A stretch of 64,000 bases of DNA from Roseibacillus sp. (GCA_965242925.1 CBDEUM010000030.1:288001-352000); one strand, 5' to 3'; numbered from the stretch's first letter, positions 1 to 64,000 are shown. Translations and numbers: made by a program. The notes: generated by a model not told the origin, from the sequence alone.

Positions 1-313
1 GATCATCTTCCAGCAGATCCCCGAGGCACCCTGCAAAAGCCTCCGCCCTGACCCGGAAGTTCATGAAGCCCGGCCCGGCAATCTCGACCTCGGCCAGATC
101 CGACACCTCGGTAACCTCCGCCAGCGCCTCTGCGAGGGAACGGGGGCTCTGTTTCACCACCTTGGCAAGAACCATGGCAGCATTCGACTGGTAGTCACCA
201 AAACGCAGATCTGCGGCCTGCGTGACGTCCACCTTCTCCAATTCTTCCCCTCTAATCCCGCAAGCCGCACATCCCGCCCTCAGGCGCTCCTTGAGTATCT
301 CAACAAGTGTCAT
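1..313 (-). CDS. argS: Arginine--tRNA ligase, N-terminal part (runs off window start)
   Basis: Manual minus-strand translation from ATG at 313: MTLVEILKERL...FGDYQSNAAMVFAK...EIAGPGFMNFRV. GDYQSN and AGPGF-NF are ArgRS N-domain motifs. Not in the ORF track. Confidence 0.9.
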   Translation of the reverse strand, partial: MTLVEILKERLRAGCAACGIRGEELEKVDVTQAADLRFGDYQSNAAMVLAKVVKQSPRSLAEALAEVTEVSDLAEVEIAGPGFMNFRVRAEAFAGCLGDLLEDD

Positions 314-415
314 CTTTGATGCAATGCGCTCCACGCTTGATTGAAATTGCGAGATCGTTAGCTCTCAGGACATGGACCCGCTAACATTTCGGCATCCAAA
401 AGCGGAGCCTAGAAT

Positions 416-886
416 TCAGCCAACCTTCTCCTCACACTTCTCCAGGGTCCGCATGAGATCGTCCGCGGTCAATGCTTCGGACATCTTCTTCCGGACTTCG
501 CATTGCGAAAAGAGCCCGGCGATCGATGCGAGGGTCTGCAAGTGTGCATGTGGTTGATTCTTGGGCACGATCAGGAGAATAACAAAATGGACCGGAGCAT
601 TGTCGCAGGCCTCGAAACCGACTCCCCCCGGGGACCGTCCCAGTGCCGCCACCGGCTCCTCCACCCACTCACAATAACAATGGGGGATTGCCACCCCATG
701 ACCGATCCCGGTGCTCACCTGCTCCTCCCTGGCATGCAGTGCTCCCAGAACATCAACCCGCCGTCCGGATTCAACGCAGCCGATCGAGATGAGATGATCC
801 ACCAGTTCGCCGAGCGCATCCCAGTGCGTTTCCGAGACCATCTCCGGCAGGATGCGGCGCTCCGAAAGAAGCGAAACAAGTTTCAT
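416..886 (-). CDS. PTS IIA (PtsN/fructose-type EIIA) domain protein
   Basis: REEQVSTGIGHGVAIPH phospho-His motif and DNAPVHFVILLIVP; start trimmed to MKLVSLL (ATG 886). Confidence 0.88.
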   Translation of the reverse strand: MKLVSLLSERRILPEMVSETHWDALGELVDHLISIGCVESGRRVDVLGALHAREEQVSTGIGHGVAIPHCYCEWVEEPVAALGRSPGGVGFEACDNAPVHFVILLIVPKNQPHAHLQTLASIAGLFSQCEVRKKMSEALTADDLMRTLEKCEEKVG

Positions 887-1023
887 GGGAATCGGGGTGG
901 GGAGAACTCCAGGCAGGTGCCTGGGGCCGGGTAGACTCATTACCCGACCCGAGCAAGAGTTTTCCCCTGCGCCTCCCCTGATCCCTCTTGACCTTGGAGC
1001 CGCCCGATCAGACATTCTACTGC

Positions 1024-1524
1024 ATGCGCCCATGCATCTCCACCGTTGTAGTTTGCGTAGGTTTAATACTAACCTCCTGCGAGACAATTCCTCCAAATTA
1101 CGGAACTCCTAACATGGGAGGCCCCGGCAAGGAAGAACGCAGGGAGGCGATTGCGGTTGAGCAAACGGGAGACTTTTACATCGGGCGTCGCTATCATGTG
1201 AACCGAACATGGTGGTGGGGGTATCTCCGACGCCCACGCCAACCCTGGTCCAAGGCCCAACTCGTGGTCTTTAACCAGAGCGTCAAACGGGCTCCCGACA
1301 ATCTGACCCAGAGCGGCCCTTCCGGCGCACACTACGCCTACGACAACAACTACGAGTATCGCATCTGGGGCTCCTTCACGGGCGAGGATGTCTACGAACC
1401 AAACAGCAACCAATTCCTCCCGGAGTTCCGCCTCGCCGACTACCAGCGTATCGATCCTGACCCAGGGTGGCTTTTTCATCCGAGCGATCACTACGATCCT
1501 CTCCGGTTGACCCTGAAGCCGTAG
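1024..1524 (+). CDS. Hypothetical lipoprotein
   Basis: MRPCISTVVVCVGLILTSC lipobox-like signal followed by an aromatic-rich globular region; divergent from PTS IIA. Confidence 0.7.
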   Translation: MRPCISTVVVCVGLILTSCETIPPNYGTPNMGGPGKEERREAIAVEQTGDFYIGRRYHVNRTWWWGYLRRPRQPWSKAQLVVFNQSVKRAPDNLTQSGPSGAHYAYDNNYEYRIWGSFTGEDVYEPNSNQFLPEFRLADYQRIDPDPGWLFHPSDHYDPLRLTLKP

Positions 1525-1696
1525 GATCGGAATGGCCAATTTGTCCACAATCCGCATGTAGGTCCTCAATCTCCAGCCGGAATCCGCATTCTTCTGGCCC
1601 ATTTCCCCAACTCAGTATGGGGGGTGTTTCTCTTTTTTTGAACGAAAACTCTCCCGAAGACACAAACTTTGTGTCGCAAAGTTTGTCTTGGCGAGC

Positions 1697-2404
1697 ATGT
1701 CACAGGATCCCTATCACATTCTACCCATTCCGGCTCTCTGCCGGGGTGAACAAGCACTCCTCTCTTCCTGGATCGAAGGGACCCGGCCGGGCTCCCTTCG
1801 CATCTGCGCGATCCTGATCATTCTGGGCTGCGGGGCCTACGGGTTCACCATCGGATACCGCAACGGCTGGGAAATGGCCGGCTGGGTGGCTCTCAAGCTC
1901 CCCGCCATCATCTTTCTCACTCTCTTTGTAAATGGTCTCCTCAACGGAATGATCGGGTTGATCCTGGGAAGTGGCATCGGATTCCGCCAGAGTCTGCAGT
2001 TTCTTCTCACCGGTTTTGCCATCATGAGCGTGATCGTAGGCGCGCTCAGCCCGGTTACCTTATTTGCCACCCTCAACATGCCGGCTCCTGGAGCGGAGAA
2101 CAGCTTCGACTGGCACGCTCTCAACCTGCTCCTCCACACTGCGATCATTGCTTTTGCCGGAACCCTTGCCCACTGGCGCCTCCTTCAATATGTGCGCGCT
2201 TTTGCGAATTCCCGTCGGACCGGGACATTCACCTTCTGCGCCTGGCTGGCCGGCAATCTCTTTGTGGGTGCCCAGATCTCGTGGAATCTTCGCCCCTTTT
2301 TCATCTCGCCTGGTCTGGAAGTTGAATTCCTCCGACCCGACCCCTTTGACGGCAGCTTCTATGAAGCCGTCTTCCATGCCTTCCGCAGGATCTCTCCCTT
2401 GTAG
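1697..2404 (+). CDS. Multi-pass membrane protein (paralog of next gene)
   Basis: About 5 hydrophobic segments; C-terminal QISWNLRPFF motif. Confidence 0.75.
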   Translation: MSQDPYHILPIPALCRGEQALLSSWIEGTRPGSLRICAILIILGCGAYGFTIGYRNGWEMAGWVALKLPAIIFLTLFVNGLLNGMIGLILGSGIGFRQSLQFLLTGFAIMSVIVGALSPVTLFATLNMPAPGAENSFDWHALNLLLHTAIIAFAGTLAHWRLLQYVRAFANSRRTGTFTFCAWLAGNLFVGAQISWNLRPFFISPGLEVEFLRPDPFDGSFYEAVFHAFRRISPL

Positions 2405-2434
2405 TCAGAAAGAAAACACCAAGCCGAAACAGCA

Positions 2435-3250
2435 ATGAACGAAGAGCCTACAGACGACACCCCGCCCCCTCCGCTTCCTGGCCAACCGAAGCCGTCACCT
2501 GGAACTCCCCGGGACGAATCTGCCCGCAACAGATCACAGGCGAGCTTCGTAGAAATGGAGGGGGATAAAACCATCTCCAACACCATCAACACTCTCCTCA
2601 GAAAGCCTCTCTCCCTGGTCTACACCATCGAGATGGAAAAGAGAGCAGATGGTCGGAAAATCCTTCTTCGACTCCTTTGCATCAGCATTACCTGTCTGGC
2701 CATTTTCGGGCTGGTGGTGGGAACTTTCTCCTGGAACCACCAGCTCTGGGCCGCTCCCCTCAAGATTGTCGGCGGCCTCCTCTTCAGTGGCCTGCTCTGC
2801 CTTCCCAGTCTCTACATCTTTGCCTGCCTCGGGGGTCTGGACGTCAGGTTCCGCACCATCGTGGGCATTCTGTGCGGATTGATCGCTCTCTCCGGACTCC
2901 TTCTGGTGGGCTTTGCGCCGGTTGTGTGGCTCTTCAGCGTATCAAGCACCTCGGTCACCTTCCTCGGATTTCTTCTCCTGACCCTGTGGATCATCTGCGC
3001 CAGTCTGGGCCTGGCACTGGTCTTTCGTGCCGGTCGGGCCCTCGGCATGACCAACACGGGACATCTTGTGGTCTGGTGCGGGGTGTTCCTTCTGGTCACC
3101 CTCCAGATGAGCACCACCCTCCGCCCCATCCTGGGAAGCCAACAGGGGGAGAAGCTCGTGGACTTTGGTGAAAAGAAATTTTTCCTCTCCCACTGGGGCG
3201 AACAGTTGCGCGGCGAACACAGGGAGAACCTCCGCGAGAAGGAGCAGTAG
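2435..3250 (+). CDS. Multi-pass membrane protein (paralog of previous gene)
   Basis: Hydrophobic segments, LCLPSLYIF and QMSTTLRPIL motifs; 30 bp after previous stop. Confidence 0.75.
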   Translation: MNEEPTDDTPPPPLPGQPKPSPGTPRDESARNRSQASFVEMEGDKTISNTINTLLRKPLSLVYTIEMEKRADGRKILLRLLCISITCLAIFGLVVGTFSWNHQLWAAPLKIVGGLLFSGLLCLPSLYIFACLGGLDVRFRTIVGILCGLIALSGLLLVGFAPVVWLFSVSSTSVTFLGFLLLTLWIICASLGLALVFRAGRALGMTNTGHLVVWCGVFLLVTLQMSTTLRPILGSQQGEKLVDFGEKKFFLSHWGEQLRGEHRENLREKEQ

Positions 3251-3307
3251 TCCCGGCACCACTTCCCTGTTCCCGCTCCGGAAAGATGGACCGCCACCGG
3301 ACCTTCT

Positions 3308-4792
3308 TCAGTATTTCTTCCACACCGTCGGGACGAACAGAACCAGCACGACATACAACTCCAATCTTCCCAGCACCATCAGAAGGGAAAGGAGCACCTG
3401 GGTGGTGGGATACAGATGGCCATAGTTTCCGGCGGGGCCCACTTCTCCGTAGCCGGGTCCGATGTTCCCGAAGGTCGCCAGCACCGAGGACACCGTGGTA
3501 TCAAAATCAATTCCGTGTGCAGTTTCAATAACTGCCACGATCACCATCGACACGAGAGCTATCAGCGCGAAGAGAGCCACAAAGAGCACGGTCTGCGCCC
3601 GGAACACGTCATCAATGGGGTTGCCATTCACCTGCATCCGCAGGATCTGGTTCGGCCGAAAGGCTTTCACGATCTCCTGCCAGGCCGCCCGTAACAGGAG
3701 GATGAGGCGGCTCACCTTCATGCCGCCTGAAGTCGATCCCGCGCAACCACCCACCAGCATGAGAACCAGCAGAATGAAGTAGATGGCTACCGGCCACTGT
3801 CCGTAGTCGACAGTGGCGTAACCGGTCGTCGAGGCAATTGACACAATGGTGAAGGCCGCACCCCGCAGGGACTCCCCCGCGCTCATCCCTCCACCCCATG
3901 ACCCCACCGCCCACATGCCGAGAATCCCCATCAACACGAGGAAAAAGTACCAGCGAACCTCTTCCAGACGCCGGAGCCGCTGCCAGTTCCGCTTCACGAT
4001 CATGAGATAAATCAGGAAACTCGTGCTGCCCAGGATCATGAAGAGCTCCAGCCAGATCTCGATGAAGAGGCCGTTTGCCAGGTCGGAAAAATGCGCGATG
4101 CTGTTGTTGTGGGGACTGAATCCTCCGGTAGCCACCGTGGTGAAGGCATGGGCCACCGCATCGAACCAGCTGAGACCCAGCCCGCGCAGTCCCAGGAGAC
4201 ACACTGCCGTAAGGCTGAGGTAGATTTTCAGGAACAACAGGGCGGTATCCTGGATCCGCGCAGTAGATGCCTCACCGGACTGGAAGGAGGACTCGTTTCG
4301 AAAGAGGGACTTTGCCCCGCCTCCGATGCTGGAGAGGAGAGCCACGAAGAGAACGAGGATCCCCAACCCTCCCAGCCATTGCATGACTGCGCGCCAGAGA
4401 AGAATACCCCGAGGCCACTCACTGAGATCAGCGATCACGGTCGACCCCGTGGTCGTGAAGCCGGAAACTGACTCAAAGAGAGCGGCCGTGGGAGCAAGAC
4501 GAGGCTCTCCCAGCAGAAAGGGAATCGCACCAAAACATGCACTGAGCACCCAGCCCAGCCCCACAATCAGCACGCCCTCCCGCCGGGGAATCCGGTCGAG
4601 GGTGCTCCTTCCGGAAACCATGAGAATGATGCCTGCCACAAAGGTGATCCCCCCCGCAATCATCAGCGGCATGACTCCTGCGCCATGCGGATCGACAGGG
4701 TCATAATAGGCAAAGACGCCGCAGGCCACCATTGCCACGCTTTCCAGGGCAAACAACCAGCCGAACACCTTGGCCATCAAGCGGAAGTTCAT
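3308..4792 (-). CDS. trkH: Trk potassium uptake membrane subunit
   Basis: FESVSGFTTTG, QWLGGLG, ATGGFS, GGCAGSTSGGMK, GNIGPG and LGRLE pore-loop motifs. Confidence 0.95.
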   Translation of the reverse strand: MNFRLMAKVFGWLFALESVAMVACGVFAYYDPVDPHGAGVMPLMIAGGITFVAGIILMVSGRSTLDRIPRREGVLIVGLGWVLSACFGAIPFLLGEPRLAPTAALFESVSGFTTTGSTVIADLSEWPRGILLWRAVMQWLGGLGILVLFVALLSSIGGGAKSLFRNESSFQSGEASTARIQDTALLFLKIYLSLTAVCLLGLRGLGLSWFDAVAHAFTTVATGGFSPHNNSIAHFSDLANGLFIEIWLELFMILGSTSFLIYLMIVKRNWQRLRRLEEVRWYFFLVLMGILGMWAVGSWGGGMSAGESLRGAAFTIVSIASTTGYATVDYGQWPVAIYFILLVLMLVGGCAGSTSGGMKVSRLILLLRAAWQEIVKAFRPNQILRMQVNGNPIDDVFRAQTVLFVALFALIALVSMVIVAVIETAHGIDFDTTVSSVLATFGNIGPGYGEVGPAGNYGHLYPTTQVLLSLLMVLGRLELYVVLVLFVPTVWKKY

Positions 4793-5005
4793 ACTCTCTT
4801 CTTACTGATCATTCCCCCGCTGTGTGATGAGGTGTTCACCCGGGACAAGACTCCCGCCGCAGGGCAGAATCCGGACGAGAGCGCAGGCCCATCCTGCTGG
4901 CTTCCCCCGCCTGGATACGAATGCACGAATATCCTCACGGCCGGGACTGCCCAGTATTTTTCACTCCTCGATCGAATGTTCTCCATCACTCCGGAACCGC
5001 CCGGT

Positions 5006-6379
5006 TCAATGCAGCAGTTTGAGCAGTTTCTTGAGCACCTTCGGGGAAACCATGGCGTAAATGTGGTCGCCCGCTTCCACCACATCATCGGGACCTGGCA
5101 CAATAGCTTTCAACCCCCGCAGCAATCCCACCAGGACTGACCCGGCAGGCCAGTCAATTTCACTAACCTTCATTCCCGCTGCCTTGGCCTTCCTGCCCAC
5201 ATTGGTTCCAATCACCTGACCGGCCGTGAACTTCTTGGCTACATAGTATTTCTCACCGGTCAGATAACGTTCAATGTAGCGTCTGGTCGCCTCCCGCGGA
5301 CTGACCGCGGCCACTACTCCAAACTGTCGGCCACTCGATCCAATCGCGCGCGCATAATCCGCCCGGTGAATGATGGTCAGGCAATTCTTGACCCCAATAT
5401 CATTAGCCTGCAGGCACGTCATCACATTGTCCTCATCACTCGAACTGGTGGCTACGAAGAAATCAGCCTGCCCCACCTGTTCCTCCTCCAGCTCCGCCAC
5501 CACCGTGGCATCAGCATTGATCACGGTGGTATCGCTGAGCCGCTCGGTCAGTTCCTGGCAGATCTTCTCATCCTTCTCGAAGATCCGGACCCGGCAGGAC
5601 TCCCAGCTCTCCAGCCTCTGTGCCAGGGCAAACCCGTATTCCCCGCCTCCGAAGATCACCACCCGCATCGTCTCGGCGCGCTTGCCGCCCTGCTGCAGGC
5701 TCTCCGCCAGATTCCGCAGACGCCGCGGCTCCCCAAAGATAGTGGCCACGTCACCTGCCTTGAGGACTGACTCCGCATCAGGCACGATACTCTCACCCTC
5801 CCGCGTGATCGCAACTACCCGTGTGCGCTCGGGCACCTTCAGATCCCTGAGGGTTGTTCCGGCCGCATCGCTCTTCGCCCCTACCCGGACCTGCTGAACC
5901 TCGATCTGGTCCGGTGCCAGTTGCTCAGCCTCTACCCTGAGCGAGTCCGGGTTGCGGATGAACTTGGCCAATTCGATTGCGGTCAGGCGTTCCGAACTGA
6001 ACAGATCATCGATTCCAAAGTGCCCTCGAAAGTCAAACAGCCACTTGTCCCGCTCAAGGCCCGGATGAACCCGGCTCAGCACCTTCTCCACGCCCATCGC
6101 CTTGGCCATGGAGCCACTCATCAGATTCACAGTATTCTCGCTGGTCAGAGCGAGGAAGAGGTCGCACTCCCCGATATTGGCCTGCGCTAATGCAGACGGG
6201 CTGCTTCCATCATCGCAGATCACCTTGGCATCGATCCCTCTCTCAAGCTCCGCCACCAATCGCGGGTCCGAATCAATCACCGAGATGCTGTGTGCCTCCC
6301 GCGCACCTTCCCGGGAACGTGAAAGCTCCGTGGCCAAGTGCCGGCCAATCTCTCCGGCTCCGACGATAATGATGTTCAT
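5006..6379 (-). CDS. trkA: Trk potassium uptake NAD-binding subunit
   Basis: Two RCK_N/RCK_C units (IIIVGAGEIG, VVIFGGGEYG); upstream of trkH; start trimmed to ATG 6379. Confidence 0.93.
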   Translation of the reverse strand: MNIIIVGAGEIGRHLATELSRSREGAREAHSISVIDSDPRLVAELERGIDAKVICDDGSSPSALAQANIGECDLFLALTSENTVNLMSGSMAKAMGVEKVLSRVHPGLERDKWLFDFRGHFGIDDLFSSERLTAIELAKFIRNPDSLRVEAEQLAPDQIEVQQVRVGAKSDAAGTTLRDLKVPERTRVVAITREGESIVPDAESVLKAGDVATIFGEPRRLRNLAESLQQGGKRAETMRVVIFGGGEYGFALAQRLESWESCRVRIFEKDEKICQELTERLSDTTVINADATVVAELEEEQVGQADFFVATSSSDEDNVMTCLQANDIGVKNCLTIIHRADYARAIGSSGRQFGVVAAVSPREATRRYIERYLTGEKYYVAKKFTAGQVIGTNVGRKAKAAGMKVSEIDWPAGSVLVGLLRGLKAIVPGPDDVVEAGDHIYAMVSPKVLKKLLKLLH

Positions 6380-6661
6380 AAGAACAGCCCTCGGCCGCGT
6401 TGTTATTCTCCCAGTCCCCCGGGAGCATGCCAGCAAAATCTCCCTAACGGGACACTACCACTTCATAGTTAGTGGTTTAAGATAGATGGGGCCACCTGAT
6501 CTACCGGACCAGGACGGACATTCGTCTTGGGAATTCGGCTCACCAGACGCTCCCGCAGCTCCTCAAATCCGCGTCCTCGTCGGACCGGCGAAAGACCGAC
6601 CTGCCATGCGGTCAGCCTTGCAGCCAGAGCCGATGTAACCTATCAAATATGCTTGCGGTGA

Positions 6662-9600
6662 ATGATGAAGAAAACCGCGCCTCTCTTGGTATTTTTTCAG
6701 ACACCTCTGCCACGCCGAACAGTGACCTCTTCCCCGCTCTCCCTCCTCGTCGTCGTCTCTCTCCTCCTCTGCTTTTCCCCCCCCTCCTCCTCCCAGGAAG
6801 AGGAACCTGCCCCTCCTGCCGCCAAGGATGGCCAGAACGACCCGACCCTGGAACAATATTACGTCGCCAATGGGGCCTACAACCGGAAGCTCTATCCGGT
6901 TGCTATTCAGCAATATCAGGCCTTCCTCGGCACGCATCCCGAACACGCCAAGGCTGACCTGGCCCGTCGCGGGCTCGCCCTCAGCCACTATGCCTCCAAG
7001 CAATACAAGGAAGCAATCGACCCCCTCTCCGCCCTCCTGGGAAAAGAGAAGCTGGATCCCGCCATCAGCCGCGAACGTCTCGTCATGATGCACGGCCAGT
7101 GCCTCCTCATCACCGGCGAGAAGGACAAGGCCAAGGCTCTCTATGCCGCTGAACTTGCCAACCTCAAGACACCCGCCTACCTCCACGCTGCTCTCGCCTC
7201 CGTCTCAGACGTGAGTTTCGGCGCGGCCCAGTGGGCTGAGGTGGTCACCTGGACGGGCAAGCTCCTCGGCGCCCAACCGAGCAAAGCCCAGGCCGCTCGC
7301 GGTTACTACCAGCAGGGCTACGCCCACTATCAGCTCAAGGATCCGGAAAAGGCCATCGAAGCACTCTCCAAGATCGAAGGTTTGGAAGCGGACTCGATCT
7401 GGATCACGCGGGGTCTCTATCTTGCCGGCGAGTGCTACAATCAGTTGAAGAAATCCCAGGAAGCCATGCAGGCCTTCCAAAAAGCCCTCCCGGGGCTCAA
7501 GGACAAGGATGCCATCGAATGCCGCTACCGCCTGGGCCTCACCCGCTTTGTCCTCAAACAGTATGAAGAATCGGCGACCGATCTGGCAGCCTACCTTGAA
7601 GCGGCCGCAGACGGCCCTCACGCTACCGAAGCGCAACTCTACCTCGCTCGTACTCACCTTGAACGCGGATCCTTTGAGACAGCCGGAACGCAACTGAAAG
7701 CCCTCGCCGAGGAGACCAGCAAGGTGTCGGCCCGGGCCAACCTCTGGCACGCAAGAGTCTACACCCGCCCGGAGACCAAGGATTACACCACCGCTGCCAC
7801 CATCCTGGCCACCGCCACCGAAACCTACGCTGAATCCCCCATCATCAATGATCTGCGCTTCGACTACGCCAACGTCCTGATGGCCAAGCCTGAACCCGAT
7901 TGGCAGAACGCCCTCGCCTCCCTCGCCCTCCTGAGCGCTGCTGAGAGTTTCGGTCAGCAGGCTGAGGTGCTCAACCAGACCGCCGTCTGCCAGCAGAAAC
8001 TCAAGCAGTATGAAGAGAGCCTGGCCTCCAACAACAAGTTCCTGGCTGCCCATGCCGAGCACCGACTGGCTGGAGAAGCACGCTTCATGAAGGCCGAGAA
8101 CCTCTTTCTCCTGGGTAAACTGGAGGAGGCCTCCAAGGGGTATGCCGAGTTCCTCTCCGCCCACGCCGACCATCCCAACAAAATGGCCGCCGGCTTCCGT
8201 CAGGCGCAGATCCACCACGCTACCGGTCGCTGGGCCGAATGCCTCAAGGCTGCCACCGCCATCGCCGCCAACAAGCCCGAGGGTCCACTCTACGGTCAAC
8301 TCCCCTTCATGATCGGTGACTCCCTCTTCCGGCAGAAGAACTGGAAGGAGTCCATCGCCCCGCTCTCAGAATTCCTCGCTACCAGAGTCGCAAAAACCGA
8401 CGAGGGCCGGACTGTGAAGGCCGAACCGAACGTGGACACTGCCCTCATCCAGCTCGCGGTCTGCCATGACCGCAGTGGCAACAAGGAAGCAGCCCTCGAT
8501 CACCTCGACACGGTCGTCAATCACTACCCCGGCCAGTCCGGCCAGTTACCCCTCGCTCTCGCGGAGCAGGGACGCCTCGCCTACGAGGGCGGAAATCTGG
8601 AACTCGCACGTGCCGCCCTCGAAAGGTTCCGCACCATGGACAAGCCGGAGAACGAACTCTTCGCAAAATCGGCCCCCAGGCAACGGCCCCGCGTGAATTA
8701 CTACCTCGGCTGGATCGAAGCGGTCGCCGGTAAGCATGCCGCCGCTGCCGCCAACTTCAATGCCGTGGTCCAGACCCAGGCCAACCATCCCCTCGCTGCC
8801 GACGCCGCCCTTCAGCACGGCATCGCCCTGTTCAATGCAGGCACCTTCGATAAGTCCACCACGCAGTTCCAGTCGGTCCTCCAGCAATACGAAAAGCACC
8901 CCAAGCTCGCCCGCGTGGTTTACCACCTCGGACTCTCGCTTTCCCGCCAGAAGGAATTGGCCCAGGCTGCCAAGCAGTTCCAACGTATCAACGAAGAGTT
9001 CAGCAAGTCGGACTTTGCTGACCATGCGCTCTACGAGTGGGCCTGGTGCGAACGTGGAACAAAACGGCAGAAGGAAGCCATCGATCTCTACAATCTTCTT
9101 CTCAAGAATCATCCCGAGAGCTCCCTCGCGCCCAAGGTGCAGAGTGAACTGGCTGAACTCAATGTTGACAGCGGGGCACAGGACCAGGTCATCGCAGACC
9201 TCTCCGCCACCCTGGAGAAAGTGAAGAAGGAACCCCTCCGCGAGGAACTGCGTTATCAACTCGCCAGTGCCCACTTCAAGAAGGCCGATCACACCAACGC
9301 GGCCGGACAGTTCGAAAAACTGCTCGAGGACTACCCCCAGTCCAGGTTTCTCGCTTCCATGCATTTCCAGGCCGGGGAATCGCAACTCCAGCTCAAACAG
9401 ATCGAACAGGCTCAGGCCCACTTCGCCGCGGCAGCCATGATCCAGGGCAGCCCACAGTCCCTGGTCGAATCGATCACCATGCGCCTGGCCGAAACACAGG
9501 CTCTCACCGGGCAGCACAGCGAAGCCGCGGCCTCCTACCAGGCCTTCCTGGAAAAATTCCCGCAGAGCCGCTGGACCCGGAACGCGCGCTTCGGGTTTGC

Positions 9601-9964
9601 CTTCTCCACCGAGAACGCCGGCGATCCCACCACCGCCCTCGCCGAATATTCCAAAATCCTCGACGAACCGAAAACCGACCTCTGGACGGTGCGCAGCCGC
9701 TTCCAGACCGGCTCGTGCAATGCCAAGCTCGAAAAGCACGACCAGGCCGTGATCGATTTCGTCAAGGTCGAGATCAGCTACCCGCAGTATCCCCGCTGGC
9801 AGGCGGAAGCCGTGCTCGAAATCGGACGCATTCTCCTGTCCCAGAACAAACCTGAACAGGCCAGGGAACGCTTCCAGGAAGTAGTTTCGCGTTTCGAGAA
9901 GGAAGAGGCGGCCGCCACTGCCAGAAAGCTCCTCACCCCGGCCACCGCAAACGGCTCAAACTGA
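6662..9964 (+). CDS. Secreted tetratricopeptide-repeat protein (YfiO/CpoB-like repeats)
   Basis: N-terminal hydrophobic signal, then many helical repeats such as AIQQYQAFLGTHPEH and FEKLLEDYPQS. Confidence 0.85.
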   Translation: MMKKTAPLLVFFQTPLPRRTVTSSPLSLLVVVSLLLCFSPPSSSQEEEPAPPAAKDGQNDPTLEQYYVANGAYNRKLYPVAIQQYQAFLGTHPEHAKADLARRGLALSHYASKQYKEAIDPLSALLGKEKLDPAISRERLVMMHGQCLLITGEKDKAKALYAAELANLKTPAYLHAALASVSDVSFGAAQWAEVVTWTGKLLGAQPSKAQAARGYYQQGYAHYQLKDPEKAIEALSKIEGLEADSIWITRGLYLAGECYNQLKKSQEAMQAFQKALPGLKDKDAIECRYRLGLTRFVLKQYEESATDLAAYLEAAADGPHATEAQLYLARTHLERGSFETAGTQLKALAEETSKVSARANLWHARVYTRPETKDYTTAATILATATETYAESPIINDLRFDYANVLMAKPEPDWQNALASLALLSAAESFGQQAEVLNQTAVCQQKLKQYEESLASNNKFLAAHAEHRLAGEARFMKAENLFLLGKLEEASKGYAEFLSAHADHPNKMAAGFRQAQIHHATGRWAECLKAATAIAANKPEGPLYGQLPFMIGDSLFRQKNWKESIAPLSEFLATRVAKTDEGRTVKAEPNVDTALIQLAVCHDRSGNKEAALDHLDTVVNHYPGQSGQLPLALAEQGRLAYEGGNLELARAALERFRTMDKPENELFAKSAPRQRPRVNYYLGWIEAVAGKHAAAAANFNAVVQTQANHPLAADAALQHGIALFNAGTFDKSTTQFQSVLQQYEKHPKLARVVYHLGLSLSRQKELAQAAKQFQRINEEFSKSDFADHALYEWAWCERGTKRQKEAIDLYNLLLKNHPESSLAPKVQSELAELNVDSGAQDQVIADLSATLEKVKKEPLREELRYQLASAHFKKADHTNAAGQFEKLLEDYPQSRFLASMHFQAGESQLQLKQIEQAQAHFAAAAMIQGSPQSLVESITMRLAETQALTGQHSEAAASYQAFLEKFPQSRWTRNARFGFAFSTENAGDPTTALAEYSKILDEPKTDLWTVRSRFQTGSCNAKLEKHDQAVIDFVKVEISYPQYPRWQAEAVLEIGRILLSQNKPEQARERFQEVVSRFEKEEAAATARKLLTPATANGSN

Positions 9965-9994
9965 TAACCTCCAACTCCTCCCGCCCCGAGCGCC

Positions 9995-12900
9995 ATGCCG
10001 AGCGATCCGCCGCCCGCGCCCAAGCCCAACCGCAAGCGTAACTTTGCCAGGGGCCTGGAGCGAGCACGCGAACAGGCGGGGCGTGCTGCCACCTCCTTCG
10101 GTGCCTGGCTACGTCTGAAGGCCGGCCCGCAAAGCAAAAAGGCCGCCGTCTTCTGCGGTAAAAGGGCCGTAGCAGCTGGACGCAACCTGAGTGCCCTTGG
10201 CAGATCCTCTGGTATCCGCCTCAAGTCTTCGCTGGCAAGTCTGAAGGGCCTCCCGAAAAAAAACCCAACCGTTCTGCAGGCTGAATTAATGGTGGAGGAT
10301 GATCCTCCCATTCCGCAGCCTCCCATCACGCAGCCACCCATCGCGGAGCCTCCCATCGCGGAGCCTCCCATCGCGGAGCCACCCATCGCAGAGCCTCCCA
10401 TCGCGGAGCCTCCCATCGCGGAGCCTCCCATCGCGGAGCCTCCCATCGCGGAGCCTCCCATCGCGGAGCCTCCCATCGCAGAGCCTCCCATCGCAGAGCC
10501 TCCCATCGCAGAGCCTCCCATCGCGAGAGCCATCCGGAGCCTCCCATCGCAGAGCCTCCCATCGCAGAGCCTCCCATCGCAGAGCCTCCCATCGCAGAGC
10601 CTCGCGGAGCCACCCATCGCAGAGCCGCCCATCGCGGAGCCTCCCATCGCAGAGCCTCCCCGCGGAGCCTCCCATCGCAGAGCCTCCCATCGCAGAGCCT
10701 CCCATCGCAGAGCCTCCCATCGCAGAGCCTCCCATCCCATCGCAGAGCCTCCCATCGCGGAGCCTCCCATCGCAGAGCCATCCCATCGCAGAGCCTCCCA
10801 TCGCAGAGCCTCCCATCGCGGAGCCTCCCATCGCGAGCCACCCATCGCAGAGCCTCCCATCGCAGAGCCTCCCATCGCAGAGCCTCCCATCGCAGAGCCT
10901 CCCATCGCAGAGCCTCCCATCGCAGAGCCTCCCATCGCAGAGCCTCCCATCGCAGAGCCTCCCATCGCGGAACCGCCCATCGCGCATCCTCCGGCGGCAC
11001 CAGATCAACCAGCGCTTGCCGCCAGAGCCGCTTATATTCCGGGTGGAGAGTCTAAATCGCTCTCTCCCCCGACTCTTCCAGTTGCTGCCTTGACGGACAA
11101 ACTGAGCGCCCTTCGTCCCCACCTGAAAAAATTCCTGGAGGATGTTCGCAAGGGATTACTAACCCGCTGGGTCGCCCCGGTGGCCCTTCTTGTCATCGCA
11201 GCTCTCATAGGATTTTCCCTTCTCGGCAAGCTGCGGGAGAAAATCTGGACCTACTACACCGACGACCAGGGCACCCAAGCCGAAGTCAATGAAGAGAAGA
11301 CGCGCTACGTCCTCTGGCAGGATCCCGAATCCCATCTTTTCGAGGAACCAGCCCGCCCTCAAAAGAACAATAAGGATCCCGCTCCACCTTCGCCCAACCT
11401 GCCTGGCGGGAAACTCGAGGCCGCCTTCTCTCCCGACGGCACCCGGATGGTTCTCGTCCGCTGGCAGGCACCGGACTCGAACGCCGACATGTATCTCTCT
11501 AACTGGAACGGCCGAACATGGAGTCGACCCGCCCCCCTCAAGTCGCTTAACACGGAGTCCAATGAACGTGGTCCCGCCTTCTCGCGGGACGGACGCTACC
11601 TTTATTTCAGTTCCGACCGTGAGGGCGGGGCCGGTGGCTACGACCTCTACGTCGCGCTGCCCAACGGCAAGGACTGGAAGGTGCAATCACTCGGCAACGA
11701 TCTCAACTCTCAGGATGACGAGAGCGGACCCGCAGTCTCCTCCGACGACAACAGGATTTACTTCTCTTCCAACCGCTCCGGGGCCCGCGAGGAGGACATC
11801 TTCGTCGCCGAACGCATGGAGCTTGAGACCGAAAAGCAGAAGTTTCCCAGGTTCAGCGAGGCCCAAGCTGTAAAGCACCTCAACTCAAAGGAGCACGATG
11901 TGCAGGCCGCACTCACCAGGCGGGGCGAGCATGTCTTCCTCGCCTCCGACCGCGACAGCCGCGGCAACAGGGGCTACGGAGTCTACTTCAGCCGTGTGGT
12001 GGATGGCAAATCTCTCAAACCCGAAAAGGTTGACCTCTATATCAAGGACGGAAACGTAACCGATCCCGCCGTGCGGATGGATGGCTTCGACCTCGTCTTC
12101 AGCGCGGACCACGAAGCGGACTCCACCGGGGAAGGAACCGACTATCGACTCTACCGCTCCACCACCCGCGAGGTCATCGGCTACACCAACCTCTCCCGCT
12201 GGGAACAGTTCAAGGATCTCCTGGGCACGATCGGCTGGTGGATCTTCCTCGCCCTCGCTGCCCTCATCGCCCTCATCTATCTCCTTGAGAGCTGGCGTGA
12301 CATCACTAGCCTCTTCCACAAGTGCCTGGCCGGGTCGGCGGCTACCCACCTCTTTCTGCTCATCCTCTTCGCTCTCCTCGTGATCGCCAAGGAAATCGAG
12401 CAACAGAGCGATCCGCCGCCCGACGTCCTCGTCAGTATCGATGCCCTCAGTGAAGAGGAACTCGCCCTTGAGAGCATTCCGGAAGAAACCGAGATCACGC
12501 AACCGGACCTTGCCCACCAGGCGGAAAAGGCCGCTGCGAACTTCGATATCCCGGAGTTCAAACCACAGGAGGACGCCCAGGCCGTTCCCATCGACGCCGA
12601 GTTCCAGCAACAGGCCATGGACGTCGAGGTCAAGACCGCGGCCGCCAATCCCACTGAAGATGTCGCGGAACCGACCGAACCCTCCACCCTTCTCAGCGAA
12701 CTCTCCGAGACCGCGCTCCCCGAACCCGATCAACCGGTTCTTGAAGAACTTGAAGTCGCCGAGGTCCCGGAGGCCCCCAATCCCGCGGAAACTGAATTCA
12801 CTCCGGCCGAACCCCTCCCCGCTACCGAACGCAGCGAAACCCAAACTGTTGCGGATACCGCCGTAGCCACCCCGGCCGATGCTGCCGAGATTCAACCCTC

Positions 12901-15900
12901 GGAGACCATCACCGACAGCCCGGCACCCACGCCGCTCGCCGAGGTTGCTCCCGCTCAGGCCGACTCCGACCAGACGGACGCCCCGGAGGCGCTGGAGTCC
13001 GAATTGCTCGCTGCCCTTCCGGAGACCTCCCCCCTGCAGGCCGAACCGGTCGAGTTGGAAGAGAACGATCCCAGCGACAACAACAATCCGGCCAACCCGA
13101 CCCAGGACACCTTTGATCCCGCCAACGCCCTTCCGGCCACCACCAGTAAGGAAGCGCATGCCAACGCTCCCAGCGACTCCCCCGCCGAGAACCAGGCCGA
13201 GGCCTCCGAGGTATCCAACGGAAGCATCGAGACCATCACTGTCGCTGACGGTCCCGCCTCCCCGACGGGAGAGGCTGACAGCGAAAACGAAGCGCCCGAA
13301 TCAGTGACCGACTCCGCCCCGAGCCGGGACCTGCCCGAGTCCGCTCTGGTGGACACCGGCATTCCCCAACTCGAGGAAGGGGACCCTGCCGCCAACAACG
13401 AACCCGCCAATCCGGCCAACGAGGCCTTCAATCCCAGCGAGGCGCTCACTGCCAACCCAAGCGCACCAGCCGAGGGCGAGCCCATCTCAGATGCGGCCGT
13501 GCCGGACCAGGCCGAAATCGCCGAGGTCGGCGGCGGAGAACTGGCCCAGAACCCCGTCCCTGAAGCGGCCTCTCCGGTCGGAGAAGCCCGGGCAGAACAA
13601 TCCGTTCCCGAGGCCCGGATGGAGTCCGACCTCTCCGCCAACCTCCCGGTGACCGCCCTCCTCGATCCCGGCGCTCCACAACTGGACGAGGGCGAGCCCA
13701 ACCCTAACAACGAGCCCGCTAATCCGGCCAACGAGGCCTTCACTCCGGACGGGGCCACGGCTTCAACTGCTACAACTCCAGTAGATGGAGGTCCTATCTC
13801 CGACGCCGCAGTGCCCGACCAGGCTGATGCCGCCGAGGTAACCGGAGGAGCGATGGCCCGGGCCGAACCCTCCACCGGCCCGTCCTCCGCCGTCGGAGAG
13901 GCCCAGGCCGAGGAGTCCGTTCCGCAATCCCAACTTGAATCCGGTCTTTCCAGCAACCTTTCAGAGACCGACCTCCTTGATTCCGGAGCTCCCCGGTTGG
14001 ACGAGGGCGAGAACGAACCGGCCGGCGCTCCAGGCGATGAGAATTTCAAACCGGAATCGTCTTCCGCTCTTGCTTCCAGACAAGGGAGTGAAACGACGAG
14101 CGACACGGCTGAATCCTCCCAGGCTGATGCCACTGAAATCGGCAAGGGTGAACTGACCCCCAGTCAGGCGGAGCAGGGATCGGCCCAGGCCGTGGGAGAA
14201 TCGCAGGCTGAGGACGGGGCCGCCAGCGAACCCTCGGCCCTCGTCGGCAATCTCCCCGATTCCTCTCCCGTCGATCCGGGTGCACCCGCCCTTGAGGAAG
14301 GCCCCGGGAAAGCCGCTGGCGGTGGGGACGAAAGTTTCAAGCCTGACCGCAGCACCGTGACCGCCAAGCAGGGAGCGGAAACCGGAGGCGACTCTGCGGA
14401 GTCCTCCCAGGCCGACTCCTCGGAGGTCGGGCAGGGCGAACTGGCTGCCCGGGAGACCAGTGAAGGCTCCGCCCAGGCCGTGGGCGAAGCTCAAGCCACG
14501 GAAGGCCTGTCCGGCGAACCCTCGCCCCTTGCCGGCAACCTCCCCGAGTCCTCTCTCCTCGATCCGGGCGCGCCCGCCCTTGAGGAAGGCCCCCGGGCCG
14601 CCACCGAGGGCAGCGGCGACGAACCCTTCAAGCCCGGTGGCGGGGCCATGGCCACCAACAAGGCCGCGGATGCCGGAGCCGACAGCGGCTCAGCAGCCAG
14701 CAGCCAGATCGACGCGGAATCCATTTCCGGCAACGGCCTGACGGCCGAAGGTGCCAACCTCACCAACCCTCAAGATGGACTTGAGGCCGGAAGCTCCGAA
14801 ACGGTCACCGACCCAGGAGCGGTGGGCCCCATCAGCCTCGAACCCACTCTCACCGGTTCCCTCCTTCCGGGAAAACTCGAGGCCCCCGCGAATCTCGGCA
14901 CCAGCGATTTCATCAAGAAACAGCGTGGGCGCCCCTCCATGGACATCATCCAGCAACTGGGCGGATCGGACGGGACGGAAAAGGCCATCCGTGCTTCCCT
15001 GCGCTGGCTTGCAGAGAACCAGGAGGAAGATGGCCGCTGGGACTCCAAGAAACATGGTGCCAAGGGCAAATTCGACACCGGAAACGCGGGACTGGCACTC
15101 CTCTGCTTCTTCGGCTGGGGCGCCCGCCATGACCGCGAAGGGGAATACCAGGATCATGTCCAACTGGCCCTCGATTACCTCCTCAAGATCCAGAAAGACA
15201 ATGGCGACCTCAGCGGCCAGGGCCTGATGTACTGCCACTCCATCGCCTCCATCGCCCTGTGTGAGGCCTACGGCATCAGTAGGGACGAACGACTCCGCGA
15301 CCCGGCCGAACGCGCGATTGCCTACACCCTCGCGGCCCAGAGCAAGAGCAGGGGCGGCTGGCGCTACAACCCCGGCGAGGACTCCGACACCTCTATCACC
15401 GGCTGGCAGTATATGGCCCTCCACAGTGCCCGCCTCGCCGGCCTCAAGGTTCCCGAAGAAAACTTTGAGCGCGCCCGCAAATGGCTCGACCAGGCAGGTG
15501 GCGGCAGGCACGGAGGACTCTACGGCTATCAGGGTCCCGGGACGAAATGGCCTGCCATGATCGCCACCGGCATGTTCTGCCGCCAGCTCGATCTCGTCCC
15601 CCCGACCTCCCCGATGCAGATCGAAAGCGCCCGGCAGCTGAAGATGCGTCCGATGAAAACGAGCCGACCGGACTACTACTACATTTACTACGCCACTCTC
15701 GCTCTCTACCAGCACCAGGGATCCATCTGGCAGGACTGGAATGAGAGCCTCAAGGACATCCTCCCCCGGGTGCAGGAGAAGACGGGATCCAATGCAGGCA
15801 GCTGGGACCCGAGCAGCGGACTGGCCCGTAATGGTGGACGAATCACCTCCACCACCCTCGCAACCCTCAGCCTGGAAGTCTACTACCGCATTCTCCCCAT

Positions 15901-15979
15901 CTACGGCTTCCGCGGCAACGAGGACGAGGCTCCCGAACTCAAGGTTAAGGGAGAGGTCGACGAACAGGAGGACGAATAG
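9995..15979 (+). CDS. Large membrane-anchored protein: Pro-rich VNTR, TM, PD40/TolB-like propeller, TMs, acidic repeat stalk, C-terminal prenyltransferase/squalene-cyclase-like barrel
   Basis: AFSPDG, NERGPAFSRDGRYLYFSSDR (PD40); LRWLAENQEEDGRW, GGWRYNPGEDSDTSITGWQYMAL, YYIYYATLALYQ (QW-type repeats). Confidence 0.85.
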   Translation: MPSDPPPAPKPNRKRNFARGLERAREQAGRAATSFGAWLRLKAGPQSKKAAVFCGKRAVAAGRNLSALGRSSGIRLKSSLASLKGLPKKNPTVLQAELMVEDDPPIPQPPITQPPIAEPPIAEPPIAEPPIAEPPIAEPPIAEPPIAEPPIAEPPIAEPPIAEPPIAEPPIAEPPIARAIRSLPSQSLPSQSLPSQSLPSQSLAEPPIAEPPIAEPPIAEPPRGASHRRASHRRASHRRASHRRASHPIAEPPIAEPPIAEPSHRRASHRRASHRGASHREPPIAEPPIAEPPIAEPPIAEPPIAEPPIAEPPIAEPPIAEPPIAEPPIAHPPAAPDQPALAARAAYIPGGESKSLSPPTLPVAALTDKLSALRPHLKKFLEDVRKGLLTRWVAPVALLVIAALIGFSLLGKLREKIWTYYTDDQGTQAEVNEEKTRYVLWQDPESHLFEEPARPQKNNKDPAPPSPNLPGGKLEAAFSPDGTRMVLVRWQAPDSNADMYLSNWNGRTWSRPAPLKSLNTESNERGPAFSRDGRYLYFSSDREGGAGGYDLYVALPNGKDWKVQSLGNDLNSQDDESGPAVSSDDNRIYFSSNRSGAREEDIFVAERMELETEKQKFPRFSEAQAVKHLNSKEHDVQAALTRRGEHVFLASDRDSRGNRGYGVYFSRVVDGKSLKPEKVDLYIKDGNVTDPAVRMDGFDLVFSADHEADSTGEGTDYRLYRSTTREVIGYTNLSRWEQFKDLLGTIGWWIFLALAALIALIYLLESWRDITSLFHKCLAGSAATHLFLLILFALLVIAKEIEQQSDPPPDVLVSIDALSEEELALESIPEETEITQPDLAHQAEKAAANFDIPEFKPQEDAQAVPIDAEFQQQAMDVEVKTAAANPTEDVAEPTEPSTLLSELSETALPEPDQPVLEELEVAEVPEAPNPAETEFTPAEPLPATERSETQTVADTAVATPADAAEIQPSETITDSPAPTPLAEVAPAQADSDQTDAPEALESELLAALPETSPLQAEPVELEENDPSDNNNPANPTQDTFDPANALPATTSKEAHANAPSDSPAENQAEASEVSNGSIETITVADGPASPTGEADSENEAPESVTDSAPSRDLPESALVDTGIPQLEEGDPAANNEPANPANEAFNPSEALTANPSAPAEGEPISDAAVPDQAEIAEVGGGELAQNPVPEAASPVGEARAEQSVPEARMESDLSANLPVTALLDPGAPQLDEGEPNPNNEPANPANEAFTPDGATASTATTPVDGGPISDAAVPDQADAAEVTGGAMARAEPSTGPSSAVGEAQAEESVPQSQLESGLSSNLSETDLLDSGAPRLDEGENEPAGAPGDENFKPESSSALASRQGSETTSDTAESSQADATEIGKGELTPSQAEQGSAQAVGESQAEDGAASEPSALVGNLPDSSPVDPGAPALEEGPGKAAGGGDESFKPDRSTVTAKQGAETGGDSAESSQADSSEVGQGELAARETSEGSAQAVGEAQATEGLSGEPSPLAGNLPESSLLDPGAPALEEGPRAATEGSGDEPFKPGGGAMATNKAADAGADSGSAASSQIDAESISGNGLTAEGANLTNPQDGLEAGSSETVTDPGAVGPISLEPTLTGSLLPGKLEAPANLGTSDFIKKQRGRPSMDIIQQLGGSDGTEKAIRASLRWLAENQEEDGRWDSKKHGAKGKFDTGNAGLALLCFFGWGARHDREGEYQDHVQLALDYLLKIQKDNGDLSGQGLMYCHSIASIALCEAYGISRDERLRDPAERAIAYTLAAQSKSRGGWRYNPGEDSDTSITGWQYMALHSARLAGLKVPEENFERARKWLDQAGGGRHGGLYGYQGPGTKWPAMIATGMFCRQLDLVPPTSPMQIESARQLKMRPMKTSRPDYYYIYYATLALYQHQGSIWQDWNESLKDILPRVQEKTGSNAGSWDPSSGLARNGGRITSTTLATLSLEVYYRILPIYGFRGNEDEAPELKVKGEVDEQEDE
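10304..10985 (+). repeat. 15-bp tandem repeat GAGCCTCCCATCGC(A/G), about 45 units, coding mainly EPPIA
   Basis: Directly visible array with several partial units. Confidence 0.97.
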
Positions 15980-16025
15980 GGCACTCTCCTGGCCTTGGCT
16001 GGAACTTCCAGTCGACCGCCATTAG

Positions 16026-16119
16026 GGGTTGCATGCAGTTCAGCAGCGGCAGAGACACCGAGTCCCCGCAGGACATGGCGACGGCTCATGCACCAGTTCT
16101 GGGAAAGAAATTGGGCCAT
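16026..16119 (-). pseudogene. 5' remnant of a DUF1552-like gene
   Basis: MAQFLSQNWCMSRRHVLRGLGV, then after a frame change LPLLNCMQP; resembles the RR..LRG.G...LP.L..M start of DUF1552 proteins; no continuation. Confidence 0.55.
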
Positions 16120-16304
16120 TTTAAATTCCTTTCTATCTACGAAGCAGAATGAATTTCCAGCGGAGGGGCTCCGGCGAAGAGTCCTACAACACTCCTTATC
16201 TGCACAGAAATCGTCATATTTTCCATCCTATTTTCAGGGCGCACGCAATCTGCAAGCAAGTGAAAGCAAAGCGCTCCATCGCGCCTGCACCTTCCGACGC
16301 CCCG

Positions 16305-16332
16305 TTGACTTTCGCTTCCAAGACCCTACCCT
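16305..16332 (+). promoter_or_regulatory. Putative sigma70 promoter of the tRNA
   Basis: TTGACT-16 bp-TACCCT ending 7 bp before the tRNA 5' end. Confidence 0.45.
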
Positions 16333-16339
16333 CCGCCCC

Positions 16340-16433
16340 GGAGAGTGTCGCATGGCTGGTGCTGGCCGCGGTCTTCAAAACCGTTGAAACCTCGCAAGGG
16401 GTCTGGTGGGTTCGATTCCCTCCCTCTCCGCCA
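16340..16433 (+). tRNA. selC: tRNA with UCA anticodon (tRNA-Sec type)
   Basis: GGAGAG/CTCTCC acceptor, discriminator G plus encoded CCA, anticodon arm GCGGT-CTTCAAA-ACCGT, long variable arm with GCAA loop, GGG-TTCGATT-CCC T arm; 94 nt. Confidence 0.88.
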
Positions 16434-16656
16434 CTTTCTTCCCTAGTTTTATAGGTATCGAATCTCAGAGGCACCAATGGGGCACCAACTTTGTCCGCCC
16501 AGGGCAAGCAGAAAACCCCCGGAGCGCGGCGGCGGAAATGAAACGCCACGCCACCGGGGGCGTATCCCTGAAAAAATGTTTACGCCGTGATCCAGTGACC
16601 GGCGAGCCAGTCGAGGAGACAGTGGCGCGGTGCGCCTAGCTTCATGCCCTTGGAGT

Positions 16657-17250
16657 CTATCCCCTGTGTTGCTCGAGCAGGGTCATCATTAAAAGTGCAA
16701 CGAGGATACGGATTTGCTGTTGGGAATCTATTTCTGTAATAGACTCAATGGAGAATTTACCCTCCCAGAGGGCCGGCTTTTTCTTCAGGCGCATGACTGC
16801 GTTGCCATTGGAGTCAGTGATAATGTAGCTCGGGTTGGTGAAGTAGCCGGCAAAGATTCCGATGATGGGGATGCCGGAAAAAAGAGAGTCCAGAAAACGG
16901 ATCAGGACAGATTCCTCACGCACGGTGAACTCTGCAGGTTGAGCGGCATCATTGGGATAAATCTCGTAGTGCGCCCGCCACAGGGAACGCAATCCTTTTC
17001 TCCTGACACCGCCAAACTGGTTTCCCTCAGCATTACTGAAGTTGTAGGCGGCTGACCAGTCGATGACTTTATTAGCCTTGATTTCACAAAGTTTCTTTTC
17101 CTTTGTGTTATCGGTGAATACCTCGACGTGTTCCTTGAGTTTGAAGAGCTTCTGCTTGACGTAGAGCACAGGACTGCCGTCGGCATCGGTGACATAAAGT
17201 TGCGGTGAGGCTGCCAATATTTTCCGGGTGAGTTGTAAGGGATATTTCAT
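16657..17250 (-). CDS. LURP-one/scramblase (tubby C-terminal-like) family protein
   Basis: VLYVKQKLFKLKEHVEVF, RKGLRSLWRAHYEI; visibly AT-richer than backbone. Confidence 0.7.
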   Translation of the reverse strand: MKYPLQLTRKILAASPQLYVTDADGSPVLYVKQKLFKLKEHVEVFTDNTKEKKLCEIKANKVIDWSAAYNFSNAEGNQFGGVRRKGLRSLWRAHYEIYPNDAAQPAEFTVREESVLIRFLDSLFSGIPIIGIFAGYFTNPSYIITDSNGNAVMRLKKKPALWEGKFSIESITEIDSQQQIRILVALLMMTLLEQHRG

Positions 17251-17568
17251 TTTCTTGATGAAAGGTGAACGGTGATTGCGGTGACGGCGTTGTTAACGAT
17301 CGGATTTCTTTTTGAAGGCATCTAAAACTTTCGCCTGATCAGTGGACGGGGCTTGGTTATGCCGGATTTCTTCTTTGTCGGAAAATCCTTATCCTTCTTG
17401 GCTTCGTTAACCTTCCCCAATCCAAACTCAAGCTCCTTTTCGAGTCCTGCTGCTGCTTCGCCATGTCGCTAAATGAACTAAACCTCGGGGAATAGAGCAA
17501 GAAGCCTCCTTGAAGTGGTTAAACCGAGAAACAAACCGGCAACGGGAGGAAACGCGGAGGGGGAAAGC

Positions 17569-17730
17569 AACCTCACCCCGCCCAGATCCCCGTGGATTTA
17601 ACCAGGGGGGTAATCGGTTGTCCTGGGCTCCACCCCTTTTACAATTTTTCTTCGGGGTGATGTGGCCTTTCGATGGGCTGACGCGCCCGTAGGGTTCCCA
17701 CGCTTGCCGACTGCGCCTGGGGGGTGGTAG
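17569..17730 (+). repeat. Junction repeat, modules A-D-B
   Basis: AACCTCACCCCGCCCAGATCC, 89-bp D block (17611-17699), CGCTTGCCGACTGCGCCTGGGGGGTGGTAG. Confidence 0.85.
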
Positions 17731-17812
17731 TCGCCTTACAAAGGCAGCACCTATTTGTAATAGACTTGTCCGTGATGGGCGCCTTAGGGGCGCGCGTTGT
17801 CTTATAAACGAG

Positions 17813-17894
17813 TCACCCCGCCCCGATCCGCGTGGGTTGGGTCCGGCCCCCAACAAGCCCCTCTCCTCGCTTGCCCCCTGCGCCTGGGGGGTGG
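17813..17894 (+). repeat. Junction repeat, modules A-B
   Basis: TCACCCCGCCCCGATCCGCGTGG ... CCCCTCTCCTCGCTTGCCCCCTGCGCCTGGGGGGTGG. Confidence 0.85.
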
Positions 17895-18049
17895 CCGGGT
17901 TCATTTCCAGCCATTCTGGGTTGGGAATGACGCTATGAAAATCTTGGACTGCCCTCGTCGCTTCTTCGTGTCCACCCGGTTTTGATGGTGATCGGAAGGC
18001 CTTCCCTCATAGTCACCGCTACGCAGGGCTACGATAACTGCGCCAAGAC

Positions 18050-19945
18050 ATGAAACATTCTCGCACGCCCCTCGCCGTGGGCTCCCTGGCATTCGTCATC
18101 CTGGGAGCCTGGCCACCATCGAGCGCCCAGCCACTGGTCTTCGACGAGAAGATCGGCCACTACAAGAACCTGTCCTACGAAGTCCTCTCCGACGAGGGCT
18201 TGTCCTGGGAGGAGCGGGTGAAGCTGTTCGGAGGAGAGACGGTTCACTACGAAAAGCTGACAAATCAAGAGCGCGCCGCCAAAGAGGCAGAACTGGCTGA
18301 GCTGTTGCGAAGGATGAGAATTGCAGACCGGATGGTGCATCCCAATTTCAGCGATGTGGAGCGGGCTGAGAAGGCCGTGCGCACCTGGCTCGACGCGCAG
18401 CTTCAACTGATTCCGGAGGCTTACACCGACCGGGACGCCCAGAAATTGCGCCACGCCGCGTTGGGCTTCTTCCGCGCCTACGAACTGTTTGGCGACAAGC
18501 GCTACCTCGAGGCCGGACTGACCTGCAGCGATCGGATTCTCGCCGCACAATTGCAACGAGGCCACTGGGCCTACGGTAATCAGGGCGGTAAGATGATGCG
18601 TATTCAGGATGGTTTTGTTACCAGGCCGTTCTGGATCATGCTCTACGCGCACAAGCTGAGCGGAGACAAAAAGTATCTCGAATCGGCCCGGCGCGGGGCC
18701 GATGTGCTCCTCTCCGCCCAGAGCGCAGGCGGCGGCTGGCCGGATCAATGGATATTTCCCGGGGGATCGACGCCCTCGAGCGGCACCCGCAATGGGAGTA
18801 TCTCATTCAACGACAGCGCCACCAACGCGACCTTCCGCATCATGGTCATGATGTACCATGTGACCGGGGACAAGAAGTACATCGCCAAGCTCGGCAATCT
18901 GGGACCGTGGATCGCAAAGGCGAACCTGGGCAAGGGCGAGTGGGCCGGCTGGTCCCAGCAGTACCACGGCGACGGCCGACCCACGCGGGCGCGGGCCTAC
19001 GAGATCGAGTTACCGTACACCCGAGTGACGTGCTGGCACGTGGGGCCATTGCTGACCTGGCTCTACCTGATGGACGGCAACGAGGCCCACATGGAATTGC
19101 TGAAACGGGCTTATGCCTCGCACGAGCGCATTCGGGTGGAGGACCTGAATTACCTGGACGACTGGAAGGCGATAGGTGCGGTCTGGACCGATACCCCTTC
19201 CTACCCCCGGCTTCAGTATCGACCCGGTTTGCCCGATGCCTACTTGCCCGATGGTTCGAACTGGGGCTGCGTGCAGATCGCCCACAAAATGATTCCGTTC
19301 AAAAAGATTACCCCCAAACAGATCAAAGATTACGGCGGTTTGATGCACCATCATCAGCCCAACGTGCGCGAGATGGCAAAACTCGCTCGGGCCTACCAGG
19401 CACCTCCCCGCTGGAACAATATCTACCTGTACTCGCACACCTCGAGTAAGGTCGCGTACGCCATGTCGAAAGTCCGCCGGGTGCTGCTCGAGCGCAAGCG
19501 CGGCGGACGTGATGCTGTGTTGCGGTATTATTCCTACCCGACAAAGTTCACCCCCGATCAATACCTGCAGGCTCGCATCGATGCCGCCAAGCGCGTGCTG
19601 GACTATGGCAACCGGTCTCTCGCGGTCGACCGGGGCGACGGGCCGGGCAGTAGCAGCATCAGCGCGTGGGAGGACTTCGGCTGGGTGTCCCGCAAATACA
19701 AGTGGTATGTCCGTGAGGCGGCTTTCAACACGTCCGGTCCGGGGTCGGGAACGGTTTGGTACCAGTGGCAGTTCCTCTGGGACAACAAGCTGGCCCACGG
19801 CAATATCGACGCCGACGCCGCCACGCGAGGCGGGCGCGGGCTCGAGATGTACTCGAACCTCGATTCATGGGACGTGCTGGGCGAGTGGGGCATGGCCTGT
19901 CTGGAGAAGGAAAACTACTTCGATGTCCCGATCGGGAAGGACTGA
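18050..19945 (+). CDS. Secreted pectate-lyase (PL10/PelA-like) alpha/alpha-barrel protein
   Basis: Signal peptide; LLSAQSAGGGWP, ISFNDSAT and AGWSQQY...RPTRARAYE motifs resemble PL10. Confidence 0.65.
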   Translation: MKHSRTPLAVGSLAFVILGAWPPSSAQPLVFDEKIGHYKNLSYEVLSDEGLSWEERVKLFGGETVHYEKLTNQERAAKEAELAELLRRMRIADRMVHPNFSDVERAEKAVRTWLDAQLQLIPEAYTDRDAQKLRHAALGFFRAYELFGDKRYLEAGLTCSDRILAAQLQRGHWAYGNQGGKMMRIQDGFVTRPFWIMLYAHKLSGDKKYLESARRGADVLLSAQSAGGGWPDQWIFPGGSTPSSGTRNGSISFNDSATNATFRIMVMMYHVTGDKKYIAKLGNLGPWIAKANLGKGEWAGWSQQYHGDGRPTRARAYEIELPYTRVTCWHVGPLLTWLYLMDGNEAHMELLKRAYASHERIRVEDLNYLDDWKAIGAVWTDTPSYPRLQYRPGLPDAYLPDGSNWGCVQIAHKMIPFKKITPKQIKDYGGLMHHHQPNVREMAKLARAYQAPPRWNNIYLYSHTSSKVAYAMSKVRRVLLERKRGGRDAVLRYYSYPTKFTPDQYLQARIDAAKRVLDYGNRSLAVDRGDGPGSSSISAWEDFGWVSRKYKWYVREAAFNTSGPGSGTVWYQWQFLWDNKLAHGNIDADAATRGGRGLEMYSNLDSWDVLGEWGMACLEKENYFDVPIGKD

Positions 19946-19972
19946 AGAGCCCCAGCCTGAGTGCACATGGAA

Positions 19973-20103
19973 GATCCGCGTGGCGTAGCCTCTCCCCGCT
20001 TGCCGACTGCGCCTGGGGGGTGGTAAGAAGGGTTCTACCCCCACCGTTCCCCGGTTCCTCAGCCTTCAGGAATCACGGACCGAAAAAACGATTCCCTAGC
20101 AGC
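19973..20103 (+). repeat. Junction repeat, modules A'-B-C
   Basis: GATCCGCGTGGCGTAGCCTCTCCCCGCTTGCCGACTGCGCCTGGGGGG ... CCCCGGTTCCTCAGCC...GAAAAAACGATTCCCTAGCAGC. Confidence 0.9.
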
Positions 20104-20362
20104 AGGGCATTTCCGGAATGACGCGCAAAACCACCAGCAGATTCTACACCCTCGCAAGAGTCGAGCACAACAAAGCATTGTTGATTCATCGTTCCAGGCA
20201 AATTCATCGCCAGCAGGCTAGGTAAATCGTGTCATAATCACGAAAGCACGCATGCTGCTTCCATGCCCCGAACGGAATCACATGGACGCAAACACTGTAC
20301 ACGTACACACCATTGTTCAGTTGTCGAGTTTCCTAAACAAACCTTCGGACAGTTGATTGGCG

Positions 20363-21928
20363 ATGAGCCTTAATTCAGAAAGCATATTCAGCGAACACTT
20401 CCGAGAGACACGCCGCCAACTGCGTTCGTTGTGGCTGAAAATATGGGGCGGTGGATTCGCTATCGTCCTCATCGGATTTTGCTTGGCTTGGTTTTTCATC
20501 CAGCCAGCGCCTCCACGTGAGATACACATGGCGGTTGGTTCACCAGATGGTGCCTATTTTCAATTTGCGAACGCCTATGCAGACGAGCTAGCGAAGCAGG
20601 GAATCGTGCTTCATCTTCATACGAGCAATGGATCACTGGACGATTATGAATTACTGCAAAAAGATGACAAAATCGATTTGGCAATTGTTCAAGGCGGGAC
20701 TGCTGCAGCAAACAAACTTTCAGACCCCAACATCGAGTCACTGGCTAGTTTGTATCTAGAACCAGTCTGGGTATTTTACCGCAGCGTTGAACCTTACCCT
20801 GACCTGCGTTCTTTCAAGGGCAAAACAATTGCCACCGGTCGTTTTGGTAGCGGCACAGCAGCTTTGTCAGCGCTACTCTTAAAAGAAAATGGAATCACGT
20901 CATCCTCCACCAATTTCCTGCCGATTGGCGGTCTTGAATCAATGCGCCAACTCAAAGATGGATCCATTGATGCAGCATTTTTCGTCACATCCCCAAGTGC
21001 TCCCGCGGTCCAGTCGCTGGTACGGATTCCAGGCCTTCGTCTGCTCGATTTCGAGCGTCACGAGGCATACTCAAAACGGCACCCCTTTTTGTCAGCTGTG
21101 CAACTCGAAGAAGGTGTCGTTGACCTTGAGAGAAACTACCCAAAATCCAATGTCCACTTGATTGCGCCGGCTGCTAACCTCATCGCCAACAAACGTTTAC
21201 ACGACTCGTTAATTCCGGTGCTACTACGTGCAGCTGATACCGTTCACCAAAATGAGCCGAGCCTGTTTCAGCACCCCCAACTTCCATCTGCACAATACAT
21301 TGAATTCCCCTTAAACGAATCAGCAAGACTCTATTTTGAGTCTGGTCCACCACTGCTTCAGAAGTACCTGCCTTTTTGGGTTGCTTCGTTTTTCGATCGC
21401 GGAGCAATTCTGTTGCTGCCTGCCCTGACTTTGCTTTTTCCACTCTTCAAAATTGCCCCCCCTCTCTACCGTTGGCGAATTCGGTCGCGCATTTACCGCT
21501 GGTACAAACTACTCCGCGAAATGGAAACGGACCTGAGAGGTGAAGACAATATCGAGAAGCTGCGCGTTCATTGGAACACATTGCAAATCATGGAAACCGA
21601 ACTCGATGACCTCCAAGATGTTCCATTGGCATACATGCAGGAGTTCTACAGCCTCAGACTGCACATTGAATTCGTAGAAAGACGTGTCATTCGCAGGCTC
21701 AGACTGAATAACGATTCAGGTGAGCATTCGGATAGCGAGAATCCGACCGACACACAATCAGGGAAAGAAACGGATCCAAGTGCGACAATTCTGAGAAAAA
21801 CTGAAGAAACAATCGCGATCGATTCAACAGTCCCATTTGACGCCGCTCAAGCAACGGTGACCGACATTCAATCCGAACAAAGTGATTCATCCCCCAACAA
21901 CAGCGACGCATCCCCTAAGAATCAGTAG
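20363..21928 (+). CDS. TAXI-family TRAP solute-binding protein, membrane-anchored form
   Basis: PAPPREIHMAVGSPDGAY, DLAIVQGG, SLYLEPVWVFYR, YLPFWVA and LYRWRIRSRIYRWY. Confidence 0.85.
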   Translation: MSLNSESIFSEHFRETRRQLRSLWLKIWGGGFAIVLIGFCLAWFFIQPAPPREIHMAVGSPDGAYFQFANAYADELAKQGIVLHLHTSNGSLDDYELLQKDDKIDLAIVQGGTAAANKLSDPNIESLASLYLEPVWVFYRSVEPYPDLRSFKGKTIATGRFGSGTAALSALLLKENGITSSSTNFLPIGGLESMRQLKDGSIDAAFFVTSPSAPAVQSLVRIPGLRLLDFERHEAYSKRHPFLSAVQLEEGVVDLERNYPKSNVHLIAPAANLIANKRLHDSLIPVLLRAADTVHQNEPSLFQHPQLPSAQYIEFPLNESARLYFESGPPLLQKYLPFWVASFFDRGAILLLPALTLLFPLFKIAPPLYRWRIRSRIYRWYKLLREMETDLRGEDNIEKLRVHWNTLQIMETELDDLQDVPLAYMQEFYSLRLHIEFVERRVIRRLRLNNDSGEHSDSENPTDTQSGKETDPSATILRKTEETIAIDSTVPFDAAQATVTDIQSEQSDSSPNNSDASPKNQ

Positions 21929-21993
21929 GGCGTCGAGCCAAAAGAGCCGGTTCGACATCGCCTCATGGGTGTATCAGGCTCTGGTCAACACGC

Positions 21994-22114
21994 GTTGCAC
22001 CCCCACCTTCCCCGGTTCCTCAGCCTCCAGGAAACACGGCCCGAAAAAGCGATCCCCTAGCAGCCGATCCGCGTAGCGTAACCTCACCCTGCCCCGATCC
22101 TCGTGGATTGGGTC
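21994..22114 (+). repeat. Junction repeat, modules C-A'-A
   Basis: GTTGCACCCCCACCTTCCCCGGTTCCTCAGCCTCCAGGAAACACGGCCCGAAAAAGCGATCCCCTAGCAGCCGATCCGCGT, then AACCTCACCCTGCCCCGATCC. Confidence 0.9.
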
Positions 22115-22239
22115 ACTTGCTCCGCTTTGGGATTACGCGCTCCTGCTTGAGTCGATGCATCAGTAGTCCCACCAGGTCGCCTTCAGGTTCCCGGACCACT
22201 GGAGCGTGCTCAAGAACGTGATCGTGGTGAAGTGAACCC

Positions 22240-23130
22240 CTACCTGGGAATTACCACCCGCGACGGTTCGACAGTGGCTATAAAGTATCCGAGCGGCCTC
22301 TCATTCAGGTCGGCAATGAGCCACGTTGCCTTGGAAAATGTCCCACGGGTGAGCGTCCCACCTGCCGCGATCTCGGCGTAGTATTTCAGTCCTCCACCGT
22401 ACTCAGCCCAATAGAGCTTCACCGCTTCACTCCTTGTGTTCTCGATACTGACGCTGCTGAGGTTGCCTCCTCCCTTGGAGCGCGGCGGCGTTTCCGTGCC
22501 GGCGGAAACCCACTTCAACTCGACGCGCACGGTTTTCTTCTCTTTCGCTTTGGCCATCTTCTTCCTTGCAGCAGCCTCGGCAGCGACCTTGTCGAGATTC
22601 ACTCCCCTCACGATTTTCAGCTTCGGTAATGACCGGGCGAGGTTGCTGCAGCCCTCATCGGTCACCCCGGTCTGCCAGACGTAGAGCCGCTGCAGCTTCT
22701 GCAAGGATTCAAGATGGACGAGTCCGGCATCGGTGACCTTGGTGCCGTAGAGATTCAGGTATTCAAGATTGGTCAAACCCGCCAGATGGGCCATGGCTCC
22801 ATCACCAACCCCCGTTCTCTCCAGATGAAGGCGTCCCAGATTGCTGAGATTCGCTAGCAGCTTGAGGCCCTCATCGCTTGTCCGGGTCCCTCTCAGATTC
22901 AGGGCGAGGACGGATTCCCCAAGCAGAGCGACCTGCGCCAGGGTGTCGTCTCCCATCGACTTGCCCTTCCGCTGGAACTCAATCTCCCAGCCTCCTCCCA
23001 GGGAACGGACGATCCCACCTTCATCGCGAATCGCCTGCAGGGCTCCGTCATTAGCATGCGAAAACGTACTGCCCGACAGGATGATGACTGCACCGCAGAG
23101 GAAAAGGGGCTTTTGGATAGAGTGGCGCAT
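22240..23130 (-). CDS. Secreted RNI-like leucine-rich repeat protein with C-terminal VHL beta domain
   Basis: LEYLNLYGTKVTDAGL repeats; IENTRSEAVKLYWAEYGGGLKYYAEI...TF...WLI matches the VHL-beta pattern; start trimmed to MRHSIQK. Confidence 0.75.
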   Translation of the reverse strand: MRHSIQKPLFLCGAVIILSGSTFSHANDGALQAIRDEGGIVRSLGGGWEIEFQRKGKSMGDDTLAQVALLGESVLALNLRGTRTSDEGLKLLANLSNLGRLHLERTGVGDGAMAHLAGLTNLEYLNLYGTKVTDAGLVHLESLQKLQRLYVWQTGVTDEGCSNLARSLPKLKIVRGVNLDKVAAEAAARKKMAKAKEKKTVRVELKWVSAGTETPPRSKGGGNLSSVSIENTRSEAVKLYWAEYGGGLKYYAEIAAGGTLTRGTFSKATWLIADLNERPLGYFIATVEPSRVVIPR

Positions 23131-23253
23131 TACCGGGTCAATGGCACGGCAGTGTACATGGTATTCCGCCCCTCGAACATCCTGCAAAGAGACGATCGCC
23201 GCATCTCCACAATTCCTGGTAGTTTTTAAGAAGAAATCAATTAGGATCAACTC

Positions 23254-24624
23254 GTGGATCATCATTTGCACTACACTCGGAGGCAGGTTCTTCGTTCGAG
23301 CGTGGCGCTGACGGGATTGACCCTCCCCAACTGGATGCAGATGCGGGCGCAGGCTGCGACCGAGCAGGCCCTCGAGACTGCTCCGAAGGCGAAGTCGTGT
23401 ATTGTCCTCTTCCTCTGGGGCGGATTGGCGCAGCAGGAGTCCTTCGATCCGAAGCCTGATGCCCAATCGGAGTATAAGAGCCGGTTCGGCGAGATCCCCA
23501 CCGCCACGCCCGGCATTCAATTCTGCGAATACCTTCCACTGCTGGCCAGGCATAGCGAGAAGATGGCAATCGTGCGGTCGGTGCACCACACCCAGGGAGC
23601 GCACGGAAGCGGACTCTACAAGAGCATGACCGGTCGCGATCCGATTGGCGGCACGAGAGCCCGCAATCGTGCCAACTGGCCGTCGCTGACCTCATTCCTT
23701 GGAAGGTTTCAGAAGCAGACTGCCGGTGTCCCCAATGCCATTCGCATGCCGCATACCATGTACGACAATGGCACACTCATGGCCGGTGACGATGCCGGCT
23801 GGCTGGGATCTGATTATGATCCGGTCATGCTTCGCATCCCCGACGGCACGCCCTATCAGGGGACGATCCGGCATACGGAGCCCGCACTCGATCTCACTCT
23901 CGGAGTCAAGTCGGACCGCTTCCGAAAGCGCCTCCTCATGCTGAACCAGCTCGAGCGCCGGCTCGCTGCGAAGGGGGCCGCTGAATACCAGGAACTGGAT
24001 CACTTCCGCCAGATGGCGGCCGACATGCTGGTCAGCTCGCCGGTCAAGGAGGCTTACGACCTCGAAAAGGAGGATCCCAGGCTGCGCGCGATGTACGGCG
24101 ATCACATGGGCGGACAGGGAATGCTTCTTGCCCGTCGGCTCACCGAGGTGGGAGTGCCGGTGGTTCAGGTGGTGTGTGCCGCCGAAGACCTTCAGGGCGG
24201 CTACTCGGACACATTTGACACCCATCACAATCACTTCCCCAAGATGAAGGAGCGACTCCTGCCCGTGTTCGACCAAGCCGCCTCCGCGCTTCTCACGGAT
24301 CTCGAACAGCGTGGGCAACTCGACGAAACCCTCGTTGTCTTCCTCACCGAGTTCGGACGCACGCCTAAGATCAATGGCAAGGGCGGACGCGATCATCATC
24401 CGGCCGTCTATTCCGTCGCGCTTGCAGGTGGCGGCATCCGGGGGGGGCAGGCCTACGGCAGCAGCGACAAGAATGCCGCCCTGCCCACCAGTGATGCCTG
24501 CACCCCGGCCGATCTCCACGCCACAGTCTACAAGGCGATGGGCATCGATCACCGGGCCGAGCTTCACGATCGGGAAGGACGCCCTTTCATCATCTGCGAG
24601 GGCAATCCGCTGCCACTGTTCTGA
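23254..24624 (+). CDS. DUF1501 family protein
   Basis: TRRQVL Tat-like start, AKSCIVLFLWGG, ESFDPKP, EFGRTPKIN, GRDHHP. Confidence 0.9.
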   Translation: MDHHLHYTRRQVLRSSVALTGLTLPNWMQMRAQAATEQALETAPKAKSCIVLFLWGGLAQQESFDPKPDAQSEYKSRFGEIPTATPGIQFCEYLPLLARHSEKMAIVRSVHHTQGAHGSGLYKSMTGRDPIGGTRARNRANWPSLTSFLGRFQKQTAGVPNAIRMPHTMYDNGTLMAGDDAGWLGSDYDPVMLRIPDGTPYQGTIRHTEPALDLTLGVKSDRFRKRLLMLNQLERRLAAKGAAEYQELDHFRQMAADMLVSSPVKEAYDLEKEDPRLRAMYGDHMGGQGMLLARRLTEVGVPVVQVVCAAEDLQGGYSDTFDTHHNHFPKMKERLLPVFDQAASALLTDLEQRGQLDETLVVFLTEFGRTPKINGKGGRDHHPAVYSVALAGGGIRGGQAYGSSDKNAALPTSDACTPADLHATVYKAMGIDHRAELHDREGRPFIICEGNPLPLF

Positions 24625-24638
24625 TTCGATCTCAATTC

Positions 24639-27068
24639 ATGTCCCCTGAAGTCCGCCTGTCACTTACTCTTTGTTTCGCTCTGAGCGCAACGACCCCCGC
24701 GCAGGAGGTCCGGTGGAGCAGCGACGAAGAGATTGCGCTGATCGGTCCCCATGCCCGCCACCAACTCGTCCTGATGTCACCCCGGCATGACCTGACACGG
24801 AAGGCGACATACACCTGTGATCCCGAGGGCATTGTCGAAGTAGACCAATCTGGCTACCTGCGTCCCCTGCGCAACGGGACCGCTACCATCACCGCCATCT
24901 GGAAGGACACTCAGAGCGCTGGCCGAACGGTCACGGTGGAACGGCATCATGAGGCAATCCCGGTGAGCTTCGCCAACGAGATCGTCCCTCTCTTTACCCG
25001 TCATGGCTGCAATGGTGGAAGCTGTCACGGAAAGGCGGGAGGGCAGAACGGCTTCCAACTCTCCCTCTTCGGATTCGAACCGTGGAAAGACAGGGATAAT
25101 ATTTCGGAGGGACGTAGTCGCCGCATCTTCCAAGCGGCTCCGAAACACAGCCTCCTTGTATTGAAGGCTTCCGGTCAACTTCCGCACAAAGGCGGATCCC
25201 GCCTGCACAAGGACAGTGACGACTATCGCCTCCTCGTGCGATGGATCGGTCAAATCAGTTCCACCTCCGACAATAGAAAAGAGACGCCCGGGGTCGAAGG
25301 AATCGTGGTCATGCCTTCGGAGCGTCTCGCAGCGGCCGGGGTGTCGCAGCAACTGCGCGTCACCGCTCACTTTACGGATGGATCGACCCGCGACATTACC
25401 CGCGCATCGGTTTACGAGTCCAACAATGAGAACATGGCGGAGGTGGAGCTTGATGGCCTGGTCCATCTCAAGGACAAGACCGGCACTGCTTCTGTCATGG
25501 TGCGGTTCCAGGAACACGTCACAGTTTTCCGGGCAACCATCCCTCTGGGCGTCCCCGTCGAGAACATGCCTGGACCGACTAATCTGATCGACGAGCATGT
25601 CTTTTCGAAATTACGGAGACTGGGGCTTCCTCCTTCCGGTCTTTGCGACGAAGGGACATTCCTGCGCCGCGTGACCGTCGATATTGCCGGTCGCCTTCCC
25701 AACCTGGAAGAAACCAGGGCGTTTCTCGCCGATGAGTCACCTGACAAGAGGTCGCGCATCATTGATGCTCTCCTGAACGGCAGCGGTTACGCCGACTACT
25801 TCGCCGGCAAGTGGGCTTCCATCCTGCGCAACCAGCGCCGGAATGATCGGCACAGACCCGATACTTACGCCTTTCACGAGTGGATTCGCCAGTCGCTGCA
25901 GGCGAATCGGCCCTATGACGGATTCGTCCGCGATATCCTGACCGCGACGGGTACGATTCGCGATAATCCTCCCGTAGCGTGGTACCGCAACGTGGGGGGC
26001 GAAAAGGAGCGCATGCAGGACATGGGACAGGTGTTCCTGGGAGTGCGGTTGCAATGTGCCCAGTGCCATCATCATCCCTACGAAAAGTGGAGTCAGGACG
26101 ATTATTATGGCCTCGCCGCCTTCTTCACCACCCTGGAGAATAAACAGGCCCGCCCCGGGGAAGGGGCTTTCGTCCATCGCTCCAAAATCGCTCTATCAAA
26201 GAACCCCAGCAGCGAACAAGATCTCGGTCCGGCCCTGCCAGGGCGAGGTTCACTGGAGCTTTCCCCCGGGGATGATCCCCGTCAGGCCCTGGCTGACTGG
26301 GTGGTCGATCCGGAGAACCCCTACTTCGCCCGCATGATCGCCAATCGTTACTGGAAGCATTTCTTTGGACGAGGCCTGGTCGATCCCGAGGACGACATGC
26401 GCACTACAAATCCTCCCACTCATCCTGCCCTTCTCGCCGCCCTTGAAGAGCATGTCATTAAGAGCAAGTTCGACCTGAAGGCGCTCATCCGGCTCATCTG
26501 CAACAGCGGCACCTATCAGCGCAGTAGCATCCCTAATGAGCATAACGGCGAGGACCAGCAAAACTATTCGCGCTTCTACCCCCGCCGCCTGCAGGCTGAG
26601 GTCCTGGCGGATGCCATCAACCAGCTCACCAATGGATCCGATTCCTTCCGGGGGCAGCCCGCGGGAGCACGGGCCGTGCAACTGCCCGACGATCAGTTTG
26701 CCCGCGAGTTTCACTTTCTCGCCATCTTCGGCCGGCCTAATATGGCCAGTGCCTGCGAATGCGAACGGAGTTCCAGCTTCAGCCTGGCCCAGGCAGTGCA
26801 ACTGGTGAACTCAAAGGAAACCAGTGCTAAGCTCGCCTCTCCCCTCTCCCGGGTTTCCCTTCTCCTCCGCGATGACGACCGCTCTGACCAGAGCCGGATC
26901 GAGGAACTCTACCTGAGGGCCTACTCCCGCCCCTCCACTTCCGAGGATCTAGTGATCGCCAAAAGCCACCTCGACGAGGCCAGCGCCAATCCAACGGCCC
27001 GGCGGGCCTCCTACGAGGATCTGGTCTGGGTGCTCCTCAACAGCCGGGAATTCATCTTTAACCACTGA
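24639..27068 (+). CDS. DUF1549/DUF1553 protein with Ig-like (Big_2) domains
   Basis: GCNGGSCHG, FLRRVTVDIAGRLP, CAQCHHHP, PTHPALL, LLNSREFIFNH. Confidence 0.9.
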   Translation: MSPEVRLSLTLCFALSATTPAQEVRWSSDEEIALIGPHARHQLVLMSPRHDLTRKATYTCDPEGIVEVDQSGYLRPLRNGTATITAIWKDTQSAGRTVTVERHHEAIPVSFANEIVPLFTRHGCNGGSCHGKAGGQNGFQLSLFGFEPWKDRDNISEGRSRRIFQAAPKHSLLVLKASGQLPHKGGSRLHKDSDDYRLLVRWIGQISSTSDNRKETPGVEGIVVMPSERLAAAGVSQQLRVTAHFTDGSTRDITRASVYESNNENMAEVELDGLVHLKDKTGTASVMVRFQEHVTVFRATIPLGVPVENMPGPTNLIDEHVFSKLRRLGLPPSGLCDEGTFLRRVTVDIAGRLPNLEETRAFLADESPDKRSRIIDALLNGSGYADYFAGKWASILRNQRRNDRHRPDTYAFHEWIRQSLQANRPYDGFVRDILTATGTIRDNPPVAWYRNVGGEKERMQDMGQVFLGVRLQCAQCHHHPYEKWSQDDYYGLAAFFTTLENKQARPGEGAFVHRSKIALSKNPSSEQDLGPALPGRGSLELSPGDDPRQALADWVVDPENPYFARMIANRYWKHFFGRGLVDPEDDMRTTNPPTHPALLAALEEHVIKSKFDLKALIRLICNSGTYQRSSIPNEHNGEDQQNYSRFYPRRLQAEVLADAINQLTNGSDSFRGQPAGARAVQLPDDQFAREFHFLAIFGRPNMASACECERSSSFSLAQAVQLVNSKETSAKLASPLSRVSLLLRDDDRSDQSRIEELYLRAYSRPSTSEDLVIAKSHLDEASANPTARRASYEDLVWVLLNSREFIFNH

Positions 27069-27117
27069 ATCCGGCTGCTGCAGGGTGTCTCTCGGCAGAG
27101 CAATCCACCACCCCACA

Positions 27118-29529
27118 ATGCCTTTCAAGACAACAAGGATTGTACCGCTGCAACTCGTCGCCCTGGTTACTGTCACCGGCTCTCTCCCCGCCCAGCTTCC
27201 TGTTCCGGTTCTGGAATCCATTTTTCCTGCGGGAGGCCAAGCCGGAACCACCGTGGAGGTCACCGTTACCGGGGAGGAACTGGAGGGGGCCACCGGGCTT
27301 CTCTTTTCCACTGCCCGACAAGGGTTCACCATCACCAGCGCAGCCCTTCCCACCACCGTCTCTCCCGGGAATCCCAATCGCTTCCGCCTGCAGATTCCGG
27401 CAAATGCCAAGCCTGGGTGTTACGGTGTCCACGTCCAATGTGCCCGGGGCCTGAGTTCCCCACGTGCCTTTGTGGTAAGCAACAGACCGGAGCTCATTGA
27501 ATCGGGATCAAATACAAGCAGGGACCGGGCCATGAAGATTTTTCCTGGAATCATCGTCAACGGACAGGCAGATGAAAGTGCCAGTGATATCTATCGCCTC
27601 GATCTGAAGGCTGGCGACAAAATCCGGATCGCCTGCGAATCAGAAGCACTCGCCTCCAGGCTCAGTGCAGGACTGGTTCTCTACGACGAGGCCGGACTCG
27701 AACTTGACCGGGATCGCAACAACTCCGATCGCAATGCGATGGTCGCGATGTCCACGCCCGTGGATGGGAGCTATTTCCTCCATGTCTCGGACTTCACCTA
27801 CCGCGGAGGAATCGGCTACACCTATCGTCTCGAGGTCGAACGCGGACCACAGATTTTCTTCCTCTTTCCTCCTGCCGCTCAGTCGGACAAGAACAGCACC
27901 TTTACTCTCTACGGACGCAATCTCCCCGGCAGTGATCCTTCCAAGCGGGTGCAGGTGGGCAACCGTCTACTGGAAACCCTCCAGATCAAGGGGTCGGTCC
28001 ACTCGCTCGAAGAATTCAAGGGTCATGGCCGCATCCGTCAGGCCATGGTGCCGACCAGGTCTTACCGACTTCAGGACGGAAACGATGTCTCGAATCCGGC
28101 ACCGCTGGGCATTGCGTCCGCACCTGTTGTTCTCGAGACCGAGACAGGAACCGACGGGCAACCCCAGAGTGTTCAAATCCCCTGTGAGGTCCAGGGCCGT
28201 TTTCACCGCACCCGCGACCTCGATCGTTACCGCTTCGAAGCCAGTAAGGATGATGAACTCTGGATTGAGTGCCTCGCCCAGCGCATCGGCACCACCGTCG
28301 ACCCAGTCGTTACAATCGAAAGGGTCATCCGGAATGAGCAGAGCGGAGAAACCGCCCAGCAGGCAGGCTCTGTCGACGACCTGGGGGATGACACCGGAGA
28401 ACGCAGGTTTCCACTTCCCTGTGGTGATGCTGCCATGTCCTTCAAGGTTCCCGAGGATGGGACCTATCAGGTCAGTATCCTCAACTTGGCTGGCCGCGGA
28501 GGAATCGACCAGGTCTACCGCTTGGCCATTCGCAAACCACTGCCAGGGTTCGAACTGCTGGCGATTCCCTGGCGCCAGGTTCACATCAAAAACGAAGTGG
28601 ATATCCTTACCCCGGTCCTCCCCCCGGGAGGAAAAACCGAGATCCGGGTCTTTGCCATGCGCCAGGGCGGATTTCAGGGAGAGATCGAACTCAAGATCGA
28701 TGGCCTGCCACCCGGGGTAGAGTGTCCCCCGGTCTCAATGGGTGGTGGCCGGGACTCCATCGTAACGCTCACCGCAGATCCCGGCACCGAACAGTGGGAT
28801 GGCCTCATTTCCGTGCAGGGAACCAGTGGGGGCCTGACGCGAACCGCCAGGATCGGAATGCTTCTCCACCGTGCGAAGGATTTCAGCAAGGAAACCTACT
28901 CCACGGCACTGGCACGAAGCCTCTCTCTTTCCATACCCGGAACGGGGAACCCCTTATCGATCATGATTCCCGGAGAACAGCGCTTTGAGATCACAATCGG
29001 CGACACCCTCGAGATCCCCGTGAAACTGCTCCGGCACCAACCCGGAGAAGAGGTCATCATCAGGTCGAAGGGACTCCCGCACAAGCACCCTGAGCTGAAG
29101 ATCCCCGCGAATTCCGGAAACGGATCACTCGTCATCGCCTCTGGCAAGCGGGACGAATTCCCAAGGGAGCCTGGCACCTGGACATTTCGGCTCATGGCGG
29201 AGGCAGCCTTCCAGCACCAGCCGGGTCCGGCCGCTGTCCTTCATGCCCGGGCTGGGCAAGCCCGCCTCAAGACCGAGGAACGAAAGCTCCTTGAAGAAAT
29301 CCAGGCTTCCCCCTCACTAGGCGCACCGGAAGCCCGCGAGGAAGCAGCGCTTCGCGCAGTGGAAGCGGCCCGAAGACTACCTGTCCTCCAGTCAGCGATA
29401 CGGGCCACCTCCGAGCGAATCAAGGTGATCTCGGAACGCACGCGAGCCAGCAGTCGCAAGATCCAGGTATTCTCCATTCCGCTGAGCATCACGGTCAAGC
29501 CACGTGCCACGGAAGAACCCCCTGAATAA
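27118..29529 (+). CDS. PPC (pre-peptidase C-terminal) domain protein of DUF1501/DUF1549 clusters
   Basis: SIFPAGGQAGTTVEVTVTG, DLDRYRFEA; third gene of the operon; start trimmed to ATG 27118. Confidence 0.8.
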   Translation: MPFKTTRIVPLQLVALVTVTGSLPAQLPVPVLESIFPAGGQAGTTVEVTVTGEELEGATGLLFSTARQGFTITSAALPTTVSPGNPNRFRLQIPANAKPGCYGVHVQCARGLSSPRAFVVSNRPELIESGSNTSRDRAMKIFPGIIVNGQADESASDIYRLDLKAGDKIRIACESEALASRLSAGLVLYDEAGLELDRDRNNSDRNAMVAMSTPVDGSYFLHVSDFTYRGGIGYTYRLEVERGPQIFFLFPPAAQSDKNSTFTLYGRNLPGSDPSKRVQVGNRLLETLQIKGSVHSLEEFKGHGRIRQAMVPTRSYRLQDGNDVSNPAPLGIASAPVVLETETGTDGQPQSVQIPCEVQGRFHRTRDLDRYRFEASKDDELWIECLAQRIGTTVDPVVTIERVIRNEQSGETAQQAGSVDDLGDDTGERRFPLPCGDAAMSFKVPEDGTYQVSILNLAGRGGIDQVYRLAIRKPLPGFELLAIPWRQVHIKNEVDILTPVLPPGGKTEIRVFAMRQGGFQGEIELKIDGLPPGVECPPVSMGGGRDSIVTLTADPGTEQWDGLISVQGTSGGLTRTARIGMLLHRAKDFSKETYSTALARSLSLSIPGTGNPLSIMIPGEQRFEITIGDTLEIPVKLLRHQPGEEVIIRSKGLPHKHPELKIPANSGNGSLVIASGKRDEFPREPGTWTFRLMAEAAFQHQPGPAAVLHARAGQARLKTEERKLLEEIQASPSLGAPEAREEAALRAVEAARRLPVLQSAIRATSERIKVISERTRASSRKIQVFSIPLSITVKPRATEEPPE

Positions 29530-29663
29530 CCCGCCAGAACCGGAAACATCCCTATTTTTATAGGGTTTATATCCAACAGAGGACCACCCCTGTACGCAGA
29601 ACCCCCCGGGAACGCAGGCACCATTGCCCCCCGCGCCTCGGCTGTGCTAGGAATCGCGGTGCT

Positions 29664-29762
29664 ATGAAGATGCTCGTCCTGCTGTTTGCCGCGCTACTGG
29701 TCGCGGGTTGTGGTGAGAACGCGGCGAGCAACTCCGCGTTCACGTCAGCTTCTAGGCATTGA
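29664..29762 (+). pseudogene. Orphan lipoprotein signal-peptide module (5' end of LRR-lipoprotein family gene)
   Basis: MKMLVLLFAALLVAGCGEN, DNA nearly identical to 33051 and 53854 starts; stops after 32 codons; B-like promoter at 29624-29653. Confidence 0.75.
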
Positions 29763-29806
29763 AGTTTGCAGCAGCTTCAGATTATCGTGACGCTTCGTTC
29801 TTAGCC

Positions 29807-30022
29807 ATGAACCCGCGATCAAACATCCAGCATCCAGCTCGACTCAATGTCGTCACACTCTTCGCCTGCATCTGGGCCTGCGTCGCAACGCCCCTCCACT
29901 CTGCTCCAACTCTCACCACCGATCGCATCCTCCAAAAAGCCCGATCGCACTGGGCGTTCCAACCGCTCAAGTTCGATCTCCCACCGCCCAACTCCAACTC
30001 CGGCTACCAAGGCGCCGAGTGA
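29807..30022 (+). pseudogene. 5' fragment of a DUF1549-type gene
   Basis: Signal peptide then ARSHWAFQPL, the motif that precedes DUF1549 domains (cf. EEHWAFVVP in the 47392 gene); truncated right after. Confidence 0.6.
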
Positions 30023-30356
30023 AGAAGTTAAGCCTGTCGAAGAAAAACAGCAGGAGGTTAAGCCTGAAGAACCCGTTGCTGAAACTGAAAAACCAGAACT
30101 GACACTGAAGGAGAGGGTAGTTGGAAAGTGGGATTTCGGAGGAGTTACCCTTATCTTTGATAAAAATGGAACGGCCAAGGCTATGAGAGGAGGAAATTTA
30201 ATAGGTGGTCGAACTTGGTTTATCAAAGATGGAAAGATTCATACAATTAGTGATGGCCCAGCTAAAACAGTGGTGATTTATGTAATGAATGAAGATGGTA
30301 ATTTGCAACATCCCTCTCGCGGTGAAGCAAAAAGAATTAAAACCGAAGACAACTAA
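30021..30356 (+). pseudogene. AT-rich 3' fragment of an exported/lipoprotein gene
   Basis: EEVKPVEEKQQEVKPEEPVAETEKPELTLKERVVGKWDF...; abrupt AT-rich shift near 30020; no own start or signal. Confidence 0.55.
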
Positions 30357-30391
30357 ACCAACCCGCTCCACCACTTGAACGCCGCAGGGTT

Positions 30392-30474
30392 GTTGCACCC
30401 CCACCTCCCGGGCCGCCATTCAGCCCAGCCGGCAAAAGGAAAATCCTAGCATTCATTGAAGGAAAATCCTAGCG
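30392..30474 (+). repeat. Junction repeat, degenerate module C with duplicated end motif
   Basis: GTTGCACCCCCACCT ... AAAAGGAAAATCCTAGC, and AAGGAAAATCCTAGC again at 30459. Confidence 0.65.
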
Positions 30475-30629
30475 TTCCTCGTTCCACTTGTTCGGTCTCG
30501 ATATCAAGGACGTCAACTACGCCTGCCCCAACGGGGTCACCAAGCTGACAGCTCGTCAACGGCCTGCTGAAGAACCCGGTGTGGAAAACCGCAACCCGGA
30601 AGGCCGCCCTGATGTGTAGCGTTCGCCGA

Positions 30630-32717
30630 ATGTCGTGGTTCTCCCGGACCACGCTGGCCGGGTTCACGGTGTTGGTTGCGGCGTTGGCGGGATCGTGCCG
30701 GATCTCGACGGCCGCCGGGCCCAATCTCGTCGCCAACGGTGGCTTGGAAACCGTGGATCCGAAGTACACCGACCGGCCACGGGGGTTCCGACCCGGCCGG
30801 GTCGGCAAGGCGTTCTCCGAGATGACCTGGACATCACCGGGCCACAACAGCCGGCGATGTGTTTCGGTCACGACGAAGGACTCGTCGGGCCTGGGCTACT
30901 GGCAGACCCTGGTGACCGTGGAGCCCCGGACCACCTACACCATTTCACTGGACTACCGGGCCAGGGCCGCGGCGCTGGAGACGGGCATCCCACACTTCCC
31001 TCGTAGTCGACCGGGCGGTCCGAATCTCGAGCTGGGCATGCTGCCGTCGGATGCCACCGTCGCCGGGCAATCGACGACCTGGTCGGATATCGGGATCGCC
31101 CTGGATCCCGTCGGGGGCATCTTCCTGCCGTTGGCGACCGAGTGGTCCCGGTTCCGGCACACGTTCAAGACGCGGGCGGGACAGACCCGGCTGGTCGTCA
31201 AGTTGCGTCTTTGTCATTACGCTCAGCAGGTTTGGTTCGACAACCTCTCTGTTGTCGAAGGCGAGTTGCCGAGGCCCGGGATGGTGGCCGATCCACTGTG
31301 GGCAGCCGGCGACACCACGCCACCGGCGGTCTTCCGTCCTTCGCCGCTTCCGAACACGAAGGCCGCCCGCGATACGATCATCGGGGCCGTCTTCTCCGAA
31401 GACGGGTCGGGCGTCGATCCGAAATCCGCCCGGGTGCTGCTCGACGGAAAGGACGTCACCTCGCTGGCTGTGATCAACGCCGGCGGTCTCCGTCTCTCAC
31501 CGGACCATCCGCTTGCCGAGGGCCCGCATCGCGTCTCGGTTTCGATTGCCGATCGCGGCGGCCTCCGCAGTAACACGCTTGCCTGGCAGTTCGGCGTCGG
31601 TCGAACGCTGCGGAATACGCTGGTAATGAAGGTTGCGAAGGACGTGAAAACCTGGTCCACCCGACTCAACAGCGAGCCATTTTTCCCGATCGGGATCTAT
31701 GCCTACTCCTGCCAACCCGGCGACGGCCGTTTTCGGGCCGATCATCTTCGGCAGGCGGTCGACGCCGGTTTCAACATCGTGTTCAACACGATCGAGACCC
31801 GACAGGGGCTCGACATCGAACTGGCCCACGGCATCATGGGCACGCTGAACATCACGGCCGGATTGAAACACTGCACCGACCCCGAGGCGGCCGCGGTGGC
31901 ATTGATGAAGATGGGGCAGGGCCGCTTCGCCGATCATCCCGGGGTGGTTGCCTTCTGGGCCGACGATCCGGAGAACGTCGAGAACTCGATGGGGACCCCG
32001 ATTTCGGCGACGGCGATTGCCAAGATGCGCACCGCCCGCGTGGCCCTGCGGAAGGGGTTCCCGCGGATTCCCATGGTGTTTGCCATCTCCAACCTCCCCC
32101 GCCTGAAATCGGCAATGCCTTACGGCGACATCCTGCTCAGTTACCGCTACCCGGTGCCGCAGTATCATCCGATGACGATCAACGCCTTTACGATCCAGAC
32201 GTGTCGCAGCCTGGTGCCTGACAAGCCGTTGTGGTTTCTTTCGCAGGCGGTCGATCTCGGCTACGGGGCTCGGTTCAAACTGCCCCGGCCGATGCGGCCG
32301 ACGCCCGGCGAGGTGCGGGCCATGGCCTTCTACAGCCTGGCTTGTGGCATCAACGGCTACGCCCTGTATGCCAATTTCCTCAACGACAAGGATTACCCCG
32401 ACCACTGGGCCACGGCATTGGACGTGGCACGTCAGATCCGGTACATCGCCGGCCCGTTGACCGCCGGACGGGATGTCCGGACAGCGCGTCTGGATCCCGG
32501 ACCGGACACCGGCTCCATCTTCCATCGCGAACTCCGGCACGGTGACCATCACACGCTGATCGCGATCAACATGTCGGCCGGGGTGGTTCCGGTGACCTGG
32601 CTGTTCAAGGAGCCCGTGGAGGCGCAGTCGCTCTTCGAGAACCGCAAGATGACCAGGCCGTCCGACAGGGTCCGCGATGTGTTCGGTCCCTGGTCGGTCC
32701 ATCTCTACCAGTGGTGA
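30630..32717 (+). CDS. Secreted carbohydrate-active-like protein (CBM4/9-like, Ig-like, putative glycoside hydrolase barrel)
   Basis: NLVANGGLE...VWFDNLSVVE; DTTPP Ig-like module; PFFPIGIY, HPGVVAFWADDPE; very GC-rich; start uncertain. Confidence 0.6.
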   Translation: MSWFSRTTLAGFTVLVAALAGSCRISTAAGPNLVANGGLETVDPKYTDRPRGFRPGRVGKAFSEMTWTSPGHNSRRCVSVTTKDSSGLGYWQTLVTVEPRTTYTISLDYRARAAALETGIPHFPRSRPGGPNLELGMLPSDATVAGQSTTWSDIGIALDPVGGIFLPLATEWSRFRHTFKTRAGQTRLVVKLRLCHYAQQVWFDNLSVVEGELPRPGMVADPLWAAGDTTPPAVFRPSPLPNTKAARDTIIGAVFSEDGSGVDPKSARVLLDGKDVTSLAVINAGGLRLSPDHPLAEGPHRVSVSIADRGGLRSNTLAWQFGVGRTLRNTLVMKVAKDVKTWSTRLNSEPFFPIGIYAYSCQPGDGRFRADHLRQAVDAGFNIVFNTIETRQGLDIELAHGIMGTLNITAGLKHCTDPEAAAVALMKMGQGRFADHPGVVAFWADDPENVENSMGTPISATAIAKMRTARVALRKGFPRIPMVFAISNLPRLKSAMPYGDILLSYRYPVPQYHPMTINAFTIQTCRSLVPDKPLWFLSQAVDLGYGARFKLPRPMRPTPGEVRAMAFYSLACGINGYALYANFLNDKDYPDHWATALDVARQIRYIAGPLTAGRDVRTARLDPGPDTGSIFHRELRHGDHHTLIAINMSAGVVPVTWLFKEPVEAQSLFENRKMTRPSDRVRDVFGPWSVHLYQW

Positions 32718-32762
32718 GTCCCGGGCGGATGATCACAGCGCCTGGGGAACGGAACCAACTCC

Positions 32763-32954
32763 ATGTCTCGAAGAGTCGTGTCCTAGCCGGCCGGCTGCAT
32801 AGTCCTGCCGGTTGTTCTGCTGATTGTCCTGGCTGCCAGGCCGGGTGATTCCCAGCTTGCGTCCAGGGCCGAAGATTCCGCCGGGCCGGTTGAGCCGATC
32901 GACATCGGTTCGCGGCGCGAGTTGTTCGTGGACGACTACCTGGTCGGCCGTTTT
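32763..32954 (+). pseudogene. Truncated 5' end of the next donor gene (GH32-like PVC family)
   Basis: MSRRVVS*PAGCIVLPVVLLIVLAA...EPIDIGSRRELFVDDYLVGRF; one premature TAG; cut where repeat C starts. Confidence 0.65.
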
Positions 32955-33050
32955 GTTGCACCCCCTCCATACGCTTGGTGCCTCCTTTTCATCACACCCC
33001 GCCCCTCTCCCCGCTTGCCGACTGCGCCTGGGGGGCGGTAGGGATGGGGA
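32955..33050 (+). promoter_or_regulatory. Junction repeat C-start/A/B, likely promoter of the LRR gene
   Basis: GTTGCACCCCC ... CACCCCGCCCCTCTCCCCGCTTGCCG-18 bp-TAGGGATGGGGA-ATG. Confidence 0.7.
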
Positions 33051-33650
33051 ATGAAGAGACTCGCCCTGCTGTTTGCCGCGCTACTGGTCGCGGGTTGTGC
33101 TGAGAAGTCGTCATCCGAAGGTTCGGAGTCGGCCACTGGCAGGATCCCAGACCTTCCCGAGATCAGCCTCACCGTAGAGGCGCAGCTCAAGGCCCTCGGC
33201 TTCCATCAAGCGGGCGCCTTAGGGCATAAGATTAAAGGTGATGCGGTCACTATCACTAGCTGCGATGAAAAAGCATCCGGTGCGTTAACCATTCCTGCGA
33301 CAATTGAAGGCAAGTCGGTCACCAGCATCGCGTATAATGCCTTCATTTATCGCACTCGCCTGACGAGCATCACAATTCCTGACGGCGACATCAGCATCGG
33401 GGAAGACGCCTTTTATGAATGCACCAGCCTGACCAGCATCACGATCGGTGAGGGCGCCACCAGCATCGAGGATGGGGCCTTCTATGGCTGCAGCAGCCTG
33501 ACCGCAGCGACATTTCTTGGGGATGCTCCCAAGGATGGGGGAAGAGTTTTCAGCGAATCCTCCCCAATAATCTACCGCAAACCCGAAGCGAAGGGCTGGG
33601 GTGATACATTTGGTGGCAGACCAGTGAAGCTCATCAGCGAGAAACCCTGA
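33051..33650 (+). CDS. BspA-type (LRR_5) leucine-rich repeat lipoprotein
   Basis: Lipobox LVAGC; IPATIEGKSVTSI, SIGEDAFYECTSLTSITI, FLGDAP. Confidence 0.9.
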   Translation: MKRLALLFAALLVAGCAEKSSSEGSESATGRIPDLPEISLTVEAQLKALGFHQAGALGHKIKGDAVTITSCDEKASGALTIPATIEGKSVTSIAYNAFIYRTRLTSITIPDGDISIGEDAFYECTSLTSITIGEGATSIEDGAFYGCSSLTAATFLGDAPKDGGRVFSESSPIIYRKPEAKGWGDTFGGRPVKLISEKP

Positions 33651-33653
33651 CCC

Positions 33654-33695
33654 CTCTCCGGCTTGGGCCTGCTCCTTCGTCGGCGCCGCTCATAG
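33654..33695 (+). pseudogene. 3' tip of a PEP-CTERM-type gene
   Basis: Reads LSGLGLLLRRRRS*, compare GLGALGLGLRRRRS* of the 61376 gene; followed by a terminator. Confidence 0.6.
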
Positions 33696-33725
33696 AGCGC
33701 CCACGGAGGAACAACTATTCTTTCG

Positions 33726-33754
33726 AAAGCGCACCGTTCAGGTGCGCTTTTTTT
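33726..33754 (+). terminator. Rho-independent terminator
   Basis: AAAGCGCACC-GTTCA-GGTGCGCTTT perfect stem followed by a T run. Confidence 0.85.
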
Positions 33755-33865
33755 ATTAGACCAGGAGGCATACTCGGTGCGCTGTCCTTCCCCACCTATG
33801 TTCGCCCAAAAAAGCCTAGGACTAAGTCCTCTTATTGATTGTATTAAGACTCCTTCACCAAGGTT

Positions 33866-36800
33866 ATGCGCATAAAACCCATCCTCATCTCTCTTTCCAT
33901 CCTGGCCGGCGGAGCAACCATCGCGGGCGCAGCCACCATAATCGGCGAAGGCGAGGCCCGTCCTTTCGCCAGCGGAGGAAGTCCCGATGGCTGGTCCGGA
34001 GTCGGCGTGCTCGAAACCGCGATCATCGACTCTACCACCGTTCCCGGCGTGGGGGACCTTGTCGAAATTATGGAGGTGTCGATGCTTGCCGGGGCTGGTC
34101 GCGCTGGCGGAAATCACCACTTCATCCCTCTCCTCGTCGATTCCTCGGACCAGATCGCCTGGATCGGCCCGGAGCTGACCCCGACCGTTGATGGCCTCAA
34201 TACCTTCCCCATTACCGGAGCGGACCCGATTGACATCAGCACCGAAACCTATCGCCTGGGCCTCTGGCAATGGAATGATGGGCAGGATGACAACGCCGGC
34301 GGGACCATCGCCTTCGCGGGAGGCGGCGGCGGGGGAATGTTTTACCAGAATCTCAATGGAACCCTTGGTGCCGATGCGATTTCGATCGGCCACGATGTTT
34401 CGGGCGGGCAGCAACATGCCTCCGGTCCCGGTGGTCGCGACTATCACATTGATCTGACGGTTTCGGCGATTCCAGAGCCCTCGGATCCCCTTCCCCCCAC
34501 CGATATCAGCCTGAGCAATAGCGAGTTGCTTCCGGGATCGCAAGTTCCCACTGATGTTGGGATCTTCAATACTGCCGATCCCAATCCCAGTGACAACGTG
34601 TTCACCTACCAACTCGTGAGTGGAGCGGGTGATACCGACAATGCGCTCTTTGCGATTGCAGGACCACGTCTCGAAACGGCAACCGTTCTGGGCGGAGCGG
34701 GCAACAGTTATTCCATTCGCATTCGCTCCACCGATCCTGGCGGGCTCTCCCTCGAGAAGAGCTTTTCTCTCTCCATCGTCGCGGGCCAAGCTCCGACCGG
34801 AATCAGCCTGACTACGGCCGTGATCTCAACCGATGCGCCCTCAGGGGCGACGGTAGGGCTCTTCGATACCAGCGATGCCGACGCCGCGGATGTGCATACT
34901 TACACTCTTGTTTCCGGAGTGGGCGACGCCAACAATGGAGCCTTTGCGATTAGCGGAGACGAACTGCGCACCGCCCAGGCTCTCCCGGCCGGCGGCGCGA
35001 GTCTCTCCCTCCGCGTGCGCTCAACCGATCTTGGTGGATTCACCGTCGAAGAGACGTTTGTTATCCTCGTGATCGACCCGTCCGTCCGCATCAGCGAATT
35101 CATGGCCAGCAACAGCACCACCTTGCTGGACGACGATGGAGATTCGTCGGATTGGATCGAGATCGTCAACGATCAGGCGGAGGAAGTGAATCTCTCCGGT
35201 TGGTATCTTACCGACGACGCCAACAACCTGACCAAGTGGCAGTTCCCGTCGAAGGTGATTCCCGGGGGCGGCTATCTGGTGGTGTTTGCCTCGAACAAAG
35301 ACCGCGCCGGGGCAAACGACCCGAAGCTCCACACCAATTTCCAACTCACCTCGACGGGCGAATACCTGGCCCTGGTCAAGCCGGACGGACAAACCATCGC
35401 CTCGTTCTATGCGCCGACATACCCACCGCAGACAACCGACGTGTCTTACGGGGTGAGTGCCGACGGCAGTGTGACGGGGTACTTTTCGCCGCCCACGCCC
35501 GAAGAGGCCAACGGCGCTCCCTCGCCCGCGGGAATCAATACGGTGGAATTCAGTGTGACACGCGGGTTTTTCGATACCGCCTTCGACGTGACGCTCACGC
35601 CTGCCATCCCGGGCTCGACCATCCGCTACACCACCAGTGGGAGCAAACCAACGACGGGCTCGGGGACGGTCTACAGCGGGCCGATCACTATTCCGAGAAC
35701 CTCCACCTTGCGCGCGATCTCCTATGTCCCCGGGGGCGGCGGGCCCGATTCTCTAATCGCGACCCACACTTATATCTTCGTCGCGGACGTGGTGAGGCAA
35801 GGCAACATGTGGTCAACGATCACTCAGAATGCCAACTGGGGTCCGCGGTTGCCGGGAGCTCTGACGGCGCTACCTACCATCTCCCTGGTGAAATCCGGCT
35901 CAATCTCCCAGACGGAATCCGAGACCTCGATGGAGCTCATCTTCCCGGATGGCACCACCGGATTTCAAGTCGACTGTGGGGTCGAGCACTTCGGCGGGCA
36001 CAGCCTGGGTTCGCCCAAGAAGAACATGCGCATGAGCTTCAAGAAGAGCTACGGACCGTCGCGCCTGAACTACGATATCTACGGTGGAGATGCCGCCAAG
36101 GAGTTCGACCAGGTCATCCTGCGAACTGGTTCGCACGATACCTGGTTTTGGACACATCCCAGCGGGCATGGCGGAACCTACATTCGTGGTCGTTGGGCAT
36201 TCGACCGACAGCTCGAAGCCGGCCATGTGGCGCCACGAGGACGCTGGGTTCACGTCTACATCAACGGATCGTATCACGGGATGCATCATCTCATGGAACG
36301 CCCGAATGGGGCCTTCATGGCCTCCTACCTCGGGGGGGAGAAGGAAGACTACGAAGCGCTCAACGCCGGAAGCACCATCGACGGTGACAAGAGTACTTGG
36401 AATGCGATGAAGGCGGTGTTGGGCGACTACGGTCAGCTCAAGAACTACATGGACGTAAAGAATTACGCCGACTATATGCTTCTGCAGTTTTATGGCGGCA
36501 ACGATTGGGACTGGAATTCCTCCCAGAACTGGGCGTCAGCCAGCCGCAAAGTGCCCGATGCGTCCTACAAGTTTTTCGCCTGGGACAGCGATGTCCTCAT
36601 TCGCAGCACCCTGAATGCCAATGTGATAAACCGTGGTGGACCCGAAAACATGTGGGGTGCGATGAAGAACCACGACGAGTTCAAATTACTCCTCGCCGAC
36701 CGGGCCCATGAGTTTTTCTTCAATGATGGGATGCTCACCCGCGACCGCGTGTTGGTGCAGTTCGATGAACTCACCGACCGCATCGATCAGGCCATCTTTG

Positions 36801-39730
36801 CCGAGTGCGCTCGCTGGGGAAATAACAACAACTACACGCCTGCCACCTGGCAGAGAGAAGTCGATGAAATCAAGAACGACCTCATCGACCAGCGGACAAA
36901 TGTGGTCATTGCGCAGATGCGGGCCGCGGGCGTCTTTCCCAGTTTCGACGCACCGCTCTTCAGTCAACTTGGAGGACAGGTGCCCGACGGCTTCCACCTG
37001 ACCCTTTCGCTCCCCGGAAACGGTGCGCGCGGCCGGATCTACTACACCTTCAATGGCGGAGACCCGACCGGAAACACTCCACTCGGCGGGGGCACGGAAT
37101 CAGTGTTCCTCGATCAGGGAGTGGCTGCGCGCGCTCTCATTCCCTCGATCGCCAACGGGGGCGATTCGTTGGGCGATTCCTGGAAGGGAGGAGCGGAGCC
37201 CTTCGACGACTCCTCCTGGCTGAGCGGGACGAGCGGAATCGGTTACGATACGGGGAGCGACTACGATGCCCTGATCGGGCTGGACGTCGAGGCCATGCAA
37301 GGCGTGATCGGCTCCGCCTACGCTCGCATCCCCTTTGACCTCACGCAGGCGCAGATCGACAACATCAATCAGCTGCGTCTCGATATGAAGGCCGAGGACG
37401 GATTTGTGGCTTACCTCAACGGTGTGGAAGTTGCCTCGCTGCAGAAGCCCTCGCCGTTATTATGGAATTCGAACTCGGACAATTCCACCAGCGATGGGAC
37501 TGCCGTGCAGTTTCAGACGCATGATATCACGCAGCACATCGGCGACCTCGTGGCGGGGAGTAACATTCTGGCCTTCCATCTTCTCAATCACTCCAACACG
37601 AGCAGCGACCTGCTCTGCCTGCCGCGTCTGGTGAGTGTGGAATTGCCAGACGAGGGAGAGGTTGATTCTCCGGGAGTGGAGCTCTACACCGGTCCGATTA
37701 CTCTCACTGAGTCGGGTACTGTGCGGGCCCGGGTTCAGTTGGGTGGGCAGTGGTCGGCTCTGGAAGAAGCCTTCTTCTATGTTGAGGCCGAAGCTCCTGC
37801 TCCAGGGGAACTCGTGTTAACCGAGATCAATTACAACCCCCAGGGTGCCGACGATGCCGAGTTTCTCGAATTGAAAAACGTCAGTGCCAAGAACCTGATT
37901 CTCGATGACCTCCAGTTCACCGATGGAATCAGTTTCACCTTCCCGGTCAATACCGTGCTGCCGCCTGGCGAGTACGTCGTAGTGGTGGGGAACGAGACCG
38001 TCTTTGCAGGCCGCTACCTGGATTCCAGCTCACCCTGGATATCGACTCCGGTGACGGTGGCGGGGGAGTTCACAGGTTCGCTCGACAACGGGGGGGAGAA
38101 TCTCACCCTGGTGGATGCCTCGGGCGGAGATCTTCTCAACTTCGCCTACAACGATTCGGGGAGTTGGCCGGGTCGCGCTGATGGAAAAGGGAGCTCGGCG
38201 GAATTGGAGCGTATTGGGGACCTGACCTCAACTCAGCCTGAACTCAACACCGAACTTGCCAACGGTGACAATTGGCGGCCCTCCAGCGAGTTTCACGGCT
38301 CCCCCGGGCGCGGGGGCAACGGACCCGATAACCGCGTGGTATTCAATGAACTCCTCGCGCGAAGCAATCTGCCTGCCACCGATTGGTTTGAACTCTACAA
38401 CACCACTTTGGGACTCGTGGATCTCAGTGGCTGGTTCATCTCGGACGACAGCGCCGAGTACAAGAAGTTCGAGATCCCCGGCAGCACGAACCTCGAGGGT
38501 GGTATGTTCCTCGTCTACGAGGAGAATGATTTCAATGCAGGCGCCAACCTCATCGACTTCGCGCTCAACGGAGCAAAGGGAGACGACCTCTATTTGCTCG
38601 AGGCCGATGTGTTTGGGAATCTTCTGCGTTTCGTCGACCGGGCCGAGTTCGGCGCCGCGCGTAGCGGAGAGTCATTGGGGCGCTGGCCCGATGGGACGGG
38701 AGACCTCTATCCCATGCAATCGCAGACCCCGGGGCAGCCCAACAGCACCGGCGGAAACTACGTCCGCGTGGGGTCAGTGGTGGTGAGCGAGGTGATGTAC
38801 AATCCCTCTGCGGCCCCGGACACCGGTCTGGAGTTCATCGAGATTCACAATACGGGTGCAACCGCGGAGAATCTTGCCAACTGGCGGCTGCGGGGGGAGG
38901 CCGAGTTCGATTTCGCGGCGGAGAATCTCGGGGCGGGAGCGGTGCTCTTAATTGTGGGATTCGATCCGAATATCGATGTGGCCGAGCGCAACGCCTTCCT
39001 CGCAACCTACCCCAGCGCGAGCGCTTTGCAGCTTCGTGGTCCGTGGTCGGCGGGCTTATTGAACCTCCTCGACAACGGTGGAGCGCGCATTGTTCTGCAA
39101 CGGGCCGACGATCTCGAGAGTCCTCCCGGCGAGACGCCGTTCTATCCTGCGCTCTTTGAGGACACGGTAAATTACAACGACGTTGCTCCCTGGCCCACCG
39201 GACCGGATGGCACGGGCCCTTCCCTGAGCCGAATCAGCGCGGTGGTCTACGGTGACGATCCGGCTAACTGGCAATCGGGCACAGCAAATCCCGGCGTTCA
39301 TGCGATTGGCACGATCACCTATGAACTATGGGCTGCTCATCACGGATTGGGAGTCGGCCCCGAGGCCGCGCCCCAGGCGGACTTCGAACTTGATGGCGTG
39401 ATCAACCTCCTGGAGTTCGCCCTCGATAGCGATCCCACCGCGATCGATCCGGAGAAACTTCCCCCTGCCACTACGCAGACTCTGAACGTGGGTGGGCAGC
39501 TTGACGATTATCTCGCCCTCACCTACCGGAGACGACGCGACGCGCCTAACCTCGTGTACACCGTGCAGGTGAGTCACGATTTGGTGAACTGGTCGATTCC
39601 GACACAACAAGTCGGCAATCCCGTCGATAATGGTGATGGGACGGACTCGATCACGGTTCGCGACACGCAGCCCATCGGGGCTAGCGGGCGCCGCTTCATG
39701 CGCTTGTTGGTGGACCTTCAAGAGCCATAG
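33866..39730 (+). CDS. Large secreted protein: cadherin-like, lamin-tail (LTD), chitobiase/FN3-like and CotH kinase domains
   Basis: ISEFMASN..DWIEI (LTD, several copies), IRYTTSGSKP, VHVYINGSYHGMHHLMER, NDWDW, FFAWDSD; C-terminal RRFMRL. Confidence 0.88.
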   Translation: MRIKPILISLSILAGGATIAGAATIIGEGEARPFASGGSPDGWSGVGVLETAIIDSTTVPGVGDLVEIMEVSMLAGAGRAGGNHHFIPLLVDSSDQIAWIGPELTPTVDGLNTFPITGADPIDISTETYRLGLWQWNDGQDDNAGGTIAFAGGGGGGMFYQNLNGTLGADAISIGHDVSGGQQHASGPGGRDYHIDLTVSAIPEPSDPLPPTDISLSNSELLPGSQVPTDVGIFNTADPNPSDNVFTYQLVSGAGDTDNALFAIAGPRLETATVLGGAGNSYSIRIRSTDPGGLSLEKSFSLSIVAGQAPTGISLTTAVISTDAPSGATVGLFDTSDADAADVHTYTLVSGVGDANNGAFAISGDELRTAQALPAGGASLSLRVRSTDLGGFTVEETFVILVIDPSVRISEFMASNSTTLLDDDGDSSDWIEIVNDQAEEVNLSGWYLTDDANNLTKWQFPSKVIPGGGYLVVFASNKDRAGANDPKLHTNFQLTSTGEYLALVKPDGQTIASFYAPTYPPQTTDVSYGVSADGSVTGYFSPPTPEEANGAPSPAGINTVEFSVTRGFFDTAFDVTLTPAIPGSTIRYTTSGSKPTTGSGTVYSGPITIPRTSTLRAISYVPGGGGPDSLIATHTYIFVADVVRQGNMWSTITQNANWGPRLPGALTALPTISLVKSGSISQTESETSMELIFPDGTTGFQVDCGVEHFGGHSLGSPKKNMRMSFKKSYGPSRLNYDIYGGDAAKEFDQVILRTGSHDTWFWTHPSGHGGTYIRGRWAFDRQLEAGHVAPRGRWVHVYINGSYHGMHHLMERPNGAFMASYLGGEKEDYEALNAGSTIDGDKSTWNAMKAVLGDYGQLKNYMDVKNYADYMLLQFYGGNDWDWNSSQNWASASRKVPDASYKFFAWDSDVLIRSTLNANVINRGGPENMWGAMKNHDEFKLLLADRAHEFFFNDGMLTRDRVLVQFDELTDRIDQAIFAECARWGNNNNYTPATWQREVDEIKNDLIDQRTNVVIAQMRAAGVFPSFDAPLFSQLGGQVPDGFHLTLSLPGNGARGRIYYTFNGGDPTGNTPLGGGTESVFLDQGVAARALIPSIANGGDSLGDSWKGGAEPFDDSSWLSGTSGIGYDTGSDYDALIGLDVEAMQGVIGSAYARIPFDLTQAQIDNINQLRLDMKAEDGFVAYLNGVEVASLQKPSPLLWNSNSDNSTSDGTAVQFQTHDITQHIGDLVAGSNILAFHLLNHSNTSSDLLCLPRLVSVELPDEGEVDSPGVELYTGPITLTESGTVRARVQLGGQWSALEEAFFYVEAEAPAPGELVLTEINYNPQGADDAEFLELKNVSAKNLILDDLQFTDGISFTFPVNTVLPPGEYVVVVGNETVFAGRYLDSSSPWISTPVTVAGEFTGSLDNGGENLTLVDASGGDLLNFAYNDSGSWPGRADGKGSSAELERIGDLTSTQPELNTELANGDNWRPSSEFHGSPGRGGNGPDNRVVFNELLARSNLPATDWFELYNTTLGLVDLSGWFISDDSAEYKKFEIPGSTNLEGGMFLVYEENDFNAGANLIDFALNGAKGDDLYLLEADVFGNLLRFVDRAEFGAARSGESLGRWPDGTGDLYPMQSQTPGQPNSTGGNYVRVGSVVVSEVMYNPSAAPDTGLEFIEIHNTGATAENLANWRLRGEAEFDFAAENLGAGAVLLIVGFDPNIDVAERNAFLATYPSASALQLRGPWSAGLLNLLDNGGARIVLQRADDLESPPGETPFYPALFEDTVNYNDVAPWPTGPDGTGPSLSRISAVVYGDDPANWQSGTANPGVHAIGTITYELWAAHHGLGVGPEAAPQADFELDGVINLLEFALDSDPTAIDPEKLPPATTQTLNVGGQLDDYLALTYRRRRDAPNLVYTVQVSHDLVNWSIPTQQVGNPVDNGDGTDSITVRDTQPIGASGRRFMRLLVDLQEP

Positions 39731-39796
39731 AGTGTCACGATCTGATTCCGGAACAGCAAAGGCGAAGAGGTTGATTCGTCCGAGAAGTCCAAATTA

Positions 39797-39869
39797 TAAC
39801 CTCACCCTGCCCCGATCCGCGTGGCGTAGCCTCTCCCCGCTTGCCCCCTGCGCCTGGGGCAGGTAGGTA
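39797..39869 (+). promoter_or_regulatory. Junction repeat A-B placed as promoter of next gene
   Basis: TAACCTCACCCTGCCCCGATCCGCGTGGCGTAGCCTCTCCCCGCTTGCCC-17 bp-TAGGTA, 6 bp before ATG 39876. Confidence 0.8.
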
Positions 39870-39875
39870 TCAGGA

Positions 39876-40298
39876 ATGAAGAAAGCCCTGACTGCCCTGT
39901 GCTTCGCCTCAATGGGAACGCTCCTGTTTGGTCTTGAGAAGCCCGCCGCTCCAGCTCCTGTTGGCCCAGCGATTACCAAAGTAGATATACGCCCCTCAAA
40001 AATCGAATTCAGCCGTTGGAACACACCGGTTGAGCTGACATCTCTCGAAGACGCGAAGAAACATTTTGAAGGAGATGCTCTGGATCAGCTGAAGGCCAAA
40101 GTCGACTTTGGAAATCAGATTGTGTTGGTTTTTTCCTGGCGTGGTTCCGGGCAAGACAATTTGGACTATGTCGTGATGGAATCCTTCCCAGAGCAGATTG
40201 CCTTCTCCTACCGTCCGGGCCGAACCAGGGATTTGCGTCCGCATGTGCACGTGTTTGCCCTTCGTGCCAACGTGAAATGGCGCGCGGGAGGAAAATAG
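39876..40298 (+). CDS. Small secreted hypothetical protein (possibly PrcB C-terminal-like)
   Basis: Signal peptide; KVDFGNQIVLVFSWRGSGQD. Confidence 0.65.
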   Translation: MKKALTALCFASMGTLLFGLEKPAAPAPVGPAITKVDIRPSKIEFSRWNTPVELTSLEDAKKHFEGDALDQLKAKVDFGNQIVLVFSWRGSGQDNLDYVVMESFPEQIAFSYRPGRTRDLRPHVHVFALRANVKWRAGGK

Positions 40299-40331
40299 AT
40301 TCCCGCTTAGAAAATCATGCCGTCAAAGGCA

Positions 40332-40370
40332 CATGGCGGCGCCTTGACGAAAAAGCGATTTCCTTTCAGT
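40332..40370 (+). repeat. 39-bp direct repeat, copy 1
   Basis: CATGGCGGCGCCTTGACGAAAAAGCGATTTCCTTTCAGT, identical to 41526-41564. Confidence 0.95.
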
Positions 40371-40375
40371 ATAAA

Positions 40376-41446
40376 ATGAAGATTTTCCAATCCTTAGTGA
40401 TCGGCTTTCTCGCCACCGCTATTGCCTTTGCCGAAGATAGCCCTGTAGCCGCAAAAGGAACTGAGTTGCGTGAGGTTGTTGTTAGTCATACTGACGAAAA
40501 GGGCATCCTCCAACTCTATCACATGAAGGAAGACGGTTCCGATAGCCGTCAGCTTACTCGTTCCGAGCGCAGCTGCCGCATGCCCGCGTGCTCTCCTGAC
40601 GGAAAGAAGCTCGTATACGTGAAACAGGTTGGCCATGGCCAATCTCTCTGGATTTCCCATATTGAAGGGAAGACAAAACGCGTCCTTATCGATGGAGGGA
40701 TGAACATAGTCCCTTCGTGGTTGCCTGATTCCCAGCATATTGTCTGGATGAAGGCTCAGTCAGGGCAAGACCCATCGGGGAAGAGCCAGATCCACATTAT
40801 GAACACGGAGACGGGCGAATCAAGAAGGCTGTTCGCCGACCCTGAGCAACTGTTGTTCAGCAATTCTATGCCGGTTGTCTCGCCCAAAGGAGATCTGATC
40901 GCATTCGTCTCCAACCGAAGCGGCGCTATGCGTATCTGGCTCAGCGCTCTGGATGGAAGCAATGCGAGGCTGGCTTCCCCTCCAGAGGTTGAGTTCCACG
41001 AAACGATCGACGCCGCCATCGAACAAAAAGTTCCCGTCTGGTCTCCCGATGGCAAGTGGATTGCGCATTGGGAGGGTGTTGAGATGGTCCATATGAGCAA
41101 GTTTACTGGCGTTCCAAACCCGCAACGAGATCGCTTGATCTCGAAGACCTTTCACGTCTGGGTGGTGGACAGCGATGGAGAGAACCGAAGAAAAATTGGA
41201 CGCGGAGACGATCCCACTTGGTCTCCCGATGGATTCGTAACGCGGGCTTTTCCTGATCAAAGAAGGGGCGGCCCTAAGGTTATGATTGAAACTGAATCTG
41301 GGGAAAAGGAATTACCGATAGTGCCTCGCGAACGAAACTGGGGTCGCTTCACTTGGTTGCCAGAGCGAGCCCAAAAATCTAAAAGTGAACAAGGCGGCAC
41401 TGACAAACCAGCTGCTGATCCTGATAAGAAGCCCAACAAGACGTAG
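40376..41446 (+). CDS. TolB-like PD40 beta-propeller protein
   Basis: Signal peptide MKIFQSLVIG; PACSPDGKKLVY, PVWSPDGKWIA, PTWSPDG. Confidence 0.85.
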   Translation: MKIFQSLVIGFLATAIAFAEDSPVAAKGTELREVVVSHTDEKGILQLYHMKEDGSDSRQLTRSERSCRMPACSPDGKKLVYVKQVGHGQSLWISHIEGKTKRVLIDGGMNIVPSWLPDSQHIVWMKAQSGQDPSGKSQIHIMNTETGESRRLFADPEQLLFSNSMPVVSPKGDLIAFVSNRSGAMRIWLSALDGSNARLASPPEVEFHETIDAAIEQKVPVWSPDGKWIAHWEGVEMVHMSKFTGVPNPQRDRLISKTFHVWVVDSDGENRRKIGRGDDPTWSPDGFVTRAFPDQRRGGPKVMIETESGEKELPIVPRERNWGRFTWLPERAQKSKSEQGGTDKPAADPDKKPNKT

Positions 41447-41525
41447 CAGGGCAAGCCGTACTAGCGCTTCTCCTGCCTCGCTCCCTCCGGTCGGGCAGAC
41501 CCCCACTCACCCCGGCCTGCCGGCC

Positions 41526-41564
41526 CATGGCGGCGCCTTGACGAAAAAGCGATTTCCTTTCAGT
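41526..41564 (+). repeat. 39-bp direct repeat, copy 2
   Basis: Identical to 40332-40370; preceded by A-like CTCACCCCG near 41506. Confidence 0.95.
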
Positions 41565-41631
41565 TGGCCTCAAGGTGTGGTGGCACGAGAACGGCCAGAA
41601 GCAGGCCGAAGTAACCTACAAAGACGGCGAG

Positions 41632-43104
41632 CTACGAGGGGGGCTCGTTTTTCTTTGCCCGCGCCTTCTTGCGTTCTTGCCGCCTCTTCAAGCGCTCCTC
41701 CTTGCTCAGCTTCAGTTCGGTCGGGTCGGACTGGGGAGTAGTCGATGATCCCTTTGAAGCGGAAGCGACCATCTCCTTGAGCCAGCGTTTGTGCAACTGG
41801 ACCAGTTCGCGGGCCTTGGCCGGTTGGGTGCTCGCAAGGTCATTTGCTTCGGAGGGATCTTTCGAGAGATCGTAGAGTTCGAACTTCTCCTTGAAGCCGT
41901 GCGCTTTCCAGGGTCCCTGGCGAACCGCCCACTCACCCTTGGGCAGACCGCTGTTGAAGTAGAGTTCGGAGTGGTGGCTCGGGGCACCGTCGATGAGCAG
42001 GGGCAGGAGGCTCCTGCCATCGAAAGGGGTCTTGCTTGGTGGCTCGATTCCAAGGGAGTCGAGTGCGGTGGGAAGGATGTCGAGCGAGATCACCGGCGTG
42101 TCGATCGTGCGACCGCCCTTGAATTTGGCCGGCCAGCTCACAACCCAGGGAGTGCGGACTCCGCCTTCGTAGAGACTACCCTTGAATCCGCGCAGGATGC
42201 CATTGTTGGCTTCCATCGCCTTCGATCCGCCGTTGTCGGTGAGGAAGATGAGCAAGGTGTTTTTCCAGAGGCCTTCGTCCTTCAATTTCTTGACCACCGC
42301 GCCGACTCCGAGGTCGAGGTGATGAAGCATCGCCATGAGGATGGCTCGCTTGTTGCTGAGGCCGGGAAACTTCTGTTGGTAACGTGCGATGTCCTTTTTT
42401 GGCGCCTGCGCTGGGGCGTGCACGGCATTGTAGGCGAGGTAGAGGAAGAACGGGCTCGCCTTCTCGCGGTCGATGAAGGCCACCGCTTCCTCGGTCAGGC
42501 GGGTTGTCATGTATCCTTCGTAATCCTCATCCTTGAGGCGCTTCTTGTTACGATAGATCGGATTGTAGTCGTTGCTGTTGACACCCTTCAGGCTGAAGTA
42601 GTCATGGCCACCGCGCCCCATGAACTTGTAGCACTGGTCGAAGCCGCGGTTCAAGGCGTGCCACTTCAAGCTGGGAAAGTCATCATCGAGTCCGAGGTGC
42701 CATTTTCCGATCGCGGTGCTGGTATATTCCTCCGGAAGAAAGGCGGGGAAAATCGGCAGCTTGGGATCAAATCCCCGTCCGCCATCACCCGCGGTGTAAA
42801 CACCGACCCGCTGTTGGTAGCGCCCGAGCATGAGACCGGCCCGCGTCGGCGAACAGACATGTCCGCTGGTGTAGGCGTTGGTGAAGAAGACCCCTTCCTT
42901 CGCGAGGGCGTCCATGTGCGGAGTGGCGACTTCCGCGGGATGATGCGTGTTGAAACTGATGTCCGCGTAGCCCTGGTCGTCAGTCAGGATCACGACAATG
43001 TTGGGACTCGTGGTCGTGGATCTGGATGCGCTGGCATTGTCCTGCGCGGAGGATTCGGTGGTCAGAAAGGCGGCTGAAATGAGGATCGCGATGATGGATT
43101 TCAT
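41632..43104 (-). CDS. Formylglycine-dependent sulfatase (arylsulfatase A-like)
   Basis: PNIVVILTDDQG, CSPTRAGLMLGRY, GKWHLG, TDNGG, KGSLYEGGVRTP. Confidence 0.95.
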   Translation of the reverse strand: MKSIIAILISAAFLTTESSAQDNASASRSTTTSPNIVVILTDDQGYADISFNTHHPAEVATPHMDALAKEGVFFTNAYTSGHVCSPTRAGLMLGRYQQRVGVYTAGDGGRGFDPKLPIFPAFLPEEYTSTAIGKWHLGLDDDFPSLKWHALNRGFDQCYKFMGRGGHDYFSLKGVNSNDYNPIYRNKKRLKDEDYEGYMTTRLTEEAVAFIDREKASPFFLYLAYNAVHAPAQAPKKDIARYQQKFPGLSNKRAILMAMLHHLDLGVGAVVKKLKDEGLWKNTLLIFLTDNGGSKAMEANNGILRGFKGSLYEGGVRTPWVVSWPAKFKGGRTIDTPVISLDILPTALDSLGIEPPSKTPFDGRSLLPLLIDGAPSHHSELYFNSGLPKGEWAVRQGPWKAHGFKEKFELYDLSKDPSEANDLASTQPAKARELVQLHKRWLKEMVASASKGSSTTPQSDPTELKLSKEERLKRRQERKKARAKKNEPPS

Positions 43105-43107
43105 GAT

Positions 43108-43198
43108 TCCCCAGCCCTACCACACTGCCGGAGGCAGGGGAAGCTGCCACCCATCCCAGTGCAGGAACCAGGGTGCGGTGCACGGGTTGAGGGTGCAG
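43108..43198 (-). repeat. Degenerate junction repeat C-start/B upstream of the sulfatase
   Basis: Minus strand CTGCACCCTCAACC...CCCTGGTTCCT ... GGTAGGGCTGGGGA-ATC-ATG; compare GGTAGGGATGGGGA-ATG at 33037. Confidence 0.6.
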
Positions 43199-43202
43199 CT
43201 GA

Positions 43203-43630
43203 CTACTCCACGTTGAACCTGAAGAACGCAGCCCTGTCCTCAGGAGCGAACTCGAGGCAGATGCTTCCATCGACCACCGAAACGGATTCAGGAGTCACGG
43301 TGAGGGGTGCGAAGGTTTGCAGGTCGGCGAACTCGAAGAAGTTGATCTTCATCTGCACGTTGCCTGCCTCGTTTAGCCCAATGGTGTAATCCGCCGACAG
43401 GGCGCGGATCTGGTCCTCGGTGAAACGGGCATCGCGTTCGGCGGTGGCAGTGGCCAGATCACCCTGCAGGTTCTCAATAGTTGGCATCCCTCCGGGCCAC
43501 GGCCCCCTGCAAATCGCCAATCTGGGTGTTGAGCTGGGCCAACTGGACGCTGAAGGCATCCAGCATGGTCTTCAGATCCCTGATCTCGTTTGTGTTGGAT
43601 TCGATTGCCGCAGCTTGCTCGGGGGGCGAT
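43203..43630 (-). pseudogene. 3' remnant of a surface protein gene (coiled coil plus C-terminal domain), frameshifted
   Basis: ORFs 43474-43797 and 43203-43559 join on removing one base near 43481: ...DLQGAVARRDA-TIENLQGDLATATAERDARFTEDQI...AAFFRFNVE*; no plausible 5' end. Confidence 0.6.
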
Positions 43631-43860
43631 GCGGTGCTCGCAACGCCATTGAGCAAATACCGGCAACAGGTCGAGGAATTGATAGCTGTTGCCAGCCAGA
43701 ACGAAATACGCCCCATCCTGGTGGCAATTGCGGTGCAGGATAACGACCCGGCCAGCGAACTCAGCCGGATGAGGCTTCGCAAATCTTTGGGCTGCATCGG
43801 AAAAGTCCCAAAATTATGCCTGAGTCGGGGTCATTCACAAGTTGATATTCCTCGGTCCTC

Positions 43861-45300
43861 TCAGGCCAAGATCCTACGAAGCACGCGGGGATTGCTAGTC
43901 ACACCGGTGAGGCGCTGATTGAGCCCCTGGAACCTGAAGGTCAGTTCGCTGTGGTCGATCCCCAGGCAATGGAGAATGGTGGCGTTGAGATCGTGGATGT
44001 GCACCGGATCGCTTGCCACGTTGTAGCCGAAGTCATCGGTTTCACCGTAGGTGACCCCGCCCTTCACGGGACCGCCGGCCATCCACATCGAGAAGCAGCG
44101 GGGATGATGATCCCGGCCGTAGTTCGATGCACTGAGTTTACCCTGGCAGTAAGCGGTTCGCCCGAACTCACCTCCCCAAATGACGAGGGTATCGTCAAGC
44201 AGGCCGCGACGCTTTAGATCCCGGATCAGCGCCGCCGAAGGTTGATCCACATCGCGGCACTGTCCCGAGATCTGCCGCGGCAAATCGTTGTGTTGGTCCC
44301 ATCCGCGGTGAAAGAGCTGAATGCAACGCACCCCCCGTTCGGCAAGTCGGCGGGCCTGAATGCAATTGGCGGCGAAGCTGCCCGGTTTGCGCGAGTCCGG
44401 GCCATAGAGATTAAACACCTCATCGGGCTCTCCCGAGACATCCACTAATTGCGGCACGGAGGCCTGCATCCGGTAGGCCAACTCATACTGCGCGATGCGG
44501 GTCGCGATTTCCGGATCACCGAGATCCTCAAGCTGGCGCCGGTTGAGTTGGTTCACATCATCGATCAACTGTCGGCGGGTGGACGGGGCGATCCCCGGCG
44601 GGTTCGAGAGGTAGAGCACCGGATCACCGCTGGCGCGAAACTTGACGCCCTGGTGGAGCGACGGCAGGTAACCGCTTCCCCAAAGCCGCGCGTAGAGCGG
44701 CTCGGCGTCGGGGCGCCCAGTGCCGAGTGAAATCATCGTGACGAAGGTGGGCAGGTCGGCATTGGCGCTTCCCAGCCCGTAGGACAGCCAGGCCCCGAGG
44801 CTCGGGTGGCCGGCGAGCTGGTTCCCGCTTTGAATCAAAGTGATCGCCGGGTCGTGGTTGATGGCCTCGGTGTGCACGGACCGGATGACGCAGAGGTCAT
44901 CGACCACTTTGCTGGTGTGTGGCAGCAATTCGCTCACCCAGGTTCCGCCCGTGCCATGCTGCCGGAACTGGTACTTGGAAGACGCGAGCGGCTTCGATTT
45001 CTGGCCGGCGGTAAATCCGGTCAATCGCTGCCCGCGGCGAACCGAGTCGGGCAGTTCGGTGCCGTGCAGATCTTTGAGCTTCGATTTGTAATCGAACAGA
45101 TCGAGCTGGGACGGGCCGCCGGACTGGAAGAGAAAAATGACCCGCTTGGCTCGCGGAATGAATTGCGGCCCCGGGACCGAAGCCCCGGATCGTCCCATCA
45201 GCATCGCCAGCGCAGCCGTCCCCAGCGATAGGCCGGACTGGCCGAAAAACTGCCGCCGGGTCGTGTTCGAAAAGCACTGCTCCGAATCGAATTCCATCAC
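43861..45300 (-). CDS. DUF1501 family protein
   Basis: [41 protein letters not shown]. Confidence 0.92.
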
Positions 45301-47392
45301 TCGCGGGTAATCGTTTTATCGAGGTTTAGAATGACGCTGCCGATGGCGGTGTACGCCGCCAGTTCATCGACATCGAGTTGCTTGTCTGGGGGCGACTCAC
45401 CGACTGCCACCAGCTTCTCGGCCGCGGCCTTGTCTTCGCCATACTTGCGCAGGTAGCGATCGAGTGCCGCGCGCAGGATCTTCAGATCCTCCGGAGAGGG
45501 GGCGCCCACCAGCACGAGCCGGTATCCGTACACCAGCCGCTCCTCGGGCGACGCACCGCCTTCGAGGATCATGCGTTGACCCAGGAAGCGAGCCGCTTCG
45601 ACGTAGGTGGTGTCGTTCATCAGCAGGAGCGACTGGAGCGGGGTGTTGGTGCTGGAACGACTCGGATGGCAGAGGTCGCGGCTGGGGGCATCGAGGAGGG
45701 TCATGGCTGGCGGGGGGATGGTCCGCTTCCAGAAGCTGTATATGCTGCGCCGGTAGAGATCTTCACCGTGACCCTGCTCGTACTTCAGCTTGTAGGCCAC
45801 GCCGTCCCATACCCCGGGCGGTTGGTAAGGCTTCACCGAGGGACCGCCGATCTTGGGCACCAAGAGCCCGCTGGCAAAGAGCGCCTGGTCGCGAACAAAC
45901 TCGGCCGGTAACCGCAAACGGGGAGCTCGAGCCAGCAGCAGGTTTTCCGGATCGACCCGTCGCAGTTCCACCGTGGTGCGCGACGACTGGCGGTAGGTGG
46001 CACTGGTGACGATCAGTCTCTGCATCGCTTTCACGTCCCAGCCGCGGCGAACGAACTCGGTCGCCAGCCAATCCAACAATTCGGGGTGGGTGGGCGCCTC
46101 GCCCTGAGTGCCCAGATCATCGACGGTGCTGACCAGCCCACGGCCAAAATACATCTTCCAGAATCGGTTGACAGTAACGCGGGAAGTCAGTGGGTTCTCC
46201 GGCGACACCAGCCACCGCGCCAGCGTGAGCCGATTCTTGGGAGCATCGGCGGGCAGGGGCGGTAAGGCCGCCGGCACATCGGCGCCCACCTGGGCGCCCG
46301 GCTGATTGTAGAGGCCGCGCGTCAGGATGAAGGTGTCGCGGGGTTTCTCCATCTCGGCCATGACCATGGTGGTGGGAAACCCTTTGAGGAATTGCTTCTG
46401 TTCTTTCTCAAGCGCGGCGACCCTTTCCTTCGCCTCCACAATTTGATCCTCCGGCGCCTCGGGTTGTTGTTTGAGAGTTCCCAGCTCCCCACGAGCCGTC
46501 TCGACGCGCTTCTCATATTCGACCGCTTTGGCTTCGTCCGCAACGGTCAGAACCCTGGCCAAGGGAGGAGCGTTGGGCTCAGCCCCCCGTTGCCCACCTC
46601 CGGCACGTTGTTGAAGAAGGCAAATAGCTGATAGAAATCGCGCTGTGAAATCGGGTCGTACTTGTGATCATGGCACCTGGCGCAATTCATCGTGATTCCC
46701 ATCCAGACGGTGACGGTGGTATCTACACGGTCCACCACGTACTCGACCCGCCACTCTTCCGGGATGGTTCCCAACTCACGATTGATTCGATGGTTGCGAT
46801 TGAATCCCGTGGCGACTTTCTGCCGGGACGTGGCATTCGGAAGGAGGTCGCCCGCCAGTTGCTGAACGGTGAACTGATCGAACGGCATGTTCTGATCGAA
46901 CGCAGCGATGACCCAATCGCGCCACGGCCACATCGAGCGTTCCTTATCCACCTCATAGCCGTCGGTGTCGGCGAAGCGTGCCAGGTCGAGCCAGTCCATC
47001 GCCATCCGCTCAGCATATTGCGGCGATTCCGACAGCCGATCCACGACGCGCCTGTAAGCTCCCGGCGCGCTGTCTGACAGGAAGTCATCGACCTCATTCG
47101 GAGTGGGCGGCAGCCCAGTCAAATCGAGAGTGACCCGGCGGATCAGAGTGAACCGGTCTGCCTCGGGAGAGGGTGATCGTCCTTCGCGTTCCAGGCGTGA
47201 CAACACAAAGTGGTCGATGTCATTGCGGATCCATGCGTCGCGCTGCACGGCCGGGGGCGTTGGCCGCTTCGGCACTACGAAGGCCCAGTGTTCCTCCCGA
47301 GCGGAGTCGGCCGCGCTCGCTGCGCTCGGCGGAAGAATCACGAAGTGCAGGACGCCTAACAGCGTTGTGCAAAAAAGTAGCGGACGCAGCAT
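45297..47392 (-). pseudogene. DUF1549/DUF1553 gene split by a single-base frameshift (or sequencing error)
   Basis: HWAF, CARCHDHKYDP in one frame; PTHPELLDWLA, TNTPLQSL in the next; one extra base in the run at 46583-46588 gives GNGGAEPNAPPLARVLT. Confidence 0.8.
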
Positions 47393-47692
47393 ATCGAGCG
47401 AGGTGGCGGAAGGGGTTCGCCGGAACTCAATAGCAATACGTCGCCACCCCCTGCAACACCCGATCAGGCGGGCCGTGCGAATTGATTCGCTACCCGTGGG
47501 GTGTAGCCTGCCGGATCCCCTAATCTGACGAGAGAACAGCCATGAAATCCGCGCGGACCACTGCGATCTTGTTTTCATGGCTGCTCCAGCTGGCCGGAGG
47601 ACGGGAAGCACCTCGGCGAGGTGTTCGCACGACATCAATGACCACTCGGGTTCCCCCTCCACGAGAGCCGTGAGGAACTTGTGGGGATTGCC

Positions 47693-47795
47693 CCGCAAAC
47701 CCGAAGCGAAGGGCTGGGGTGAGACGTGGAACCGTCGGCCAGTGAAGCTGATCAGTGAGAAGCCCTGATAACTCACCCCGCCCCGATCCGCGTGG
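47693..47795 (+). repeat. Orphan 3' end of LRR-lipoprotein family gene followed by module A
   Basis: RKPEAKGWGETWNRRPVKLISEKP* versus RKPEAKGWGDTFGGRPVKLISEKP* at 33575-33650; then CTCACCCCGCCCCGATCCGCGTGG. Confidence 0.9.
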
Positions 47796-47820
47796 TGTTG
47801 CGGGGTATTTTAACAGGCTC

Positions 47821-48015
47821 TTAAAGCACCAGCGCGCAGTTTGGCAGGTCTCGTTTCAATTTCTCGATGGTTTCCGGCGTTACCTGGGTGTGGCCGAGGA
47901 ACAGCTCCCAAAGCGACTTCATCTCCCGGAGGTGCTGGTAGGCCGCGTCCGTAAGAGCCGAGTTCCAAAAGGTCAAAAGCCTCAAATTGCTCAAATGCTC
48001 CGGGCCGAGGTCGAG
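47821..48015 (-). pseudogene. 3' fragment of an RNI-like LRR gene
   Basis: LSNLRLLTFWNSALTDAAYQHL..LWELFLGHTQVTPETIEKLKRDLPNC; no N-terminus. Confidence 0.65.
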
Positions 48016-48240
48016 GAGAAAGAAACTGATTCTTGGTGGACAGGGCATTAATCTACCAAAAGTCGGCGATTTTGACGCAGGGCTCCGCCTGTCCGCCGCG
48101 TCTGGGCAGCGGGGAGTTGGGGGGAGAGGCTACTCAGGAACCGAGGAACTCGTCCGGTGGGTCGGGATCGCCATCGAGGACGAGGATGCCTTCGTCATCG
48201 AGGGGAAGTTCGGGGGCTTGCCACGGGACCTGGGACGCGT
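48016..48240 (-). mobile_element. Possible remnant of IS91-family transposase tail and downstream end region
   Basis: Minus strand VPWQAPELPLDDEGILVLDGDPDPPDEFLGS* (stop 48134-48136), then GTAGCCTCTCCCC (module B start) and a weak end motif; family assignment is from memory only. Confidence 0.35.
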
Positions 48241-48309
48241 CGTGGGACTGTGTTACCCGGGCCAGAGAACCGCGCATCACTGAATTCCGTTGTAATCGAG
48301 TTTCTGGAC

Positions 48310-48479
48310 ACTACGGGGTGTCGGTGGATGCTCCCGGTATGGCGGAGACATGGAAGCGGATTGTGGTCGTGCCCGGGGTAGAACTCCACTTGCGTGGGGA
48401 CCTGCCAAAGCCAAGGCCGAGAGAGATGGAGGAGCTGCTGGTGAAGTTGGAAACGGCGCTGCGCAAGGGGCTGGGCTAA
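48310..48479 (+). pseudogene. 3' fragment, possibly of a MerR-type regulator
   Basis: AETWKRIVVVPGVELHLRGDL...EELLVKLE*; upstream frame is not protein-like. Confidence 0.35.
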
Positions 48480-48556
48480 AGCCATGCATTCGTGGTTCCT
48501 GAGTGAGGGCGGATTCCGCGTGCGGATACCGAGGTAGTCGGTAGGGTAGCCACACA

Positions 48557-48772
48557 ATGGAATCCGACGCTGAATCTGGAATCCGCATTCCCTACGAGCA
48601 GCTGCCACCTCCGGCCTTGGCGGCGGTGATCGAAGAGTTCGTGACGCGCGATGGGACCGAGATGACGGATGCAAGGCGGAAGATCGACCAGGTGACGGAG
48701 CTCCTGCGTCGTGGCGAGGTGGAAGTGTGGTTCGACCAGGTGACCAAGACCTGCAACATTCTGCGGGTCTAG
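48557..48772 (+). CDS. YheU (UPF0270) family protein
   Basis: IPYEQL...LAAVIEEFVTRDGT...LLRRGEVEVWFD...TCNI. Confidence 0.85.
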   Translation: MESDAESGIRIPYEQLPPPALAAVIEEFVTRDGTEMTDARRKIDQVTELLRRGEVEVWFDQVTKTCNILRV

Positions 48773-49047
48773 CCCGCCTCTCCTTCACCGCTCTGTCTGG
48801 TCGAGGCTACCGGGCGGACCGTTCCGTCGATGTTTCTGACCCAACCAAATGGTCGGAGTCCATCTCCTTCCGAGTGCGTCCGTGTCCTTCATCTTTTCAT
48901 CTTAACTCTTTTTGATTTTACAAGCAACGCAACCGCTCAGTCATGACACGCGGGGAAATTCCCTCGGATTCTTTTTTTCCGGAGCAGTCGCTTTTTTTCT
49001 GCTACTACCCGCTGGGCTTACGTTCCCCGCTCCCAGAGATTTGCCCC

Positions 49048-49066
49048 CCTCACCCCGCCCAGATCC
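49048..49066 (+). repeat. Junction repeat module A
   Basis: CCTCACCCCGCCCAGATCC identical to 17571-17589. Confidence 0.7.
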
Positions 49067-49099
49067 TCTGGCGGATCTGTCATCGGTTTTGACTCCTGC

Positions 49100-52000
49100 T
49101 TGGGTCTTGCCTCCCCTGCCTCCATCGCGGAGCTTCCTTATGTGCCCTCCCTCCCTCGAGTCGGCAGAAAACTGCAATTGCTGCGCCTCTTTCTCGTCCT
49201 GACAACCCTTGTAGGACGGAGCTACGCCGAGCAATCGGGCAGAGACACGCCCGTTCCGGTCGCCCCCTATCTCAACGCGGTCTTCCCCTCCGTCCCGCCC
49301 GGTGGGGCGGGCGCCTGGAAGACCGTCCGTTCCTTTCCCAATCTCACCTTCACCGATCCCATGTGGGTTACGCCCTGGCCCGGCACCAATGACCTGCTCA
49401 TGGTCGAACGAATGGGACGCTTGCGAAGATTCCCCAATCGCCAGGACACGGTCCCGGCCGACGTCTCGACCATCCTCAACTGGAGAGGGCGCACGCAAAC
49501 CCGCGGCGACGACGGAGGATTCTACTCCGCGGTCTTCCATCCCAAGTTCACCGACCTCACTGATCCCAAACGCTTCCTCTTCCTCTGCTACACTCATCAG
49601 CTTCAAGAAGGAACCAACACCGTTCTTGGAGACTCCTACTGGCGACTCACTCGTCTTGAGTTCGATGCCACCGGCGCTGTCGTGCCGGGCTCCGAGACTA
49701 TTCTCATCAGCCTCTACGATCCGCAACGCTGGCACAACGGAGGAGCCATGTTCTTCGGTCCGAAAGGCTTCCTCTATCTCTCCAACGGCGACGGGGGACA
49801 CAGTGGGAACCCCTTTGAGAATGGACAGGTCCTCGACAAGAGTCTCTTCAGTGTGGTCATCCGGATCGACGTCGATGAGCGGGGAGGAACTGTCAGTCAT
49901 CCCATTCGCCGCCAACCGCAAGAGATCAAGGTCCTTCCTGAGGGAGTCACGACGAGCTACACCCAGAACTACTACATCCCAAGCGACAATCCCTGGGTCG
50001 AGGATCCCACCCTCCCTGGTGAGGAAGCCCCCTTCATGGAAGAGATCTACGCCTGCGGATTACGCAGTCCCCACACCATGCACTACGATCAGGGCACCGC
50101 TCAGGTCTGGCTCGGTGACGTGGGATTTCGTGACCGCGAAGAACTGAACCTCTTCCTTCTCGATCCGGAGAATCCCGTCCTCCCCAAGTCCGGCTCCAAT
50201 TTCGGCTGGGACAAACAGGAAGGATTTCTCGGCGGAAGACTTCCCATCGGAGCCCCAGGCATCGAGACCCTTCCGGTCCTCGACTACGATCGATCAGTCG
50301 GGGCCTGCATCATTGCGGGTGGCATCTACCGCGGGAGCCAACACGCCCTCGATCTCTTCGGCGATGTGGTCCTCGGCGACAACCGCACCGGGATGCTCTG
50401 GTCCGTCGACTATCAGGATGGTCGCCCTGCCCTCCTCAAGGAGTTGACCGTCCTCACCGACGGCGATCCTCTGCTCGGAGGAAACGTGCGAGGCCTCACC
50501 AACATCTGCCGCGATCAGGACGGCGAGCTTCTGCTTCTCTATTCAGCGAGCTCTAACAACCCCGCCGGGAAAATCTATACTCTCGAATCCTCCGCCCCCA
50601 ATCCGGAACCGCCCGCCCTGCTCTCTCAAACCGGAGCCTTCGCCGACCTGCCATCTCTCACCCCGGCTCCCTTCCTCCTCCCCTACTCCGTCAACAGCCC
50701 CCTCTGGTCCGACCGTGCGCTCAAGACCCGCTGGATCGCCCTGCCCAATGACGGGCTCCACGACAGTCCCGCCGAGCAGATCTCCTATCGTCAGAACGAC
50801 AACTGGATATTCCCCGCCGGCACCGTCCTGGTGAAACACTTCGAGCTGCCCGTCGATGAACGCGATCCCTCGCTCACCACCCGGCTCGAAACGCGCTTTA
50901 TCGTATGCCTTTCCGATGGCGGAAAGTATGGCGTGACCTACCGCTGGCGCCTCGACGGATCGGATGCCGATCTCATTTCGAACCGCGAGACCGCCGACTA
51001 CCAGATCACCCAGACTGACGGCACCGCCATCAATCAACGCTGGCAGTTCCCCGGCAGATCTGACTGCCTTAGCTGCCACAACTCGACTGCAGGCCAGGCC
51101 CTCGGCGTCCGCACTCACCAACTCAACGGATCGTTCTGCTATCCCGATTCACGGATTGTGGCCAATCAACTGGAGACCTGGAACGAATTGCAGATGCTTG
51201 ATCGCCCCCTCTTGAGATGGGAAATCGGAAGTAGTCTCCGCTCGACCCCGCTCCATGACGGGACCGTTCCTCTCGAACACCGGGTCCGTTCCTACCTCGA
51301 TTCCAACTGTGCTCATTGTCACCGCCCGGGAGCACTGGGTCCCGGCTTCGATGCCCGCCTCACCGTTCCCTTGCACAGCCAGAAGCTTCTCAACGAAGCG
51401 CTCCGCTCCGACCTCGAAGGACGATTCGATCTGGACCCATCTCACGAGAACGACGGGCAGCTCATCCCCGGAGATCCCGGTCTCTCCGCCGTGTATTTCC
51501 GACTCGCCCACCCCCAGCCGAGTCCCGCGGCAATGCCGCCCCTCGCCAAGAACCTCGTCGACCGGGAGGCCCTTCACGCGCTCGCAATTTGGATTCGCGG
51601 ATTACAGGGCACTTCCGCGACCTCCATCGGAGTTCAACTCGGCGGGCCCTCCGGACAAGTGGATGGGCCCTTCCCTCTCACCATCACCTTTGACCGTTCG
51701 GTCACCAACTTCCTGGAAGACGCAATCACCGTCAAAAACGGAACGATCATCAACCTAGCCGGACAAGGATACTTTTACACTGCGCAGGTGTTCCCCATCG
51801 CTTCGCCCGTCACCATTGAGATTCCTCCCGGTGTCATGGTCCGCGAAGGCCTTCCCAACGCAGCCTCCAATCAACTGCTCATTCCCTTCTCCCCGCAGCG
51901 TGATCAAGACCTCCGTCTGGAGTTCGATCACGACCCCGCCACCGAAACATTCCGCCTCAGCTGGCTCAGCAACCCGAATCGTGTCTATCATCTCCGCAGT

Positions 52001-52156
52001 GCGTCGAATCTCCTCGACCCTCCCCCCACTTGGCCCGTCTTCGGTCATTACACCAGGCTCCTCGCTCAACCTCCGAGAAACACCCTGGAGTTCGTCTTGC
52101 CCCCGGAAGAGTCTCGCTACTTCGTCATCGAAGCAGAGACAATCACTCCCAAGTAA
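49100..52156 (+). CDS. PQQ-dependent sugar/sorbosone dehydrogenase-like propeller fused to c-type cytochrome and Ig-like domains
   Basis: HNGGAMFFGPKGFLYLSNGDGG, EIYACGLRSPH, NSPLWSD, two CxxCH (CLSCH, CAHCH), MPPL; start uncertain. Confidence 0.85.
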   Translation: MGLASPASIAELPYVPSLPRVGRKLQLLRLFLVLTTLVGRSYAEQSGRDTPVPVAPYLNAVFPSVPPGGAGAWKTVRSFPNLTFTDPMWVTPWPGTNDLLMVERMGRLRRFPNRQDTVPADVSTILNWRGRTQTRGDDGGFYSAVFHPKFTDLTDPKRFLFLCYTHQLQEGTNTVLGDSYWRLTRLEFDATGAVVPGSETILISLYDPQRWHNGGAMFFGPKGFLYLSNGDGGHSGNPFENGQVLDKSLFSVVIRIDVDERGGTVSHPIRRQPQEIKVLPEGVTTSYTQNYYIPSDNPWVEDPTLPGEEAPFMEEIYACGLRSPHTMHYDQGTAQVWLGDVGFRDREELNLFLLDPENPVLPKSGSNFGWDKQEGFLGGRLPIGAPGIETLPVLDYDRSVGACIIAGGIYRGSQHALDLFGDVVLGDNRTGMLWSVDYQDGRPALLKELTVLTDGDPLLGGNVRGLTNICRDQDGELLLLYSASSNNPAGKIYTLESSAPNPEPPALLSQTGAFADLPSLTPAPFLLPYSVNSPLWSDRALKTRWIALPNDGLHDSPAEQISYRQNDNWIFPAGTVLVKHFELPVDERDPSLTTRLETRFIVCLSDGGKYGVTYRWRLDGSDADLISNRETADYQITQTDGTAINQRWQFPGRSDCLSCHNSTAGQALGVRTHQLNGSFCYPDSRIVANQLETWNELQMLDRPLLRWEIGSSLRSTPLHDGTVPLEHRVRSYLDSNCAHCHRPGALGPGFDARLTVPLHSQKLLNEALRSDLEGRFDLDPSHENDGQLIPGDPGLSAVYFRLAHPQPSPAAMPPLAKNLVDREALHALAIWIRGLQGTSATSIGVQLGGPSGQVDGPFPLTITFDRSVTNFLEDAITVKNGTIINLAGQGYFYTAQVFPIASPVTIEIPPGVMVREGLPNAASNQLLIPFSPQRDQDLRLEFDHDPATETFRLSWLSNPNRVYHLRSASNLLDPPPTWPVFGHYTRLLAQPPRNTLEFVLPPEESRYFVIEAETITPK

Positions 52157-52227
52157 CCGGCACAATGAATGGCGACGGCAAACTCCAGTTGGACGAGTTG
52201 AAAAAGTGAACAACCAGGAATTTGTTT

Positions 52228-53821
52228 ATGGATAAAGAACGCGAACAGAACTCAGAACTTAGCCGCCGTAAACTTCTAAAGAGCACGGCCGCTGCTGGAT
52301 TGGCCGTCTCCATTGGAGTTGGAAGCGAATCGCAGACGGCGGCCGCTGTTCTGGTCGGCGACAATCCCATCCGCAAAGAAAACGCCAAGACCGGCACTCG
52401 CGACTGGTTGCTAACCAAGACCGACATCACGAAGAACGAGCCAGTGAAGTTGTGGCGTTCGCCGAGGATCGAGGGTTACTGCTCGGCAACGAGTGTGAGC
52501 GCCGGCGACACACTCAAGATCATGGTGAGCACGAACCCGGTCTCCGAGTTCAACCTCGAAATCTATCGCACGGGTTATTACGGCGGCACCGGAGGGCGGT
52601 TCATGAAGCGATTTCGAGTCGCTGAAGGGCAAGACCCAGCCCGATCCTCCGGTTGGCAAACGTCGTCTACGAGAATGCAAGTGGGAACCTTCCGTGGAAT
52701 TTGAGATTCCCAAGGATTGGTTGAGTGGTGTTTACCTCGGCAAGCTCACCGCGAAGAAAGGTGGCGTGCAGAGCTACGTCATTTTCATTGTGCGTGATGA
52801 CCGGCCCTGCGACCTGATTTTCCAGTGCAGCGACCTGACCTGGCTGGCCTACAACAGCTGGCCCACCAACGAGTATTCGCTGTACCACAACGACAAGAAC
52901 GGCTACACGGGATATAAGAAAAGGAAGAAGTGGAGCACCGATGCAGCCGACACCGGGTGGGTGAGCTTTGACCGTCCCTACTCGCAGTTCTGCCAGGATC
53001 ATCTGGTCAAGAATCCCAAGTCCGTGGGCACGGGCGAATTTCTGCTTTGGGAATTCCCGCTCTCCTATTGGATCGAACAGCAGGGCTACGATTTGTCCTA
53101 CATTTCGAATGTGGATACCCACACGGACGGACCCGGACTAAAACGCGCCAAGGGTTTCATCTCCGTCGGCCACGACGAGTATTGGACGCGAGAGATGTAC
53201 GACAACGCCATTGCTGCCCGGGACGCAGGCGTTAACTTTGCCTTCCTGAGCGGTAACTCGGTCTGGGGTGTCGTGCCTTTGCTACCCTCCGCTACAGGGC
53301 AGCCTCACCGGGTCATGCACCGCGCAGGCAAGTTCCTGGGCGAGGATATCAACAGGATGTTGCACAAGCGAAAGGGCTGGACCTCCACGTTTCCGGCCGG
53401 ACCTGACGGAGCGCTGCTCATGGGAGGGCGCACCGCCGGAATTGGCGGTGGCGATTGGACCTGCACCAAGCCCGATCACTGGCTGTATGAAGGCACGGGG
53501 ATGAAGGAAGGCGATAAGGCCCAAGGCCTCATCGGCTGGGAATATCACGGCTCTCCGGTCAAGGACTTGCCCGGCATGGAAGTCGTCTCTCACAGCGTGG
53601 TAAAAGCCGGAAAGGGAAAGCCTCGGTCGCCGCATGTCGCCACGGTCTACAACGGGCCCAAGGGCAATATCGTATTCGACGCCGGAAGCATCTGGTGGGC
53701 GCAGGGTTTGTCATCGCCTCCCGGTCACGTGCTCCCCGCCAATAGGGCCGCCAAGCCGCAAGGCCCGGACAAGCGCGTGCAAAGCATGATGAAAAACGTG
53801 TTCGATCGGTTCATCAAGTAA
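52228..53821 (+). pseudogene. Tat-exported N,N-dimethylformamidase beta-subunit-like gene with single-base frameshift (or sequencing error)
   Basis: SRRKLLK; IEGYCSATSV, YRTGYYGG, SGVYLGKL, SFDRPY, SVGHDEYW; removing one T at 52612-52614 joins both ORFs (MKRFESLKGKTQPDPP...WEPSVEFEIP). Confidence 0.8.
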
Positions 53822-53853
53822 ATGCTAAGAAGCGGAAAAGGAATCACGGTGCT

Positions 53854-53985
53854 ATGAAGATATTCGTCCTGCTGTTTGCCGCGCTACTGGTCGCGGGTTG
53901 TGGTGAGAAGTCGTCATCCGAAGGTTCGGAGTCGGCCAGTGAGAAGCCAACGGCGTCCGATGAAAGCGCGGGGGCCGTGAGATAA
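53854..53985 (+). pseudogene. Orphan lipoprotein signal-peptide module (43 codons)
   Basis: MKIFVLLFAALLVAGCGEKSSSEGSESASEKPTASDESAGAVR*; first about 85 bp near-identical to the 33051 gene. Confidence 0.75.
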
Positions 53986-54014
53986 ACGCGGCTGCGCCTC
54001 CGCGGAATGGTCGT

Positions 54015-54191
54015 CCAGGACTCGGTCCGAAAAAGCAATTCCCCAGCAGCCGATCCGCGTGGATCGGGTCAGGGAATAATCGGTTGTCCCAGGTTTTACA
54101 CCTTTTGCATTCTTTCTCCGACGTGACGCGTCCTTTCAGCGGTCTGACGAGTCCGTAGGGTTCCCGTGATCCGGGGTAGCTGGGGGTGCAG
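54015..54191 (+). repeat. Junction repeat C-end/A'/D followed by inverted C-start
   Basis: GAAAAAGCAATTCCCCAGCAGCCGATCCGCGTGG, D block 54077-54165, then CCGGGGTAGCTGGGGGTGCAG (reverse complement of C start). Confidence 0.85.
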
Positions 54192-54254
54192 TCCCTGCCG
54201 AGAATCGGCTCATCTTGGTGGGGGGCAAAAAGGACTGACGAATCAGGTCCCGGC

Positions 54255-55223
54255 TCAGCTGGCGAGAATCCTGGCAAGCTCCAGCAGGTTCGCGGGCAGC
54301 TCGCGCGTCTCTTTCCAGGCCAGCTCGAGCTCGACCAGGGTGACCTGTCCATTTCGACTCGCCACCAGCTTCGAGGACTCTCCCGATAGCAGCGCGTCAA
54401 CCGCAGCCTTTCCGAAGAGCCCTCCCTGGACCCTGTCAGCGGCGCTGGGAGCGCCGCCGCGCTGGATGTAGCCCAGGACCGAGACGCGCGGATCGTAGCC
54501 TGACTGGTCGGAGATCTTCCGGGCGATCTCATAGGCGTTTCCCGCGTCGTCTCCCTCGGCGACCACCACGATGCTGGAGACCTTGCCGGCCTCGCGGCAG
54601 CGCTCGAGCTGGGCACAGAGCGCTGTGATATCCGTCGGCACCTCCGGCACCAGGACTCCCTCGGCGCCGCAGGCGAGCGCCACCTGGAGGGAGAGGAATC
54701 CCCGGTTGCGGCCCATGACCTCGACCAGGAAGAGCCGCTCGTGGGAGGTGGCCGTGTCGCGGATCTTGTCGATGGCCTCTACCGCGGTATTGACGGCCGT
54801 GTCGAACCCGAGGGCATAGTCAGTTCCGCCCACATCATTATCGATGGTTTTCGGTATCCCGATGAGCGGCAGGTTGGTCTGGCGCGCGAGCTCCGAGGCG
54901 CCGTTCAGCGAGCCATCGCCTCCGATCACGACCAGGCCCTCAATTCCGCGTTCGAGGAGGTGGGAGGCGGCTTTCTCCCGCGCCTCGGGTTCCCTGAATT
55001 CCGGACAGCGGCTGGAGCGGAGAACGGTTCCACCCAGGTTGACGATTCCCGCCACGCTGCGGGCATCCATGCGCTCCATCTCATTATCGATCAGGCCTCG
55101 CCACCCGCGGTGGACCCCGATGGTCTCGATGCCGCCGGCAAGGGCCGTTCTTACAACGGCGCGAATGCAGGGATTCAGGCCCGGGCAATCTCCTCCGCTG
55201 GTCAGCAGTGCTATTCGTTTCAA
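54255..55223 (-). CDS. pfkA: 6-phosphofructokinase
   Basis: LLTSGGDCPGLN, GGTVLRSSR, IGGDGS, PKTIDND, EVMGR, LGYIQRGG; TTG start at 55223. Confidence 0.93.
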   Translation of the reverse strand: MKRIALLTSGGDCPGLNPCIRAVVRTALAGGIETIGVHRGWRGLIDNEMERMDARSVAGIVNLGGTVLRSSRCPEFREPEAREKAASHLLERGIEGLVVIGGDGSLNGASELARQTNLPLIGIPKTIDNDVGGTDYALGFDTAVNTAVEAIDKIRDTATSHERLFLVEVMGRNRGFLSLQVALACGAEGVLVPEVPTDITALCAQLERCREAGKVSSIVVVAEGDDAGNAYEIARKISDQSGYDPRVSVLGYIQRGGAPSAADRVQGGLFGKAAVDALLSGESSKLVASRNGQVTLVELELAWKETRELPANLLELARILAS

Positions 55224-55282
55224 GTGCGGGGGGGGGGTACTCAGCAGCCAAGGTCCTCGTCGGTTGGATCCATTGCGGCCCT

Positions 55283-55354
55283 GGCTGCCAGGGAATTTCT
55301 TTTTCGGGCTATGTTTCCTGGAGGCTGAGGAGCCGGGGTAGGTGGGGGGGTGCA
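55283..55354 (-). repeat. Junction repeat module C (inverted)
   Basis: Minus strand TGCACCCCCCCACCTACCCCGGCTCCTCAGCCTCCAGGAAACATAGCCCGAAAAAGAAATTCCCTGGCAGCC. Confidence 0.9.
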
Positions 55355-55461
55355 GGCTTCGTTGGTCGCGGCTAGGCACCGCTGATGCCGGCGGCGATTG
55401 GCCAGAAGGATAAACTAGCCGGGTGAAAATGCCACATCAAAGCCTAGTCCCCGCTTGCCCC

Positions 55462-56877
55462 CTACGCCAGGATCGCCTTCACCACCTTGGCTGGTTCCAC
55501 CCCGGTGAGGCGGAAGTCGAGCCCTTGGAACTTGTAGCTGAACTTGCGGTAGTCGATGCCGAAGAGGTGCAGGAGGGTCGCGTGGAAGTCGTGCACCGTG
55601 ACCACATCCTTTTCCGCGTTGTAGCCCAGGTCGTCGGTCGCGCCGTGGCTCACACCGCCCTTGATCCCGCCGCCCGCAAACCACATCGAGAATCCCTTGA
55701 TGTGGTGGTCGCGTCCGTTGCCCTGCGCCATGGGAGTACGGCCGAACTCGCCGCCCCAGATCACCAGGGTGTCGTCCAGCATGCCGCGCTCCTTGAGATC
55801 TTTGATCAAGGCTGCGCTGCCCTGATCCACCAGGCGTGCAGTGTTCTGCGTGCCCCCCTTCACCCCGCCGTGGTGATCCCAACCGCGATGATAGAGTTGG
55901 ATAAAGCGCACACCGCGTTCGGCCAGACGACGCGCGAGCAGACAATTCGATGCAAAGGAGCCATCCCCCGGCTTGGCGCCATACATGTCGAGGACGTGCT
56001 TGGGCTCATTCGAGACATCCATCAGGCCCGGCACCGAGGCCTGCATCTTGAACGCCATCTCGTACTGCGCAATGCGGGCCGCGATCTCCGGATCGTCAAC
56101 TTCGCCGTCGTGAATCTGATTCAAAGCGTTCACGGTATCAACCACCGAGCGCTGGTCCTCGCGGGAGACTCCCTGCGGATTGCCCACGTAGAGCACCGGA
56201 TCACCCTTGGCATGGAAGGGGACACCCTGGAACCGGCTCGGAAGGAACCCGCTGTGCCACTGCCGGGCCGCGATGGGTTGGCTTTGGCCTCCTCCCACCG
56301 ACGTGAGAACCACGTAGCCCGGCAGGTCATCGGTCTCTGCTCCCAGCCCGTAGAGAAGCCAGGACCCCATACACGGGCGACCGGAAATCTGCGTGCCCGT
56401 ATTCATAAAGGTGTGGGCCGGATCGTGATTGATTTGCTCCGTCACCAGCGACCGCACGATAGCGATCTCGTCCGCCACCTCGCCAATGCGCGGGAAGATG
56501 GAACTGATATGCTGTCCGCTCTTCCCAAAGTTCTTGAACTCGTGCTGTGGTCCCAGGCACTTCAGGTTATTCCGGCTACCCTGTAACTGCGCGATGGGCT
56601 GACCCTCGGTAATCGACTTGGGCATGTCCTTGCCGTTCATCTCCGCAAGCTTGGGCTTGTAATCGAGGGTCTCAAGGTGGGAGGGGCCGCCCGCCATGCA
56701 CAGGTGAATGACTCGCTTGGCCCGGGGAAGAAGGTGCGGCTTCTTGATCACACCGGTCCATTTCTCGGCTTCAGCGGCACGGGATTCTTGCAGGATCGAC
56801 GCGAGCGCAAGAGCACCGATCCCTGTCGTCGACTTGTTGAGGAAGGAGCGGCGGTTCAGATAGTTGGGAAAGTCCAT
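55462..56877 (-). CDS. DUF1501 family protein
   Basis: NRRSFL, AKRVIHLCMAGGPSHLE, GGEFGRTP, GRDHH. Confidence 0.92.
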   Translation of the reverse strand: MDFPNYLNRRSFLNKSTTGIGALALASILQESRAAEAEKWTGVIKKPHLLPRAKRVIHLCMAGGPSHLETLDYKPKLAEMNGKDMPKSITEGQPIAQLQGSRNNLKCLGPQHEFKNFGKSGQHISSIFPRIGEVADEIAIVRSLVTEQINHDPAHTFMNTGTQISGRPCMGSWLLYGLGAETDDLPGYVVLTSVGGGQSQPIAARQWHSGFLPSRFQGVPFHAKGDPVLYVGNPQGVSREDQRSVVDTVNALNQIHDGEVDDPEIAARIAQYEMAFKMQASVPGLMDVSNEPKHVLDMYGAKPGDGSFASNCLLARRLAERGVRFIQLYHRGWDHHGGVKGGTQNTARLVDQGSAALIKDLKERGMLDDTLVIWGGEFGRTPMAQGNGRDHHIKGFSMWFAGGGIKGGVSHGATDDLGYNAEKDVVTVHDFHATLLHLFGIDYRKFSYKFQGLDFRLTGVEPAKVVKAILA

Positions 56878-56911
56878 GGAGTTCGCTGTTCAGAGTTCGG
56901 TCTTCAGCGGC

Positions 56912-59839
56912 CTACTGCCGCGTGATGGTCTCGTGAAGATTGAGAATGGTTCGGGCGACCGTAGTCCAAGCTGCCAGTTCGGCGACCGGAAGATCGGTCG
57001 GGGCAGGACGAAGACCAACGGAGAGGAGTTGTTTGCCGGCAGCGCCATCCGCGAGGTAGCGCTTGAATTGAGCCACCTGCAAATCGGCCACGATCTTGAG
57101 GTCACGATCGCTGGGCGGACGCGAGAGCGCTTCGAGGAAAGCCCAACGAATGCGGGCCACCGCATCGTCACCACCCTCTTTCATGATGCGCTCCCCGAGG
57201 GCGCGCGCCGCTTCCACGTAGGTCGGGTCGTTGAGGAGCACGAGGGCCTGCAAGGGCGTGTTCGAACGCGGCCGCTCCGCCGTGCACTCCTCCCGCGACG
57301 GCGCATCGAAGGCCAGCAGGCTGGGGTGCAGGAAGCTGCGTTGCCAGTGAGTGTAAACAGCGCGGCGATACTGACTCTCGCCGGAGTCCGGTGCCCACTT
57401 GCGGCCGGGGAAGTTGAGGTGGCGCCAATAGCCGGCGGGTTGATATGGTTTCACACTGCGGCCGCCGATTTGCTCGACCAGGATTCTCCCAAGGGCGAGC
57501 GCATTATCGCGCACCATCTCGGCATCCATGCGGAATCGCGACTGCCGCGCGAGAAGGATATTCAGAGCATCCCGCTCACGGCTCGCCACCGTGGACTTGG
57601 AACTCTGCGCGTAGGTCTTCGACGTCACGAGGAGCTTCGCCAGGCGCTTCACGTCCCAGCCGCTCTCCATGAAATCGACTGCCAGCCAATCGAGCAATTC
57701 GGGATGGCTGGGCCACTGGCCTTGCGCTCCCAGGTCATCAACGTTGCGCGAGAGTCCCGCGCCAAAGTAGAGCTTCCACACCCGGTTCACAAAAGCCCGG
57801 GCGGTGAGCGGATTCTCGCGATCGACCACCCAGTTGGCCAGGTCGAGCCGACTGGCCCGGCGCTCACCCGTATCGAGTTTGCCCAGGAAGCCCGGGATCG
57901 CCGGAGTGACCTCGGGACCAGAGTCATCGAGCCAGTTTCCGCGCGGTAGGATTCGCATCGTGCGTGGGGTCGTCGCAGTGGTCACCAGGGTGCGGGGCAG
58001 TTTCTTGGAAAACTCCGCCTTTTCCCGCTTGGCGGCCTCCACCTTGGCGCGAGCCTCCGCCAGTTCCGGCGAGACCGAGAGGTAGTAGTCGGCCACCGCG
58101 GTCTTTTCCTCGGCGGAGCGTTGATCCGCTGGCTTCTTCACGATGGCCACGATGTTGGCGGGCACGTGACTGCCCCCCGCCTTGAAGTAGAAGCCCGCTC
58201 CCCCACCGTGGTTCACGATCTTCATGAGATACTGGTTGTTCCCTTTCTTGAGCGAGACCGTGATCTTCTCCTGATCGGCCGCCGCTCCGCGCCCGACGTT
58301 CTTGCTCAGTTGCTCCGTGCTGTTCACCCAAACGCGAATCCCGTCATCGGATCCCAGCGAAAGGGCCAGCTGGGTCGGCAGCGGTGCCGTGATGGTGCGA
58401 TAGAGATACCAGGCCGCGTTCCCGTCTCCCGGAAGGGCATGAACGTTCCCATCGGGAAAATCGGTCCGCTTTTGCCACCTCTTGCCGTTGAGCGCGGCCT
58501 TTGCATCGACCTTCGTTTCCGGTCCAAAGGCCGTGTCAAACACCTTGTTAGCATCGCCGCCGGTAAACGGTCCGATGAGGTGCCAGTCTCCGAGGCTGGG
58601 CTCGATCGATGACGCAATGCTCTTCTCCCACTCCGCCTGCGCTTTTGCGAAACCGGGCGTGCCCGATCGCGCCTCTTTGGAGAGCTGGGCAATCCTGGCA
58701 TCGAGCTCAGCGCCGCGTTTCTTGTAGTTGCCGGAAGCCACCGGCATGTAACCCTCCCGACCGCCCACCCCCTTCTCTTTCACGTCGGCGAAGAAGGCCG
58801 CCATCGAATAAAAGTCCTTGGCCGTGTAGGGATCGTACTTGTGATCGTGGCATTGCGCGCAGCCGAGCGTACTCCCCAGCCACGCTCCGGAAATACTCCG
58901 CACGCGATCGGCGGCATAGATCGCAACGTACTCCTTGGCCTGGGCTCCGCCTTCCGCGGTCGTCTGCAGCAGGCGATTATATCCCGAGGCCACTTTCTGC
59001 TCCGAGGTGGCGTTCGGAAGGAGGTCCCCCGCTATTTGCCAGCGCGTGAACTCATCGAAACCTTGATTGGCATTGAAGGCCTCGATCACCCATTCGCGAT
59101 AGGGATAGACATCCATCGGGTTGTCGCTGTGGTATCCGATCGAATCCGCATAGCGCACCAAATCGAGCCAGAAGACCGCCATGCGTTCTCCATAGCGAGG
59201 GCTGTCGAGCAAGCGGTCGGCCGCTGCTGCAAGCGCTCCCGGGAGATCCGTGGCAGCATGCTTCCTGAAGGCCGCGACCTGATCCTGTGTGGGAGGGAGG
59301 CCGGTGAGGTCAAAGCTCAGTCGGCGCAAGAGAGTGTGCAACTCGGCCGGGGCCGAAGCCTTGAGGCCCTCGGCATCGAGCCGGGTCCCGATAAAGTGAT
59401 CAACCGGATGCGCGCCCTTGGGCAACGAGGTCTTGCGAGGAAGATCGTAGGACCAGTGGCCCTCCCATTCCGCCCCCTGCTCAATCCACTTCTTGATAAG
59501 CGCAATCTCCTCCGGCTTCAGTTTCTTCTCCGTCTTGGGCGGAGGCATGACGTCCTCCCTGTCCTCGGTGAGAAGACGGAAGAGCAGCTCGCTGTCGTCC
59601 GGCTTCCCCGGAACGACTGCAATGATCCCCTTGCGGTCGGCGTAGATCCCGCCCTCTTTCACATCCAGCCGGAGCTTGGCCTTCCGTTCGTGTTCGTCCG
59701 GCCCGTGACAGGCAAAGCAGTTCTCGGAGAGAATGGGACGAATATCCCGGTCGTAGCGGATGCGTCCTTCGGCCGACAGGGCGACCGACGAGCCCACGGC
59801 AAGAAACGCAGCGGAAAGCGTAATGGCAGAATTCCTCAT
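56912..59839 (-). CDS. Planctomycete cytochrome c / DUF1549 / DUF1553 (PSD1) protein
   Basis: IRPILSENCFACHGPD, MPPP, CAQCHDHKYDP, PSHPELLDWLA, SNTPLQAL. Confidence 0.92.
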   Translation of the reverse strand: MRNSAITLSAAFLAVGSSVALSAEGRIRYDRDIRPILSENCFACHGPDEHERKAKLRLDVKEGGIYADRKGIIAVVPGKPDDSELLFRLLTEDREDVMPPPKTEKKLKPEEIALIKKWIEQGAEWEGHWSYDLPRKTSLPKGAHPVDHFIGTRLDAEGLKASAPAELHTLLRRLSFDLTGLPPTQDQVAAFRKHAATDLPGALAAAADRLLDSPRYGERMAVFWLDLVRYADSIGYHSDNPMDVYPYREWVIEAFNANQGFDEFTRWQIAGDLLPNATSEQKVASGYNRLLQTTAEGGAQAKEYVAIYAADRVRSISGAWLGSTLGCAQCHDHKYDPYTAKDFYSMAAFFADVKEKGVGGREGYMPVASGNYKKRGAELDARIAQLSKEARSGTPGFAKAQAEWEKSIASSIEPSLGDWHLIGPFTGGDANKVFDTAFGPETKVDAKAALNGKRWQKRTDFPDGNVHALPGDGNAAWYLYRTITAPLPTQLALSLGSDDGIRVWVNSTEQLSKNVGRGAAADQEKITVSLKKGNNQYLMKIVNHGGGAGFYFKAGGSHVPANIVAIVKKPADQRSAEEKTAVADYYLSVSPELAEARAKVEAAKREKAEFSKKLPRTLVTTATTPRTMRILPRGNWLDDSGPEVTPAIPGFLGKLDTGERRASRLDLANWVVDRENPLTARAFVNRVWKLYFGAGLSRNVDDLGAQGQWPSHPELLDWLAVDFMESGWDVKRLAKLLVTSKTYAQSSKSTVASRERDALNILLARQSRFRMDAEMVRDNALALGRILVEQIGGRSVKPYQPAGYWRHLNFPGRKWAPDSGESQYRRAVYTHWQRSFLHPSLLAFDAPSREECTAERPRSNTPLQALVLLNDPTYVEAARALGERIMKEGGDDAVARIRWAFLEALSRPPSDRDLKIVADLQVAQFKRYLADGAAGKQLLSVGLRPAPTDLPVAELAAWTTVARTILNLHETITRQ

Positions 59840-59975
59840 GAGACGATCAGGGAATGTCGGAGAAGAATGCCGGTTTTAGAATCAAATTCGTCTCCCTCCC
59901 CTGAAAGCATGAACGAAATGGATGCGGGCGGGGAACACCAGAGGGAACGAACCGGGCTGCGCTCCGTCCAGCGGC

Positions 59976-60043
59976 CTGCTCCCCCTCCTTCCCCGCCCGA
60001 CAGGCGACCAGGGACGCCGGGGTCAGAAAAACGATTCCTTAGC
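59976..60043 (+). repeat. Degenerate junction repeat module C
   Basis: CTGCTCCCCCTCCTTCCCCG ... CCAGG ... GAAAAACGATTCCTTAGC. Confidence 0.5.
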
Positions 60044-60151
60044 TATCGAAGCCGCAGAAAGAAGGTGGCGAAACTTGCGGCCGGAAAACAGGCTGCGGTT
60101 GAGAAACTGCGAGCGTGACGCACCGCTGACGGGAGCGGAGACTGCCTCGGC

Positions 60152-61102
60152 ATGATCGTCACCCCTTCGCAATCCGAGCTCTGGTCTGCCGGGGAACAGG
60201 TTTGCCGGCAGTTCGAGCTTGGCGAGGTCCGCCAACTCGAGGCTCTCCCGCATCAGGGGTACTCGAACTTCAATGCCCGGCTCGACACGGATCGGGGAAC
60301 TTACGTCCTGCGGCGCTACACTGAGCAACCGGCGGAGAAGATCACCCACGAGCTTCGGTTGATCGACTGGCTGGATGGGCAGGGCCTTCCGGTGGTCCCT
60401 CCCCTCCGCGATCCCGACGGGAGGGCGAGGTGCACACCGGATCGGGACCACCCTGCTCCATGGGTCGTGTTTCCCTTCGTGGACGGAGAGGAACCGGAGC
60501 CACTCCCCACAACCGCGCGCAAAATGGGAGAACTGGCGGCTCGGCTCCACCAGATCCCGGAGCGACCCTGGAAGGATGGAGATCGCGAGAACCTGCTCTC
60601 GGTGCGGGCCACCCTCACGATTGCGGACTCCCTGCGCGAGACGGAGACGAGTTCGGCCCGGCACTTCCTGCAGGTGGTGGACCTGCTGGCACCCGGGGTG
60701 CACGATTTGAATCTTCCCACCGGCCTGGTGCACGGCGACCTCTTTCCCGACAACACCATCTTCCGGGAGGGCAACCTGGTAGCGGTGCTCGACTGGGAGG
60801 AAGCCTGTGTCGACCACTACCTGTTCGATCTCGCCATGGCGATGCACGGATTCTGCTACGTCGCCGAAGAATGGCGCCCAGACCTCGCCCGCAGCTTCCT
60901 GGCGGGATACGAAGCGGGCCGGCCTCTCGATCGGGTCGAACGCGGGAGCCTGCCGCTCTTCCTTCGCTGGACTCCCCTCGCGATGGCAGGTTGGCACCTC
61001 CGTCGCTACTCGCTCGCGCCCAGTCCCCGGCAAGCCAGGCGCATCGACCAATTGCTACGACGGGCCGAGACCGTCTTCGACTGCGATCCTCTCTTCCCAT
61101 GA
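60152..61102 (+). CDS. Type II homoserine kinase / APH-fold phosphotransferase
   Basis: GYSNFN, YVLRRY, GLVHGDLFPDNTIF, VLDWEEAC, FDLA. Confidence 0.75.
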   Translation: MIVTPSQSELWSAGEQVCRQFELGEVRQLEALPHQGYSNFNARLDTDRGTYVLRRYTEQPAEKITHELRLIDWLDGQGLPVVPPLRDPDGRARCTPDRDHPAPWVVFPFVDGEEPEPLPTTARKMGELAARLHQIPERPWKDGDRENLLSVRATLTIADSLRETETSSARHFLQVVDLLAPGVHDLNLPTGLVHGDLFPDNTIFREGNLVAVLDWEEACVDHYLFDLAMAMHGFCYVAEEWRPDLARSFLAGYEAGRPLDRVERGSLPLFLRWTPLAMAGWHLRRYSLAPSPRQARRIDQLLRRAETVFDCDPLFP

Positions 61103-61375
61103 CTCGCGCAACCCTGTTTTTTGAGGGTGAAGGTGATCGGAGAGAACGAATCGAGGCCATCCCTCGTTTCTGAACTCCATGCAAACTCTCAACGCCTCCA
61201 ACCCCTCACGAAGACAGAATGCCCCTTGTCCCTGTCCCGGCTGCATGACGGAAAGCCCAGGGGATTACTACCCTGAGAGGTCAACGGCATCAAGTGACGG
61301 CGCCAAAGCCAGCGACCGCACTGAATTTTACCAGTAGCCGGAGGCGGAACCTGATGCCCGGCCCGTTCTTGCCAA

Positions 61376-62218
61376 TCAGGATCGGCGCCGACGAAGGCCC
61401 AGACCAAGGGCCCCGAGGCCCAGGAGCGTCAGTCCGCTCGGTTCCGGAACGAGTGCGGCCCAGCTGGCTGGATCTACCAACATGAAGTTATCGATATTGA
61501 AAGCCGCGGCAGTTGTTCCCTCCGCCGCCCAGATATTGACCCCCTGGATTTGGTTTGGAAAGTCTCCGCCATTGTTCCAGGGACCAATATAGAACAGGTC
61601 CCCACCGTAGCGAGCCTCGGCCGTATTCGCATCGAGATCGATGTCAACTCTTACGTTGACCCACTCGTCCTGGCGGAGCGAAAGCTGCGTGCTACCGGAG
61701 TCATAAAATCTCCCGCTCGTTCCGTTCCCCTGAAAGTGGAAGCCTTCCTGAAACACACCGGAGCCGGTTGCCCCACGGCTGATATAGATGTGTGCCGTCC
61801 CGTCGTATTCGCTCGGTTGGTAGATATCAAACGACAGAATCCATTGCCCGGAGTGGCGCGCTTCAGTCAGGTCCAAGTAGGCATCAGAGCCATAGCCAGG
61901 GTTCGTCGAGAACTCGAGCGACTGCGATCCCCCACTGGCACGCGTGTTGACAACATTGGTGGGACGGGGGGTCCCCCCGAAATCGGTCCAACCATTATTC
62001 CACCAGCAGCCATCACCACCACAATTCCCCCATGGACCGGAGTCGAGGAAACCACCCTGGCCATCGACGTTGCCGAGATTAAGATCCTCGAAAGTGTAGT
62101 TATAACCGGCTTGCCGTCCTTCGGCCACGACCACAGTCCCACTCGCAGTCGAAGCAATCGAGATGCACCCGGCGGTCATTATTGCGGCACCGCCCAGGAT
62201 GTTTTTGTTGAGTTTCAT
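61376..62218 (-). CDS. PEP-CTERM sorting domain protein
   Basis: Signal peptide; C-terminal VPEPSGLTLLGLGALGLGLRRRRS. Confidence 0.92.
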   Translation of the reverse strand: MKLNKNILGGAAIMTAGCISIASTASGTVVVAEGRQAGYNYTFEDLNLGNVDGQGGFLDSGPWGNCGGDGCWWNNGWTDFGGTPRPTNVVNTRASGGSQSLEFSTNPGYGSDAYLDLTEARHSGQWILSFDIYQPSEYDGTAHIYISRGATGSGVFQEGFHFQGNGTSGRFYDSGSTQLSLRQDEWVNVRVDIDLDANTAEARYGGDLFYIGPWNNGGDFPNQIQGVNIWAAEGTTAAAFNIDNFMLVDPASWAALVPEPSGLTLLGLGALGLGLRRRRS

Positions 62219-62493
62219 GAGATGCACTGTGTGTTTTCAGCAAGACTTCGAAGGAAATATGTCAGCGGACAGGCCCGGGGGCCAAGCGGGATTCTGAGGT
62301 AATCAGGTTGTCCCTCAAGATTATTCTGAAGCATTCCGGGAAAATATCCCAAGGAAGGCCTCTGGACGACGTCGCACGAGAACGGCCAGAAAGAGGGCCG
62401 AAATAATCCGCAAAGACGGAAAAAAGGGGCCCGATGGCGCTGTCGATGAGGCCGCCATGAGCCGTTCGGGCCTCAATCTCTGCAATCCAAGTC

Positions 62494-64000
62494 TCAGTTG
62501 GCCATCTGAAGCCGAATGAACTGGCGGGGCTGATTGTCGAGCGGGGTAGTCGAGCGGAAGGTCCGCGTGCGGGTGCCATCACCGTTGTCGATGGGCGCTC
62601 CCACTTCGAGCATAAAGCCCGGCCCCGCCATCCAGTTGACCAAGTCATCAGAGCGCTGCACGGTATAGGTCACTCCCGAGGCACCTGACCACTCCGTGTA
62701 GGTCAGGGAGAGATAGAACGCTCCTCCGTCCTCCACGATACCACCCTCCGGGAGCATGTTCCGATTGAGGTAGTCGTCCGGGGCGGTCCCCAGTGCAAAT
62801 TCGAAGAAATTACTCCGACCATCCTGGTCGAGGTCGGCGTCGGGACCCGAGATAAACGGATCAGCCAGCTCGGCGGCGGTGAAATTGAGCGCGCGCCAGC
62901 CGAGGAAGGTGAGCGCGGTCCAGACCCCGTCGGGCGTTCCGTGAATACCGCGAGAAGCGCGCCAGTTGGCGGCCACGTCGTGATCGGGATTGGTGAGCGG
63001 ATCGATGAGTTCGAGGCTGTAGCCGTCGCCATCCCCTGCCTCCGGCCAGGGCGCTTTGTCATTGTAGGTGAAGGATCGGATGACTGCATCATTGGCCCCG
63101 AGGATCTCGATGCGCTCACCGTCGTTGCTCAAATTGCCGTTGTACTCTCCGGCGATCACACTGGGTGAGACGCCGGGATAACGCGCCCGAAACGCATCCC
63201 GGTGTTCGACCAAGAGCACGTTTTCGCCGGGATCCAGCCCGATCAACGGGTTAAGATGAAAATCGAAAGCGATCCCATCAGTAAAGCGCACCTCGTTGAG
63301 GTGAATGGGCGCGTTGGAAATGTTGCGCAGTTCTACAAACTCAAAGTCAACCCGGCTGTAAATGTCACCGGGATCCTCCGTGACGCTTGGCGTGGACGGC
63401 CGGTAACTGAACTCAGTCACTGCCAGGTTGGTGTCATCGGCGGGCTCTCCGATAGTGTAGGCCACCGCATTGAGGGGCGACCACTGCCCACCCTGCAGGA
63501 CCCGCGCATTGAGAACGGTGGTCTCGTTAACGGTCAGTTGCGAGGGGTTGGTGGGCAAGGTCAGGCCCAGGCTGAAATCGAAGGTCAGATCAGAACTGGA
63601 TCCCAGAATCTGGTGAACCTCCACCGCCAACGTGTTTTCGCCATTCACCAGGAGGGCGACCGGAACATCGTTCTTGGTGTACCAGTCGTGCTCTCCGGGC
63701 GAACGCTGTCCTTCCAAGGCCGGCGTCTCGGAATTGATCGCGCCGCCCGGCATGTTGGAGCGCCAGACCTCGGTTCCGTTCAGGTAAACCACCGCGCCGT
63801 CGTCGCGTTTCAATTCCATGAAGATGGCGGAAACCTCGGTGGCGTCGGCCACCGTGAACTTGCGACGGAAATAGGTCGTCATGTGCTTGTCCCCCGAATC
63901 CGGTCCGAAACTGACCACCGTCTGTTCGTCGGAGTCGCCGTAGCCGAGTTCGGCAGGCTCCTCCGCCCAGCCCGCGTCACGGAAGGCGGGCATGCGCCAG
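62494..64000 (-). CDS. C-terminal part of a lamin-tail-domain (CotH-type) secreted protein (runs off window end)
   Basis: RDDGAVVYLNGTE, TEFSYRP..EFVELRN, DGDGYSLE, C-terminal NGDGTRT...RQFIRL similar to the 33866 gene. Confidence 0.85.
   Translation of the reverse strand, partial: WRMPAFRDAGWAEEPAELGYGDSDEQTVVSFGPDSGDKHMTTYFRRKFTVADATEVSAIFMELKRDDGAVVYLNGTEVWRSNMPGGAINSETPALEGQRSPGEHDWYTKNDVPVALLVNGENTLAVEVHQILGSSSDLTFDFSLGLTLPTNPSQLTVNETTVLNARVLQGGQWSPLNAVAYTIGEPADDTNLAVTEFSYRPSTPSVTEDPGDIYSRVDFEFVELRNISNAPIHLNEVRFTDGIAFDFHLNPLIGLDPGENVLLVEHRDAFRARYPGVSPSVIAGEYNGNLSNDGERIEILGANDAVIRSFTYNDKAPWPEAGDGDGYSLELIDPLTNPDHDVAANWRASRGIHGTPDGVWTALTFLGWRALNFTAAELADPFISGPDADLDQDGRSNFFEFALGTAPDDYLNRNMLPEGGIVEDGGAFYLSLTYTEWSGASGVTYTVQRSDDLVNWMAGPGFMLEVGAPIDNGDGTRTRTFRSTTPLDNQPRQFIRLQMAN

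Follow-up and report, generated by a model that had tools for sequence, protein, structure and literature searches.

How can about 45 kb of unrelated genes and gene fragments gather behind a single tRNA gene when no recombinase is encoded among them? The question is raised by a contig of a marine Roseibacillus (Verrucomicrobiota). The window, that is, the whole stretch of 64,000 nucleotides that was analysed, is part of the 375-kb contig C30 of the metagenome-assembled genome (MAG) G000, which comprises 4.58 Mb in 42 contigs and is 89.9% complete with 3.2% contamination. The tRNA-Sec gene (selC) is located at 16340-16433 on the plus strand (ARAGORN; Rfam RF01852, 59 bits), where the original prediction of an array downstream of tRNA-Sec had placed its beginning. 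From there on, gene-sized patches alternate with a few short repeats, here called modules, in a mosaic that contains no recombinase gene; a Pfam scan of the 43 window ORFs found neither integrase nor transposase (0/43), as had been predicted. The best reading places this region among the known flexible genomic islands, as a variant of them, rather than making it a new transposon-like capture machine. On balance, the stretch of about 45 kb after selC is probably an additive flexible genomic island with an unusual modular vocabulary at its junctions. The order of the patches along it comes from one MAG assembly, and public contigs could not phase them.

Islands at tRNA hotspots are expected to adjoin a tRNA gene with a conserved flank on at least one side, and this was observed at selC: the upstream synteny is kept in five relatives (G011, G018, G005, G013, and G009). 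Cassette content is expected to differ among relatives at the same site; downstream of selC, 45 kb in G012, 34 kb in G004, and 5 kb in G011 were found without any island gene of the window, and in six relatives the contig stops less than 600 bp from selC. Near-identical cassettes irrespective of core divergence, a further mark of such islands, were also found, with the best cases on short contigs. Another trait, direct repeats of partial tRNAs, was not found in 16.4-64 kb. The sole tRNA-related match in this interval is 22 nt of the 3' flank of tRNA-Leu(caa), at 29548-29569. The modules show no similarity to tRNAs except for this flank, and were rejected as tRNA fragments or att sites. The visibly different base composition noted earlier is real at 16-18 kb (GC 0.53-0.55), 20-22 kb (0.50), and 40-41 kb (0.52), but the rest lies within the norm of 0.56-0.65. 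A phage or plasmid origin was considered and dropped: a megablast of 16434-62500 against plasmid and phage collections gave no match, and the 20-nt core of module D was not found in viral contigs. Judged by title and abstract, none of the papers found on Roseibacillus and 'genomic island' deals with the present topic.

Additive flexible islands have been described in Alteromonas (PMC4898812), where cassettes enter tRNA hotspots, including tRNA-Leu and tRNA-Ser, through illegitimate recombination and occur near-identical in different species. The selC region has in common with them the tRNA site, a content that varies among close relatives, and near-identical cassettes irrespective of core phylogeny. 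Given this published precedent, the term 'candidate new system' was too strong. Unlike the Alteromonas islands, the selC island has no partial-tRNA direct repeats and belongs to a host of the Verrucomicrobiota, and its junctions reuse genus-specific modules and lipoprotein debris, which are absent from the portions of the Alteromonas description drawn on here. The islands of Prochlorococcus, in which new arrivals push older ones inward, are likewise marine, abut tRNA genes, and consist mostly of material outside recognisable elements; tycheposons are defined, in the part of the same preprint used here, by an integrase, replication hallmark genes, and flanking partial tRNAs (bioRxiv 10.1101/2020.12.28.424599). 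Unlike tycheposons, the window holds no recombinase, no replication hallmark genes (Pfam, 43 ORFs), and no partial tRNAs.

Table 1. Patches, modules and remnants downstream of selC (window coordinates; C, contig of G000; G, genome of a relative)
Feature	Position	Strand	Remarks
~100-nt element	16508-16615	+	Follows three tRNA genes (Sec, Ser-tga, Met); 82-88% to C4:67279-67385 and C4:140892-141011
First patch, LURP-one-related (LOR) gene	16657-17250	-	Pfam PF04525; GC 0.53-0.55
Junction block A-E-C, then A...C	17565-17900	+	Copies on C23, C34, window 54052-54165, G008:C51
Patch g18050 (631 aa, Pec_lyase-like)	17859-20014; ORF 18050-19945	+	C module at each side
Junction block B-C-D	19960-20110	+	Module repeats by sequence comparison
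Patch g20357 (NMT1-like, GC 0.50)	20357-21928	+	Direct D copies at 20037-20103 and 21999-22064, 91%
Junction block D-B'-A	21990-22125	+	D alignment
7.3-kb four-gene block	22239-29529	LRR protein -; DUF1501, PSCyt2/PSD1, TIG-PPC proteins +
Junction: hairpin like tRNA-Leu(caa) 3' flank, lipoprotein leader, signal-peptide remnant	29545-29725	+
Module C and intact LRR_5 lipoprotein gene	32995-33650; gene 33051-33650	+	Pfam PF13306; tRNA-linked family
Modules F-A-B-C and patch g39876 (140-aa secreted protein, 39876-40298)	39740-40334	+
PD40 beta-propeller gene	40328-41564; start 40376	+	Pfam; GC 0.52
One-MORN-repeat lipoprotein remnant	41565-41631	+	Abuts sulfatase stop codon; 83-86% to MORN repeats on C34, C38
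Sulfatase patch	41622-43109; ORF 41632-43104	-
Leader module fused at sulfatase start codon	43097-43156	-
288-nt multi-copy element	43153-43440	-
Patch DUF1501 and PSD1/PSCyt2	43772-47438	-	1-nt deletion near 46582 splits second gene
25-aa C-terminal LRR lipoprotein remnant, then module A	47688-47805	+	81.6% to 33575-33650; translation
Module A copy (49048-49066) and GSDH-like gene patch (49098-52188)	49048-52188	+
DMFA2-like gene, two overlapping frames (52222-52704, 52694-53821)	52222-53821	+
Junction: signal-peptide remnant (43 aa), then D', A, E	53835-54195	+
Phosphofructokinase (PFK) patch	54171-55285	-
Insertion 55235-55345 and hybrid C-like module running into DUF1501 stop codon	55235-55471	-
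Patches DUF1501 and PSCyt1/2-PSD1 (-), APH-family kinase 60152-61102 (+)	55448-61226
Last module copy, MORN-repeat-like	62352-62427	+

The features of the region are collected in Table 1. It had been claimed that flanking genes are cut mid-frame; this is mostly wrong, as Pfam coverage shows the large genes to be complete, but true fragments do exist. They are the remnants of one lipoprotein family, at 29664, 53854, 47694-47768, and 41565-41631. The ORF from 29664 stops after 32 aa on translation, and the signal-peptide module of the intact lipoprotein gene at 33051-33650 is 93-95% identical to the sequences at 29664 and 53854. The junction at 29545-29725 shares 88% identity over 182 nt with C34:307299-307479, whose start lies 9 nt after tRNA-Leu(caa), and the start of the element at 16508-16615 resembles, in an alignment made by eye, the leader of the tRNA-linked lipoprotein genes. 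The junction at 53835-54195 is 75.7% identical over 383 nt to C23:13170-12790, and 98% over 116 nt to G014:C105. Two genes of the island are frameshifted, near 46582 and near 52700; the frameshift in the DMFA2-like gene is presumptive, as read from the G000 sequence alone. The notion that the PSCyt2 gene is cut by the junction at 47438 was abandoned, the G009 copy being an intact ORF of 698 aa that starts 46 nt inside the patch. Other pieces of the region have further copies elsewhere: a second, weaker PFK match lies on C38; the 288-nt element occurs on C38 and in G005 (two copies), G009, G002, G003, and G004; and from 62414 onward the window is 99% identical to G008:C122.

Of 18 boundaries listed earlier as carrying shuffled repeats, 15 do carry sequence with further copies in the window or genome. 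BLAST at E<=1e-3 shows this for 14, and boundary 49048 is an exact 19-nt copy of 17571-17589; 48121 has a single weak match of 34 nt, and 30392 and 59976 have no repeat match in window or genome. No non-coding module was found in 1-16.4 kb, as predicted. The orientation was mostly misjudged, since the non-coding pairs within the window are 14 direct and 1 inverted; the single inverted module is the D copy at 55283-55348. All 8 island copies of GATCCGCGTGG, with at most one mismatch, lie on the plus strand, and direct copies flank a patch for each of D, the 43-nt unit, C, and A; the 43-nt repeat around the PD40 gene (40328-40370 and 41522-41564) is 97.7% identical. At three loci (the window, C34, and G012:C235), copies of A-B-C point the same way as one another and as the neighbouring tRNA, and D forms same-strand arrays with a copy every 1.2-2.5 kb on G008:C153 and metagenome contigs. 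A common cassette-end motif, GCACATGG, was dropped because it gave 3 matches against 2.6 expected.

A genome search with a library of 16 junction segments found matches on C30 only within window positions 17565-62430, and otherwise on eight contigs: all of C23, four places on C34, C38, C33, C14, and singles on C13, C22, and C29. The modules are thus restricted to few contigs (9/42), and therefore clustered rather than evenly scattered in the manner of REPs. Four of these loci are linked to tRNA genes. At selC the first module follows after 1.1 kb, and the other three abut tRNA-Leu genes: tRNA-Leu(caa) lies 9 nt before the cluster on C34, tRNA-Leu(aag) 139 nt before that on C38, and tRNA-Leu(taa) inside that on C33. 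The BIME and REP sequences of enterobacteria are intergenic mosaics of few shuffled short motifs; REPs are palindromic, number in the hundreds, occur genome-wide, and are tied to RAYT. The Roseibacillus modules, in contrast, are non-palindromic, few, and clustered, and the MAG has no match to the RAYT profile Y1_Tnp (control positive in 6 genomes).

The modules are of two kinds: leader- or promoter-like pieces near start codons, and debris of a tRNA-linked lipoprotein gene family. D, A-B-C, the 43-nt unit, and the leader of about 50 nt are the predicted leader- or promoter-like pieces. Leader modules end a few bases before the start codons of unrelated genes; module C stands 10-17 nt before the ATG at 33051, 39876, and C23:9010. 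The ~50-nt leader, at 43097-43156 in the window, stands before the sulfatase gene, an esterase-like gene, and a third gene; on C34 and G008:C191 it precedes two unrelated secreted-protein genes. Across 20 aligned copies, D ends sharply and the flanking sequences are unrelated. In metagenome contigs, a sense ORF of at least 100 aa begins within 100 nt downstream of D in 14/19 copies with enough flank, compared with 7/19 in the antisense control; the set contains near-duplicate loci, and the association of D with ORFs is only suggestive. The folds score no better than shuffled sequence and give no sign of a REP, an attC site, or a structured RNA, and this reading was rejected: eight DNA folds (four module blocks on both strands) had z from -1.96 to +1.95, with one module copy only giving a modest hairpin, RNA folds had z from -1.6 to +0.4, and D has no conserved consensus structure over 33 copies (-1.8 kcal/mol). 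Rfam detected no family in the window besides tRNA-Sec, even at E<=0.5. The sharp ends of D, the polymorphism at 55235-55345, and the co-orientation of A-B-C with tRNA genes are also compatible with a discrete element, either mobile or site-specific.

Putative mobile promoters are near-identical sequences upstream of non-homologous genes, within and between genomes, whose way of moving is described as unknown in the parts of the source used here (PMC3575422). Highly similar sequence directly upstream of non-homologous genes was found for D, the 50-nt leader, and C, which may be candidates for this class; unlike the mobile promoters of that account, they cluster in a small number of tRNA-linked islands, where they fall on patch breakpoints. 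It may be asked whether the modules are small non-autonomous mobile elements (MITE- or Correia-like, promoter-carrying) that were inserted in an island built otherwise, marking the junctions and not making them. Besides its ends, D speaks for this with its identity of up to 97% between species, and D-containing DNA upstream of PFK is present or absent between species: the insertion 55235-55345, which holds the inverted D, is missing in G004 and G011. One IS3-family element also exists on C29, with fragments at two module loci (C38, C34). Against these points, the termini of D are complementary over 4 nt only and no longer terminal inverted repeat was found; no target-site duplication was recognised at the one polymorphic site; and no matching transposase was detected, with a single rve gene and no Y1 or DDE_Tnp_1 match. 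The modules sit at few loci instead of being spread through intergenic DNA, and the 55235-55345 insertion is composite, its first half alone being present in G008. Insertion of modules would also leave unexplained why the patches' own neighbours change at modules, and we regard it as quite unlikely.

A dedicated site-specific cassette system would be another way to build such an array. An integron has an IntI integrase next to its array, a CALIN consists of at least two attC sites, and attC is an imperfect palindrome that folds as single-stranded DNA. A recombinase acting in trans, or missing from the roughly 90%-complete MAG, might likewise act on A-B-C or D, with each patch as a cassette. 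The co-orientation of A-B-C, the same-strand D arrays, and the sharp D ends agree with this, and true integron integrases occur in the genus, where 2 of 20 genomes give 3 matches above the TIGR02249 cut-off. The co-oriented repetitive intergenic spacers and the tight trimming of patches to ORFs are also shared with integron, CALIN, and rAID-1 arrays (the last as far as set out in the consulted text of bioRxiv 10.1101/471110). The IntI profile, however, gave nothing above cut-off in G000; this genome has only two Xer-like recombinases and one weak tyrosine recombinase match, all away from the module loci, and it has no serine recombinase. Modules are absent from the IntI contigs of G017, G007, and G009. 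Unlike these arrays, the island has no adjacent recombinase and no attC-like fold (z -2.0 to +1.9 in 8 DNA folds; D unstructured in 33 copies), has genes on both strands, multi-gene patches, and ragged breakpoints, and places its modules upstream of ORFs as leaders instead of downstream. A site-specific system is thus considered unlikely.

The original prediction favoured one-ended rolling-circle capture of the IS91/ISCR type, or a Helitron-like process. Only the general picture, fragments and repeats without an integrase, recalls it. No match to the Y2 HUH transposase profile (PF04986) was obtained in G000 or among the 43 window ORFs; as the control genomes were silent too, the absence of Y2_Tnp is unproven. 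The MAG also gave no Y1_Tnp match, the 43 ORFs include no HUH/Rep-like ORF by Pfam, the island is unmatched in plasmid and phage records, and no element end adjoins the patches, which have direct repeats and short homology on both sides. Rolling-circle capture is effectively unsupported and extremely improbable.

The patches themselves recur in other Roseibacillus species at 92-99% nucleotide identity, with different neighbours; for comparison, core DNA identity is 82% in G012 and 71-77% in G005/G014/G010, and the G009 core is 69-81% identical in amino acids. The g18050 patch is 96.1% identical to G012:C235; there it follows immediately on the homolog of g39876 (window 39797-40334, 94.4%), the adjacent pair standing upstream of tRNA-Ser(tga), and in the window the two are 20 kb apart. 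The g18050 product has 78-83% amino acid identity to genes on contigs labelled Planctomycetota. The sulfatase patch matches G009:C75 (87-kb contig) at 95.3% and G014:C170 at 92.1%. The patch at 43772-47438 matches G009:C48 at 99.1% (32 differences in 3668 nt), where D modules stand on both sides. The GSDH-like patch matches G009:C138 at 97.5% and G006:C288 and C102 at 98-99%, and the patches of 55448-61226 match G012:C269 at 95.3% and 91.6% and G014:C42 at 93.4%. The PFK patch is 95.3% identical to G008:C191, 94.7% to G004:C25, and 94.5% to G011:C35; in G008, the closest relative, this is no excess over the core, because the core is already 91-93% identical. The 7.3-kb block (22239-29529) is conserved as a unit, at 69-81%, in no fewer than 10 relatives within the genus. 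In G012 and G015 its neighbours are orthologs of G000 C26 and C33/C12, and in G019 and G011 the C26 ortholog is seen on one side, in each case without flanking modules. Capture of 'arbitrary foreign DNA' was consequently an overstatement, as most patches belong to a genus-wide pool and this block is an ordinary conserved Roseibacillus cluster that has been relocated.

Could the 45-kb path be a chimera that the repeats have stitched together from several strains or loci, with mis-binned contigs behind the cross-species matches? G000 and all relatives are MAGs, the former with the completeness and contamination given above. Logan contigs of four public runs (X1, X5, X6, X17) end exactly in modules, with joint sides of 19-47 nt; because they break there, the patch order has no independent confirmation. 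The joints that could be traced in these contigs correspond to other genomic copies, e.g. 16532 to 29644 to the C38 locus. A gap in the cover of X5, at 30.9-32.2 kb, was left out of the evidence. Module bins are 5-20 times deeper than patches, alternative joints occur, e.g. from 33650 to 17813 at depth 14 in two runs, and the places of the 7.3-kb block in the four relatives lie near the ends of G000 contigs C26 and C12. The 98-99% matches on short contigs (2-7 kb) of G009 and G006 could be mis-binned DNA of a G000-like strain; those of 92-95%, on contigs of 16-87 kb, are safer. Such a chimera is nevertheless very unlikely. Exact matches between module copies reach at most 46 nt, judged to be below the k-mers implied by a 375-kb contig, and the C26 end runs into a different gene, not a module. 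The patches of 17.8-29.6 kb have equal depth (18-21) in run X1, where the LOR patch has 5.8 against about 20 for the next ones. Local junctions are also present in assemblies made independently: B-C-D-g20357 in metagenome contig L072, which covers 19966-21561 at 95.8% and then diverges; A-B-C-g39876-A-B-C-g18050 in G012; and A-E-PFK in G008.

The junctions that could be compared lie within ragged 9-17-nt stretches of similarity, a pattern that fits short-homology or illegitimate recombination. The sulfatase ORF fills its patch so that the patch ends 5-10 nt from it on both sides, and at both ends strings of 9-10 nt are common to the patch and the sequence it replaces. The DUF1501 end merges into the C module with about 13/17 matching bases, and beyond the 3' end of the GSDH-like patch each of the three genomes continues in its own way, from breakpoints that lie about 20 nt from one another. 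Retro-capture of mRNAs was dismissed as a source of ORF-tight patches: the MAG has no reverse transcriptase (RVT_1) match, and microhomology at start codons explains the tightness better.

In the island reading preferred here, gene- or operon-sized patches from the genus-wide pool would accumulate next to selC, separated by a small genus-specific vocabulary (D of ~68 nt, A-B-C, the 43-nt unit, the ~50-nt leader) and by debris of a lipoprotein gene family that normally stands directly after tRNA genes. Patches would enter, leave, and move through recombination in short shared stretches, with RecA-type crossovers where modules are longer and, elsewhere, illegitimate joins mediated by microhomology. 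Direct module copies around a patch may allow it to loop out and re-insert wherever the same module exists, and no dedicated enzyme would be required. Homology-anchored recombination on the repeats, the second alternative of the original prediction, agrees with the junctions compared. Clustering, tRNA linkage, direct orientation, patch sharing across contexts, and short junction similarity are observed; the recombination mechanism is inferred, from end products only. Most modules measure 20-90 nt, the low end for homologous recombination, which counts against this explanation.

A more far-reaching proposal, conceivable though doubtful, is a genus-specific cassette exchange without a linked integrase. 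Leaders seeded by the tRNA-linked lipoprotein genes would serve as both promoters and recombination anchors, and ORFs sharing about 10 nt with a module, in their first codons or 3' tail, would be captured, trimmed, expressed, looped out, and passed between species. If true, such exchange would be functionally analogous to the integron but driven by homology, and would make visible how ORFs without promoters turn into cassettes.

The selC island bears on how genes are gained and lost in the flexible islands of free-living marine bacteria without obvious mobile-element machinery. The joints of the selC island are unusually legible, with few modules and lipoprotein debris at nearly every breakpoint, and its patches are traceable through several species. 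Should the island be only a MAG mosaic, it would urge caution in inferring the structure of islands from metagenome bins. If it is confirmed by long reads, the island would offer a manageable system in which gene flow anchored on repeats or mediated by microhomology could be measured, and would show incoming ORFs acquiring ready-made leaders in the Verrucomicrobiota, where such islands have been little studied.

Gene-sized patches from the island of about 45 kb that follows tRNA-Sec (selC) recur in other species of the genus in different surroundings, and this distribution indicates that the patches probably move. Core DNA is 91-93% identical between the source genome (G000) and the relative G008, 82% in G012 and 71-77% in G005, G014 and G010, and the core proteins of G009 are 69-81% identical; the patch identities are listed in the table. 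In G012, an insert of 8.1 kb that precedes tRNA-Ser(tga) contains the units of g39876 and g18050 side by side. G000 lacks this insert at the orthologous site on contig C4, and the two units are 20 kb apart in the window. In G006, modules F-A-B-C come after the GSDH patch, succeeded by a lipoprotein gene and the DUF1501 patch (from 55457). The PFK patch of G008 continues into DNA whose G000 counterpart adjoins tRNA-Leu(taa) on C33. The 98-99% matches of relatives sit on contigs of 2-7 kb, which could be mis-binned.

Features of the window, with identities of the patches in related genomes
Feature	Position	Strand	Remarks
tRNA-Sec	16340-16433	+	
Module A			carries small hairpin
Modules B, C and F			recurrent pieces
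Module D			about 68 nt
Module E			about 94 nt
43-nt unit			recurrent piece
Lipoprotein leader and signal-peptide module			recurrent piece
C-terminal remnants of LRR-type and MORN-type lipoprotein genes			recurrent pieces
Intact lipoprotein gene (LRR_5)	33051-33650		sole one in the window
Truncated lipoprotein gene starts	29664 and 53854		
C-terminal lipoprotein remnant	47694-47768		25 aa
Single MORN repeat of the lipoprotein family	41565-41631		
g39876 (secreted protein) with A-B-C module; g18050 (Pec_lyase-like) with C modules			94.4%; 96.1% to G012:C235
Sulfatase patch	41622-43109		95.3% on 87-kb G009 contig, 92.1% in G014; flanks there do not resemble those in G000
Patch	43772-47438		99.1% to G009:C48; D modules at both sides there
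GSDH gene patch	49098-52188		97.5-99% in G009 and G006
PFK (phosphofructokinase) patch			94.5-95.3% in G011, G004 and G008
Patch	55448-59937		95.3% in G012, 93.4% in G014; both flanks differ there

One block of 7.3 kb (22239-29529) shows a divergence about that of the core (80.7% in G012). It lies between orthologs of G000 C26 and C33/C12 in G012 and G015, and next to the C26 ortholog, seen on one side only, in G019 and G011; no modules flank it in any of the four. Because of its core-like divergence, and its neighbours and lack of flanking modules in relatives, this block looks like a native cluster that would have been relocated into the island.

Single patches have further peculiarities. 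At about 46582, the PSCyt2/PSD1 gene lacks one base that is present in the 99.1%-identical G009 copy and is thereby split into two ORFs, which may reflect either a real pseudogene or a consensus error. Over 18130-19939, the g18050 gene resembles genes on contigs labelled Planctomycetota (L046, L048) at 75-82% DNA and 78-83% amino acid identity in the coding region only, which reflects either cross-phylum transfer or mislabelled bins. According to the Pfam scan, the window encodes DUF1501, PSCyt1/2, PSD1, sulfatase, LTD/CotH and PEP-CTERM proteins, a content that is typical for the Planctomycetota-Verrucomicrobiota group.

Compared across genomes, the joints of the patches are ragged and of short homology, as opposed to crossovers at a single fixed site. 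At the 3' end of the sulfatase gene, homology with G009 and G014 begins inside a 9-nt string common to the abutting MORN remnant. At its 5' end, homology is lost 5 nt ahead of the ATG, where a leader module that has about 10 nt in common around the start codon substitutes the native upstream sequence. The stop-side end of the DUF1501 patch grades into a C module (about 13 of 17 bases match). Each of G000, G009 and G006 continues differently after the GSDH 3' end, the breakpoints lying about 20 nt from one another, and two versions of the PFK 3' flank exist. Upstream of PFK, the segment 55235-55345, including an inverted D, is missing in G004 and G011, and G008 has its first half only.

The original prediction of a stretch stitched together by repeats was largely real. 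In the self-comparison of the window, short direct-repeat families start at 17.5 kb and continue onward, and no non-coding module was found in 1-16.4 kb, as had been predicted. Direct copies bracket several parts of the island: module D encloses 20104-21993, the 43-nt unit 40371-41521, and module C the g18050 gene. Among the 18 proposed boundaries, 14 have non-self BLAST matches at E<=1e-3; boundary 48121 has a single weak match, boundaries 30392 and 59976 have none, and boundary 49048 shares 19 identical nt with 17571-17589. Ordinary scatter through the genome is excluded: a junction library of 16 segments matched C30, the contig of the window (C30:288001-352000), solely at window 17565-62430. 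Off C30, it matched the entire 15-kb C23, several places on C34 (four), C38 (one), C33 (two) and C14 (two), and single short stretches on C13, C22 and C29. A 352-nt module block was detected in 11 of 19 congeneric species and in none of 21 genomes from other genera of the family and order. Several predicted details failed. Repeats were expected in both orientations, but 14 window pairs are direct and one inverted, and GATCCGCGTGG is on the + strand in all eight island copies. Genes were thought to be cut mid-frame, but the large ones are full-length by Pfam coverage and the true fragments are leftovers of a single lipoprotein family. The supposedly visible differences in composition reduce to three stretches of clearly deviant GC.

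Other repeats were also observed. The gene at 9995-15979 (1994 aa; Extensin-like match, PD40 and prenyltransferase-like domains) contains about 37 tandem 15-nt units at 10242-11000 and additional internal repeats of 300 nt at 13.3-14.7 kb. Window 33652-34492, which covers the sequence upstream of the 1954-aa LTD/CotH gene and the N-terminal portion of that gene, has 84-86% copies at C12:92354-92921, C9:94313-94884 and C9:759-1268. A non-coding-looking element of 288 nt (43153-43440) has 80-85% copies at C38:90350-90635, where an IS3 end fragment follows, and in G005 (two copies), G009, G002, G003 and G004.

Some of the module vocabulary consists of 5' sequence and debris from a family of lipoprotein genes whose signal peptide is nearly invariant. 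Intact members of this family start 9 nt past tRNA-Leu(caa) on C34 and 139 nt past tRNA-Leu(aag) on C38, and the copy at 29548 includes the hairpin found after tRNA-Leu(caa) and tRNA-Sec. The remaining modules seem to behave as portable leaders, with putative promoter activity. Module C ends 10-17 nt upstream of the ATG at 33051, 39876 and C23:9010, and a leader of about 50 nt reaches the start codon in each of three secreted-protein genes that are unrelated to one another (the window sulfatase, an esterase-like gene on C34 and a G008 gene). In 20 copies, module D is sharply bounded and the flanks are unrelated. Among 47 metagenome loci with the D core, 19 distinct copies had at least 450 nt on each side; downstream of 14 of these, a sense ORF of 100 aa or more lies within 100 nt, against 7 in the antisense control, an association that is suggestive only because some loci are near-duplicates.

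Integrons require folding attC sites. The window modules, in contrast, do not fold: when their blocks were folded as RNA or DNA, z ranged from -2.0 to +1.9, and an alignment of 33 D copies gave a consensus energy of -1.8 kcal/mol without useful covariation. An Rfam search of the window matched tRNA-Sec alone, even at E<=0.5.

No recombinase or transposase occurs among the 43 window ORFs. The whole metagenome-assembled genome (4.58 Mb, 42 contigs, 89.9% completeness, 3.2% contamination) contains two Xer-like recombinases and one weak tyrosine recombinase match, none near a module locus, and gave no match to Y1_Tnp, DDE_Tnp_1, resolvase or RVT_1. The Y2_Tnp search was uninformative because control genomes were silent. 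Integron integrases above the TIGR02249 cut-off were found in 2 of 20 genus genomes (G007:C692, G017:C263 and G017:C70, extracted as L052-L054), and no module lies on these contigs. L052 begins with three repeat copies of about 185 nt, and nothing in the three extracts resembles the window modules. The island had no match in plasmid and phage collections, and the D core was absent from viral contigs. C29 carries one IS3-family element, pieces of which also occur at the module loci on C38 and C34. Its orfA and orfB, with tRNA-Glu on one side and tRNA-Leu(tag) on the other, form the sole rve-type transposase of the genome (C29:364976-366123). Pieces of its right end were located at C38:90624-90782, C34:42315-42391 and the end of C15, and next to the GSDH patch G009:C138 has an 89-93% copy.

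The stretch was found in many marine metagenomes from 13 studies. Logan contigs of four public runs cover the patches and end exactly within modules (17830, 20002, 22024-22032, 29610), and depth is 5-20 times greater in module bins than in those of patches. In run X1, the patches of 17.8-29.6 kb have equal depth (18-21) and the LOR (LURP-one-related) patch 5.8. This pattern fits one genome with multi-copy modules but leaves the patches unphased. A repeat-induced chimera is judged unlikely: exact identity between module copies extends over 46 nt at most, and local joints recur in independent assemblies (L072, G012, G008). A strain-mosaic consensus is possible. Contigs of runs X1 and X6 join the end of the LRR lipoprotein gene (33650) to a module A copy (17813), separated by four letters and at a depth of 14; because the assembly lacks this joint, it represents another genomic copy or a structural variant.

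Modules are linked to tRNA genes at four loci, selC and three tRNA-Leu genes. Upstream of selC, the order of the genes for EIIA, TrkH, TrkA, a TPR protein and a giant protein is kept in G011, G018, G005, G013 and G009. Downstream, none of the island genes of the window was detected over 45 kb in G012, 34 kb in G004 and 5 kb in G011; contigs end less than 600 bp from selC in G002, G014, G010, G018, G005 and G013. An element of about 100 nt follows tRNA-Sec, tRNA-Ser(tga) and tRNA-Met (window 16508-16615, C4:67279-67385, C4:140892-141011; 82-88% identity), and a short hairpin with a T-rich loop lies directly 3' of tRNA-Sec and tRNA-Leu(caa). In G002 (L018, G002:C9:34000-37052), a partial 5' copy of tRNA-Sec (L018 512-584) and a tRNA-Ser(gga) lie between the end of the giant gene and the full tRNA-Sec, which looks like an insertion at selC in that species.

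Among the accounts considered, as far as their consulted portions go, the additive flexible genomic island described for Alteromonas comes closest, with variable cassette sets at tRNA hotspots including tRNA-Leu and tRNA-Ser, cassettes that are nearly identical between species, and illegitimate recombination as the proposed mode of integration (PMC4898812). Prochlorococcus islands likewise abut tRNAs and hold largely non-element material; the tycheposon hallmarks outlined in the same source (integrase, replication genes, partial tRNAs) are absent from the window (bioRxiv 10.1101/2020.12.28.424599). Integrons and rAID-1 arrays (for rAID-1, bioRxiv 10.1101/471110) also have repetitive intergenic sequences between gene units, but both need a linked recombinase, which the window does not have. 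A more organised, integron-like but integrase-free cassette system is a less probable reading. Gene capture by homology-anchored recombination was in part rightly proposed, and there is no support for the rolling-circle mechanism. Promoter reuse, in which near-identical sequences stand upstream of unrelated genes and move by unknown means, has been reported (PMC3575422). A small shared junction vocabulary that derives in part from tRNA-linked lipoprotein genes and coincides with patch breakpoints is not described in the consulted portions of these accounts; a search for literature on Roseibacillus and genomic islands found nothing relevant, a thin basis for calling it unpublished. We lean towards the reading that this stretch is an additive flexible genomic island at selC, built by recombination.
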